NCBI GenBank assembly: GCA_965214835.1
Contig: CBDCCK010000002.1
Span: forward strand, 2,208,001 to 2,272,000
DNA from: Nitrosopumilaceae archaeon
Lineage (GTDB): Archaea > Thermoproteota > Nitrososphaeria > Nitrososphaerales > Nitrosopumilaceae
DNA length: 64,000 nt
Direction: 5' to 3'
A model generated the notes under the pieces. It was given only the letters and a program-made list of their open reading frames with translations. It did no database searches and was not told where the DNA came from. Position numbers and translations under genes: made by a program. Below, one piece after another: positions 1 through 64,000 of this stretch (its first letter is position 1; the number at the start of each line of letters is the position of its first letter).

Positions 1-1
1 A

Positions 2-694
2 GGCATGGCAAGAACCGGCTTTGGACAAAACATTGCGCTGCGCTATGTCCATGACGACGACCTGCAGCCACTCTACTCTGCACTGCTGTCCCACGGTCTT
101 GCCAAGTCCGGTGCACTCACGATGGCCGCACCAATCGGATGCTCGGGCACCACCTCCTGCAATCTTGCGCTGACCAACTCGCACAGACTTGCAAAGGAAA
201 TTCAGAGAAAGTTCCTAGAGCTGCACTTGGATGAGGACGACGATCTCAGGGAGTCGTCAATCAAGATAAGCGGATGCCCCAACTCCTGCGGGCAGCACGG
301 AATTGCAACAATTGGCTTTTTTGGCGGCGGCGGCAGGGTAGGCAAGGACATGTATCCGAACTATATGATGTCCCTGGGCGGGCGCTCCGATGGGGATACG
401 ATGCTGGGCGCCGGCCTAATGAGGGTTCCCGCAAAGCGCGTGATTCCGGTAGTCTTGAAGATAATCGAGGTGTTCAGGGAAAGCAAAAAACCCGATGACA
501 CCCTGACCTCCTGGCTGCACAGGGTTGTCAGCGGCAACGAGGACTCTAGGATCAGATCGCTGGACGATCTAAAGGGGATTCTGGCCCCGCTTACGGATCC
601 CCCCACGATAGCCGAGGATCCGGGCTTTTATTCTGACTATGGCACCGACGGGGGCTATCACACAAAGACCGGCAAGGGTGAGTGTGCTGCTTGA
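2..694 (+). CDS. Nitrite/sulfite reductase (siroheme, 4Fe-4S), C-terminal part; 5' end lies outside the window
   Basis: CSGTTSC...SGCPNSCGQH siroheme/4Fe-4S motif; sits directly upstream of a rhodanese. Confidence 0.9.
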   Translation, partial: GMARTGFGQNIALRYVHDDDLQPLYSALLSHGLAKSGALTMAAPIGCSGTTSCNLALTNSHRLAKEIQRKFLELHLDEDDDLRESSIKISGCPNSCGQHGIATIGFFGGGGRVGKDMYPNYMMSLGGRSDGDTMLGAGLMRVPAKRVIPVVLKIIEVFRESKKPDDTLTSWLHRVVSGNEDSRIRSLDDLKGILAPLTDPPTIAEDPGFYSDYGTDGGYHTKTGKGECAA

Positions 695-1485
695 GTGCAG
701 TCAAAACAACAAAGGATGTTGACTCCCTGCGCTCGGAAATCCGGGACAGGAGCGTACGCGTAGTCGATGTGCGTCGTGAGGACGACTATGTGCGTGATCA
801 CATCCCAAGCTCCGTTAACCTCCCGCTGGCAGGCCTGCTTTCTGATGACAGCCCCGAGCGCGTCAACAGGATTATCCAGTCTGTGGGGATTGGCGACGAG
901 ACGCCGGTGGTCGTGTATGATGACACCTTTGGAGCGCTGGCATCGCGCGTTGCCTGGACCCTTGAATACTTGGGACACTCCGATGTTAGCCTGCTTGAGA
1001 CCACCTACTCCCAATGGAGATCCATGGGACTGGAAAGCGACAGCGCCGTGCCCGAGGTGCGGCCAAGTGCTCATTCTGTGAGCCTGCAGCCTGGAATCTT
1101 GGCCACCTCTGACTATCTGGAGGCCGCAAGGGGGCGCAAGGGCGTCGTCCTGATCGACAACCGTGAGCGGCTAAACTACCTAGAGCAGCACATCCCCGGC
1201 GCAATCAGCCTTCCATACAGGACCCTTGCGTCCCCAGACCGGATACTGCGCCCGCACGACGAGGTAAGGCGGTTGCTGGAGAACCGGGGCGTGTCCGGCG
1301 GCTCTGAGATCATAACCTACTGCGGTAGCGTGGGCACGCTCTCAGGTCTTGCGTATTATGCACTAAAGTCCGCAGGCCTGCCAGATGTCCGGCTGTATGT
1401 CCGCTCGTTTAGGGAATGGAAGAGCATGGAAAGGCCGACCGAGCGGCAGCCTGATGCAAACTATTGGGATCTGTCTGCAGAATAA
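691..1485 (+). CDS. Thiosulfate sulfurtransferase (tandem rhodanese domains)
   Basis: VVDVR...HIP and LIDNR...HIPGA...YCGSVG motifs; TTG start overlaps the upstream stop. Confidence 0.9.
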   Translation: MSAVKTTKDVDSLRSEIRDRSVRVVDVRREDDYVRDHIPSSVNLPLAGLLSDDSPERVNRIIQSVGIGDETPVVVYDDTFGALASRVAWTLEYLGHSDVSLLETTYSQWRSMGLESDSAVPEVRPSAHSVSLQPGILATSDYLEAARGRKGVVLIDNRERLNYLEQHIPGAISLPYRTLASPDRILRPHDEVRRLLENRGVSGGSEIITYCGSVGTLSGLAYYALKSAGLPDVRLYVRSFREWKSMERPTERQPDANYWDLSAE

Positions 1486-1550
1486 ACGGCCCTTGCCGTG
1501 CGGCGGCCGAATCCGGGAGCTGATGCAAACTATTGGGATCTGTCTGCAGA
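1451..1550. repeat. Perfect 31-bp direct repeat (1451-1481, 1520-1550) with a 38-bp interval
   Basis: ctgatgcaaactattgggatctgtctgcaga occurs twice, period 69. Confidence 0.95.
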
Positions 1551-2690
1551 GCTATGGCCTACCTGGCTTCTTAGCTGCTTTGTAACTACAACCTCGATGT
1601 TGTCAAACATCGTGAGCATCTTCTCCCTGTGGTCCTCAAGGTACTCTTCTGCCCTGTCCTCTAGCCGTATCTTCCACAGCTTGATCTCCCGGTGCTCCTC
1701 AAAGAACTGCTCAATCATCTGTTGGCCGCATTTCTTGGGATCAATGAACACGTCAAACTCCCTGACTATCCCACTGATGTCGCCCTCCTCGATTGCGTTT
1801 TTTACGTTGGTGATTGCCTGGCTGAGATCCTTGAGGTTTGCAACCGACACCGGAAGCTCCCTCTTCCTAGTGAGTCCCAGAAACCCCTTCTTTTCCTTTC
1901 CAACCCTCTTTGCAATCTCCGGCGACAGATCATATATTGGAATCCTGTGGAACCCCTCGCGCTTTTCGTTTTTTACCAGCAGCCCCTTTTCGGTCAGCTT
2001 TAGCAGCGACTCTTCGGCGTCTGCCTTGTTTAGCAACGTGGTCCAGACGATGGAGCCAATCGTATGGTATCCCTGTCTGACGCATTCGAGGACCACAACA
2101 TCCACAATTCTTCGAAACCCCTCCTCGACCCTTACGTTTATCAGGTCCTTGTCCTTTACGGCCTTTCTTGCATTTTTTACGTCGATCTCAATTGAGCGCT
2201 TTAGCGACTCGATTGCCTCGGGAACCTGGTTTAGCAGCGAGAGAAAGCATGCCTTGTTGTACCATGCCATCCCAAACTCCGGATCCGACTCGATTGCCTT
2301 CTCGCTTGAGTCAAGGGCCTTTGCATAGTTTTTTTGCTCATAGTGCACCAGGCCCTTGAGGTTCCAGGCCTCGGCGTTTGTAACATCGATATCCAGAATC
2401 TGATCATAGACCCTCAGCGCCTCGGAATGATCATCTAGATGAAACCTTGCATATCCCAGCTTTAGCAGCGTCTCGACGTTTCTTGGGTCGATGCGCAGCG
2501 CCTGCTCGAAGACCTCTACGGCGTCTTCCAGCTTTTCATCTGCCATCAGGTTCGTCCCCTTTTTGTAGAGCCGCTTGAGGTTGTACTTGGGATCCACTAG
2601 GCTGGTGGTTTTGCTTGCCTTGGACCCCTCGATCTCCTCTGGTTCGGGCTCTGGCTCGAGTTTTGCCTTCTTGAAGGGGGTCTTCATCAT
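1530..2690 (-). CDS. TPR-repeat protein
   Basis: Several TPR motifs (AEAWNLKG, GMAWYNKA); its stop codon lies inside repeat copy 2. Confidence 0.85.
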   Translation of the reverse strand: MMKTPFKKAKLEPEPEPEEIEGSKASKTTSLVDPKYNLKRLYKKGTNLMADEKLEDAVEVFEQALRIDPRNVETLLKLGYARFHLDDHSEALRVYDQILDIDVTNAEAWNLKGLVHYEQKNYAKALDSSEKAIESDPEFGMAWYNKACFLSLLNQVPEAIESLKRSIEIDVKNARKAVKDKDLINVRVEEGFRRIVDVVVLECVRQGYHTIGSIVWTTLLNKADAEESLLKLTEKGLLVKNEKREGFHRIPIYDLSPEIAKRVGKEKKGFLGLTRKRELPVSVANLKDLSQAITNVKNAIEEGDISGIVREFDVFIDPKKCGQQMIEQFFEEHREIKLWKIRLEDRAEEYLEDHREKMLTMFDNIEVVVTKQLRSQVGHSSADRSQ

Positions 2691-2797
2691 TCAGATTTGC
2701 CCTATTTTGCAGATAAATACTATTGCCGCCATATGCCTAGCACTTTGATATATCTTGATGAAAATGCAGAAATACCTCGTACTCAAAGAGACGTGTA

Positions 2798-4399
2798 GTG
2801 TCTTCCAATCCTAAAATTGAGGCAAGCGGGCCTGCCCCATTCAAGCAGGCGGGGGTATATGAGGTTCAGATACTGATTGCCGACAAAAAACCCAGCGCAG
2901 ACTCTATTCCAAAGCGCTCCTTCGATGTCCTGTGGAAGGATACGTTCCACCTCAGGGTAAAAGACGGCACGTTCTCGCAGATCCTTGGTAGCGCCGCAAA
3001 CCCCATCCCGGGCTCCGTATCTGATCTGGCATCTGTCTGGATAATAGTGATAGATCGGTTCTCGTCACTGCACTCGTCGTTTGAGGTGCAGCTGTCAAAG
3101 CCACACCCTGCAAAGCCAGAACCGCAAAAGCCAGAGCCTCCAAAAAAAGTCGAAAGGCCCCCAAAGCCTGCCACGTCCGGATCCTCGGGCCCGCCCGGCG
3201 GTAGGGGCCCTGATGGTCCGCCCGGCCCGCAGGGCGACAAGGGCCCGCCCGGCGCGCCGGGGGGAAAGGGAGATCAGGGCCCGCTGGGGGTTCCAGGTGA
3301 CAAGGGCCCACAGGGGCAGCCCGGCCTGCAGGGCGACAAGGGCCCGGCAGGCGACAAGGGACTGACCGGAGAGAGGGGCCTCAAGGGAGACCGGGGAATT
3401 ACCGGCGACAAAGGTGACAAGGGAGACAAGGGCGCAACCGGTCCTGTAGGCGACAAGGGAGACAAGGGCGCAACCGGCCCTCCTGGAGACAAGGGCCCTG
3501 TCGGCCTGCGCGGCATTCAGGGCGACAAGGGTGAAAAGGGCCCTACCGGCCCTCTTGGAGACAAGGGCCCTGTCGGCCTGCGGGGTCCTTCGGGCCCGGT
3601 CGGCGACAAGGGACCGCAGGGCGCGCCCGGTGACAAGGGACTGACGGGAGACAAGGGCCCGGTCGGAGAAAAGGGACAGACCGGTTCTCAGGGCCCGGTC
3701 GGAGAAAAGGGCATTCAGGGCCCGGTCGGAGAAAAGGGCCCCAAGGGTTCGCAGGGTCCACTTGGCGACAAGGGCCCGGTCGGCCCGGCAGGCCCCAAGG
3801 GAGACAAGGGCCTTACAGGACCGCAAGGCCCTCCAGGCGAAAAGGGTCCGGCAGGCCCCAAAGGCCCACTTGGAGAAAAGGGTACGACGGGCCCATCGGG
3901 TACGGCAGGCGACAAGGGACCGCAGGGCCCGCAGGGTCCGGCGGGAGAAAAGGGACTGACCGGCGTCCCGGGCCCGCAGGGAGAAAAGGGCGAAAAGGGC
4001 CCGCAGGGCCCACTTGGAGAAAAGGGTACGACGGGCCCGGCGGGCCCGACCGGCGACAAGGGCCCGCAGGGATCTCAGGGCCCGCAGGGAGAGCGTGGCC
4101 CGCAGGGCCCTCCAGGCGAAAAGGGCCCGCAGGGCCCGCAGGGAATTCAGGGCCCGCAGGGAGAGCGTGGCCCGCAGGGCCCGGCAGGCCCCGCAGGCGA
4201 GCCCGGACCCCGTGGAGAGCAGGGCCCTGTCGGCCCGGCAGGCCCCAAGGGCCCCCCGGGCCCTCCAGGCGACAAGGGCTCCTCTAGCGGGCTGTCTGAG
4301 TCCCAAAAGGCGCTATTCAAGGAGATGCTGGAGATCCTGACTGAAAAGAACGTCATCACCACTGAGGAGCAAATCAGGCTGATGAGCCATCTCTACTAG
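2798..4399 (+). CDS. Collagen-like triple-helix (Gly-X-Y) protein
   Basis: About 120 uninterrupted G-X-Y triplets (GDK, GPQ, GEK, GPP) between a globular N-terminus and a short helical C-terminus. Confidence 0.92.
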
Positions 4400-4433
4400 T
4401 AACCTTTTCAAATGGCCACTGTCATCTTGTAAT

Positions 4434-4718
4434 ATGAGCCAGCAGGGCGAGAAAATCGACTTTGAGATGCTAGATTACAAGCGTATTGAAAATGAGTACG
4501 TCTCATTCAAGCTGGAAGACGGGACGGTCGTAAAGGTCAAGGTTGACTTGGACCGGGTTGGAAAGGCAATCAACCATAAAAATCCTGACGGGACTCCGCA
4601 CTATGCAATCAACACCGCAATCAAGCTTTCAATCCTGCCTGCGGAAAAAAAATTCACCGTGGCAAAAAGCAACCTAAAGAACAGCCAAAAATCCCCGCCG
4701 GGGCAGATGTTCAGTTGA
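4434..4718 (+). CDS. Conserved hypothetical small protein
   Basis: ATG start, protein-like composition, co-oriented with the collagen gene. Confidence 0.7.
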   Translation: MSQQGEKIDFEMLDYKRIENEYVSFKLEDGTVVKVKVDLDRVGKAINHKNPDGTPHYAINTAIKLSILPAEKKFTVAKSNLKNSQKSPPGQMFS

Positions 4719-4790
4719 TTTTAGAGGTATAAGATAAAAAGGTAAACAAATCGCCAGCTGCTGGCGATTGTTAGTTTGAAGAAGCGACTG

Positions 4791-5120
4791 CTATCGCCTT
4801 CTTGCAGGCTTTCTCTTCGGAGCTGCCTTTTTCTTTGCAGGCCTTCTCTTCGGAGCTGCCTTTTTAGCTGCCGTCTTTTTCTTTGCAGGCTTTCTCTTCG
4901 GAGCTGCCTTTTTCTTTGCAGGCCTTCTCTTCGGAGCTGCCTTTTTAGCTGCCGTCTTTTTCTTTGCAGGCTTTCTCTTCGGAGCTGCCTTTTTCTTTGC
5001 AGGCCTTCTCTTCGGAGCTGCCTTTTTAGCTGCCGTCTTTTTCTTTGCAGGCTTTCTCTTCGGAGCTGCCTTTTTCTTTGCAGGCTTTCTCTTCGGAGCT
5101 GCTTTTCGTTTTGTAGCCAT
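4791..5120 (-). CDS. Lys/Ala/Pro/Arg-rich histone H1-like basic repeat protein
   Basis: KKAAPKRKPA repeats; 81-bp unit present three times. Confidence 0.75.
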   Translation of the reverse strand: MATKRKAAPKRKPAKKKAAPKRKPAKKKTAAKKAAPKRRPAKKKAAPKRKPAKKKTAAKKAAPKRRPAKKKAAPKRKPAKKKTAAKKAAPKRRPAKKKAAPKRKPARRR

Positions 5121-5416
5121 TAACAAACTCGCATTCTCATTGTTTTTCAGTAGCTAAACTAAAGAAAATTACACCAAGTGATAACAAATTCTCAACGAAG
5201 TTTTGGCAAAATGGATTCAATTCCTGATCGTAGACTGATCAATGGGCGATCTCATATGGAGGATTTTTGCCGCAAAACCGTCCAAAATGATTGCAAATCA
5301 CGCGCATGTGCCCCCTTTGTGCGTTTGCAGACTGCGATCTTGGGGGCAAAAGCGTGCAGTGGCCGTACCACCATCTTTGAATTCCTGATCCATCCTGATC
5401 CATGCCGCCTGGGAAA

Positions 5417-6526
5417 TCAGGCACCCTTTAGCTTGATTATCGTCAAAACATCCTCGTCTTGCAGGATGTGGTCCAGTCCAACCCTCTGCCCGCCGAACTT
5501 TACACTCTTTCCCCAGACCAGTCCGTACCTGAACTGCTTTCTCATCTTTCGGTGCAGCTTGTTGCACACGTCCTCTACCGTGTCGCCCTCCCTTGCAATC
5601 AGCGGCTCCTCAAAGTCAGTCTGGCCCCCCTTGGGCCTCATGTATATCCTGATAAAGCTCAGCCTCATGTAGATCTCCTCCCTTAACAGCTCTATGTTGA
5701 TGTCTGAGTTTGCAGAGACCTCGATCACCTTCGTTTTCAGCCTCCTTTTCAAATCCCTCCTAAATCCATCGTCTGCCAGATCAATCTTGTTGAGGATTGT
5801 AATCGCCTTTGAGTAGCTTATGTTTCCCGCAACGTGGTCTGAGAGCTGTTCTGATGTCAGATCCTCTCGGACTACCACCCTTGCACTCGTGATTCCGTAC
5901 AGGTGCAGGACATCCTTGAGGTGCTTTTCTGTAATCTTGGTCAGCCTTACCTGCTGGGCCACTGCAATCCCACCCGTTGCAGACCTTTCAACTGTGATGT
6001 TTGGGGGAAGCTGGTTCAGCCTGATTCCGATGTTGCCAAGCTCGCTTATCAGCACGTCCTCGTGGTACGGCTGGAACACGTCTAGCACAAGCAAGACAAG
6101 ATCCGCGCTTCTTGCAACCGAGAGGATTCTTTTGCCCAGGCCCTTCCCGCTTGAGGCGCCCTTGATGATTCCAGGCAGGTCCAGAACTTGGATTTTTGCG
6201 CCGCGGTACTCCATCATGCCCGGAACCACGGTCAGTGTGGTAAACTGGTAGGCGCCAACCTCCGACCTTGCACCCGTCAGCCTGTTTAGCAGCGTGGACT
6301 TTCCGACGCTTGGCAGTCCGATGAAGACAACCGTGGCATCCCCTGTTCTTCTTACGTCAAACCCATCTGACTTTTGCCCGCTCTTTTTTGAGGCATTGTC
6401 CTCCTGCTCGCGCCTTAGCTTTGCAATCTTTGCCTTTAGCAGCCCCAGGTGGTGCTCTGTTGCCTTGTTGATCTGCGTTTTTGCCATCTCGTCCTCTATG
6501 GCCTTGATTTTTTCTGGAATTCCCAA
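5417..6526 (-). CDS. DRG/Obg-family GTP-binding protein with TGS domain
   Basis: GLPSVGKS, YQFTT, DLPG and NKID motifs; C-terminal TGS domain. Confidence 0.95.
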   Translation of the reverse strand: MGIPEKIKAIEDEMAKTQINKATEHHLGLLKAKIAKLRREQEDNASKKSGQKSDGFDVRRTGDATVVFIGLPSVGKSTLLNRLTGARSEVGAYQFTTLTVVPGMMEYRGAKIQVLDLPGIIKGASSGKGLGKRILSVARSADLVLLVLDVFQPYHEDVLISELGNIGIRLNQLPPNITVERSATGGIAVAQQVRLTKITEKHLKDVLHLYGITSARVVVREDLTSEQLSDHVAGNISYSKAITILNKIDLADDGFRRDLKRRLKTKVIEVSANSDINIELLREEIYMRLSFIRIYMRPKGGQTDFEEPLIAREGDTVEDVCNKLHRKMRKQFRYGLVWGKSVKFGGQRVGLDHILQDEDVLTIIKLKGA

Positions 6527-6691
6527 CCTCGCTCACCACACCTCTTACCCCTTTGAATAATATCTTATTGGTTTTCATGCACGGCCCGTCGGAGCACGCA
6601 AGCCCGTACCTGTGTCTTGACGTTGGAGCTCACACGTGCCCTGGCATTTTTTGAGCGCAGCAGATATTATCTGGCCGGACTGCCTAGTCTT

Positions 6692-7387
6692 GTGAAGCCA
6701 AAGACGTTTGCAGTCGACATTGACGGAACCATAACCGAGAATGGCGGGGGGCGGATTCATCTGGATGCGCTGCTTGCACTGCGGCACCTCAAGAATCAGG
6801 GCCACAACGTGATCTTTGTCACCGGCAGATCGTCAGTAGAGGGCTATCTGTTGTCGGTGTTTGGCGGAACCACCAACGTCGCAGTAGGCGAGAACGGCGG
6901 CTGTATCACCTTTGGAAACTGTGAGCACAAGCTGCTGGGAAACATCGGGGAGTGCAGGCGGGCGCTTGACGTCATAAGGGCAGGCATTGACAATGTCAGG
7001 GAAAAGCCCGTCTTTCCCAGAATGACCGAGATAGTCCTTGAGAGAACCTTTGACCTAGAGTCTGCCAGATGCCTGGTCTCTGAGATGGGACTGGACGTGG
7101 TCATGTCTGACAGCCAGTATGCGTACCACGTCAACTCGCGCGGAATTGACAAGGGCAGGGGCCTTGTGGAGGTAATGGGGATGCTTTCTGTTGACCCCTC
7201 TGACGTGATTGCCATCGGGGACAGTGCCACTGACATCCCGCTGTTCAGGAAGGCAGGAACGAGCATCGCGCTGGGCAATGCCTTTGACGATGTCAAGGCA
7301 GAGGCCACCATCACCGTTGCTGCAAGATCCGGGGACGGCATAGTAGAGGCACTGAGTCTGCTTGCCCAGAGATCCTTTGAGGTGTGA
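6692..7387 (+). CDS. HAD-family phosphoglycolate phosphatase (TA0175 type)
   Basis: DIDGT, TGR and GDSATD motifs; GTG start at 6692. Confidence 0.88.
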   Translation: MKPKTFAVDIDGTITENGGGRIHLDALLALRHLKNQGHNVIFVTGRSSVEGYLLSVFGGTTNVAVGENGGCITFGNCEHKLLGNIGECRRALDVIRAGIDNVREKPVFPRMTEIVLERTFDLESARCLVSEMGLDVVMSDSQYAYHVNSRGIDKGRGLVEVMGMLSVDPSDVIAIGDSATDIPLFRKAGTSIALGNAFDDVKAEATITVAARSGDGIVEALSLLAQRSFEV

Positions 7388-7498
7388 AGCTGGCAGCCTG
7401 CAGGCACCTTTGATCCGCATTGCGCCTGTTTTTTACGAGTCGGGAAATTATGCCGTGAGCACGCGTGGAGCACGGAGTTATTTGATTAAAAACACAAG

Positions 7499-7995
7499 TG
7501 TTTCATATGGAAATTAGTTCCGCCCCTCATTGGCATCCTTCATCCATTTGGGGTCGCCTTTCATGATCGCTTTTGTGGCCTCCCGTCTCCAGAACGCCAT
7601 CCTAGGCGTCTCGGCGCGCCCATATCCAGTGAATAGTGCGTCCTGCGCTCGTTGTAGAACTCGATGAACTCGCCGACCTGCCAAGTGTACCATCTCCCTC
7701 TCAAGCATCTTGAACTACATCTCAAGCTTGCCGTTGGTCTTGGGGTGGTAGGATCTGGAGTCTATCAGCTCGATTCCGCGGTTCAAAAGCTCGACCTCAA
7801 AGACAGTTTGCCTCCATGTGTCCAGAGGTATCGTCTTTTTGTTCCTGCCCAGTTAAAACACCTGACGTTATCCGACAGGATCTGGGCCGGCACCCCAAAC
7901 GCCTTGATTGTCTTGCACAGCATCAAAACTGCATTCTCCGAGGTCGCGTGCTCAAAGACGCCGAATCCGATTATGCACCGCGAGGAATCGTCAAG
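7499..7995 (-). pseudogene. IS481-family transposase, 3' remnant
   Basis: LDDSSRCIIGFGVFEHATSENAV...ILSDN, closely similar to the IS481 copy at 18.3 kb; contains frameshifts; TGT-type end near 7499. Confidence 0.75.
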
Positions 7996-8679
7996 ATGCA
8001 CCTGATGGTCGACGCATACACCAAGCAGGTGCTGGCAGTATCCGTCACAGACGAGGCAGTCAGCGACAGCACGGAACTGCCGGCACTGCTTGAGGCGGCG
8101 GCCAGGAGCATCAAGGAAGAGGAGCAGCAGGACTGCCCCGACAGCGCGGACGCAGTAAAGATCCCCAACATGCTTGCAGACGGGATATCGCCGCTGACCC
8201 TGCTCGGCACCGGAGCGAATAAGGATGCACCGGGCACGATCCTGCTTGCAGACGGCGGATACGGCTCAAGGAAAAACGTATCCGAGTGCCACAAGCGCGG
8301 CATAAGGCCGCTCATACGGCTCTTGACAAGCTGCAATGCAAAGGGCAAGGGCACCGGCGACAAGTGGGGCATGCTTGTGCGAAGCCAGCTAGGGGACGGC
8401 CACGAGGTGCCGGTTGGGGATCTGTCAAAGGAGGAGAGGCAGGAGAACCTACGGTACTGGAAGAGCACGGTAGGCTACGGTACGAGGTGGATCGTCGAGA
8501 TCGTGATATCTGCCATAAAGCGCATGTTAGGCGAGGACGTAAAGGCCCTCAGGTGGTCCAATATAGTGCAGGAGGTAAAGTTGAGGATATGGCTGTACAA
8601 CAAGTGGATCGCAGAGGCGGTGGCTGCCATGTGGGAACCGAGCGCCGGTAGTGATCTTGGCGGATTGGATGGGTTCTAG
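7996..8679 (+). pseudogene. IS5-family (IS903-like) DDE transposase, N-terminally truncated
   Basis: KMHLMVD...LLADGGY...RWIVEIVISAIKRMLG DDE motifs; N-terminal half missing. Confidence 0.75.
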
Positions 8680-8685
8680 TCGGAG

Positions 8686-8777
8686 GTATGTGGTCACGTC
8701 CCCTTGTTAGCTAGGAACGAAAATCACAACCATGCATCTAATTCGTGCCTGACTGATGGGGGTAGGTGACCTCGTAC
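8686..8777 (+). mobile_element. MITE family A (about 93 bp) with an 8-bp target-site duplication
   Basis: Terminal inverted repeats gtatgtggtcac...gtgacctcgtac; agtcggag on both flanks. Confidence 0.9.
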
Positions 8778-8984
8778 AGTCGGAGTTATGCAACAATCTA
8801 GGTGATTTTATATCTTTATTAATTACACCTGATTTAATCATGACATCAGAATGAATGACTTGCATGCCATTATGGGGCAGGACACCCCTGCCAATGTCGC
8901 CCTGATCGTTTGGGTGGGGGGTGACCTGTCGTAGCTTTGACACGGGGGAGCCCGTCTAGTCGGACTCTTGTAGATGCAGCCTCC

Positions 8985-11900
8985 ATGTACTTGGCGTTTG
9001 TTGCGGTTGCCGTCTTGGGTCTTGCTGCTGCCGGGGCCCTGCCGGAGGGTGCGTACGCGCAGCAGAGCGAGATCGAGATAGTTGCCGTCAGCAGCCTGGG
9101 AAATAACAACACCCTGCTGCTTGATGCCGCCCATGACGTGGATGTCTTTACAATAGGAAGCCGGACCTACGCTGCGGTGACCTCCGAAGGTGACGACGGC
9201 CTCCAGATTGTAAACGTCTCCAACCCTGCCAGTCTGCAGGCCGCCGGTAGTCTGGCAAACGGGGGATCCGCGCGGCTTTCCAACGCCCAGGGCGTGGACA
9301 CCTTTACGATAGGCAGCAGCACTTACGCAGCGGTGGCCGCCTACAGCCAGGGCCTCCAGATTGTAAACGTCACCGATCCTGACAATCCCGCCGCCGTCGG
9401 GAATCTGTCTGATGGCGGCTCCAGTAAGCTTAACGGCGCCCAGGGCGTGGATGTATTCACGATAGGCGGCGACACCTACGCCGCAGTGGCAGCCCACGTG
9501 GACAATGCCCTCCAGATTGTAAACGTCACCGATCCTGACAATCCCGCCGCCGTCGGGAATCTGGCCGATGGCGACGGCTCCCTGGAGCTTAACGGCGCCC
9601 AGGGCGTGAATGTATTCACGATAGGCAGCAACAAATACGCTGCAGTGGCCGCAGTTGATGACAACGGCCTCCAGATAGTCAACGTTACGGATCCGACCAA
9701 CCCGGCAGCGGCCGGGAAACTGAGTGACACGGGCTCCCTGGAGCTTCACGGCGCCCGCGGCGTGACCACCTTTGTGATAGGCGGCAACACATACGCCGCA
9801 GTCGCCTCCTGGACTGACGACGGCTTTCAGATTGTAAACGTCACCGATCCTGACAATCCCGCCCCAGCCGGGCGTCTGGAGGATAGCGGCTCACTGAGGC
9901 TTGACGGCGCCCAGGGCGTGGATGTATTCACGATAGGCAGCAGCACTTATGTGGTGGTATCCTCGGGATCCGACAACGGACTACAGATAGTCAACGTCAC
10001 CGATCCTGACAATCCCGCCCCAGCCGGGAATTTGGGGGATAACGGCTCCAGGAAGCTTGCCAACGCCCGCAACCTAGACGTCTTTGTGATAGGTGAAAGC
10101 ACCTACGCTGCAGTGACTGCCATCCGAGATGATGGCCTCCAGATAGTGAGGTTGGAGACAGAGACGCCCAACAGCCCGCCTGTGGCACCGAACGAGACGG
10201 CAACTACTGCAGAGGACACGTCCGTTACCATAACGCCTACCGTATCAGATCCCGACACATCGGACACCCCGGTAATATCGGCAGTCGATAACCCGCCAAA
10301 CGGGACTGCCACTCATGATGATAATACGATAACCTACACGCCCGACTCTGACTATGATGGTACGGACACCTTCGGATATACGGTAACTGACGGCACCGAC
10401 ACGGCGCAGGGCACGGTAACGGTAACCGTAACGCGCGACAACAACGACCCCGTCTTGGGTACCATAGGAGACCAGACGGCCACTCTGGATGTTCAACTAA
10501 CCATAACGCCTACCGTAACTGACGCCGATCCGACTGACACGCACACGTACTCGATATCGCGCGGCACGCTGCCGGCAGCTGCCGCATTCACTCCATCTGA
10601 CGGCAGTCTCGTCTGGACGCCCGTACAGGCCGATGCCGGGCAGACCCACACGGTCACCATAACCGTAAATGACGGCCGCGGAGGCACCGCTTCTGAGGCA
10701 TTTGACATAGCAGTGGCAGATGCACCCAACGCCCCGCCGGTGGCGCCAGACGAGACGGCCACGACTGCAGAGGACACGCCCGTTACCATAACTCCGAATA
10801 TATCGGATCCCGATACATCGGACACTCCTGTAATATCGGCAGTAGATAACCCGCCAAACGGGACTGCCACTCATGATGATGATACGATAACTTATACGCC
10901 TGATCAGGACTATGACGGTACGGACACGTTCGGATATACGGTATCTGATGGAACAGACACGGCGCAGGGAACCGTAACGGTAACCGTAACGCGCGACAAC
11001 AACGCCCCCGTAATGGGTACAATAGGCGACCAGAACGCGACGCCGGGCATACAGCTGGTCATAACGCCCACGGTAACTGACGATGATCCGACTGACACGC
11101 ACACGTATTCCATATCGCGCGGCACGCTGCCGGCAGCTGCCGTATTTTCCACCTCTGGTGGCCTCCTCATCTGGACGCCCGTGCAGGCCGATGCAGGACA
11201 GACACACACGGTCACCATAACCGTAGATGACAGCCGCGGCGGCACCAACTCGCAAACCTTTGACATAGTCGTGGCCGACATGGACACCTCTGAAATCACG
11301 CTTACCCCCGTCGGGAATCTGAATGATACCGACTCCAGAGAACTTGACGACGCCCAAGGCGTGGCCGTCTTTGCGATCGGGCAGAACACATACGCTGCAG
11401 TCGCCGCATCCCGCGACGACGGCCTCCAGATTGTTAACATCACAGATCCATCCAATCCGACAGCTGCCGACAGCCTGGGGGATAACAACACCCTGCTGCT
11501 TGGTGGCGCCCAGGGCGTGGACATATTTGCTATAGGGGCTAACACCTACGCTGCAGTGGCCTCCTCCGCCGATGACGGCCTCCAGATTATCGATGTCACA
11601 AACCCTTCCAGTCTTGTGGCAGTCGGGAATCTGGAAGATACCATAGATGAGGTGGGGGACACTCCGATAGAAGGATTTTTGCTTGACGGCGCCAGCAGCG
11701 TGGACATCTTTACAATAAACGGCAGCACCTACGCTGCAGTGGCCTCCTCCGCCGATGACGGCCTCCAGATTATCGATGTCACAAACCCTGCCAGCCCTGA
11801 CGCTGCCGGCAGCCTGGGGGATAACAGCACCCTGCGGCTTGACGGCGCCAACGCAGTGACCATCTTTGGGATAAATTCGAGTATCTACGCCGCAGTGACC

Positions 11901-14660
11901 TCCTTTGCAGACGACGGCCTCCAGATTGTCGATGTCACAAACCCTGCCAGCCCCGCCGCCGCCGGCAGCCTGGGGGATAACAACACCCTGCGGCTTGACG
12001 GCCCTCAAGGCGTGACCACCTTTGTGATAGGCAGCAGCACCTACGTGGCGATATCCTCACAGACAGACAATGGCCTCCAGATCATCGATGTCACAAACCC
12101 TGCCAGCCCCGCCGCCGCCGGCAGCCTTGCAGACACGAACTCACTATTGCTTGGCAACGTCAACGGTATAGATGCCTTTATGATGGGCAACACCACCTAC
12201 GTGGCAGCTGCCTCCTTTATCGAGAAAGGCCTCCAGATTATCGACGTCACCGATCCTGCCGGCCCGGTAGGTGCCGGGAATCTTGCAGACACGACCTCCC
12301 TGCTGCTTGATGGCCCGCGCGACGTGGACATATTCACGATAGGCAGCAGCACCTACGCCGCAGTGGCATCCGAATACGATGACGGTCTGCAGGTGGTGAG
12401 GCTAGATGAGGCCGCATCCAGCATCCCGCCTGTCATATCACTTGTGGGAGACAACCCGTTGATCCATGAGCTGGGCACCCCGTACGCAGATCCGGGTGCC
12501 ACGACCGACGACGGTTCTGAAGTCACAACGGATACATCACAGGTCGACGTCAACGTGCTCGGGGATTATCTGGTCACATATACTGCCACCGACGATGACG
12601 GCAACACGGCAACGGCGATCAGGATAGTGTATGTGCGCGATACCGCCCCCCCGACATTTGAGTCTGCAACCCTTAATGTGAACACGGGTGCCATGACCAT
12701 AACCTTCAGCGAGACGATAGACGTATCGACAACCAACCTGTCCCTGCTGTACGTCAGCGACATAAACCAGGAAGATACCGTCCTGCTGGAAGGCGCCGGC
12801 TTTGACGATGCGACACTCGATACAGAGACCCTCTCACTCACGCTTGTAGAGTCCCAGCTGACGCAGATAATCCCGATGGACACGCCGCAGCTCGACATTT
12901 CCTCTGGTGCCGTATCTGATATACTCGGCAACCAGATAGGGGACTCGCCGGATAACCCGATCACGGTAACCGCAGACGACCCAGGGCCCTCCTTTGAATC
13001 TGCAACCCTTGACGAGAACACGGGTGCCATGACCATAACCTTCAGCGAGACAGTCGACATATCGGCTACCGGCCTCACACTGATGTATGTCAGCGATATA
13101 AACCAGGCAAACACCGTATCGCTGGGTGGCGCCGTATTCGACTTTGGATCTGCCGACGTCGAGACCCTCTCACTCACGCTTGTAGAGTCCCAGCTGACGC
13201 AGATAATCCCGATGGACACGCCGCAGCTCGACATTTCCTCTGGTGCCGTATCTGATATACTCGGCAACCAGATAGGGGACTCGCCGGATAACCCGATCAC
13301 GGTAACCGCAGACGACCCAGGGCCCTCCTTTGAATCTGCAACCCTTGACGAGAACACGGGTGCCATGACCATAACCTTCAGCGAGACAGTCGACATATCG
13401 GCTACCGGCCTCACACTGATGTATGTCAGCGATATAAACCAGGCAAACACCGTATCGCTGGGTGGCGCCGTATTCGACTTTGGATCTGCCGACGTCGAGA
13501 CCCTCTCGCTCACGCTCCTTCGGGCCCAGCTGGGGGAGATAGCCCCGATGAGGATCCCACAACTTGACATTTCTGCCGGTGCCGTATCGGATCTGCGCGG
13601 CAACCTGATAGACGAGTCACCGGACAACCCGATCACGATCCCGGGACGTGTCCCGACCGGGGAGGACGACACCGTACCGCCGCCGTCTGCCGGCCGGAGC
13701 AGCGGAGTCGGCGGTGGTGGAGGTGGCGGCGGCCGCACCGGCATCATATCTTCCTCGGCCAGTGAGAATCTTGTATACATATCCTCCATATCGTGGGACT
13801 GCACAGCCAGACTCGTGACGACCGAAGCCGCGCCCGCATCTGATAATCTATCTGTCTCGGTGCGTACCACCGCCAACAGCCTTACACGGGCTACGGATGC
13901 AGGACAGACTGCAGATGGACTGGCCGTGTTTACTGCGCCGATGAGCGAAAGCGAGACGTACATCGGTGTCAGCGCAGTCCTGCACTCTGGAGGGGACATC
14001 AGCTCCGATTACGAGTCGGTAAACATCGATGCCTGTACCGGCAAGCACACGTATGACATCCCGGTACCGGTATCTTATGATACTGCCGGGCAGGCAGTCG
14101 GGCAGCCGCCCGATGTGACGGTCGGGCCGCCGATGCCTGTAGAGCCTTCTGCCCCGGTACAGCCGGAGCCCGAGCCGTCGGTGATGCCAGAGCCTTCTGC
14201 CCCGGTACAGCCGGAGCCCGAGCCGCCGATGCCTGTAGAACCTCAGGATCAGACACAGCCCGAGCCGCAGGCAGCCTCGGAGCCAGGCGGCTCGTGCCTG
14301 ATAGCGACTGCCGCATACGGAACCGAGCTGGCGCCGCAGGTGCAGGCACTCAGGGAGATACGAGACGGCACGCTTCTCTCGACTGACTCGGGCACCTCCT
14401 TTGTAGCCGGATTCAACTCTGTATACTATTCGTTCTCGCCTGCAGTAGCCGACTTGGAGCGACAGAACCCGGCATTTCGTGAGGCCGTACGGGTGCTTGT
14501 GACCCCGATGATCTCGACGCTGTCGATAATGTCGCTTGCCGAGGAGGGCTCAGATGCCTCGGTGCTGGCGCTGGGCGCCTCGGTCATTGCCCTTAATATC
14601 GGCATGTATGTAGCAGCCCCTGCGGCCGTCATCGTAGCTGCCCGGCGACTGCGAGGATGA
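8985..14660 (+). CDS. Giant surface protein: LVIVD beta-propeller repeats, Ig/cadherin-like repeats and a CFI-box-CTERM anchor
   Basis: Signal peptide MYLAFVAV...AYA; many GLQIVNVTDP repeats; TAEDT/TYTP/DTFGY Ig repeats; C-terminal GGSCLIATAAYGTELAPQVQ plus a TM helix. Confidence 0.9.
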   Translation: MYLAFVAVAVLGLAAAGALPEGAYAQQSEIEIVAVSSLGNNNTLLLDAAHDVDVFTIGSRTYAAVTSEGDDGLQIVNVSNPASLQAAGSLANGGSARLSNAQGVDTFTIGSSTYAAVAAYSQGLQIVNVTDPDNPAAVGNLSDGGSSKLNGAQGVDVFTIGGDTYAAVAAHVDNALQIVNVTDPDNPAAVGNLADGDGSLELNGAQGVNVFTIGSNKYAAVAAVDDNGLQIVNVTDPTNPAAAGKLSDTGSLELHGARGVTTFVIGGNTYAAVASWTDDGFQIVNVTDPDNPAPAGRLEDSGSLRLDGAQGVDVFTIGSSTYVVVSSGSDNGLQIVNVTDPDNPAPAGNLGDNGSRKLANARNLDVFVIGESTYAAVTAIRDDGLQIVRLETETPNSPPVAPNETATTAEDTSVTITPTVSDPDTSDTPVISAVDNPPNGTATHDDNTITYTPDSDYDGTDTFGYTVTDGTDTAQGTVTVTVTRDNNDPVLGTIGDQTATLDVQLTITPTVTDADPTDTHTYSISRGTLPAAAAFTPSDGSLVWTPVQADAGQTHTVTITVNDGRGGTASEAFDIAVADAPNAPPVAPDETATTAEDTPVTITPNISDPDTSDTPVISAVDNPPNGTATHDDDTITYTPDQDYDGTDTFGYTVSDGTDTAQGTVTVTVTRDNNAPVMGTIGDQNATPGIQLVITPTVTDDDPTDTHTYSISRGTLPAAAVFSTSGGLLIWTPVQADAGQTHTVTITVDDSRGGTNSQTFDIVVADMDTSEITLTPVGNLNDTDSRELDDAQGVAVFAIGQNTYAAVAASRDDGLQIVNITDPSNPTAADSLGDNNTLLLGGAQGVDIFAIGANTYAAVASSADDGLQIIDVTNPSSLVAVGNLEDTIDEVGDTPIEGFLLDGASSVDIFTINGSTYAAVASSADDGLQIIDVTNPASPDAAGSLGDNSTLRLDGANAVTIFGINSSIYAAVTSFADDGLQIVDVTNPASPAAAGSLGDNNTLRLDGPQGVTTFVIGSSTYVAISSQTDNGLQIIDVTNPASPAAAGSLADTNSLLLGNVNGIDAFMMGNTTYVAAASFIEKGLQIIDVTDPAGPVGAGNLADTTSLLLDGPRDVDIFTIGSSTYAAVASEYDDGLQVVRLDEAASSIPPVISLVGDNPLIHELGTPYADPGATTDDGSEVTTDTSQVDVNVLGDYLVTYTATDDDGNTATAIRIVYVRDTAPPTFESATLNVNTGAMTITFSETIDVSTTNLSLLYVSDINQEDTVLLEGAGFDDATLDTETLSLTLVESQLTQIIPMDTPQLDISSGAVSDILGNQIGDSPDNPITVTADDPGPSFESATLDENTGAMTITFSETVDISATGLTLMYVSDINQANTVSLGGAVFDFGSADVETLSLTLVESQLTQIIPMDTPQLDISSGAVSDILGNQIGDSPDNPITVTADDPGPSFESATLDENTGAMTITFSETVDISATGLTLMYVSDINQANTVSLGGAVFDFGSADVETLSLTLLRAQLGEIAPMRIPQLDISAGAVSDLRGNLIDESPDNPITIPGRVPTGEDDTVPPPSAGRSSGVGGGGGGGGRTGIISSSASENLVYISSISWDCTARLVTTEAAPASDNLSVSVRTTANSLTRATDAGQTADGLAVFTAPMSESETYIGVSAVLHSGGDISSDYESVNIDACTGKHTYDIPVPVSYDTAGQAVGQPPDVTVGPPMPVEPSAPVQPEPEPSVMPEPSAPVQPEPEPPMPVEPQDQTQPEPQAASEPGGSCLIATAAYGTELAPQVQALREIRDGTLLSTDSGTSFVAGFNSVYYSFSPAVADLERQNPAFREAVRVLVTPMISTLSIMSLAEEGSDASVLALGASVIALNIGMYVAAPAAVIVAARRLRG
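12825..13496 (+). repeat. Intragenic 336-bp tandem duplication (two essentially identical units)
   Basis: gagaccctctc recurs at 12825, 13161 and 13497; 112-aa unit. Confidence 0.9.
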
Positions 14661-14914
14661 AATCCGCCGGTAACTAGAGAGCAACTAATGCCATGCCCGC
14701 CTCTAATACGACCTAGCAGTCGAAATCCGACCAAGCATGCCTTAGGCGAGGCGTTCACCCTTTGCAATTTTGCCGGATCTGATCCAACTCGCACGCTTTG
14801 CTTGAATTAGGTGTGATCTGAACTGCTGCAGGCCGATTGGTGATCATGGGTCGTCCATTCTGGGAACAAAAGCGGATGGTTCATAAATAAATCCGCCCAA
14901 AAGCGGTTACCACA

Positions 14915-16798
14915 TTGACATTTGCTCTTGTCCTAGACGAAATCAAAAACAACATAGAAAAAATTTTATCTGAATTGGGGGTTTCTGGCGTAGCATATTC
15001 TGTAGAGCCTGCACGGCCCGGATTTGGCGATGTGACCTGCAACGTCCCGTTTCTTCTCTCAAAACATCTTAAAAAAGCCCCGCGGGAGATTGCAAGGCAA
15101 GTTTCTGCAAAATATCAGAGCTTGGACAGCAGGCTGGTGTCCGGCGTTGATGCACACCCTTCAGGCTATGTCAACTTTGCCGTGAACATGAGTGCCCTGG
15201 GCGAAATCATAATCAAAAACTCTGCAAGCGACGACTATGGATCAGTCGATGTAGGACGATCCTCCAGGACTGTCGTGGAGCATACCAGCGTTAATCCCAA
15301 CAAGGCGCTGCACATTGGCCATGTCAGAAACATCGTCGTCGGAGACACCGTCTCCAGAATCCTGCGCAAGGCAAACTATGATGTCACCGTACTAAACTAC
15401 GTTGACGACTCTGGATTGCAGGTGGCAGACATCGTATTGGGGTTCAAAAGGCTGGGATTCTCCGAAGAACCCCCCCCAAACACAAAGTTTGACCATTATT
15501 GTGGGGATGAGGTTTATGTCAAAACCGCCAAGAAATACGCCGAGCGTCCGGATCTTGAGCATGCAAGAAAAGACATTCTGAAGGAAATCGAGGAGGGGGA
15601 CTCTGAGACTGCGGCATTTGCCGACTCTGTGACCAGGCGCGTGCTCAAGGGACAGCTGCAGACATGCTGGAACCTGTCTGCATCCTATGACTGCCTAAAC
15701 TACGAGTCGCAAATCATCCGTTCAGGCCTATGGGCTGAAATTTTTGAAAAGCTGAGGTCGATGGGCCTGATTGAGCTGGAAGGCGAAGGTAAAAACTCCG
15801 GATGCTGGGTGATTCGCGGTGATGGCAGGGAGGATGACAAGGTCCTAGTGCGAAGCAACGGGACTGCAACATACATCGCAAAGGACATCCCATATGCTGC
15901 ATGGAAGCTGGGTCTGGTCGGTGATCCATTCAGCTATGAGGAATATGATGCCAGGCAGCCCGGCGACCGGATCCTGTGGCAGACAACATTGAATGATACC
16001 GGGATCAAAAAAGAGTTCAAGGGAGACAGGGTGGTGACCGTAATTGACTCGCGGCAGTCCAGACTGCAAAAAATAATCACGGTTTTGATGGACAAATTCA
16101 AGTCATCTGCCGGCGCATACGTGCACCTGGGCTACGAGTCTGTGACCCTGAGCCCCGATACTGCCAGGGCCCTAGGAATCAAAGCGGAGGGAAGGCAGAC
16201 CCAGATGTCTGGCAGAAAGGGCCTTTATGTCAGCGCCGATGCAGTATATGACATGCTGGTTGAAAAATCATCTGCAGAAACCAGAAAGCGCAACCCTGAT
16301 CTGCCTGATTCCAAGGTCATGGACATTGCAAAGACCGTCTCTGTTGGAACGCTGCGCTATGAGATGATAAGGCAGGATCTTGACAAAATCATCATCTTTG
16401 ATCTGGCAAAGTCCATGAGCCTGGAGGGCGACACTGCGCCGTACATCCAGTATACACATGCAAGGGCATCCCGGATTCTCGAAAAGGCAGGAGCCCGGCC
16501 GAACTTTGATGCAGATTATTCCCTGTTGGAAAGCCAATACGAGAGGGATCTGATCAAGCAAATCGGCCTGTTTGGGGGCGCGGTAGGCGATTCGGCCCGC
16601 AACCTCTCGCCCAAGGTGATTGCCCGATACTGCCATGAGCTGGCCGTACTGTTCAACTCGTTTTATGAGCATGTACGCGTACTGGATCCTGATGATTCTG
16701 AGCTAACCTGCGCCCGGATCTGCCTTGTCTCCTCGTTTGGCATGACGCTCAGAAAGGCGCTGGCATTGCTGGGAATCACAGCACCCGACAGGATGTAA
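14915..16798 (+). CDS. argS: Arginine--tRNA ligase
   Basis: EHTSVNPNKALHIGH (HIGH), MSGRKG, APYIQYTHAR. Confidence 0.97.
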   Translation: MTFALVLDEIKNNIEKILSELGVSGVAYSVEPARPGFGDVTCNVPFLLSKHLKKAPREIARQVSAKYQSLDSRLVSGVDAHPSGYVNFAVNMSALGEIIIKNSASDDYGSVDVGRSSRTVVEHTSVNPNKALHIGHVRNIVVGDTVSRILRKANYDVTVLNYVDDSGLQVADIVLGFKRLGFSEEPPPNTKFDHYCGDEVYVKTAKKYAERPDLEHARKDILKEIEEGDSETAAFADSVTRRVLKGQLQTCWNLSASYDCLNYESQIIRSGLWAEIFEKLRSMGLIELEGEGKNSGCWVIRGDGREDDKVLVRSNGTATYIAKDIPYAAWKLGLVGDPFSYEEYDARQPGDRILWQTTLNDTGIKKEFKGDRVVTVIDSRQSRLQKIITVLMDKFKSSAGAYVHLGYESVTLSPDTARALGIKAEGRQTQMSGRKGLYVSADAVYDMLVEKSSAETRKRNPDLPDSKVMDIAKTVSVGTLRYEMIRQDLDKIIIFDLAKSMSLEGDTAPYIQYTHARASRILEKAGARPNFDADYSLLESQYERDLIKQIGLFGGAVGDSARNLSPKVIARYCHELAVLFNSFYEHVRVLDPDDSELTCARICLVSSFGMTLRKALALLGITAPDRM

Positions 16799-16838
16799 AA
16801 ACCAGTAGGTTATTATCCAAAACTCCCCGCGTGTACCT

Positions 16839-17645
16839 GTGGCAAAAATCAGGCGAAACTCACCCGTGCTTTTCTATTACAACCGCTCAAAAAAATGGTT
16901 GACTAGGATCTCCACCGGTGAGGAGCTTCACACCCACATCGGCGTAATAAGACACCGGGATGCAATCGGCAAGGAGTACGGCTCTAGGCTGATCACCGGC
17001 AAGGACAAGTACGTATACCTGCTTGAGCCCACAATCCACGATTATATAATGAAGATCCAGCACGGCACCCAGATTGTCTATCCGAAGGAGCTGGGATACA
17101 TAGCGGCCCGCGCGGGAATCCAGAGCGGGCAAAAAATCCTGGAGGTTGGAACCGGCAGCGGCGCCCTTACCAGCTATGTCGCAGGAATCGTGCGGCCGAG
17201 GGGACACGTGTATACCTTTGATGTCGACGAGGGCTTTATGAGGATTGCAGCCAAGAACATCGAGAGGGCCGGCCTTACAAAGTTTGTCACCCAGAAAAAG
17301 CTTGACCTCAAGACTTCAAAGACCGTCCCGGTCAAGAACGCCGATGTGGCGCTAATCGATCTTGGCGACCCATGGACCGTAATCCCAAAGGTCAGGGAAA
17401 TGCTCAAGGGCAGCGGCGCGGTCTTTGCAGTATGCCCAACGATGAACCAGCTGGAAAAGCTGACTGCCGCCCTGACGCAAAACGAGTTCACGGACATCGA
17501 GTCCACCGAACTGATCCTCCGGGGCATCGACGCGCGCGAGGGAAAGACGCGCCATTCCTTTCAGGGCATAGGCCATACTGCCTACCTGTGTTTTGGACGA
17601 AAGGCGTTCTTTGATGAAAGGCCAAAAAGGGTAAAATCAAAATAA
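16839..17645 (+). CDS. trmI: tRNA (adenine-N1)-methyltransferase, GCD14/TrmI family
   Basis: TQIVYPKE, LEVGTGSGALT, IDLGDPW, HTAYL. Confidence 0.88.
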   Translation: MAKIRRNSPVLFYYNRSKKWLTRISTGEELHTHIGVIRHRDAIGKEYGSRLITGKDKYVYLLEPTIHDYIMKIQHGTQIVYPKELGYIAARAGIQSGQKILEVGTGSGALTSYVAGIVRPRGHVYTFDVDEGFMRIAAKNIERAGLTKFVTQKKLDLKTSKTVPVKNADVALIDLGDPWTVIPKVREMLKGSGAVFAVCPTMNQLEKLTAALTQNEFTDIESTELILRGIDAREGKTRHSFQGIGHTAYLCFGRKAFFDERPKRVKSK

Positions 17646-17668
17646 AGCATGTCGCGTGGTAAAATCAG

Positions 17669-17768
17669 TTGAAAAGCACTGCCCTGACACCCCCAACCGT
17701 CAAGAGATTCATCCCTGCCAGGGATACCAACTCGCGAAAGGGCGCCAACGGGACCGTCCTGGTCGTGG
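17669..17768 (+). pseudogene. nnrD: NAD(P)H-hydrate dehydratase (YjeF-C/NnrD) N-terminal stub, interrupted by an IS
   Basis: FIPARDTNSRKGANGTVLVV matches the PxRxxxSxKGxxGxVLVxGG start of the family; the sequence switches to IS DNA at about 17769. Confidence 0.75.
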
Positions 17769-18829
17769 TCTATTGTACGAAAAGTCGGCCGCCTAGGATC
17801 AGGAGGACAATAGCGGACTGTTTTAGGCTGTACCGATCACGAAAAACCATGAAAAAGAGACTGACAGAAGAGTCACGGCAGTACTTGATAAGACAGCGCA
17901 AGAAAGGCGTCGCGCCATCCAAGATGGCAAAGGATCTGAATATCACGGCAAGGCACGTAAGGAGGCTGTGGGCCCGGTTCCAGGTGACCGGGACGACGCG
18001 TATGAAGATGGGCAGGCCGCACGTTCCGGTCACGGCCGCCCAGATACGTCTGGTGACCGGGACGCACCAGAGCGAGCCGGCAGGCGTGCTGCGCACCGCA
18101 GGCAGACTGAGGAACAGTCACAATACAAGCTGCCGTGCAGTATACCGCATAATGAAGAAGAACGGCCTAGCGGTCCCGTCTGCGGCAAAATCAAAGAAGA
18201 GAAGGTACGTTCGCTTTGAGCGCAGGTACTCCAACGCCATGTGGCACGCAGACTGGCACGAGATGAAGGATCCACGCCTAAAAGGGGTTCTATCTAGTCA
18301 CGTATCTTGATGATGCCTCAAGGTGCATTACGGGGGCCGCGCTCTTTGAGCATGCCACCTCTGAGAACGCCGTAATGGCGCTCAGGCTGGCGATCGAGAG
18401 GTTTGGCACGCCTGCATCCATACTGTCTGACAACGGCTCGCGCTTTGTAGGACAGAACGGCAGAAAAAAGGCGGTCTCCAAGGGCGGCACCGGCATGGGG
18501 ACATGGCAGCCCACGCTCTTTGAGGAGGAGCTGCTTGCATGGGACATCATCCTGATAAACTCCAGGCCGTATCACCCGCAGACCAACGGCAGGCTGGAGC
18601 GGACTCCATCGCACCATAGAGGAGGAGATACGGCATTATGACGGCCCAAGGCAGTACGTGGACTATTACAACGAGAGAAGGCCCCCACTTTTCGCTTGAC
18701 ATTGCCAACTGCGAGACGCCGCTTCAGGCGTTTAGGAGCAGGGAGGCCACCGATGCGATCAGAAAAAAAGACCCAAAATGGATGGAGAGGGACACAGATG
18801 ACTAGCGGACCGACTTTTCATATAATACA
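17769..18829 (+). mobile_element. IS481-family insertion sequence with a frameshifted transposase (about 17849-18805)
   Basis: 18-bp inverted repeats tattgtacgaaaagtcgg / ccgacttttcatataata; HTH plus WHADW, DDASR, SDNG and PQTNGRLER integrase motifs spread over several frames. Confidence 0.88.
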
Positions 18830-18880
18830 TCGTACCTGTGGGGAGAAAACCCTTTATTATGCTCCAAAACCACATCAGTC

Positions 18881-19477
18881 ATGTCCATGTATATGCCTGG
18901 CGCGACGGCAGTAGGCATCACCTATAACGGAGGCGTAGTCTTTGCCAGCGAAAAAAGAATAGCATACGGCAACTTTCTGGTCAGCAAGAACACCAAAAAG
19001 ACGTTCCAGATCACCCAAAAGGTAGGCGCCGCATGTGCCGGCCTTGTAGCAGACATGCAGATCCTGTCCCTGCAGATCTCCGCCTTGGCAAGGATCAGGA
19101 GGATGGAGCTAAAGCGCGACGTCCCCCCCAACACCATCGCCAAGATGATGTCAAACATGATGTATGAGCGCAGGTTCTTTCCACTACTCACACAGGTCAT
19201 AGTAGGCGGGGTAGTTGACAAGCCGGTAATCTATACGCTGGATCCGCTAGGCTCCGTTCTCCCCGACGAGTATGCAGCAGTAGGCACCGGCGCCGAGATG
19301 GCACTGGGAGTGCTGGATCCGCAGTTCAAGCCAGGCATGTCCGAGGAGGAGGCGGTGGAGCTGGCAAAAAAGGCCATAAGGGCCGCATCCTTGAGGGACT
19401 CGTTTAGCGGCGACGGGCTTGATATTCTGGTCATCAACTCTGCTGAGGCTCGAGAGATTACAGAGGCCGCAGCCTAG
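18881..19477 (+). CDS. psmB: Proteasome beta subunit
   Basis: GATAVGI, ASEKR, AGLVAD, GTGA, RDSFSG. Confidence 0.95.
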   Translation: MSMYMPGATAVGITYNGGVVFASEKRIAYGNFLVSKNTKKTFQITQKVGAACAGLVADMQILSLQISALARIRRMELKRDVPPNTIAKMMSNMMYERRFFPLLTQVIVGGVVDKPVIYTLDPLGSVLPDEYAAVGTGAEMALGVLDPQFKPGMSEEEAVELAKKAIRAASLRDSFSGDGLDILVINSAEAREITEAAA

Positions 19478-19480
19478 CCC

Positions 19481-19589
19481 CCTGATTGTCTTGCCGGCCT
19501 CCCAGGACTTGTCTGGAAATGATCAAGGATCTAGGACTATCAGAGGGCGATCTGCCTGATTGTCTTGCCGGCCTCCCAGAACTTGTCTG
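19481..19589. repeat. 35-bp direct repeat (19481-19515, 19555-19589; 1 mismatch) with a 39-bp interval
   Basis: cctgattgtcttgccggcctcccag(g/a)acttgtctg occurs twice, period 74. Confidence 0.95.
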
Positions 19590-30322: not shown

Positions 30323-30566
30323 TTTACAGGATAGTCTTATCTGCCGATGTGTCCCAGCTGAAATCTCCCACCGATGACTTCCCAGTTCCCAGAGAAGATC
30401 AAGGGTGCTAGATGCTTTGAAGGAAATGCCATGATGAGAAAACCAGAAGCCGCCTTCGTGGCTAGGACACCATCGTTTCAATTCGGAGAAAATCCGCATC
30501 CCTGTCGCCTGGGATTGTGTGGCCGCGCGCTGCAAGCGTTAAATCTTAACATGCGTCATTTGTGGT

Positions 30567-30923
30567 ATGAACTGGTTCCTGCTAGGCCTGGCAGTTGCCA
30601 TCGGCGGTGTCTGCGGCAGCATGATTGCCGGCGTCATGGGGTGTGATGATGACATATGCGGGCCCGGGCCGATCCCGGGAGTCGACCTGTCTGGATTCCT
30701 CATGGGTGCGGTGGCAGCCGGGATGCTCGTCATGGTAATATCAGAGTTCTCCTGGGATCGGAGAGGGGAATACATCGGCATCAGGGGCCACCGGAATGTC
30801 CGGCACCGAATAATCCAAAGGGCGGGGGACATTCTCTCCGGCGTCATATCATGGATTCTGACCAGCGCGATACTGGCAGTATCAGTCGTGCTTGCATACA
30901 TTGCATTTGGGTGGGAGTTTTGA
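30567..30923 (+). CDS. Small membrane protein
   Basis: Three hydrophobic segments. Confidence 0.55.
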   Translation: MNWFLLGLAVAIGGVCGSMIAGVMGCDDDICGPGPIPGVDLSGFLMGAVAAGMLVMVISEFSWDRRGEYIGIRGHRNVRHRIIQRAGDILSGVISWILTSAILAVSVVLAYIAFGWEF

Positions 30924-31315
30924 TTCTCCGGTACTGTGCGGCGGTCACTGACAGCAGACTGATTTCTTGTACGAGTTCACATCAATGGTGTTGCTGCACG
31001 AGTCGCATATCCACCACGACCTGGGCTTCAGCAGCCAGATTGTCGGAGAGTATCCTTCAGCCCTCATGGCGTTGCCGCATCTCGGGCATGAGAGTCTCAC
31101 GTTTGTCACACTGTATTGGGTTGGCAGCGTATTTAAGGCTGGGATTGTGCCGGCCGACGGCGCCGGAACCGGGGTTCGGGAAGACGACGAGTGAAAGAAG
31201 ATAGTCCGGAGCGCCAGAACCGGGGCATCTTACAGGTGGCACCGTCACACGCCAGGCTGCCAATCCCGACAGGTTTACAAAAGTTTATGAGAGAGGCTCC
31301 ACATGATACAGGCTG

Positions 31316-32137
31316 TTGGAAGGTATAAGGGAAAACCCCATCACGTACTCGCTAAGGGAGGTCCCGGTTGACTCCATTACCGTGTGGGAGGAGGCCCAAT
31401 CAAGAAAGCTTGACGGCGCAGACATCGACTCGCTTGCCCGCTCCATAAGGACAGAGGGGCTGCAGAATCCCCCGATGGTGCAAAAAGACGGCGCAAACTC
31501 GTACCTGCTCATGGCAGGACAGAGGAGGCTTGCCGCGCTCAAGAGGCTTGGCTCCAGGACGATCCCGGTCCTGGTACTCTCCAGGAACAGCTCGTGCGGT
31601 ATCGAGGACGCAAAGGCGGTATCGATAATTGAAAACCTGCACAGAAGGGACATGTCTGCATCCGAGATGGCCGCATCATGCGTGTTTCTGGCAGAAAAAC
31701 TCGGGGCTACTGCCGCCGCAAAGGCGCTTGGGATCAACCGCGCCACGTTCCGGGAGTACCTCGGGTATGGCGCGGTACCTGACAGGATAAGGGAGATGGT
31801 CCCAAAGGTGATATCCAAGAGGGACGCAATCAGGATATGCAGGGTCGTTACTGCCCCGTCCGATGCACTGGATTTGATTGAGCGGATTTCCGGCTATGAT
31901 CACGCGCAAAAAGGAAGGTACATTGACGCGCTGGAGCAGCTTGGAGGCGGGGCCGAGCACTCTGAAATCCAGAGGCTTGCAAACTCGTTTCGGGCAAGGC
32001 AGCACGTCTCCCTGAAGCTATCAAAGGGCCAGGCAAAGGGGCTGTCAAGGCTGTCGCGCGAGAAGAACCTGGAGCCGGACGAGCTTGCGCAAAAGATAGT
32101 CTCGGACTATCTGTCAAGGAAGGGATTCGGCAGGTAG
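31316..32137 (+). CDS. ParB/RepB/Spo0J-family protein (ParB-N, HTH, probable C-terminal RHH)
   Basis: LARSIRTEGLQNPP...AGQRRLAA...ENLHRRDM. Confidence 0.85.
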   Translation: MEGIRENPITYSLREVPVDSITVWEEAQSRKLDGADIDSLARSIRTEGLQNPPMVQKDGANSYLLMAGQRRLAALKRLGSRTIPVLVLSRNSSCGIEDAKAVSIIENLHRRDMSASEMAASCVFLAEKLGATAAAKALGINRATFREYLGYGAVPDRIREMVPKVISKRDAIRICRVVTAPSDALDLIERISGYDHAQKGRYIDALEQLGGGAEHSEIQRLANSFRARQHVSLKLSKGQAKGLSRLSREKNLEPDELAQKIVSDYLSRKGFGR

Positions 32138-32308
32138 CTTTCGCCCGGGGGATGTACAGGCCGGACAATCATTGAATGCACTGCGTGGTATCTGCCTGTT
32201 TTGTGTCCCTCCCGGCAGGTACGGAGATCACGCCTGCGGCGATTTTATCCTTATAAGGAATCGTTCCATGAGATAGTCATGAAGGATACCACCGGAGGGA
32301 TCTGCTAG

Positions 32309-32623
32309 ATGCCTGCCGTACCAGTTGCCACCCCGGAGAGGATGAAGACCTTCCTCCGTCCCAGCATGGAGGATCTCAAGGCCTGGAAGGAGGAGGGCTG
32401 GAAGACAAAAAAGTCAAACGATGTCATCTTCCACAACAGGATAAGGCAGTGGATGTGTATCACGTCCGACAAGCGACACTGGCTGTTTCCAGGCGAGCTG
32501 CACACCATCAACGGCTGGGGCAAGTTTCCCTACGAGACCGAGACGCTGATAAAGGCAGGACACCAGAGGCTTTTGCCTGTAGAGGAGTATCCTCCGCTTG
32601 TAAAGCCTGATGACGCGTACTGA
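32309..32623 (+). CDS. Hypothetical protein
   Basis: 104-aa ATG ORF with coding-like codon use. Confidence 0.6.
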   Translation: MPAVPVATPERMKTFLRPSMEDLKAWKEEGWKTKKSNDVIFHNRIRQWMCITSDKRHWLFPGELHTINGWGKFPYETETLIKAGHQRLLPVEEYPPLVKPDDAY

Positions 32624-32784
32624 CCGGGTTTTTTTCAGTGATGTATGATTCGTGGCATGTATTGCGCGTAAGGTTCTGATTCCGAATGCGGTATGGCTCA
32701 CCCTGGAAAACACGTCCTGGATCGCGATCCCATACTATGTCACACCCCCGCCAAAATTAAATATCCATCGCGCCTGAATCACGC

Positions 32785-33558
32785 GTGGGCTGGAAGAAGA
32801 TCCTGTCAAATGTCAAGAAAAAATACGATCAGGTTCAGGAGGCCAGGAGGCAGAGGCAGCATGAGCTGGATGAGATCCGTGGCAAGGTTGACGATCTCCT
32901 TGAGCACTTTGAGATACCTGATCTCGAGGAGTTTTTGAAAAAGTACCTGAACAAAAAACCGGAGCCGGAGGTCGACACCGATGACAGTGGAAGAAGACGC
33001 AAAATCCCGCCGTCCAGAAAGGACTACCTTGACTTTATCTGGAACATGTCGCCGGCGGGGAGATAAGATACGCCCATCTCAGCGAGTTTGCAAAAAAAGA
33101 AACGGATTGTGTCCCCTGGTTTTTTCAGGGATGCCGACGGCCCGGCGCGCGGACGCGGCGACTTTGGGATGATGATTGACTCCATAGGCGCGGAGTTTGA
33201 GCCCGAAAAGATATCAAATGAGGAGCACCTCGAATCGCAGCTTGTGATCTTTCTCAAGGCAAAGTTTCCCGGCAGGAAGATTGACCGGCAGGTCACCATA
33301 ATCGGAAACGACCGGATCGACATACTGATAGACGGCAGGTATGTGCTGGAGCTGAAGGTTCCAAAACAGCGCTCGGATCTGCGCAACCTCGGGGCCCAGC
33401 TTGAGGAGTACCAGGAAAGGTTTCCCGACATCTGCGCGATAATATTTGACGACATATCAAACGCATCACTCAGCGGGGACATCGTCGACTATGCCAGCAA
33501 GTACAAGAACAACTACGGAATTCCAAGCGTGATTGTCGGAGGAAAAAGGAGATCCTGA
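32785..33558 (+). pseudogene. Frameshifted protein with a C-terminal PD-(D/E)XK nuclease-like domain
   Basis: Two consecutive ORFs (32785-33066, 33088-33558); RIDILIDGRYVLELKVP...GAQLEEY. Confidence 0.6.
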
Positions 33559-33728
33559 CAGGTCTCCCTAATCAGCCAAGAACCCGTGGCCTGTGTCTAC
33601 CGCCGGCACCGGGCCGCCGTCCGCGCCTGCCGTGCATGGGAATCGTGACTGCAGGCCTGCTTCCGGTCTGAGCTGATGCATCCCCGTATCGTGAAATCCC
33701 AAAAATGTTAATACGGTACAGGGCGGAT

Positions 33729-33902
33729 ATGTCCCTTGTGAGGGGACTGATTGTGAGGCAGCCGCACGCATCAAGGCTTGTGGCGGGGACGAAAAAACAC
33801 GAGTACAGGAGCAGCGCCCTGCGCATGCTCGGCGAGGACGTGCACGTCGTTTCGGGCGGATACAGCATCGGCACCGTCATGTTCGACTCCTATACAATGT
33901 GA
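33729..33902 (+). pseudogene. ASCH-domain fragment
   Basis: GLIVRQPHASRLVAGTKKHEYRS matches the ASCH xQPxA...GxKxxExR motif. Confidence 0.6.
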
Positions 33903-33974
33903 TCCCGACAGAGGACTGGTAAGTTAACGGGAGCTGGTTTCTCCTGGAAGGCGTCGGGAGCTGATGGACGCCAC

Positions 33975-34162
33975 ATAAGGAGAAGAATAACAAAATAAGC
34001 ACAAACTCATGCAACGATCCCGATATTAGAAAAAGATTCACTGCATACAGGTTTGCAGATTACAAAGAACATGTCATAGACCTGCTGCCAAGGGTGACCA
34101 CGGTCTCTGTAGAGACGATGAAGCTGCGACGGGAGCTTGAAAGAATGCCCTGGGGAAAGTAG
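33975..34162 (+). pseudogene. C-terminal remnant of a Type ISP-like restriction-modification enzyme
   Basis: Translates as DPDIRKRFTAYRFADYKEHVIDLLPRVTTVSVETMK, resembling Type ISP C-termini as recalled. Confidence 0.55.
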
Positions 34163-34474
34163 CCAAAGTCATACCCTGGAAAGTCCGATGCCGGCATTAC
34201 CAAGACGTCGAAAAAACCGCAAGCGAGGAAAACCAAGCAGCCTAAAAAGCCAAAAGCCGCAAAGAGGGGCAGAAGGAAATCCGGGCTCCAAGACACGTTT
34301 GACGGAACTGGACAGAAAAGGCTGTTTGGGGACGAGTCCACGGCACAGTCATGTCCAGCACCCCAAGTTAACGCCGGAAACCCCCAACTCAACACCCGGT
34401 CAAAAAACCCCGAAGGTTTACCAGAGTGTTATCGCCACAAGGTTTTTACAATATTCCCATAAAACCAGTGCTTG

Positions 34475-34830
34475 TGAAGGCAACAGAGACTCGATTGGCA
34501 AACTTTTTGAATGACACCAAGCAGTTTGTCATTCCGATTTATCAGCGAACGTACAGTTGGACTGAGAAGCAGTGTGAGCAATTATGGGATGACATCATAA
34601 AGGTTTCACAGAATGAAAAGAATCCGGGCCACTTTATTGGCTCCATTGTATCCATAGAAAAAGGGATAAACCAAGCTTCGGGAGTTGACCAATATTTGGT
34701 AATTGACGGGCAGCAGCGCCTAACAACTTTGACACTACTGCTGTACGCGTTTTCCAAAGCACTGGAAAAACAAGGCAATACCGAGGTCACGGCAAAGAAA
34801 ATCCGTAATTATTGTTTAGTAATTGGCAGT
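34475..34830 (+). pseudogene. DUF262 (GmrSD-type) protein, truncated N-terminal part
   Basis: FVIPIYQRTYSW, HFIGSIV and IDGQQRLTT motifs; breaks off at the start of acs. Confidence 0.85.
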
Positions 34831-34844
34831 CGTTTTGATTTTTC

Positions 34845-36758
34845 ATGCCTGAGAAATTCCTAGTCGGACTTGGCAACAATAACCCGGAGGTTCGCGAGTC
34901 GGCAGACTCTGATTTTGTATCCTTTTGGGACAGCGAGGCCAAGAAGCTAAGCTGGTTTGAGCCATGGACGAAAACCCTGGACTGGAACCCCCCCTTTGCC
35001 AGGTGGTTCGTTGGCGGAAAGATCAACGCGTCGTATAACGCGTTGGATGTCCACCAAACATCCATCTCGCAAAAGCCTGCCATTCTGTGGGAGGGCGAAA
35101 ACGGCGACTCTCGAACCCTGACCTATGGGTACATGTGGAGAAAAGTCCAAAGGCTTGCCGGCGGCCTAAGATCCCTGGGCCTCCAAAAGGGCGACAGGGT
35201 CACGATCTACATGCCAATGGTGCCCGAGCTGCCAATTGCAATGCTGGCCTGTGCCAGAATCGGCGCGATTCATACCGTGGTGTTTTCAGGATTCAGCTCA
35301 GCATCACTGCGTGACAGGATTGACGACTCTAAATCCAAAGTCGTCATAACCGCCGATGGCGGATACCGGAGGGGCTCCATTGTCAGGCTCAAGGAAACAG
35401 TCGATGAGGCAATCAAACCGCTTGACTTTGTTGAACATGTCGTTGTGCTTGAGCGAGCAAAAAACGAGATTCAAACGAGTCGGCGTGACATACCTTGGAG
35501 CCAGCTAATGGATGATTCCTCCGAGGATTGCACTGCAGAACCGCTGGACAGTGCACATCCTTTGTACATCCTGTACACCTCTGGCACCACCGGAAAACCC
35601 AAGGGAGTCTTGCACGGGATCGGGGGCTACCTGACCCACCTGCATACCACGTTCCGGTGGGCATTTGACATCAAGGACTCTGATGTCTACTTTTGCACTG
35701 CCGATATAGGCTGGGTTACAGGTCACAGCTATGTGGTCTATGCCCCGTTGCTTTGTGGTGCAACCCAGGTCATGTATGAGGGGGCGCCTGATTTTCCTGA
35801 CGCCTCAAGAATGTGGGATATTATTCAAAAATACGGGGTGACTATCTTCTACACAACCCCTACGGCCCTGCGCATGTTTATGAAGTACGGCGACGATATC
35901 CCGAACTCCTTTGATCTGTCCACCGTTCGCCTACTGGGAACCGTAGGTGAGCCCATCAATCCCGCGGTCTGGAGGTGGTACTATAAAATAATTGGGAAGA
36001 AAAGGTGTCCGATCATTGACACGTGGTGGCAGACTGAGACCGGAGGCATGCTGATCTCGCCACTGCCTGGAATCGAGACCATTCCACTAAAGCCCGGCTC
36101 TGGCACGCTCCCGATTCCCGGGTTGGATGTGGCAGTAGTTGACGAGTCTGGCAATGATGTTGGGACAGACACCAAGGGACACCTTGTAATTCGCAACCCG
36201 TGGCCTGGAATGCTGTTGGGATTGTGGGGTGATGATGAAAAGTACAGAACCGCTTACTGGTCAAAATACGAGAACTGCTACTATCCTGGCGATTATGCCA
36301 TCCGGGACAAGGATGGTTATTTCTGGCTACTGGGCCGGGCCGACGATGTCCTCAAGGTGGCCGGACACCGCATCGGAACTGCGGAACTGGAAAGCAGTAT
36401 AATCGCACATGGTGATGTTGCAGAGTCTGCTGTATGTGGAGTTCCCGACGAGGTAAAGGGGGAGACCATAATTGCATTTGTTGTGCTGCGCGAGGGTGTA
36501 CACAGGGATCCTGACATCTTGCGCAGGGAAATTACCTTGCAAGTCAGAAACGGCGTCGGCCCCATTGCCACGCCCCGGCAAATCTACTTTGTCTCAAAGC
36601 TGCCCAAAACAAGAAGCGGAAAAATAATGCGCAGGCTGCTCAAGGCCATTGCAGGCAAGGAGGAGGTTGGGGATGTCAGTACTCTGGAGGATGGCGCCGC
36701 CGTAAGCGAGATCCGATCTGCATTTGATGAGCTCCGAGAATCAGTTGACCATGACTGA
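34845..36758 (+). CDS. acs: Acetate--CoA ligase (AMP-forming)
   Basis: YTSGTTGKPKG, DTWWQTETGG, GRADD, LPKTRSGKIMRR. Confidence 0.95.
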   Translation: MPEKFLVGLGNNNPEVRESADSDFVSFWDSEAKKLSWFEPWTKTLDWNPPFARWFVGGKINASYNALDVHQTSISQKPAILWEGENGDSRTLTYGYMWRKVQRLAGGLRSLGLQKGDRVTIYMPMVPELPIAMLACARIGAIHTVVFSGFSSASLRDRIDDSKSKVVITADGGYRRGSIVRLKETVDEAIKPLDFVEHVVVLERAKNEIQTSRRDIPWSQLMDDSSEDCTAEPLDSAHPLYILYTSGTTGKPKGVLHGIGGYLTHLHTTFRWAFDIKDSDVYFCTADIGWVTGHSYVVYAPLLCGATQVMYEGAPDFPDASRMWDIIQKYGVTIFYTTPTALRMFMKYGDDIPNSFDLSTVRLLGTVGEPINPAVWRWYYKIIGKKRCPIIDTWWQTETGGMLISPLPGIETIPLKPGSGTLPIPGLDVAVVDESGNDVGTDTKGHLVIRNPWPGMLLGLWGDDEKYRTAYWSKYENCYYPGDYAIRDKDGYFWLLGRADDVLKVAGHRIGTAELESSIIAHGDVAESAVCGVPDEVKGETIIAFVVLREGVHRDPDILRREITLQVRNGVGPIATPRQIYFVSKLPKTRSGKIMRRLLKAIAGKEEVGDVSTLEDGAAVSEIRSAFDELRESVDHD

Positions 36759-37400
36759 CTATTGTGACATCAGTTCTGCATTTCCGAACAGCACGCTGAA
36801 TGCCTTACACCAGATTAGGACCTGACCGTATTCCTCCAAGTCTGTGCCGTCTGGAATCTCATAGTTTTGGTTTCCTCGGTTTGCCTTTAGCTCGCCCAGG
36901 TTGACGAACTCTGATGCATGCTTGTCTGTTGCAAGATAGACATACAGATCCGGTCCGTTAGTTGATCTGAAATCCTCTAGCCTCAGGATCTGGCTTCCTC
37001 CCTCCAACGGCAGTACCTTTGCTATTCCTTGCGCATCGTGAATGCCGTCTCCGACTCCGATGAATCTCCCTTCATATGCTTTGAGTGGCATCGTCTCTAC
37101 CACTTCGTCCTCCTCCATAGTCATGGCATCCTCGTCTGCCATCCTGGCCTCGTCCTCCTCCATAGTCATGGCATCCTCGTCTGCCATCCTGGCCTCGTCC
37201 TCCTCCATAGTCATGGCATCCTCGTCTGCCATCCTGGCCTCGTCGCCTTTTATCGTCGTTTCAGGCTCTACCTGAGTTGTAATCACGTTATCTGGAATCT
37301 CTTCGTTTATAGTTGACTCTGTAAAGTATGGGCTGATTGCATAAACTGAAATTGGCACTATGATTGCAGCTATAACTATTCCGATTATTGCCCTGTTCAT
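36759..37400 (-). CDS. Membrane-anchored DM13-domain protein with Met/acidic repeats
   Basis: N-terminal TM; HDAQG...NGPDLYVYL...GNQNY...IWCKAF; 45-bp unit three times. Confidence 0.88.
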   Translation of the reverse strand: MNRAIIGIVIAAIIVPISVYAISPYFTESTINEEIPDNVITTQVEPETTIKGDEARMADEDAMTMEEDEARMADEDAMTMEEDEARMADEDAMTMEEDEVVETMPLKAYEGRFIGVGDGIHDAQGIAKVLPLEGGSQILRLEDFRSTNGPDLYVYLATDKHASEFVNLGELKANRGNQNYEIPDGTDLEEYGQVLIWCKAFSVLFGNAELMSQ

Positions 37401-37467
37401 ATGGGTGGGTGTTTTCAGATTGTATTTAATATAATCTCCAAATTCAATCCTCCCACATTCATTAGTG

Positions 37468-37596
37468 GGGGTTGTCGCCTAATTCGCTAGAATCCCCGAA
37501 AACCGTTGAGATGCCATATGATCATGCGTGCAAAAGGGCGGAAATTCAGAAAAACGTGCAGATTGGGTCAAATAAGTGGAATTAGGCGACAACCCC
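37468..37596. mobile_element. MITE family B (129 bp, 18-bp TIR)
   Basis: ggggttgtcgcctaattc...gaattaggcgacaacccc; second copy inverted at 48264-48392. Confidence 0.9.
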
Positions 37597-37648
37597 CGTG
37601 TTATATGAAAATTAGTTTAGTACAATCTGGTTCATTTTACGTCATTTT

Positions 37649-38205
37649 TTATGATTTATTGTAACAGATCGGGCTCTGGAAGTTCAGGCGTGAATTTTGC
37701 AACCTCGGAGGGGGGGCCTCCCGGGCAAATTCGTGCCTGGAATCGGGGCCTTTTTGTCCGTCTTTTTTCGGCTTGAGATCCCCTCGCTTCTCCCTCTTAC
37801 CGTATCTGTCAGTAACGACGCCGGTACTGTCGACTGCAAGCTTTAGTGCAGACGTGTCAAACCATGCAGGGCATTTGCGTGCAGTCTCAGATATCATCTC
37901 CTCAAGCCACTTGTTTGGAATCTTTGGCATGAGCCTGCACAGGGTGACGTGGTCTGGCACCGGCCCGTCGCTCTAGCGGGGTAGCCTTGGACAGAAAAAC
38001 AGGGAAATTTTACATTTTGACTATATTCCACCGGCCCGTCGCTCTAGCGGGATAGCCTTGGACAGTGCACAAGACACTGCGTGTCACGGCATGTCAGGTT
38101 CAGACACATCGTCAAAATACATAAGCACGCTAGCCCGTCGCGGCTGTGGACTGCCGGCCGTCCCGGCCCGGAACGGATCTTGACGGGATGCGGGTTCTCC
38201 ATGAT
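37649..38205 (-). pseudogene. IS5-like transposase remnant
   Basis: PDHVTLCR and AVDSTG motifs; stops and frameshifts. Confidence 0.6.
37958..38065. repeat. 37-bp direct repeat (37958-37994, 38029-38065; 1 mismatch) with a 34-bp AT-rich interval
   Basis: caccggcccgtcgctctagcggg(g/a)tagccttggacag occurs twice, period 71. Confidence 0.95.
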
Positions 38206-38597
38206 CAAAGAAGCTATGCTGGATGGGAGAATCCTAGTTCTTTGGTGTGGGCAGCATGGTGTACTTGTACCCCTTGCGTCTCTTGTGTTTGCTCATTAGA
38301 GAACCCACATCAGCTCTGATCAATACAGGGGAGAATTTAGAAAATTAGGCTAGTTGCCGAATTAGGAAACGGATCCGGCAGGCCATGCAGACAGCACTAG
38401 GGCCGGTTCCCGTTTGGAATACATTGCATTGACGGCACACGATATTCTGACTTGTCTGGCTGAGGATCCGTTGTATCCGGACTCTGGCAAAACCAAGCTG
38501 CGAACTGTGGCATACTGCATGCGTAAGACATGCCGCAAGAAATAATCCTGACAGCGTGCGCATTTTCAGCCAAGGCTTCATGCAAGCTGATAGAGGA

Positions 38598-39548
38598 TCA
38601 CCCCCTCATTCCGTATCCGACCAGCACGGAATAGCAACCCAGGCCGCACTCCTCACATCTTGGCTTCATGGAGCCGTCCTCTGCGCTCCCGATACAGCAG
38701 GGGCGCTTTTCTCTTCCCATGTGATCAACTGACAGGATGGCCCATGTGGGACAGTCAATTGGGACAGTCCCTCTTCCACCCCAGTTCCTTTTCATCAGTT
38801 CAAGCTGGCTCTTGGGATTGATCACGTATCCCCTGTACTCGTCCTCTGACATCCGAATCAGCTCGTTTACTAACCTAGTTCGTTGTTTGCCAAACGGCAT
38901 CCACAGGGGATCCCCCTTCATAAAGGGCGTGTGAAACTGAAAGCCGATTTTGTTTGAGTAGGGCTTCCAGTCCTCGATTACCTGCCTTACCGTCTTGTAG
39001 TTTTGTGAGTTGATTGTCATTGTAATCCAAATGTCCTTGTAAGCCCTGTTCCCATTGTCTTTGACATAGTCTAGGACGTTTTTTCTCGTCTTTGCCCATG
39101 CACCATCCCCCCTGATTCTGTTGTGCGTCTCCTCATCCCCGTCAATTGATATCCAGTAAAAGTAAATGTCCTTGAGGCGTGGTATCGGAAACGTGCCGTT
39201 TGTGACAACTGAGACCCTTTTTGGAAACTCCCTTACGAACAGCTCCACCACGTCCTGGCGCATCATCGGCTCCCCTCCCACAAGCGTGATGATGAAAACG
39301 TGGTTCTTCTTGAACTTGTACTCGATTACGTCCTTCCACTGCTCTACCGTCAGATCCTCGTTTTCCTGCCGATTCAGCCACCAGTAGCAGTGCTCGCAGT
39401 GTAGGTTGCATACGTTGACGATGTCCGCCGATCCGTACAGCGGGCTTTTCCTGTTGAAAAGCCGGTACCCTGCAAACTTTGCCATGATGTGAAAGTAGCA
39501 TGGGGACTCCCGGAGAATCTGCCTGAACCCCCTTCCCATGATCTCCAT
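38598..39548 (-). CDS. Radical SAM protein
   Basis: CNLHCEHC, GGEP, TNG and SIDG motifs; C-terminal Cys cluster. Confidence 0.9.
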   Translation of the reverse strand: MEIMGRGFRQILRESPCYFHIMAKFAGYRLFNRKSPLYGSADIVNVCNLHCEHCYWWLNRQENEDLTVEQWKDVIEYKFKKNHVFIITLVGGEPMMRQDVVELFVREFPKRVSVVTNGTFPIPRLKDIYFYWISIDGDEETHNRIRGDGAWAKTRKNVLDYVKDNGNRAYKDIWITMTINSQNYKTVRQVIEDWKPYSNKIGFQFHTPFMKGDPLWMPFGKQRTRLVNELIRMSEDEYRGYVINPKSQLELMKRNWGGRGTVPIDCPTWAILSVDHMGREKRPCCIGSAEDGSMKPRCEECGLGCYSVLVGYGMRG

Positions 39549-39602
39549 TTTAATCAGGAATGTTTAGCTGATCCTCTACTTAAGATTTGAACGAAAAATT
39601 AG

Positions 39603-39690
39603 GCACGGGCCACCACTGCTCGGTGGCTAGGCGAGTCTGCATGCGGCCGTGGTTTTCATGTCTCGCCAGCAATGGGAGGATGCCCCGCAC
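39603..39690 (-). mobile_element. Degenerate MITE family A copy
   Basis: Aligns loosely with 46513-46605. Confidence 0.5.
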
Positions 39691-39722
39691 GCTGCAAATA
39701 GACGTGGCCCCTTTGGACCGGC

Positions 39723-40748
39723 TTATCCGAACCACTGTTCCAGCGTCTGGCTCTTTTTCTCGACTGCCTTTTTCAGGCGGTTCAGGGATGCGGCCACCCT
39801 GTCTGCGGAAAACTCCCTTTCCTTGACCAGATAGTCGGAGATCCCGTCATAGTCCACCCTGCCAAAGACTATCTCGCCAACCTCCTTGACCTCGGGCTCC
39901 AGGAAGATTTTTCTTATCTGCCCATAGTCGATCTCGGACAGCCTTTCCTGTATGGACGGTATGTCCTCAAGCCTCTTGTACTCCCTGATCATCTTCAAGG
40001 CCGTCTTTGGGCCCACCCTCTCGAATCCGTCCGGGTTAAAGTCGGTTCCGATCAGTATACCGACATCGACTAGCTGCTCCTGCGTCAGCTTTAACTCGTC
40101 AAGGCATTTCTGCGTCTCGATGACCTCCGGCTCGACCTCGACGTATGAGTTCCGGTTTGGAATCTTCCGCCTCCCGCTGTTTGTAAAGTTCCTGACAAGC
40201 TTTTTTGCGCCAAACAGGACAGAGTCAAAGTCCTGACTTGCAGCCGCATGTGCCTGGTTTGAGTTTGTCAGGTGCGCTGCCATGGCCTCCCCCTCTGAGG
40301 GCGCATCAATGCACGGAATCCCAAAGAATCCCAGCAGCCGCTTAGAGTCCTCCACCATGCCGTCCTTCATTGCGGTAGTCTGCTGCGCGTATTTTCGCGC
40401 ATCCTCCATCTTTCCCTCCGAGAGCGCCTTTTCATACTTTATGGTGGCATCCTTTTTGATCTGCCTCCTCCTTTGGATCTCTGCGGACTTTAGCGACGGC
40501 GACCTTCCGTCAAAGACGTAGACTGGCCTTATCCCGATTGATAAAAAGTTGATGTTCCTGTACAGCAGTCCGCTGAGGTGGCTGGTTATCCTGCCCCGGG
40601 AGTCCGACAGGTTCATCCCGTCTGGACCCCTGATGATTGCCAGAAACTGGTAGATTGCATTGTACGCGTCTATTGCCACCACCCTGGTCGCAAAGGATTC
40701 CAGCCTTGTCCTCTCCCGTATGACCAGTGGCTTCAGATCTAGTCCCAA
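39723..40748 (-). CDS. fen: Flap endonuclease 1
   Basis: AIDAYN, YVFDG, SEGEA, SQDFD, GTDFN; C-terminal PIP box QTLEQWF. Confidence 0.97.
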
Positions 40749-40825
40749 TTTACCATTCTCCGTCTAATCCTGCTTTTTGTATTGCGGTGACTTTCTATAT
40801 TAAGGGCCGTCTCGCTACTCTTCTT

Positions 40826-40907
40826 GCCAGGTTAGCCAAGTGGTAAGGCGGCCGTCTCGAAAACGGCTACGCGCAAGCGTACAGGGGTTCGAATCCCTTA
40901 CCTGGCG
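40826..40907 (+). tRNA. tRNA-Ser(CGA)
   Basis: GCCAGGT/ACCTGGC acceptor stem, GCCGT-CTCGAAA-ACGGC anticodon arm, long variable arm, G73. Confidence 0.92.
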
Positions 40908-41099
40908 CTCAAACCTCCCAGGCGCGATCACAGGCGATCCCTCCGGATCTGCGGCCCTCACGGAAGACTCTGCTGTAGCCGGTGCATCATACATGCAGAA
41001 ATGATGGCCCGGCCTGCCTCCGAGCTCTTCGGCAGGATGCGGGCATCCGGGGCGCGTTGATCAGGCACAGCCGCGTCGTGATCAAGGCGTGCTGGGATC

Positions 41100-41810
41100 T
41101 CAAAACGGGACGTATTTTGTCGCCCCGTCGTCAGTCAGGCAGTGCGCCCTTCCAAGCGTGCTGTCCTTGATGATGTCGTACATGGACGGTATGTCCTTTT
41201 TTGTCCGATAGTTGCGCGTCGGGCGACTAAACTTGCCGTCGCTTGTAAATATCAGCACCTGCGGGACGTTTTTTGAAAGGAGCTCCAGTATGAGCGGCCC
41301 GTATTTTAGCCCCCAACGTCCAAAGTCGTTTATTATAACGGGCTGGTTGATCCTGTACCTCCTGATTATTGCAACCAGTAGCGCATAGTATGCTGTGGTC
41401 GACTTTGCCGTCGAAAGCGATTTTGGAATCATGATGTGGTTGTCCTCCATTTTCAGGAAGTCAAGCCCGCCATCCCCGTGCTCCAGGATCATCTTGTTGA
41501 ATATGTCGTTTGCGTCCTTGGAAATCTCTGAAAACTCGCCAGTGAACTTCATTCCTACAAAATAGTCAAGCAGCTCGTGATAGTCTGGGTATTCGTCTAC
41601 AAACATGAATCTTAGATCACAGTTCCTCTCGTCGATCAGGTCAATCTCCATCCTTCCATCACGGCCATGCATAAAGTACGACTGCAGCTTGTAATACAGC
41701 GTCTGCCCCGTGCTGGTACCGTCGATTATAAAGTTGAGGTTTTTTGTATCATCTGTGGACAACTCGACCTCGTATTTTTCATAAATGTTCCTGATCGTCT
41801 TGATTTTCAA
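41100..41810 (-). CDS. Hypothetical protein resembling a degenerate SMC/DndD-type ATPase C-terminus
   Basis: PVIINDFGR...QVLIFTSD loosely resembles the Walker-B/H-loop region; AT-richer than the core genes. Confidence 0.45.
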   Translation of the reverse strand: MKIKTIRNIYEKYEVELSTDDTKNLNFIIDGTSTGQTLYYKLQSYFMHGRDGRMEIDLIDERNCDLRFMFVDEYPDYHELLDYFVGMKFTGEFSEISKDANDIFNKMILEHGDGGLDFLKMEDNHIMIPKSLSTAKSTTAYYALLVAIIRRYRINQPVIINDFGRWGLKYGPLILELLSKNVPQVLIFTSDGKFSRPTRNYRTKKDIPSMYDIIKDSTLGRAHCLTDDGATKYVPF

Positions 41811-42233
41811 TAGTCTTCCTCCCGGGGCATGAGGCGCCCAAGCCCGCCCGTCACGGACGCCTTGTCCGGCGGATCAGGCGCCCCTGCAGGACTGGCTGCC
41901 CCCTCAAAACCTGCCTTGATCTCGTGTGCGGCGTCGGTTCGCAATGCAGCCGGGGGAGGGCCTTCACAAGCATCTCTGCTGTCATCTGGGTTCTTTTTTG
42001 TTACTGTGCTGTGGGGTGCCGCAAGTAGCCTGGCACTGTGCCTGCTGGGGCTTGCATGGCCTGCCTCGTATCTGCCGCCGTCAGGTGGCATGCCGATGCG
42101 GTATTTCCTGCATGTCTCCATCATGCGCGTCTTTCCTCCAATGTGGCGCATGGCATATGCTTACTATTTTTACCCTTTGGAGCAGTCAGTCAGGGCAGAA
42201 AACATCTATACCGATCATGACAAGGTAACCCTG

Positions 42234-42791
42234 ATGGCTAGGACCCTAATAATACCTGACATTCACAACGGGCACATCACGGCAGAGGATATCATCCGGC
42301 GGGAGGATGCCGACAGGATAGTGTTTCTGGGGGACTATTTTGACTCTTTTGAGGAGACCGAGGATGACGTAAGCGGAACCGCCAAGTGGCTTGCCGGCTC
42401 TCTCCAGATGCCGGACAGGACGCACCTGGTGGGAAACCACGATCTAAACTACATGACAAACAATCCCAAGCTAAAGTGCTCTGGATTTGATGGACGCAAA
42501 AAGTTCCTCATAGACAGGCACGCCATACCGTGGGGAATGCTAAAGCCGTTTTGCTATGTGGGAAACTACCTGTGCACGCACGCCGGACTCAGCAGGCAGT
42601 TCTTTGAGGAGCACTCCAAGACGGGCCTAGCGGAGTTCTTATGCGAGTCTTATGAGGAGATGCGGCACATTGATGAGCCCGATTACAAGTTCAGGTTTCT
42701 TGAGGCAGGCATCTCGCGCGGCGGTACTGCCAAAAACGGCGGGATCGTCTGGTGTGACTATGACGAGTTCCAGGATATCAGTACTTCCTAG
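42234..42791 (+). pseudogene. Calcineurin-like metallophosphoesterase truncated by an ISH3-like element
   Basis: DIH, GDYFD, GNHD and THAG motifs; runs into the IS end at 42779. Confidence 0.8.
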
Positions 42792-44296
42792 ATGTACTTT
42801 TGCAGACCCGACACGGCACCTCCGCTACTTTCCGCGATCGTTTACAAACGAGTCGGCCGCATCGACAATGCACGCGACAAACAGCATCATGGTAAACCCC
42901 TTCCCTCCTGCAAATCCGTCCCACTTGGATTCCACGTCTATGAACACGGCAGTCCTCCACAGGTTGTACAGTATGACAGACATATAGAACAGCAGCAGCC
43001 TGACTGCCGGGGAGTTGCTGCACGTCTTGCCCATTATCCCCTTGATCACCCTGAACCCGGTCTCGATTCCCCACCGACTGCGGTACTCCTCCGGTATCTG
43101 CTCAATGACTGCCTCTGCACTTTTAGCAGACATGTTGGTGGCAAAGACCCTGGTACCTGTCGGCTATGGTCTCTTTTGCCTTGTCCTTCTTTGCTGCTGC
43201 CGTGCCGTCCTTTTCTACCTCGTCCTTTTCCACAATGATCAGCCTGAATGTGGCGCTCTTGCCGTCCTTGTTGGTCATTGTATATTTTGATACCGCACCG
43301 CGTTCTCCGCGGTCATGCTCCTCTATTGCCGCCACTATCCTCCTGTTCTTGACGGCAGGCATGATGTAGCTGCCCGTGCTTGTTTCTGCAGCCCTCATGC
43401 AGTCCACGTTAAAGAACCCGCGGTCATACAGGAACGTCTTGATCCTCATCCCTGATCTGGACGCCTTGCGGATCATTTTAGGCACGAAATCGGCCAGTTT
43501 TGCCTCTTTTGGAAGCTGCAGCGAGGAAAGCACGAGGTCAGACCCGTCATCTGATCCTATTCCGTGCATGGTAATATGCGAGAGAAACGTCGACGTGCCG
43601 TTCTTGGGCTTTGACTTTCTGGTGATATCCTCCAGGCCCTTGCCATAGTATTCCACGTCGGTAACGTCCACTGCCACGATGTCCGTGTTGTGCAGCATGC
43701 CTGACCTGCGGGCGCACCTTACCGTATGCTGCAGCATGGAGCTGCACCACTTTTGCGCATCATCCAGGCTGACGCCCCGGATCGCCTTTAGGATCCAGTC
43801 CGGACTAGGCGTACGGCAACTATACGCGCCGCCCTTGGAGGCAGCCCCGTCGTCATGCTGCTGCCTGCTGCATTTTGAGGCCCGCCTGCGAAGGTGCGTC
43901 ACGGCAGATTCTGCAAACATCTTCCTCTCAGACATGAAATATAGAACGCGCAGTGCGTCGATGTGGTCATACACTGCGTTGCGACTCTTTGAGACGGCCA
44001 GCCCGAGCTTGGAAAACCGCCGTCGCAATGTTTTAAACTGTCTCGATGTTATGTCAAACTGGTGTGCAAACACGTCGTTTTGTGTTGGTATCATGATGAT
44101 GGTTGGCACACCACCTGATCTATTGTATGTGGTCACGTCCCCTTGCTAGCTAGGCACGAAGATCACAATCATTCATGCTAATTCATGCCTAACTGATGAT
44201 GGTAGGTGACCTCGTACGATCTATAGTATGATGGTCAAAAAATCTCGGCAAATTGCGTAATTATCGTGCCTGCAAAAGTACATCGAGGAACTACTG
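42779..44296 (-). mobile_element. ISH3-family (IS4-like) insertion sequence with a frameshifted transposase (44094-42825)
   Basis: 27-bp TIRs cagta(c/g)ttcct(a/c)gatgtacttttgcag; AVDVT, DRGF and YRSRWGIETGFR motifs; flanks do not match. Confidence 0.88.
44125..44217 (+). mobile_element. MITE family A copy nested in the ISH3 element
   Basis: 93 bp; flanks gatctatt / gatctata (7 of 8 match). Confidence 0.9.
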
Positions 44297-44897
44297 AAGT
44301 AGGTGAAGGGGTAAACTCATACAACTTATGCTCTTCACTATAGATAGCAAGGGGACGTGACCACGTACTCTTAATCCTCTCCTCATACTCCTTGATCCTC
44401 TTCTTGCCCGCGCCTTCTCCTTCCCGTACTGCTCGATCCTCTCCCACAGTCGTCGTATCAGCTCGGTCTCGGACTTTGCCATTACTCTTGTACGGGAATG
44501 GATCCCGGATCTAAATCAACCGGCTGAAAATACTTGCAGGTTTGATCAAATATTTTCAACGTTGTGAGGTACAGTCACGCGTGCACCGGCCCTGACTCGC
44601 CCCATTTGTAGTCCGTGCGCCGGGAGCATCACCGCTAATTTCGTTTATGCATAAGGTCTAAAGAAACTAGGCAGTTTTTACGTCATTTTTGGCAAATACG
44701 CATAAAGTCTACTGCAGTTTTTGTCGGCCAGACGTGTTCATAACTGCACGATACGAGGTTCTTGGTGGCCCAATGCATGTCATGTAGCGCTGCCGGCCTT
44801 GCATGCACGGCCAAAGTGATGTCGGAATTTTTTGATCCCGGCGATCCGGTCGATTACGCATAAGGCCTATATTTCACCTAGCGGATCAAGAGATCAC

Positions 44898-45790
44898 ATG
44901 ATGCACAAGACTGGCTCGGTGATGTGGCCCCACCTCTTCTATGTCGGCCCCGGAAAAACGGGATCGACTACGATGTACCACATCCTGAGTGGGATCCGTG
45001 GAATGTATGTTCCTCCCGTTAAGGGGTTGAATTACTTTTTGCGAGACATTACCAAGAAGGAATACTTTTCGTTTTACAAAGGCGTCAAAGACGAGAAGAT
45101 AATTGCCCACTCCTCGCAATGCTACTTTAGCAGTGCCGCGTGCCGGCGGATCCGCGCAGTCAGGCCTGACGCAAAGATCTTGATCACCCTGCGGGATCCC
45201 GTCGAGCAGTTGTTTTCGAGGTTCCTGCTTGAAACCATGACGACAAAGCTGATAAAAAACATCCACACCTTTACACAGTCAGTTGATCGCTTCACCAGCG
45301 ACGACTATGGCGCCCTGTGCCGCAACGACGTCGACAATGACCGCGATCTGCTGGATATCAAAAAGTCAAACAAGTACTATTACTCCGAGCCGCTGTCCGT
45401 GTGGATTTCTACCTTTGGGAGGCACAACGTCAAGGTGATACTCCTCGAGGATCTGGTCGAAAACCCGAGGGATACGGTGGCCGGTCTGCTGGACTTTGTG
45501 GGGGGGGGTGTACTGCCGACCTTGACTCGTTTGCACTCGAGGTCCACAACCCATTCCACATACGCTCCCATGCGCTGTCCAAAATCATAGATTGCATACC
45601 GCTGTCATACCAGAAACGCATCCCATCTGGCATCAGGGGGTTTGCCACCAAAAAAATCTTGAGAAGGGCGGTGGAAAAACCGCAGATGAACCCGTCTGAC
45701 AGGCGCAGGCTGCAGGACTTTCTCCGGGATGATGTCTCTGAGACAGAAAGGATACTGGGACGCAGGCTTCCTTGGAAGAACTTCCGGTAG
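44898..45790 (+). pseudogene. Sulfotransferase, frameshifted at a G9 tract (45500-45508)
   Basis: PHLFYVGPGKTGST (PAPS loop), LRDPVEQLFS; C-terminus KPQM...ILGRRLPW lies in another frame. Confidence 0.8.
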
Positions 45791-45829
45791 TGCAGGGCGC
45801 CTGTGGACTGCCTTAAAGCACCACCCGAC

Positions 45830-46465
45830 TCATCTCACATGGACAAGATCCTTCAGGTTTCGCCTAGGCTTGGGGTACTTTTGCCTCTCCGGGTATCCTA
45901 TGCACAGCACAGATGACGGGACCAGATCCGTCCCGATCACGTCCATCACCTTTTGCTCGTCTAGCATGCCTATCCAAATGGAGCTTAGCCCCAGCGCCTG
46001 CGCTGCCAGCTGCGAATATCCAGCTGCCAGTGTCGCGTCCTGGATTGCGAATTTCTTCAGGATATACTCCGGAAAGTCGAACTTGACCCGTCTGGGATTC
46101 TTGCAGAACACCAGGACAATCGGGGCATTGACATATTTTTGATTGTTGCATGCCCCTATCAGCCGCTCCTTCTTTTTTGGATCCTTGACGTAAAAAATCT
46201 CGAATCCCTGAAAGTTTCCCGCAGTCGGCGCGGTGTCTGCAGCTGCAATTATCTTGTCCACCTTCGAGGCCTCCACCGGCCTGTCCTTGAACTTCCTGGT
46301 GGAGCGTCTTTTTCCCATCACTGCAAAAATGTCGGTGTCTGTGACCTCCGTTGGCGCCGATTTTAGGATGGCATCCAGCAGCTGGTTTCTGACCCCCGGA
46401 TCACTTTTGATCTTTTGTGCCGGCTCGTATCCTAGCGGATAGATTTCCCCCTGTCCGTCCTCCAC
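45830..46465 (-). CDS. Nitroreductase family protein
   Basis: RRSTRKF, APTAGNFQ, GLSSIWIG, IGYP. Confidence 0.92.
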   Translation of the reverse strand: MEDGQGEIYPLGYEPAQKIKSDPGVRNQLLDAILKSAPTEVTDTDIFAVMGKRRSTRKFKDRPVEASKVDKIIAAADTAPTAGNFQGFEIFYVKDPKKKERLIGACNNQKYVNAPIVLVFCKNPRRVKFDFPEYILKKFAIQDATLAAGYSQLAAQALGLSSIWIGMLDEQKVMDVIGTDLVPSSVLCIGYPERQKYPKPRRNLKDLVHVR

Positions 46466-46512
46466 GCCTTTGGTGGCGTCCCGTCTGATTTAACCATTTT
46501 AGGCAGGCCTGG

Positions 46513-46605
46513 GTACGAGGTCACCTATCATCATCAGTTAGGCATGAATTAGCATGAATGATTGTGATCTTCGTGCCTAGCTAACAAGGGGACGTGACCA
46601 CATAC
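46513..46605 (-). mobile_element. MITE family A copy
   Basis: 93 bp; perfect 8-bp TSD aggcctgg. Confidence 0.92.
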
Positions 46606-46657
46606 AGGCCTGGCCGTTCATCCCAACTTTGAAATACCATTTCCTTTCAGGTGAGTC

Positions 46658-46894
46658 ATGACCGTCGGCTATGTATTGATCAACTGCGAGCTGGGCGCAG
46701 AGGAGGGCCTGATCGAGAAGATCAAAGAGATTCAGAGCGTAAAGGATGTCTTTGGGACGTTTGGCGCACATGACATCATGGTCAAGGTGGAAGCCGATCA
46801 CCTGGAAAAGCTCCGCGAGGTCATAACCTGGGAGATTCAAAAGCTGGACAAAATCCGCTCAACGGTCTCCCTTGTAAAAAAGGACGTTCAATGA
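46658..46894 (+). CDS. Lrp/AsnC ligand-binding domain protein
   Basis: YVLINCELG...TFGAHDIMVKVEA...IRST. Confidence 0.9.
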   Translation: MTVGYVLINCELGAEEGLIEKIKEIQSVKDVFGTFGAHDIMVKVEADHLEKLREVITWEIQKLDKIRSTVSLVKKDVQ

Positions 46895-47045
46895 TCCGGG
46901 AACAGCCGCCTGGTTTGTATCCTGTCCGGTTTTTGTGCCGTGTATTGCCATTTGCCAGGACGCAGCTGTGATGTTTAAGGCCTCGGGGTAATTGAGCAGA
47001 GTCAGATCCCGTGGAGGCCACAGGGACTGTACAAGTCCGTTGAAT

Positions 47046-47402
47046 CTAACCTTCGGGCTTTTCTGGCCCGTCTGTGCCCTCAGAGCCCTTGTTGTCCCCT
47101 CCCGGCCCCACCATGTCCCCTGGCCTTACCTTCTGATCCCATCCTCCCTTTATTCCCTTGATCAGGGAAATCACCCCTGCAATGATCAGTCCGATTACCA
47201 GCGCAAAAAACAGCGCCTTGTCAAATAACTCGGATTCACAACTGGTCTTTTGCGGAGGCCTGTCCTCAAAGTACTCATAACAGTCGCCAAACTCCTGTGA
47301 CTCGACTGTTGCAGAGTTATACTGGGAGCCAAATGCCCCTAGAACCAAAAACCCCGCAAAGATCAGGGCCACCCCGAGCAGCGTGAATCTGGTATCACTC
47401 AT
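47046..47402 (-). CDS. Two-TM membrane protein
   Basis: Two hydrophobic helices; WDQKVRPGDMVGPG tail. Confidence 0.7.
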   Translation of the reverse strand: MSDTRFTLLGVALIFAGFLVLGAFGSQYNSATVESQEFGDCYEYFEDRPPQKTSCESELFDKALFFALVIGLIIAGVISLIKGIKGGWDQKVRPGDMVGPGGDNKGSEGTDGPEKPEG

Positions 47403-47426
47403 GTCTCTGGTTTCAAATTACCGTAT

Positions 47427-47891
47427 TTACCTTTTGATTTTCTTTTTCTCCAGAATCACCCTGAGGTTATCCAGCGAACCCTCGTAGAACGCCCCCATAA
47501 ACGCCAAAAACCCTGTAAACTCCCCCTTGGTCATTTTCTTGCTGTTAAGATATGACTGCCAGGTAATCTTTGTCGAACCCCTGGATTTTTTCTCCAGCGA
47601 GATCGTTGCCACGTACGCCCTTAGGGGCAGTCCTGATACTGCGATATACGAAAATGACTCCCCGCTGTCCCATGCCACTATGTGCTCCTCGATCCTGTTT
47701 CCGTCATCAAACGTCAGATCCCTTACTGCGCCAATGCCGCGCCTGACCCCGGCCTTGAGCCTGCAGCTTTTCACACCGATTACCCACCCAGGCAGTCCCG
47801 CGATGTTGCTGACCTCACGCCAGACCCTGTCTTTTGGCGTTTTTATGACTGTTGATTTTTTTACGTGGCCAGAATGAAACGATTTTTGCAT
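47427..47891 (-). CDS. SRPBCC / polyketide cyclase-like protein
   Basis: VWREV...LPGW...GIGAVRDL...IEE START-fold pattern. Confidence 0.8.
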   Translation of the reverse strand: MQKSFHSGHVKKSTVIKTPKDRVWREVSNIAGLPGWVIGVKSCRLKAGVRRGIGAVRDLTFDDGNRIEEHIVAWDSGESFSYIAVSGLPLRAYVATISLEKKSRGSTKITWQSYLNSKKMTKGEFTGFLAFMGAFYEGSLDNLRVILEKKKIKR

Positions 47892-47939
47892 AAAAATTCC
47901 AGATTTTTAACAAGTTTTAAGTTTTACAAACACCGGTTC

Positions 47940-48030
47940 GTATGGGGCCACCTGCCCTTGGCCGGCCATGCACGAATTGCGTGCGGCTGTGATTTTCATG
48001 CCTGTCCCGTAAGGAGACGTGGCCTCATAC
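47940..48030 (-). mobile_element. Degenerate MITE family A copy
   Basis: gtatggggccacc...gtggcctcatac ends; 91 bp. Confidence 0.7.
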
Positions 48031-48263
48031 AAATTCTTGAATCTGTGAACCAATCTTGTGCATGGCAAGTGCGGTCTTTGTAGGTTTTAGCCTGCAGGAT
48101 CTGGAAAGGCAGTATGCAATTTCATCGGAGATCATGCTTCACAGCAGCAAGTCTGGCAGACAGAGAGCAAATCCCAGGTGCTTTGAGCATGGCAACAGCT
48201 GGATTTGCCATGCCATGGAAGTCGACGAAAAAACCCGGGATGCTGAAATGGCGTACTTGCAGC

Positions 48264-48392
48264 GGGGTTGTTGCCTAATTCCACTTGTTTGACCCAATCT
48301 GCACGTTTTTCTGAATTTCCGCCCTTTTGCACGCCTGATCATATGGCATCTCAACGGTTTTCATGAATTTCAATGAATTAGGCAACAACCCC
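48264..48392. mobile_element. MITE family B copy (129 bp)
   Basis: ggggttgttgcctaattc...gaattaggcaacaacccc. Confidence 0.9.
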
Positions 48393-48493
48393 AGTATTAC
48401 AGGACGGTGTCGTTTGCCCACCTTTGCATGTACAAGTACATTTACAGATCGCCGGTCAAAGCCCTCAATCACTTGTGACCGTTGCTATAAAAG

Positions 48494-48763
48494 CTATGGC
48501 GCGGTTTCAGTGACGATTACCTGGACCCCGATGTCCGGACAGCCAAGTGATTTGTACTGATCTACCAATGTGTTCCAGCGGTGGTCATAGGCAATGTTGT
48601 CACCTGGCCAGGGCTCAAATACCATGGCGTTAAGCTCGGCTATCAGGCTGAAGCAGTGCTCTATCTGGATTGACTGGTAGCCGATTATGACTGCCATTGC
48701 AACCATGGCCGCTGCGACTCCGGCTGTCATTATACGCGCCTTGCTTCGCCCGCCAAGCTCCAT
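48494..48763 (-). CDS. Small membrane-anchored hypothetical protein
   Basis: N-terminal TM segment and two Cys. Confidence 0.45.
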   Translation of the reverse strand: MELGGRSKARIMTAGVAAAMVAMAVIIGYQSIQIEHCFSLIAELNAMVFEPWPGDNIAYDHRWNTLVDQYKSLGCPDIGVQVIVTETAP

Positions 48764-49291
48764 GACGGCTCGTCAGTGACCAGCCCTAATTTTTGCTCCG
48801 GTTTCAGGCTGCAGTCATGGTGCAGGGAATGCAGGAAGTCATAGCGGCGTAATACGATGCAGGTATCGTTGATGGTTGGATTAGCATCTGAAACGGGTGT
48901 TGACGGGTACAGAAAACCAGCACATCCAGTCTTTGACCTGCGTGGATCCGTGCTTGGGAATACGCCGGTAGGTCCCGGGGTTTTTTTGCAGGTTTCTGAG
49001 GCATGCTGAATTCGGTCGCTGTCACGTTCAAGATGACACAAACTATCTGGCATGCCCATCCGGCTTGGCCACTGACAGGCGGGGATGAAGGCAGATCCGA
49101 CATGTGGCTCTGAGCTGCGTGCTGTAGTCAACTCATAAAAAAATAGATAGTTTTGACAATTGCTTTTGGCCCAAGGGTCTGGGATCAGGCAAACCGTACG
49201 CACATGCATGGAAAAACAGACAGAATTCGCGACATCAGGGAGGCAGATTTCTGCCAGGCAAGGCACCCATGCCTTTGCAGGGCGTACCAGA

Positions 49292-49404
49292 CCGGCAAAA
49301 TGGAACGCGGCAGTCCGCCGTTGCGGTCAACTGAAAAGCGACTGGATGATGACTGCAGGGAACGTGCCGGCAAAATGGAACGCTGCAGTCCGCTACTGCG
49401 GTCA
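49292..49404. repeat. 38-bp direct repeat (49292-49329, 49367-49404; 4 mismatches) with a 37-bp interval
   Basis: ccggcaaaatggaacgc(g/t)gcagtccgc...tgcggtca occurs twice, period 75. Confidence 0.9.
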
Positions 49405-50470
49405 GCCCATCAGGTATTGGAACATCTTTACCGGAAGGATCTCACGCTTGGCAAACAGCTTCCGCACTGAACGCTCCATGTCATCAAGAGTATTGAATAT
49501 CCGGGCAGACAGCCTTCGCTTTATCTCCCTGTACCGTATCTCGACGGGGTTGAGCTCCGGCGTGTACGGCAGTGTGTACTCTAGCAGTATTTCACCGTCG
49601 TACTTTTCCAGCGTCTTTTTTACGCCGCCGGACTTGTGGTATGACGCATTGTACAGGAATATCAACACCTTGCCGTATCTTTCGTGCACCCTTTCTAAAA
49701 AGTCGCAAAAGCTGCCGGTGTTGGTCTTCTCATAGAACATAAAGTGGAATATGCCTGCTGCCAGCACGCCGAATATGTACCTGCGCTGCCGTGACAGGGA
49801 CGAGGGCGTCGTGAGGCGCCTGCCGCGCTTTGCCCACCCACGTTTGGGGCTGTTTGAGGTCTTTTGGATGGAGGACTCGTCCTCTGCCAGCACCGTATAC
49901 CCTTGTGCCGTCTTTTCCCTGATCAGCTTCTGTGCTGCCTCCTTGAACTCGTTTTGCTTGCGCTTTGAGGCGGCCTTTGGGTTCTTTGACCTTGATTTCC
50001 TCCAAGCGAACCCAAGCTCGTGTGCCAGCAGCCGCGTGCCGCTACTGCTGTACTGTATACCGAACTTTTTCTTGATGTGCCGCCTTATCAGGCGCAAGTC
50101 CCACAGGCTGCTCTCAAAGCCGCAGTCCCCGGGATCCGACTTGAGATCCGCGTCAAGCTGGCTCAGCTGCGACTCGCTCAGCTTGTGCTTGCGTCCCCTG
50201 CCTGCGCGCTCGTGTCTTGCGCGTATTCCCTCGTCCTGTGCGCGGTTGAGCCACCTGGATATGGTGGAAGCTGCCCGGTCGAGGTTCTTTGCTATCTGTT
50301 CCGTACCAAGGCCGTCCTTGCGCTGCATGTATGCAAGCAGCCCGTCGCGTTCCCTCTTGTCAGCTGCCCTCTTGTACGCCTCGTGCAGGTAGGAGCGACT
50401 CGTGTTTGGCAGGAACTCGTCTCCCGATGCCACGGATTCCTTTCTCTTTCTGTTCATGTACATTCGTATG
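49402..50470 (-). mobile_element. IS630-family transposase
   Basis: HTH and winged HTH, AEDESS, LYNASYH (DN changed to YN), LPYTPELNPVE. Confidence 0.88.
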
Positions 50471-50552
50471 CCTTGCCTGGTCTTAACCTTTGGATTAAAA
50501 ATAGTTGCCAAAGTTGTCCATTTTTTTATGTGTTGACTATATATGTAAAACC

Positions 50553-50600
50553 GGGGTTGTCGCCTAATTCCATTTATCTGGCCCAACCTGCACATTTTGT
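50553..50600. repeat. Half copy of MITE family B
   Basis: ggggttgtcgcctaattccatttatctggcccaacctgcac. Confidence 0.75.
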
Positions 50601-50800
50601 AGCAGGCCGGGTTCTAGAAGTCGTTCCTGATTCCAGGCGTGAATCTGCCTGATCGGGTTCAGCTGATTCGAAACCAGCAGACTCCGACTATTTGTGAGCG
50701 AATCTGCATAATGCGGCTCAGAATACCGGCAAAACACAGGTTACCTGCAAAATCGCCTGAAAGATTCGCATGGCTTCTGATTTCGGATCACCTCTCAGGA

Positions 50801-51148
50801 TTATGGCAGACTGGATTTAAACGTAGCATAGTTATTTTTTGCAGTGTTTAGCCACGAGGGATTGATTTTCCTCCCATTGACATACCTTGATTTTATGCTC
50901 AGATCATAGAGTTTTTTATAGGATCTGTATGATGATGGTGGAAGATTTTCTCTTACAAATTTGCTTCGCTCATGATGATTGGGCAGCTGTCCTGCCTGAT
51001 TTCTGGCATAATATGCATCCACTAGATGCAATGCAGAATAAAACAAACTTGTGATTTCCCAATCGACATAAACAGGCGTTTTCGTATTAAGAAAATCCGA
51101 CGCTTCTTTATTGTGAGTGCTTTGCACTGCGTGCCAGTTTAGGGGCAT
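50801..51148 (-). CDS. HEPN-domain protein
   Basis: DWEITSLFYSALH...NHHER...LYDLSIKSRY pattern. Confidence 0.65.
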   Translation of the reverse strand: MPLNWHAVQSTHNKEASDFLNTKTPVYVDWEITSLFYSALHLVDAYYARNQAGQLPNHHERSKFVRENLPPSSYRSYKKLYDLSIKSRYVNGRKINPSWLNTAKNNYATFKSSLP

Positions 51149-51489
51149 GCTCGGGGTTTTTGCAGTATGGTCTTTGCGCCGTGCAAATGCCTCTCTTCTA
51201 ATTCCGAGCCATGTAGGATCCAGGGCTCAAACTCGTATTTTGGCAGAACGTTTTCTAATCTGATCAGCTCTTCCTCTATCTGATCAAACATGCCTTCATG
51301 ATCCTGACTATCATACACTATTATCAAAATCAGCTTGTTACCGCTCTGCCTGTATGAGATCGTCCTGACAGGCTCAATTTTACTGAACAGCTCGCAGATC
51401 AGCCTCTTTATTACCTCGATTTCTGGCGATGTGTTCTTTTTTGTAGATTCAAACCTGTCTTGAATATCATGTGATTGGACTGCATTCAT
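51139..51489 (-). CDS. Putative minimal nucleotidyltransferase-like partner of the HEPN protein
   Basis: Overlaps the HEPN start; alpha/beta pattern similar to MNT but without a clear GS motif. Confidence 0.45.
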   Translation of the reverse strand: MNAVQSHDIQDRFESTKKNTSPEIEVIKRLICELFSKIEPVRTISYRQSGNKLILIIVYDSQDHEGMFDQIEEELIRLENVLPKYEFEPWILHGSELEERHLHGAKTILQKPRACP

Positions 51490-51518
51490 AAAGCGTAATC
51501 TTCGATCAACGATAAATT

Positions 51519-51845
51519 CTACGAATTTTTCAAGTATTGGCATATTTTCTGCAACTGTCTGTCGAATATTTTTTTAACTTCGTATTCCTGATCTGCCGTA
51601 ATGTTGGTTTCAGGATATGCCTGTCCAAGCCACGGTTTGGGTATTCGTGGCGTGCCATATGCCTTGGCGTAGTCCGTTGCGCCTGTCATGGAATCCGGAG
51701 AAAGGTCTGCCACGGCCACTCGGAAAGCCATATGTGCACGTTTTGGAATACGTCGTCTTGTTTGTGTCGTTGCTTTTGATTTGAATCCCTGTTCTAGCTT
51801 GCCTTCACTACTCGTTCTTATCACCTTGCAGTTTGTTGTACACAT
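51519..51845 (-). CDS. Hypothetical protein (start uncertain)
   Basis: Tightly packed in the AT-rich operon. Confidence 0.45.
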   Translation of the reverse strand: MCTTNCKVIRTSSEGKLEQGFKSKATTQTRRRIPKRAHMAFRVAVADLSPDSMTGATDYAKAYGTPRIPKPWLGQAYPETNITADQEYEVKKIFDRQLQKICQYLKNS

Positions 51846-52602
51846 AAGACGAAACTGTAAATGCTATCAACACTTTCATAATTTTAATTCTTGATTCTAG
51901 GGGCGCATCCATCATTTCGGAGAATTCATTCTCCCATTTTTTAAATGCTGGACTGCCTGCTAACTTGAGGTATGCAGAGCTAGGATCATCCATTACTGCA
52001 AGAATTGATTCATTTCTGCCCCTGTTGGAGTGATAGATTGCCATCGCCAAGCGATATATCAAAGTCCCTCCGTCCATCTTTCTCTCTCTGAGCACCTCTC
52101 TTGCAGCCGATACTATCGTCTGGTTTTTATCAACTTCCTCTAGGACCCCTATGGTGCTTAGTAGTTCTCGGGAATTTTTTAGTGCACTCTGTTGATTAAA
52201 TGCCGCATCGACTTTTTCATTTGTTAAGAAAAGACTCAGACTTTTCCTTGCATCGTTGATCCAAGATTCAAAGTCAACAAAAATACTCATCTTTGAGAGT
52301 ACTTTCATCGCAACGATCATGTCGTAGCTCCATTGGGTTAAACAACCATCAGAGTTGTTAAGAAAAAATACCAGATCGTCGTTTTGTCCCGTACTTTTTA
52401 TGAATTCATAAACATGTCTGTTCACTTTAATTTCAACTACACTGTCTTCCTGACTGTCATCTGGTATCATTTTGACATTCAAGAATGGAAATGTGGGAGT
52501 TGAGGTATTTTTTAAAAATAGATCATTGGCTGACTCGCTTGCCGACACTCCTGCCGCACCAAGCTGTAAAGAAAGCATTCCGGGAAGCTTTTCAACTGCC
52601 AT
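51808..52602 (-). CDS. Hypothetical protein, first gene of the AT-rich operon
   Basis: 264-aa ATG ORF, low GC. Confidence 0.65.
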   Translation of the reverse strand: MAVEKLPGMLSLQLGAAGVSASESANDLFLKNTSTPTFPFLNVKMIPDDSQEDSVVEIKVNRHVYEFIKSTGQNDDLVFFLNNSDGCLTQWSYDMIVAMKVLSKMSIFVDFESWINDARKSLSLFLTNEKVDAAFNQQSALKNSRELLSTIGVLEEVDKNQTIVSAAREVLRERKMDGGTLIYRLAMAIYHSNRGRNESILAVMDDPSSAYLKLAGSPAFKKWENEFSEMMDAPLESRIKIMKVLIAFTVSSYVYNKLQGDKNE

Positions 52603-52826
52603 TAATTATACTCCCTTCAGGGACTAATAAACATAGATTCTTAGGCGGGCAGTCTTCCCAAACGTAACCGACTCGTGGAGGTGCAGGAAGCGACATGCGG
52701 ATCTGCAGGCATCCTTATTTGAATTGTTTCGAGCCGGGGATAATTTGACGTGGTACTTCTGGGAAGACTGTTTCAGGCATGAAATCGTGCAGTTGTACTC
52801 CTCTACCGCCAGCGGATGTCCTCGAT

Positions 52827-52903
52827 GTATGGGGTCACCTGCCCCTGCCAATCAGGCATGGATTGGCATGTATGATTGTGATCTTCGTGCCTAGCCGGCA
52901 TAC
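52827..52903 (-). mobile_element. Internally deleted MITE family A copy
   Basis: gtatggggtcacc...tgattgtgatcttcgtgcctagc...catac. Confidence 0.7.
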
Positions 52904-52927
52904 TCCAAGTCAGAATGCCACGAGCCG

Positions 52928-53332
52928 TTAGTGTAGCGGTTCCCGAGCAGGAATTGGCCCTGGCACCTTTTGCATAGCTTGCCTAGCCAGCTCGCCGCGA
53001 GCAACAAGGGCAGGGTCCTGCCGGTACGGCTCTAGCGCCTTTTGCATAGCTTGCCTAGCCAGCTCGCCGTCTAGTGCCTTGAATTTTAGGATTAGCTCGC
53101 TTTCACTGTTTAGAGAATACAGCTGTGCCTTGCCGAACTTTCTTGTGGCCTTTAGAAACCCAAACTGCATGACTTCATCCCAGATCTTGTAGAGCGTAGT
53201 CTTTGAGATGCCCGTATACTCTATTATCTCCTTTTTAGAATAGTCACTGCCTGCGTTATCCAGAAAAAAGTCTATGATTCTGAGTTTTGGCGTGTCACCC
53301 ATGTACTGTAGGAGCAGCGATCTGTCTTGCAT
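52928..53332 (-). CDS. Winged-helix DNA-binding protein
   Basis: KLRIIDFFL...DYSKKEI...GISKTTLY...TRKFGKAQLYSLN. Confidence 0.85.
   Translation of the reverse strand: MQDRSLLLQYMGDTPKLRIIDFFLDNAGSDYSKKEIIEYTGISKTTLYKIWDEVMQFGFLKATRKFGKAQLYSLNSESELILKFKALDGELARQAMQKALEPYRQDPALVARGELARQAMQKVPGPIPAREPLH
52966..53069. repeat. Perfect 32-bp direct repeat (52966-52997, 53038-53069) with a 40-bp interval
   Basis: ccttttgcatagcttgcctagccagctcgccg occurs twice, period 72, in frame (GELARQAMQK twice). Confidence 0.95.
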
Positions 53333-53394
53333 GGAATTACTGGTACCTCAAGCGTATTTAAATATGAGCTACCAAAGGTACTATAAGCGTACAT

Positions 53395-53663
53395 ATGTTA
53401 TCAAACGAAGGGATCAAGTCTAGAATCATTCGCAAGCTCTACAGACACGGAAAGGGGGTGCAAGCCACATCTCGTTTGAAAATCTCAAAAAAGGATTCAC
53501 ACAAAGGGATGCGGGGAAACAGGGCTCAAAGAGGGTAGGCAAGATGGGCAAGGAGCTGATTAAAGAGGGTCTGATTCTCTCAAAACCAACCGGATATGGA
53601 CTAGAGGTGAGCCTGAACCCCAGGATGATTGATCAGATAAGGATGTATTTGGAGATTGAGTAA
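53395..53663 (+). pseudogene. Small winged-helix-like protein with a single frameshift near 53452 (absent from the ORF track)
   Basis: MLSNEGIKSRIIRKLYRHGK then, in a shifted frame, GASHISFENLKKGF...KELIKEGLILSKPTGYGLEVSLNPRM...IE*. Confidence 0.65.
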
Positions 53664-54125
53664 GGTCAGCAATTCCGATTGCGGCCTGAGAATACAGCAA
53701 AATGGTAGGTTTCTGTGATCACCCATACTGACGGGCAAAAAGTTCCTGAAGTATTTCATGATCAGATATTCCTACCGACAGTAGACAACCTTCGAGAATA
53801 GAAGACCTTATGTGTAATCGTCCGGATCGAAATATTATGTTTAAAAGCCGATCATGCACGCAATGCTAGCGCACGGCACCGTACGGCTCCGCATAATGTC
53901 CAGCATATTTGATCAAACCCCAAATATTTTCATACGGTTGATTTAGATCCGGGATTCATTATCGTAGTGGTATGTCAGAGTCATGGGCCAAGTTGATGCG
54001 ACGGCTGAAAGTGGAGATCAGGTAGTACAAGAAAAGATCAGAACGTGGCCGTGGGGTGATGTAGCAAGTGGAGGCATCCACACCAAGCAATGGATCGTGG
54101 TTTTGGCATATTTTGTGCCGTAATA

Positions 54126-54213
54126 GGATAGTCCCCGCCTAGGCAGCAGTCAGGCACGAATCTGCCTGCAGTTGTGATTTTCATGCCTGACCGGCAAGGG
54201 ATGTGACTACAAC
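54126..54213 (-). mobile_element. Degenerate MITE family A copy
   Basis: caggcacgaatc...gttgtgattttcatgcctg...aagggatgtgactac. Confidence 0.6.
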
Positions 54214-54319
54214 TCTAGGCAGGGGCCATCCTATTACGTGGCAAGGCTACTTCGGCTCTTGGGTCCAACGTGGATAATATGGCATCCGCTACAGACTAGA
54301 TTTGATATAACGTCTCTTA

Positions 54320-54425
54320 CCGGCGTTTGGCATGAAAATCATGTTCGTCAGCATGCAGTGGCAGTCATAGAGGTCGGCGAACCGGCCATCACCCGGCGCC
54401 TTGCATGAAAATCATGCTCGCCAGC
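54320..54425. repeat. 33-bp imperfect direct repeat (54320-54352, 54393-54425; 5 mismatches) with a 40-bp interval
   Basis: ccggcg....gcatgaaaatcatg.tcg.cagc occurs twice, period 73. Confidence 0.75.
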
Positions 54426-55203
54426 CACCGATTTTCCCCTACATCCGTTTTGGGCCGCCCTTCCTGATCACAGCTGCGGGCCCTGCACGGGCCATTCATG
54501 GGAGCCGTATGGCCCGATCCTAGGCGAGAATGTAGATCCCCCTGGTTGCTGCAGTGCCAAACGTGCTAGGACGTGGTGCCGTGCAAGAGCGGCGGCATCT
54601 GGAGCATTCCGCGAGTCGCCTTTGGACATGCCTTCAGATCACCCTGCGGGGGGCGTCCATGGCAGCCGGGGTTTTCGGGCTTTTCCCACACCAGAAACTC
54701 CAGGAACGGCAGACGTAAAAAATCCAGTGCTTGTCTAGTGCTGATTTTTCCTATCAATGTCAATGCCGCAGTCATCCTTTAGGTAATTTTTGTACTTTGC
54801 CCCCTAGGCCTAGTCGTACTCGAATATGGACTCATCCCAGATTACCGTCACAAAACCCTCCCCTTTCAGGCATGAAATCGTGCAGTTTGTGCTCCCGCCG
54901 CGGTACGCGCGAGCGCTCCTAAAAAAGTCAACCCCTTTCAGCAGTCTTCCCAGATGTAACCCGACTCGCGGCGGTGCAGGCGACGACGTGTGGATCTGCA
55001 GGCGGCCAGATTTGAGCTGTTTTGAATTTGGAGTCGTTTTGAATGGAGATTCTGGAAAGACTGCACTTTTGGGAAGGCTAAAATGCAGCACGCCCTATCG
55101 GCAGGGTTCATGGCAGGATCGGGTGCGATTTCACACTGGGGCGCATTTCCCACTACTGCCAAACGTCTAACACATTTAATCCCCCAATGCATGAGTAAGG
55201 AAA

Positions 55204-56487
55204 ATGGTTTTTGGATGGGGAAGGAAAAGGGAGAAAAAGGAGGGGGTTCCGGCATCTGCGCCTAGGGAGATCTCGCTCCCCGAGGTTCCACGTATACTTG
55301 ATGATCTCATGCAGCGGGAATCAGGCCGCCTTCTTGAGCAGGCCAGAAAGCTGCGGTTTCCCATAACCCGGCATATAGAATCACTGCTAAAAATCGCAAT
55401 CGAGCTTGAAAAGGACAGGATAAACACCAATGACATTGACACCAACATCGTGACCATAGTAAGGCGCGGCAAAAAGCAGGTTCTAGACGCCATACACAAG
55501 GAATCCGAGCGGGAATTTCCGGAGCTGGACTCAGTTGATGATGTCAAGGCATTCAACCGGATGGCCTCGCAGACGCTGGCAAAAATAGGGGACGTCTTGG
55601 GAAAGCAGACCCGCGTCATCCACATATTTGCCAAAAAATATGCCGGAAGGCTAAAGGAGATCTTGGAAAAATTCACCCAAGACCTTGATCACCTGAACCG
55701 GCTCCTGAAGCGATTTGCCGAGTTTGAGGAAGGCCAGTCAAAAGTATCCGAGCTGCTCTCAAAACTTGACTCTGAGCAGTCGGCAATGGCAGACATCTCT
55801 GAAAAAATCCTCGGCCTCGAAGGAACCGTCTCGGAGAACGCAAAAAGCATAGAATACCTGGAGGCCAAAATCACCAAGTTCAAGTCTTCCACAAAATATG
55901 AAAAATACCGGGCCATTTGCAGGCAGATGTCTGACCTAGAGTCAAAAAGGTCCCAGATTGAAAGCCAGATCAACAACCAAACCATCCTGATTTCGAGGCC
56001 CCTCTCAAAGTACGAGTATGGCTCCTCCCTGGACAAGGAAAACAAGGCAATCATTGAAAAGCTCCTCTCGTCCCCCTTTGAGGCATTCCTGCCGCAAAAC
56101 AAGGACGGCATCATGACAATACTGGAAAACATCAAAAAGGCAATCACCCTGGATCACCTCTCAGTCAAGGAACCAGAAAAGACGCTCGGATACATCGATG
56201 ACATCATCTCAAAGGTTGATGGATTCATCCGGACCGTAGACTCGTTTCTCTCCGAACAGGGCAAGCTGCGCGACGAGCTGCAGGGCTTGGACTTGGACGT
56301 ACTTGAGGGGTATCAAAAGCGGCACTCCAAGCTCAAAGAAGACAACAGCTTTTCGCAGTCCAGAATAAGGGATCTTCGATCTGAAATCGACACCCTAAAG
56401 TCAAACCGGCCCATGCTTGTCGGGGAAATCACATCCGTGATGAGCAGGCTCGGCAGCACAAAATACACAGTCGGCGAGCGGTCATGA
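55204..56487 (+). CDS. Coiled-coil protein
   Basis: 427 aa, long heptad-rich helices, no ATPase motifs. Confidence 0.75.
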   Translation: MVFGWGRKREKKEGVPASAPREISLPEVPRILDDLMQRESGRLLEQARKLRFPITRHIESLLKIAIELEKDRINTNDIDTNIVTIVRRGKKQVLDAIHKESEREFPELDSVDDVKAFNRMASQTLAKIGDVLGKQTRVIHIFAKKYAGRLKEILEKFTQDLDHLNRLLKRFAEFEEGQSKVSELLSKLDSEQSAMADISEKILGLEGTVSENAKSIEYLEAKITKFKSSTKYEKYRAICRQMSDLESKRSQIESQINNQTILISRPLSKYEYGSSLDKENKAIIEKLLSSPFEAFLPQNKDGIMTILENIKKAITLDHLSVKEPEKTLGYIDDIISKVDGFIRTVDSFLSEQGKLRDELQGLDLDVLEGYQKRHSKLKEDNSFSQSRIRDLRSEIDTLKSNRPMLVGEITSVMSRLGSTKYTVGERS

Positions 56488-56891
56488 TCTTCAAGTCAAA
56501 GCCCTTTGAGCGCAAGGTGACGCTTTCCACAAAATCCCGGGACGGCATTCTCTCGTTTTGCAAAATGAACCACCCAAACGAGGCCATACTGATTTTAAAG
56601 GGCAAGTCCAAGAACGGCAACATGCTTGTAGATGATCTGGTCATACCGCCGTTTGCCGAGACCGGAACCACCTGGGCCGGGTTCCCGCATTCGTTTCTGC
56701 CCTTGGATACGTCGTACATGGGGGTGATGCATTCGCACCCGACAGGCTCTGCAGAGCCATCCCTGGAGGATCTGCAGAACTTTTACGGCCTGGTGTCTGT
56801 GATCGTAAAGTCCCCCTATGAGGACGAGGACATCTTTGCATGGGACAGGAGCGGCAACGAGATTCCGGTGGTGCTGCCTGAGGAAAAATAA
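56484..56891 (+). CDS. JAMM/MPN+ (Mov34) metalloprotease
   Basis: PNE...HSHPTGSAEPSLED motif. Confidence 0.92.
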   Translation: MIFKSKPFERKVTLSTKSRDGILSFCKMNHPNEAILILKGKSKNGNMLVDDLVIPPFAETGTTWAGFPHSFLPLDTSYMGVMHSHPTGSAEPSLEDLQNFYGLVSVIVKSPYEDEDIFAWDRSGNEIPVVLPEEK

Positions 56892-56953
56892 CTCCTGCCG
56901 GAGCCTGGGGAGTTTTTTCAGAAAACTTCCAAAAACCTTATAAGGTTTTTTAA

Positions 56954-57295
56954 ATGATTTACCGTATATTGATTAACTACAAGGGCTATCTGATCTTCCT
57001 GTTTGCATCGCTGGCAGTAAGCATTGGACTGCAAATGATCCTTCCATTCCCCTACGGGCTGGGGGCGGCCCTTGCAATCTTTATCATGTTCCCGCTGTTT
57101 CTCCGGCGCCGATACATGAGCCGCATGCGCGGCGGTTATGGGGGCTCTGACTCTGGGGCCGGCGGCGGGCTGTTTGGCATGGGCCAGGGCATGAACCGAA
57201 GCTCGGTGCGCTATGTGTGCCTAGTCTGCAACCACAAGTACAAGGGCGGCTCGTGTCCTAGGTGCGGCTCCAAGATGAAGCGCGCCGACTTTTAA
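56954..57295 (+). CDS. Membrane protein with a C-terminal zinc ribbon
   Basis: Two TM helices; CLVC...CPRCGS. Confidence 0.75.
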   Translation: MIYRILINYKGYLIFLFASLAVSIGLQMILPFPYGLGAALAIFIMFPLFLRRRYMSRMRGGYGGSDSGAGGGLFGMGQGMNRSSVRYVCLVCNHKYKGGSCPRCGSKMKRADF

Positions 57296-57297
57296 AA

Positions 57298-57612
57298 ATG
57301 TCCCTAGAATCCCTGCGGCAAAAGGTGGTCTTTCAGAACAGCATCGACGTGTGGATAGCTGCCGCAACCGACAAGGGGATCAAGTGGAACGATCCCGAGG
57401 GCTACAAAAGGTTCATCTCGTATCTGCTGGCAAACAAGCTCAACCTCAAGGCCTTTACACTGTGTGCCCACGAGGCCGGTGCAGTAGAGCAGGAAAAGAC
57501 CGACTTTGTCGAGGTCCTGGCACAAGCCAGGGACGGGGATCCAAACGCGGCCACGTATACCGTCCGCCTGACAGACTCGGCCATGGAGATAATCCGGGGC
57601 TTTTCACAGTAG
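57298..57612 (+). CDS. Conserved hypothetical protein
   Basis: ATG 2 bp after the previous stop; 104 aa. Confidence 0.7.
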   Translation: MSLESLRQKVVFQNSIDVWIAAATDKGIKWNDPEGYKRFISYLLANKLNLKAFTLCAHEAGAVEQEKTDFVEVLAQARDGDPNAATYTVRLTDSAMEIIRGFSQ

Positions 57613-57613
57613 G

Positions 57614-58975
57614 CTATCTCCTCAGCCTCGGGTTTGCTATGGCATCAAGCGCGTTTCCTATAAAGACAAAGGCAAGGCCGGTAATTGCAATCATTATTCC
57701 CGGCGGCATTATCCACCACCACAGTCCCCTAGCGGCTGCACCGTAGGTGCTTGCATCGTGCAGTATCTGCCCCCACGTTGGAAACGACGGATCCCCCAGC
57801 CCCAGGTAGCTCAGCCCCGCCTCGGTGGTGACGGCTGCCGGAACCGAGATTGCTATGCTTGCAAACGCATATGGCAGCAGCTGCGGCAGGATGTGCTTGA
57901 AGATAATCCTGGAGTTTTTCTGCCCCATCATCCTTGCGGCATCGACGTACCCGCGGGTCTTGATCTGCAGTGCCATGCTCCTTGACACCTTGGCGATTCC
58001 CACCCATCCAAAGATCATCAAAAACCCGATCATGACAAAGATGCTGTTGCTGATGGTAACTGCCAGGATGATCAAAAACGGCAGCGCAGGCAGCGCGTAG
58101 ATGACGTCGTTGAGCCTCATCATCGCCTCGTCGGTGGCCTTTCCCCTGAATCCCGCATACACCCCGTAAACCAGTCCCGTGACGACCGAGCCCACAGACA
58201 CTGCCAGTCCGATGAACAGTGCCAGCGGCGTTCCCCAGAGCAGCCCTATTGCCAGGTCACGCCTGAGCTCGTCCGTGCCGATCACCCCAAACGCCTTTCC
58301 CCCCAGAATGAACCTGGACTCTTTTATGTCCAGGTCATCTTGGCCAAGCAGGCTGACTGTGAATACATAGTCCCCCTTGAGCGGCTGCGGCCTGTCGGTG
58401 TGGGAGAATACCACCTCCTCTGCCGGAAGCCCGGATATGTCAAACCCATATGCTCCGGATCCCAGCATCAGGTTTTTTCTGAGCAGGACATCCGTTGAGA
58501 ACACCTGCTCTCTGTGGGCCGTACTTGACTGCACGTGGGGCAGCGACGTCCTGAGCAGTTCCAGACTGATCCCGTCGGGCCGCGTAGCTGTGACCACGAC
58601 TAGCGGACTTGATGCGTACTCTAGCTCCAGGTTATAGATAAAGTCGCTGGGAAACCGGTCATACTCAAAGCTTACCGGATGCCGTATCGTCCTTACGTGT
58701 AGCGAGCCTACCTGCTGCTCGGCATAGTGATAGTCCTCGATGATTTGGTGCTCGGGTATTTTTTCACTCAGGAATATGTTTGTCCATGACGGCAGCGCCG
58801 CTTTTGGGTATGATATCCACCTTGCAGGATTGTTCCACTGCTCAAGCGTCTCTGCGGGGATCGCCACCAGCGTTGCAAGCGAGACTGCGACTAGGATCCC
58901 AAGAATGCTGACTCCCGCGATTCCGATCCTGCTGCGTGCAAACTCCCTCCTTATCTCCCGGGGCGTAACGCTCAA
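57614..58975 (-). CDS. Peptide/nickel ABC transporter permease (OppC/DppC type)
   Basis: GTDELRRD, YVDAARMMG, EAGLSYLGLG, TWGQIL. Confidence 0.93.
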   Translation of the reverse strand: MSVTPREIRREFARSRIGIAGVSILGILVAVSLATLVAIPAETLEQWNNPARWISYPKAALPSWTNIFLSEKIPEHQIIEDYHYAEQQVGSLHVRTIRHPVSFEYDRFPSDFIYNLELEYASSPLVVVTATRPDGISLELLRTSLPHVQSSTAHREQVFSTDVLLRKNLMLGSGAYGFDISGLPAEEVVFSHTDRPQPLKGDYVFTVSLLGQDDLDIKESRFILGGKAFGVIGTDELRRDLAIGLLWGTPLALFIGLAVSVGSVVTGLVYGVYAGFRGKATDEAMMRLNDVIYALPALPFLIILAVTISNSIFVMIGFLMIFGWVGIAKVSRSMALQIKTRGYVDAARMMGQKNSRIIFKHILPQLLPYAFASIAISVPAAVTTEAGLSYLGLGDPSFPTWGQILHDASTYGAAARGLWWWIMPPGIMIAITGLAFVFIGNALDAIANPRLRR

Positions 58976-60027
58976 CCTGCCGTCCTCACCCGCGGATCAA
59001 GGTATCCGTACAAAATATCTGCAATGAATATGCTTGCCAGGAAAAACACCGTAAGGACGTATGTGGCGCCGACTATGACGGGCAGGTCCATTACCGAGAT
59101 TGCCTCAAAGTACAGCCGTCCCATGCCTGGCCAGTCAAAGACTGCCTCGGTGATTATGGCCCCGCCAAGCGATCCAGAAAGGCTCAGTGCCAGTATGGTG
59201 ACTATTGGCGGTGCTGCGTTTTTTAGCGCATGGGAGTAGATGATTCTTTTTCTGCCAACACCGATTGCCTTCTTTGCGGCAATAAAGTCCTCCTGGATGA
59301 TCCCCACCATGAAGTTTCTCACAAGATATGCCCACGCCCCAAAGCCGATCATCACGATTGTGATCAGCGGCAGCGCCATGTGGTACAGCAGTGCCGCAAG
59401 ATAACCCGGATCGTCTGCAGGTATGGTGGGCGTGGCCCTTGCCGGAAATATCTGGTACGTAAACGCAAACAGGAATATCATCAGCAGCCCGATCCACCAC
59501 ACCGGAAAGCTCGAGCTGATTATTGCAAAGGTCGACGTGAACCTGTCGATTGCCGAGCCTACCTTGCTTCCGGACATCGCGCCTATGAAGATGCCCATGA
59601 CGGAGATGATCACCGTTGCAGTGGTGAACAGCAGGACCGTTCTTGGCAGCTTTTCGTACAAGATATCCTTTACGTCCGATGAGCCCGAACTGCTTGTCAA
59701 AAACGTGGCGTGCCCAAAGTCCAGGATCAAAATCTTGTACATGGTCAGCCCAACCCTCTGCGGAGAGTGCCACGGCTCGTCTAGCCCCAGCGACCTCACC
59801 CTGTGATCTATCTGCCCCCGGACATAAGCCTCAAACTCCTCCGGACTGGCAAAGCTTTCGGCAATCGCCGGATTCTCGGCTATCTCGGCCCTGACCTGGA
59901 CTGTCACCCCCTGCTTTAGTATCGTATCCATGTTGGAGCCGACTAGAAGTATCGTAATTAGCAGCGTGACTAGGAGGACCCCGAACATCGTTGCCATCCT
60001 CGTCAGAATGAATCTCTTGTATCCCAC
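58972..60027 (-). CDS. Peptide/nickel ABC transporter permease (OppB/DppB type)
   Basis: HALKNA, GAIITEAVFDWPGMG, LDPRVR. Confidence 0.93.
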   Translation of the reverse strand: MGYKRFILTRMATMFGVLLVTLLITILLVGSNMDTILKQGVTVQVRAEIAENPAIAESFASPEEFEAYVRGQIDHRVRSLGLDEPWHSPQRVGLTMYKILILDFGHATFLTSSSGSSDVKDILYEKLPRTVLLFTTATVIISVMGIFIGAMSGSKVGSAIDRFTSTFAIISSSFPVWWIGLLMIFLFAFTYQIFPARATPTIPADDPGYLAALLYHMALPLITIVMIGFGAWAYLVRNFMVGIIQEDFIAAKKAIGVGRKRIIYSHALKNAAPPIVTILALSLSGSLGGAIITEAVFDWPGMGRLYFEAISVMDLPVIVGATYVLTVFFLASIFIADILYGYLDPRVRTAG

Positions 60028-60128
60028 AAGTTACAATAGTATGTGCGGATATAATATTTGCAGGGGCCCGGTGCTGACAGGCAGCCCAAACTTTAAAGAA
60101 AAATAGGGCCTGATCTGTAGGGCAGTAC

Positions 60129-60371
60129 ATGAGCGTAAGCACCATCCGCAAGGCCAGGAGGCTTGCTGAGGGAGGCAGGATAGCCAGGATTGGCGACGGC
60201 CTGTACCAGGCAAGGTCATCCAGCGATCCCGGAAAATCATACATGGTCACAGATGACTCCTGCGACTGCCCCGGCTTCAAAAACTTTTACAAGCTTCACC
60301 ACGGAAAGGGCCTAAAGGCCAACTGTTCCCACCTGGAGGCAGTCCGGATATTTGAGGGAAAGAGCTCATGA
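60129..60371 (+). CDS. SWIM zinc-finger protein
   Basis: CDCPGF...CSH. Confidence 0.75.
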   Translation: MSVSTIRKARRLAEGGRIARIGDGLYQARSSSDPGKSYMVTDDSCDCPGFKNFYKLHHGKGLKANCSHLEAVRIFEGKSS

Positions 60372-60698
60372 CTCCCCAACGTTTGCCACGCCTATTGTGA
60401 CCCTGTTTTTTGTGACTATGATCGGTCTTTTGATCAGGCCCGGATGCCTTACCATCAGCCTGATTAGCTGGGAATCTGTCATCCTTGAGCCTTCCAGGTT
60501 CAGCTCCCTGTACATCCTGTCCTTTTTTCTCAGCATCTCCTTGGGCGTCAGCCCTGCTCTTGATATTATTTTTTCTAGCTCGTCCTCTGAGAACGGCTCT
60601 TTGAAAAAGTCCCTCGTCTCTAGGTCTGCCCCGGCACAGGCTGCCTGTGAGATTGCTCTCTTGCAGGTAATACACGCGCCCTTGTGGAATATTTTCAA
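60366..60698 (-). CDS. ArsC/Spx-family thioredoxin-fold protein
   Basis: CITC...LIKRPI. Confidence 0.85.
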   Translation of the reverse strand: MKIFHKGACITCKRAISQAACAGADLETRDFFKEPFSEDELEKIISRAGLTPKEMLRKKDRMYRELNLEGSRMTDSQLIRLMVRHPGLIKRPIIVTKNRVTIGVANVGES

Positions 60699-60983
60699 GC
60701 GTACGTCCTGCCGTCCTTTGGGTTTTAATTGTTGTGCATGATATAGTCATCCCGGACGTGGCCAGATCATTGACGGCGCACGGATCTGCAGAAAACCTGG
60801 CTTGAGCCGCTTTGAGCTTGGAGCCGCTTTACGGGGATCTGGAAAGACTGTGATGCGCCGGCCTGTCAGCTGTACGCATGAAAAAACGTGGCTGCATGCA
60901 AGACCCTGCCTTGAGAAGATGTTTTGCATTGCGTCGGGAAGGCGGCTTTGGCCAGGCGCTATTTTTGGATCCGAGCCCGCTCC

Positions 60984-64000: not shown

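Follow-up and report, generated by a model that had tools for sequence, protein, structure and literature searches.

Within a 64,000-nucleotide stretch of a Nitrosopumilaceae archaeon genome (the window), short pieces of local sequence (X) occur twice, on either side of an interval (Y); what process leaves such X-Y-X loci in unrelated places? A first-pass annotation had listed seven of them and offered, as possible causes, natural ectopic spacer integration or a fixed-distance insertion or repair process. Six of the seven were recovered as two-copy direct repeats with periods of 69-75, while that at 26354 was not; a repeat search agreed with the annotation that X is different at each locus and that Y has no local repetition.

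X-Y-X loci of the window

Table 1. Positions in the window, extent and copy identity of the putative scars and other features (lengths and periods in nt).
Feature	Span	Strand	First X	Y	Second X	X length	Copy identity	Period
Atypical candidate, X(31)-Y(38)-X(31)	1451-1550					31	100%, perfect	69
Putative scar	19481-19589		19481-19515	19516-19554 (39 nt)	19555-19589	35	97%, one mismatch	74
Not a scar: tRNA-Phe (26423-26494) and partial copy	26354-26494	+						
Putative scar	37958-38065		37958-37994	37995-38028	38029-38065	37	97%, one mismatch	71
Putative scar at insertion-sequence end	49292-49404		49292-49329	49330-49366	49367-49404	38 (core)	34/38	75
Putative scar	52956-53069		52956-52997	52998-53027	53028-53069	42	39/42 (93%)	72
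Decayed candidate	54320-54425		54320-54352	54353-54392	54393-54425	33	28/33 (85%)	73

The loci at 19481, 37958, 49292 and 52956 fit well a model in which each is the scar of an off-array spacer integration. That at 19481 lies between two genes, a proteasome beta gene (18881-19477, + strand) and a PUA-domain gene (19540-20025, - strand) that faces it with its 3' end and whose C-terminus it changes; a search with its Y gave neither a full-length match in the genome nor an exact one among IMG/VR viral contigs. At 37958, Y together with 2 nt that are ambiguous between X and Y is a 36/36 copy of C2:900193-900228 (C2 being the contig that holds the window), inside the 5' end of orc1/cdc6, so that the insert that had looked foreign is a piece of the organism's own chromosome; contigs of sequencing runs X3 and X6 begin at 38001 and carry Y and the second copy of X with 0 differences. 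The scar at 52956 is in frame within a 134-aa HTH ORF (52928-53332, - strand), and an empty allele is present in runs X3 and X6, where a related contig, about 98% identical and with some ten-fold greater depth, passes straight from 52959 to 53032, exactly 72 nt being left out.

The scar at 49292 occupies the end of an insertion sequence of the DDE_3 (IS630/Tc1-like) kind, whose transposase is at 49402-50595 (- strand); a 55-nt alignment at 78% contains the 38-nt core found by our own scan. The same X-Y-X is present in the paralog C2:1736693, there with perfect copies; in three further copies of the element X stands alone, and eight hold a different insert, Y', which these eight share with the relative G002 and which may be old or may belong to the insertion sequence itself. 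The decayed locus at 54320, which is non-coding and adjoins a multi-copy short repeat, is probably an old scar, and in two studies contigs (runs X1, X3 and X6) span it with no rearrangement.

Two loci fared differently. At 1451 the annotated X-Y-X structure, for which a copied X had been favoured, is present; its size, with a duplication of 31 nt and not 36 and a period outside the 71-76 peak described below, does not fit a 36-nt ruler. Its insert terminates a rhodanese-domain ORF (682-1485), and removal of Y and one X gives a 525-aa open frame; Y has no match elsewhere in the genome, and no paralog of the locus was found. The locus at 26354 had been taken for an X-Y-X scar with a native Y, a reading that we rejected: there are only two 18-nt blocks (83% and 89%) with spacings of 75 and 74, the second copy lies within tRNA-Phe, and 26354-26391 is a decayed partial copy of the D and anticodon arms of that tRNA, standing 74-75 nt upstream of it.

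A genome-wide period and the host's type I-G system

Isolated direct repeats were sought over the whole 3.2 Mb genome (two contigs) with our own script, which extends 12-mer seeds without gaps and keeps pairs with X of at least 20 nt, X shorter than the period, and a period of 40-120. Leaving out five array or tandem-repeat regions gave 203 pairs, from which 104 were dropped since the start of their X occurs more than two times in the genome; 99 unique isolated pairs remain. The period plot that had been suggested peaks at 71-76, with 50 of the 99 pairs (4 at 71, 19 at 72, 9 at 73, 5 at 74, 11 at 75 and 2 at 76), the other 49 being spread across 75 other periods; when X is limited to 30-46 nt, 38 pairs have periods of 71-76 versus 18 elsewhere. 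The X-Y-X pattern is real and far beyond chance.

The window holds no cas gene, as annotated; the cas locus is at C2:2480012, about 208 kb beyond the window's end. The only Cas1 homolog of the whole genome is a type I-G Cas4-Cas1 fusion, accompanied by Cas2. The fusion scores 754.8 bits on Cas4g/Cas1g (cut-off 560), and its nearest solved structure is the Cas4/Cas1 fusion 7mi4 (E 5e-164). NCBIfam matches above cut-off (Cas4g/Cas1g, Cas2, Cas3g, Cas7g (Csb1) and Csb2 (Cas5/6)) assign the system to type I-G, the Cas8g2 match, at 100.8 bits, being under its cut-off of 125. Judged by these matches, the Cas4-Cas1/Cas2 adaptation module is present and apparently intact. The cas4/1-cas2 genes sit immediately 3' of a ribosomal-protein gene cluster.

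The comparison of array lengths that had been proposed along with the cas search gave a close agreement. An array of 148 identical repeats adjoins cas1; the repeat is exactly 36 nt, the columns beside the repeats being random, and 144 of the 147 spacers are 35-40 nt long, with periods of 71 (7), 72 (45), 73 (54), 74 (18), 75 (16) and 76 (4). Among the 55 loci with periods of 68-77, perfect copies of X are mostly 36 nt (11 loci) or 37 nt (9), followed by 35 (3), 38 (2), 39 (1) and 34 (1), with eight at other lengths (three at 27; one each at 22, 28, 31, 32 and 54); this spread is that expected of 36 nt plus chance extension. The insert (period minus 36) is 35-40 nt at 50 loci. Since the array repeat is 36 nt and perfect X is mostly 36-37 nt, X has the length of the repeat and Y that of a spacer. 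Periods that keep the reading frame (72 and 75) are not significantly enriched (23/42 scars versus 61/144, p 0.16).

Empty sites, insert sources and flanks

Eight scars lie in multi-copy elements, and for them 1, 2, 1, 6, 1, 5, 5 and 1 paralogs are empty, X standing there once, without Y, between matching flanks; at these eight scars X is 36-39 nt. Relative to the empty paralogs, Y and one X were gained, and the contig at 52956 provides a further empty site. X-X recombination that removed Y and X might in principle also yield an empty paralog. The nearest relative shares just 80-91% identity and is itself fragmentary.

The search for protospacers and a PAM, also proposed in the annotation, traced 14 Y to the host chromosome, as full-length or near-full-length copies of DNA elsewhere in C2; about 40 Y, searched against the genome, gave no source. 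The I-G PAM TTN is directly beside the protospacer, on one side, in 8 of the 14, as against 12% of random 36-mers (p about 7e-5), and is absent from that position in the other 6; these calls hinge on where X ends and Y begins, which has a margin of 1-4 nt. A Cas4-Cas1 fusion of this subtype selects TTN as its PAM and takes mainly 36-bp spacers (PMC6547450). Four of the 14 fall in 6.3 kb, C2:900193-906409, beside orc1/cdc6 and PolD genes; self-spacer hotspots described for Pyrococcus furiosus are OriC, transposons and CRISPR arrays (PMC5737086). The 147 array spacers have no match in the chromosome, as would be expected were self spacers selected against in the array alone; the single array spacer for which a match exists has TT on the upstream side.

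Directly outside X, on one side, the 42 non-redundant scars show CC 18 times, CCT 10 times and CCYG 8 times, where 13.5%, 3.6% and 2.3% are expected at random (p 2-5e-6). This resembles the leader end, which in the same orientation reads CCCGTA beside the first repeat here and CCTCCC in the genome G066; although CC(Y) is enriched, CC is absent from the flank of 24 of the 42. By eye, the PAM side and the CC-flank side have no consistent relative orientation at the few loci readable for both.

G066, which belongs to another genus, has 70% GC and carries an I-G array with a period mode of 71. In the 400 kb scanned, 11 of its 13 isolated repeats (X 30-45, period 40-120) have periods of 69-74, with a mode of 70, and one site has three copies of X and two different inserts; no such multi-insert chain was found in the present genome. 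The Cas1-less relative G043 has 0 of 18 repeat pairs at periods 67-80 in 400 kb. In G004, where the I-G repeat is nearly the same and Cas4-Cas1 is intact, a scan of 400 kb gave no scar, so an I-G system alone does not predict scars.

Alternatives, mechanism and significance

The self origin of many inserts, the adjacency of several sources to the replication origin and the lack of scars in 400 kb of G004 would also agree with a Cas-independent templated insertion or repair (e.g. template switching at stalled forks), in which about 36 nt are copied from elsewhere, about 36 nt of the target are duplicated, and the fixed distance is set by something such as the length of a chromatin wrap, much as the annotation had considered. 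Such a process leaves unexplained why the duplication equals a 36-nt CRISPR repeat and the inserts equal spacers in length, and why the 400 kb of G043 hold no scars; it predicts neither the TTN enrichment, nor the leader-like CC(Y) flank, nor the period shift to 70-71 in G066, where the array period is 71. We find it unneeded and very unlikely. Casposons make far shorter target duplications, and another integrase or mobile element (a casposase, or a transposase with a 36-nt target-site duplication) is to us a slightly less probable maker again. The genome is rich in insertion sequences and casposons are known in relatives of this archaeal family (PMC8464041), but the sole Cas1-family match is the CRISPR Cas4-Cas1, and each insert differs from the others, measures 35-40 nt, codes for nothing and lacks terminal repeats.

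An origin of the duplications in errors of assembly or sequencing, or in chance, is hardly credible, even if the genome is assembled as two contigs and the 36-nt repeats within scars break short-read contigs: copies have decayed (to 85% at 54320 and 34/38 at 49292), the same scar recurs in the paralog pairs C2:1736693/49292 and C2:1921439/C2:1966990, contigs from two studies span 54320, and 50 loci share six periods versus 49 in 75 others. A reading of the loci as CRISPR arrays was likewise rejected, each having two copies of a local sequence and X being common only to paralogs.

We consider that the X-Y-X loci are very probably off-array spacer-integration scars of the organism's own type I-G Cas4-Cas1 and Cas2, in line with the natural ectopic integration that the first-pass annotation had put forward. 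Support comes from the geometry, the gain of Y and X over empty paralogs, the self origin of traced Y, the PAM and flank enrichment, the apparently intact module and the second I-G genome. Cas1-Cas2 carrying a processed prespacer of 35-40 nt would attack a chromosomal site by two staggered strand transfers, their spacing set by the same ruler as at the 36-nt CRISPR repeat; gap filling would then duplicate the intervening 36 nt and leave X(36)-Y(spacer)-X(36). The choice of site would be loose, with a preference for a CC(Y) flank like the leader end at the first repeat, and many inserts are pieces of the organism's own chromosome, often with a TTN PAM and in several cases from the replication-origin neighbourhood. 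The action of the integrase at these sites is what we infer. Self spacers that would be autoimmune in a true array would presumably be harmless off-array, since X, which flanks them there, is no CRISPR repeat and would not give rise to crRNA.

Off-target spacer integration and neo-CRISPR formation by Cas1-Cas2 have reportedly been described by Nivala, Shipman and Church (Nat Microbiol 2018), who are said to have supplied oligonucleotides to E. coli that over-produced Cas1-Cas2 of type I-E. As far as that work is summarized, the likeness lies in a spacer-sized insert with a duplicated non-CRISPR target off the array, perhaps in leader-like features that influence the site, and in repeated use of one site, which can seed a new array and is seen in G066; unlike there, the events here are natural, fixed, archaeal and of type I-G (Cas4-Cas1 fusion), with about 40-50 scars per genome, many within genes, and traceable protospacers. 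In a preprint that cites it, the evidence from nature is termed 'circumstantial' and confined to two other species. The Geobacter sulfurreducens I-G (formerly I-U) Cas4-Cas1/Cas2 is of the same protein family (PMC6547450; structures including 7mi4), with a predominant 36-bp spacer and a TTN PAM in 50-80% of spacers; its canonical target is the leader-proximal array repeat, whereas unrelated chromosomal sequences are used here. In naive acquisition by P. furiosus most new spacers come from the host chromosome, with similar origin and transposon hotspots (PMC5737086), but those described are transient and in arrays of cultured populations, not fixed off-array scars. 'Ectopic' acquisition in Streptococcus thermophilus (PMC7999890; review PMC8047081) likewise departs from the leader-proximal repeat, although the term there denotes internal repeats of a true array and not non-CRISPR DNA.

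Off-array integration has so far been demonstrated mainly in the laboratory, and the loci described here would be its natural footprints. Whether it is a steady mutational process in some I-G archaea, writing dozens of mostly self inserts into genes, we put at an even chance; read-through from the ribosomal-protein cluster into the cas4/1-cas2 genes downstream, and thus their expression, may account for the excess of scars here. If so, some genes would be broken and others would gain 24-25 residues in frame, new arrays would occasionally be seeded, as the three-copy, two-insert locus of G066 illustrates, and the scars would be a natural record of adaptation sampling, of origin-proximal DNA and insertion sequences, unfiltered by autoimmunity.

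Repeat geometry in the window and across the genome

A sharp peak of repeat periods is evident in this genome. The first-pass annotation had described seven loci in the window at which a local sequence (X) is duplicated around an unrepeated insert (Y), with a different X each time. A search for two-copy direct repeats recovered six of the seven (Table), and the X is indeed different at each, but 26354 gave only two 18-nt blocks, spaced 75 and 74 nt. We rejected 26354 as such a scar, since its second copy is tRNA-Phe (26423-26494) and its first is a decayed partial copy of the 5' half of that tRNA, 74-75 nt upstream; the partial copy was perhaps left behind when integration or recombination took place at the tRNA gene.

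Table. X-Y-X loci recovered in the window (two-copy direct repeat search, 64 kb) and the adaptation genes and main array of the genome.
Feature	Position	X (nt)	Identity	Period (nt)	Context
Atypical candidate	window 1451	31	100%	69	perfect 31-nt duplication, 38-nt insert
Scar	window 19481	35	97%	74	between proteasome beta gene and 3' end of PUA-domain gene; alters the C-terminus of the PUA gene
Scar	window 37958	37	97%	71	non-coding; Y is a copy of the orc1/cdc6 start
Scar	window 49292	38 (core)	34/38	75	end of DDE_3 (IS630/Tc1-like) element; 13 element copies
Scar	window 52956	42	93%	72	small HTH ORF; in-frame 72-nt insertion
Probable scar	window 54320	33	85%	73	non-coding, decayed (28/33); contigs from two studies bridge the locus
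Cas4-Cas1 fusion	C2:2480012-2481712				566 aa
Cas2					96 aa; beside Cas4-Cas1
Main array	C2:2482178-2492954				148 repeats

The genome (3.22 Mb in two contigs, C1 and C2; 52.6% G+C), in which the window occupies C2:2208001-2272000, was scanned with our own script, which extends exact 12-mers recurring within 15-400 nt without gaps and returned 1993 repeat pairs on C2 before filtering. Pairs were retained if X was at least 20 nt and shorter than the period and the period was 40-120; with five regions left out (both CRISPR arrays, two clusters of tandem repeats or palindromes, and the window's collagen-like gene), 203 pairs remained, and dropping the 104 whose X start is present more than twice in the genome left 99. 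The genome-wide period plot that the first-pass annotation had proposed shows 50 of these 99 pairs at periods 71-76 and 49 over the 75 other periods together; with X limited to 30-46 nt, the figures are 38 and 18.

At the 55 unique loci whose period is 68-77, perfect X lengths are 36 nt (11 loci), 37 (9), 35 (3), 38 (2), 39 (1), and 34 (1), exactly the distribution predicted by a 36-nt duplication with chance matches at its ends; eight further perfect X are 22-32 or 54 nt. The inserts, taken as period minus 36, measure 35-40 nt. X is therefore as long as the CRISPR repeat and Y as long as a spacer: the main-array repeat is exactly 36 nt, identical in 148/148 copies with random flanking columns, and the 147 array periods (72 nt, 45; 73, 54; 74, 18; 75, 16; 71, 7; 76, 4) give spacers of 35-40 nt. 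About six perfect loci with X below 33 nt also lie at periods 71-76; they were left uncounted since their number fits the background of roughly 0.65 loci per period. We kept 1451 apart from the class because short-X loci are no more frequent than background; removing its insertion restores a 525-aa frame from two ORFs (267 + 276 aa), and either an integration whose second cut slipped or an unrelated cause may lie behind it.

Other repeats in this genome are of different kinds. Collagen-like Gly-X-Y proteins are unusual in an archaeon; a 533-aa ORF at window 2798-4399 consists largely of such GGN-rich repeats of 9-nt period, and a similar region lies near C1:1888500-1889300 of G004, a relative of the same genus. 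A 1907-aa ORF (window 8937-14660) contains coding series of 156-nt, 273/285-nt, and 336-nt units, the last at 88% identity. Tandem repeats at window 4802-5106 (81 nt x 3.8, 99%) and 37105-37244 (45 nt x 3.1, 100%, within the minus-strand ORF 36759-37400) look like very recent expansions. C2:34440-35700 was rejected as CRISPR-like; it is a palindrome cluster in which several dozen matches to a perfect palindrome of about 24 nt are irregularly spaced, 49-105 nt apart. The cluster, possibly a site of protein binding, is followed by 84-nt tandem repeats at C2:35734-36100.

Direction of the event and origin of the inserts

Scars in multi-copy elements, which the uniqueness filter had dropped, supply empty sites. 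For eight such scars (C2:717492, 1625426, 1652870, 2201735, 2360350, 2445029, 2950434, and 1736693), there are 1, 2, 1, 6, 1, 5, 5, and 1 other copies, respectively, whose flanks align and which have exactly one X and no Y. These paralogous copies identify the event as a gain of Y plus a second X, and where a single filled copy faces five or six that are empty, insertion is the parsimonious direction; for single cases, loss through recombination between the two X is possible. The closest relative, G002 (76% complete, 80-91% identity), yielded no alignment across 37958, 52956, or 54320. Among the copies of the DDE_3 element at 49292, three have a single X, two (the window copy and C2:1736807) share Y, and eight carry a different insert, Y', which is also present in G002 at the counterpart of this element; this would mean two or more hits on one pseudo-repeat, unless Y' is old. 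At 52956, a related and about ten-fold more abundant contig skips exactly the inserted 72 nt in two runs. The sequencing runs used may include the source sample of the genome, so that their independence is incomplete. Logan contigs break at scars, and the pieces listed leave the filled forms of 37958, 49292, and 52956 unbridged.

A BLAST search of all Y against the genome returned full- or near-full-length matches elsewhere on C2 for 14 (a fifteenth, C2:204691, at 33/38, was kept out), and about 40 Y are unmatched. TTN lies directly adjacent on one side of 8/14 of these protospacers versus 12% of random 36-mers (p about 7e-5); for a Cas4-Cas1 fusion of the same subtype, one study describes selection of TTN in 50-80% of spacers and a predominant spacer length of 36 bp (PMC6547450). 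Four of the 14 protospacers, including that of 37958, fall within C2:900193-906409, which starts inside orc1/cdc6 and is flanked by two PolD subunit genes; the cumulative GC skew maximum is near 0.88 Mb, and the region is most likely the neighbourhood of the replication origin. One Y matches a multi-copy insertion sequence, and the source of another is 12 kb from the cas genes. In Pyrococcus furiosus, the host itself is the source of most newly acquired spacers, and OriC, transposons, and CRISPR arrays are hotspots (PMC5737086).

Of the 147 main-array spacers, none matches the chromosome. Self-derived Y outside the array together with the lack of self spacers within it is the pattern expected if self spacers are, as we infer, lethal within the array but do no harm at other sites. 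Spacer 41 matches contig C1 (positions 6366-6401, 36/37, TT upstream) within a 1270-aa glycosyltransferase gene. C1 was considered as a targeted plasmid or virus and set aside. Its 13 kb encode IS66 and IS110 transposases along with glycosyltransferase, methyltransferase, and laminin-G genes, including surface-related ones, and resemble a chromosomal island that is either unplaced or varies between strains. For the one Y examined for viral origin, that of 19481, an exact-match scan of IMG/VR gave no match.

The type I-G system and its relatives

The genome, which carries archaeal markers (ribosomal proteins S4e and L24P, proteasome alpha subunit), has a single Cas1 homolog, the Cas4-Cas1 fusion. 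The same locus also holds an insertion sequence, Cas3 with a C-terminal HD domain, a Cas8g2-like protein, Csb1/Cas7g, and Csb2; NCBIfam matches to Cas4g/Cas1g (754.8 bits, cut-off 560) and Cas3g (630.3, cut-off 400) assign it to type I-G, and the nearest solved structure for Cas4-Cas1 is the Cas4/Cas1 fusion 7mi4 (E 5e-164). The cas4/1 and cas2 genes lie directly downstream of a ribosomal-protein gene cluster (L3 to L6) on the same strand; no such cluster is directly upstream of those of G004.

The locus region spans C2:2470800-2500700 in the order cas4/1-cas2-array-cas3-cas8-cas7-csb2, and the cas genes adjoin those of a TIR-domain protein and of a UvrD-type helicase (1045 aa) that carries a PD-(D/E)XK nuclease domain. 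The L24 homolog of the ribosomal cluster has an acidic tail of about 290 aa built of 66/75-nt repeats; C2:2476210-2476900, considered as a neo-array, was rejected as coding tandem repeats in this tail. A second, small array (C2:135821-136367) has eight repeats of two types, both akin to the main repeat, and a different leader-side sequence; no cas genes were found beside it, and it may be an orphan or older array.

Cas1 is present in 19/61 genomes sampled from the family, and we scanned 400 kb of each of three relatives for scars. G066, of another genus (70% G+C, 3.17 Mb), has a type I-G array with a 36-nt repeat and a period mode of 71; its repeat pairs run from C1:2941287 to C1:2981872, a span that at about 71 nt per unit corresponds to an estimated 570 repeats. 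Thirteen isolated repeats (X 30-45, period 40-120) were found there, 11 at 69-74 (70, four; 71 and 72, two each; 69, 73, and 74, one each) and two at 63, and the peak lies 1-2 nt below that of our genome, matching the lower array period of G066. The scan of G004 (38% G+C, nearly identical I-G repeat) revealed no isolated repeat with X 30-46 at periods 70-77 outside the array, and that of G043, from the genus of G066 and with no Cas1 match, placed 0/18 repeat pairs at periods 67-80. Thus, among the genomes scanned, scars occur only where a I-G system is present and their period follows the local array, and the system alone is insufficient for scars.

No X-Y-X-Y'-X chains were found in our genome; C2:1927769 was rejected as a second integration, as its three X enclose an identical Y twice, a tandem expansion. 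At C1:2989807-2990020, about 8 kb beyond the cas genes of G066, a non-CRISPR X occurs three times around two different inserts, forming a two-spacer neo-array. Beside the giant array of G066 (C1:2939563-2939850) lies an off-register mini-array of three unit copies and two inserts, each unit joining the final 11 nt of a degenerate repeat to 25 nt of neighbouring DNA.

We rejected transposon insertion as the identity of the X-Y-X loci, and they are not CRISPR arrays, since at each a local sequence occurs twice and the loci have no repeat in common. The proposal of natural Cas1-Cas2 integration scars is supported by the geometry, the empty sites, the protospacers and their PAM, and the array-tracking period in G066, and the class very probably represents off-array spacer integration by the genome's own Cas4-Cas1/Cas2. 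We are less confident for 54320 and have low confidence for 1451, and 26354 is excluded.

Target preference, effects on genes, and significance

The sequence beside X was read in a non-redundant set of 42 scars, one for each distinct Y, with periods of 70-77, X of 33-42, and no more than 3 mismatches. Directly outside X on one side, CC occurs at 18/42 (13.5% expected), CCT at 10/42 (3.6%), and CCYG at 8/42 (2.3%), with p-values of 2-5e-6. The leader beside the first repeat reads, in the same orientation, CCCGTA in our genome and CCTCCC in G066, and the insertion-sequence target at 49292 ends CGTTGCGGTCA then GCCC, resembling the repeat end CGTTGCGGAAAT then CCCG. The preference is only partial, as 24/42 scars lack CC, and no constant orientation between the PAM end and the CC flank could be shown. 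The densest stretch, C2:2.2-2.4 Mb, includes the window and 12/49 loci (corrected p about 6e-4); with the GC-skew minimum nearby and the cas locus 0.2 Mb away, it may reflect either integration bias or tolerance of an IS-rich region. Elsewhere, C2:1301320 and C2:1301520, separated by 200 nt, are independent scars that differ in both X and Y, a local double hit; the X of the latter is found at nine places in the genome.

Many scars lie within long open frames. In-frame scars preserve the frame and add 24-25 residues (for example, 460 to 485, 853 to 878, and 812 to 836 aa), and others split genes (C2:558201, C2:2927710, and window 1451 and 19481); the excess of in-frame periods relative to the array is not significant (23/42 vs 61/144, p 0.16). 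As a possible reason for the many scars here, read-through into cas4/1-cas2 from a strongly expressed operon would mimic the over-expression behind the off-target events in E. coli. At about twice the size usual in its family and with many insertion sequences, the genome may also be under weak purifying selection. The mobile-element load is heavy for a family with genomes mostly of 1.1-2 Mb; an insertion sequence at window 42640-45300 has at least nine copies at 98-99% identity, and about 30 copies exist of a short repeat (about 120 nt, near window 54120-54240), one of them on C1.

Off-target spacer integration and neo-CRISPR formation in E. coli were reportedly described by Nivala et al. in 2018. 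According to citing texts, cells over-producing Cas1-Cas2 show rarer off-target integrations elsewhere in the genome (PMC7054753), IHF-like motifs raise off-target integration (PMC9456107), the natural evidence, from two other species, is termed circumstantial (bioRxiv 10.1101/148544), and Cas1-Cas2 of some systems integrates in vitro at repeat-like sequences outside arrays (PMC8047081; PMC6698737). The mechanism that we propose is the same as in E. coli, but the case here is natural, archaeal, and of type I-G, with dozens of fixed events, and adds traceable protospacers, empty sites, and a second genome with the same pattern. In our search of the literature on off-array integration, which extended little into subscription papers, no genome-wide natural scar set was found.

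Together, about 40-50 fixed events are readable in one natural genome, with duplication, inserts, PAM, empty sites, and protospacers. They yield a signature searchable in any genome, isolated direct repeats with a period of repeat plus spacer, and natural examples of possible beginnings of new arrays. Further, they record how an uncultured archaeon samples spacers naively, unfiltered by autoimmunity and including a hotspot beside orc1/cdc6, and they give a direct measure of a fitness cost of CRISPR adaptation: the insertional mutagenesis of host genes.
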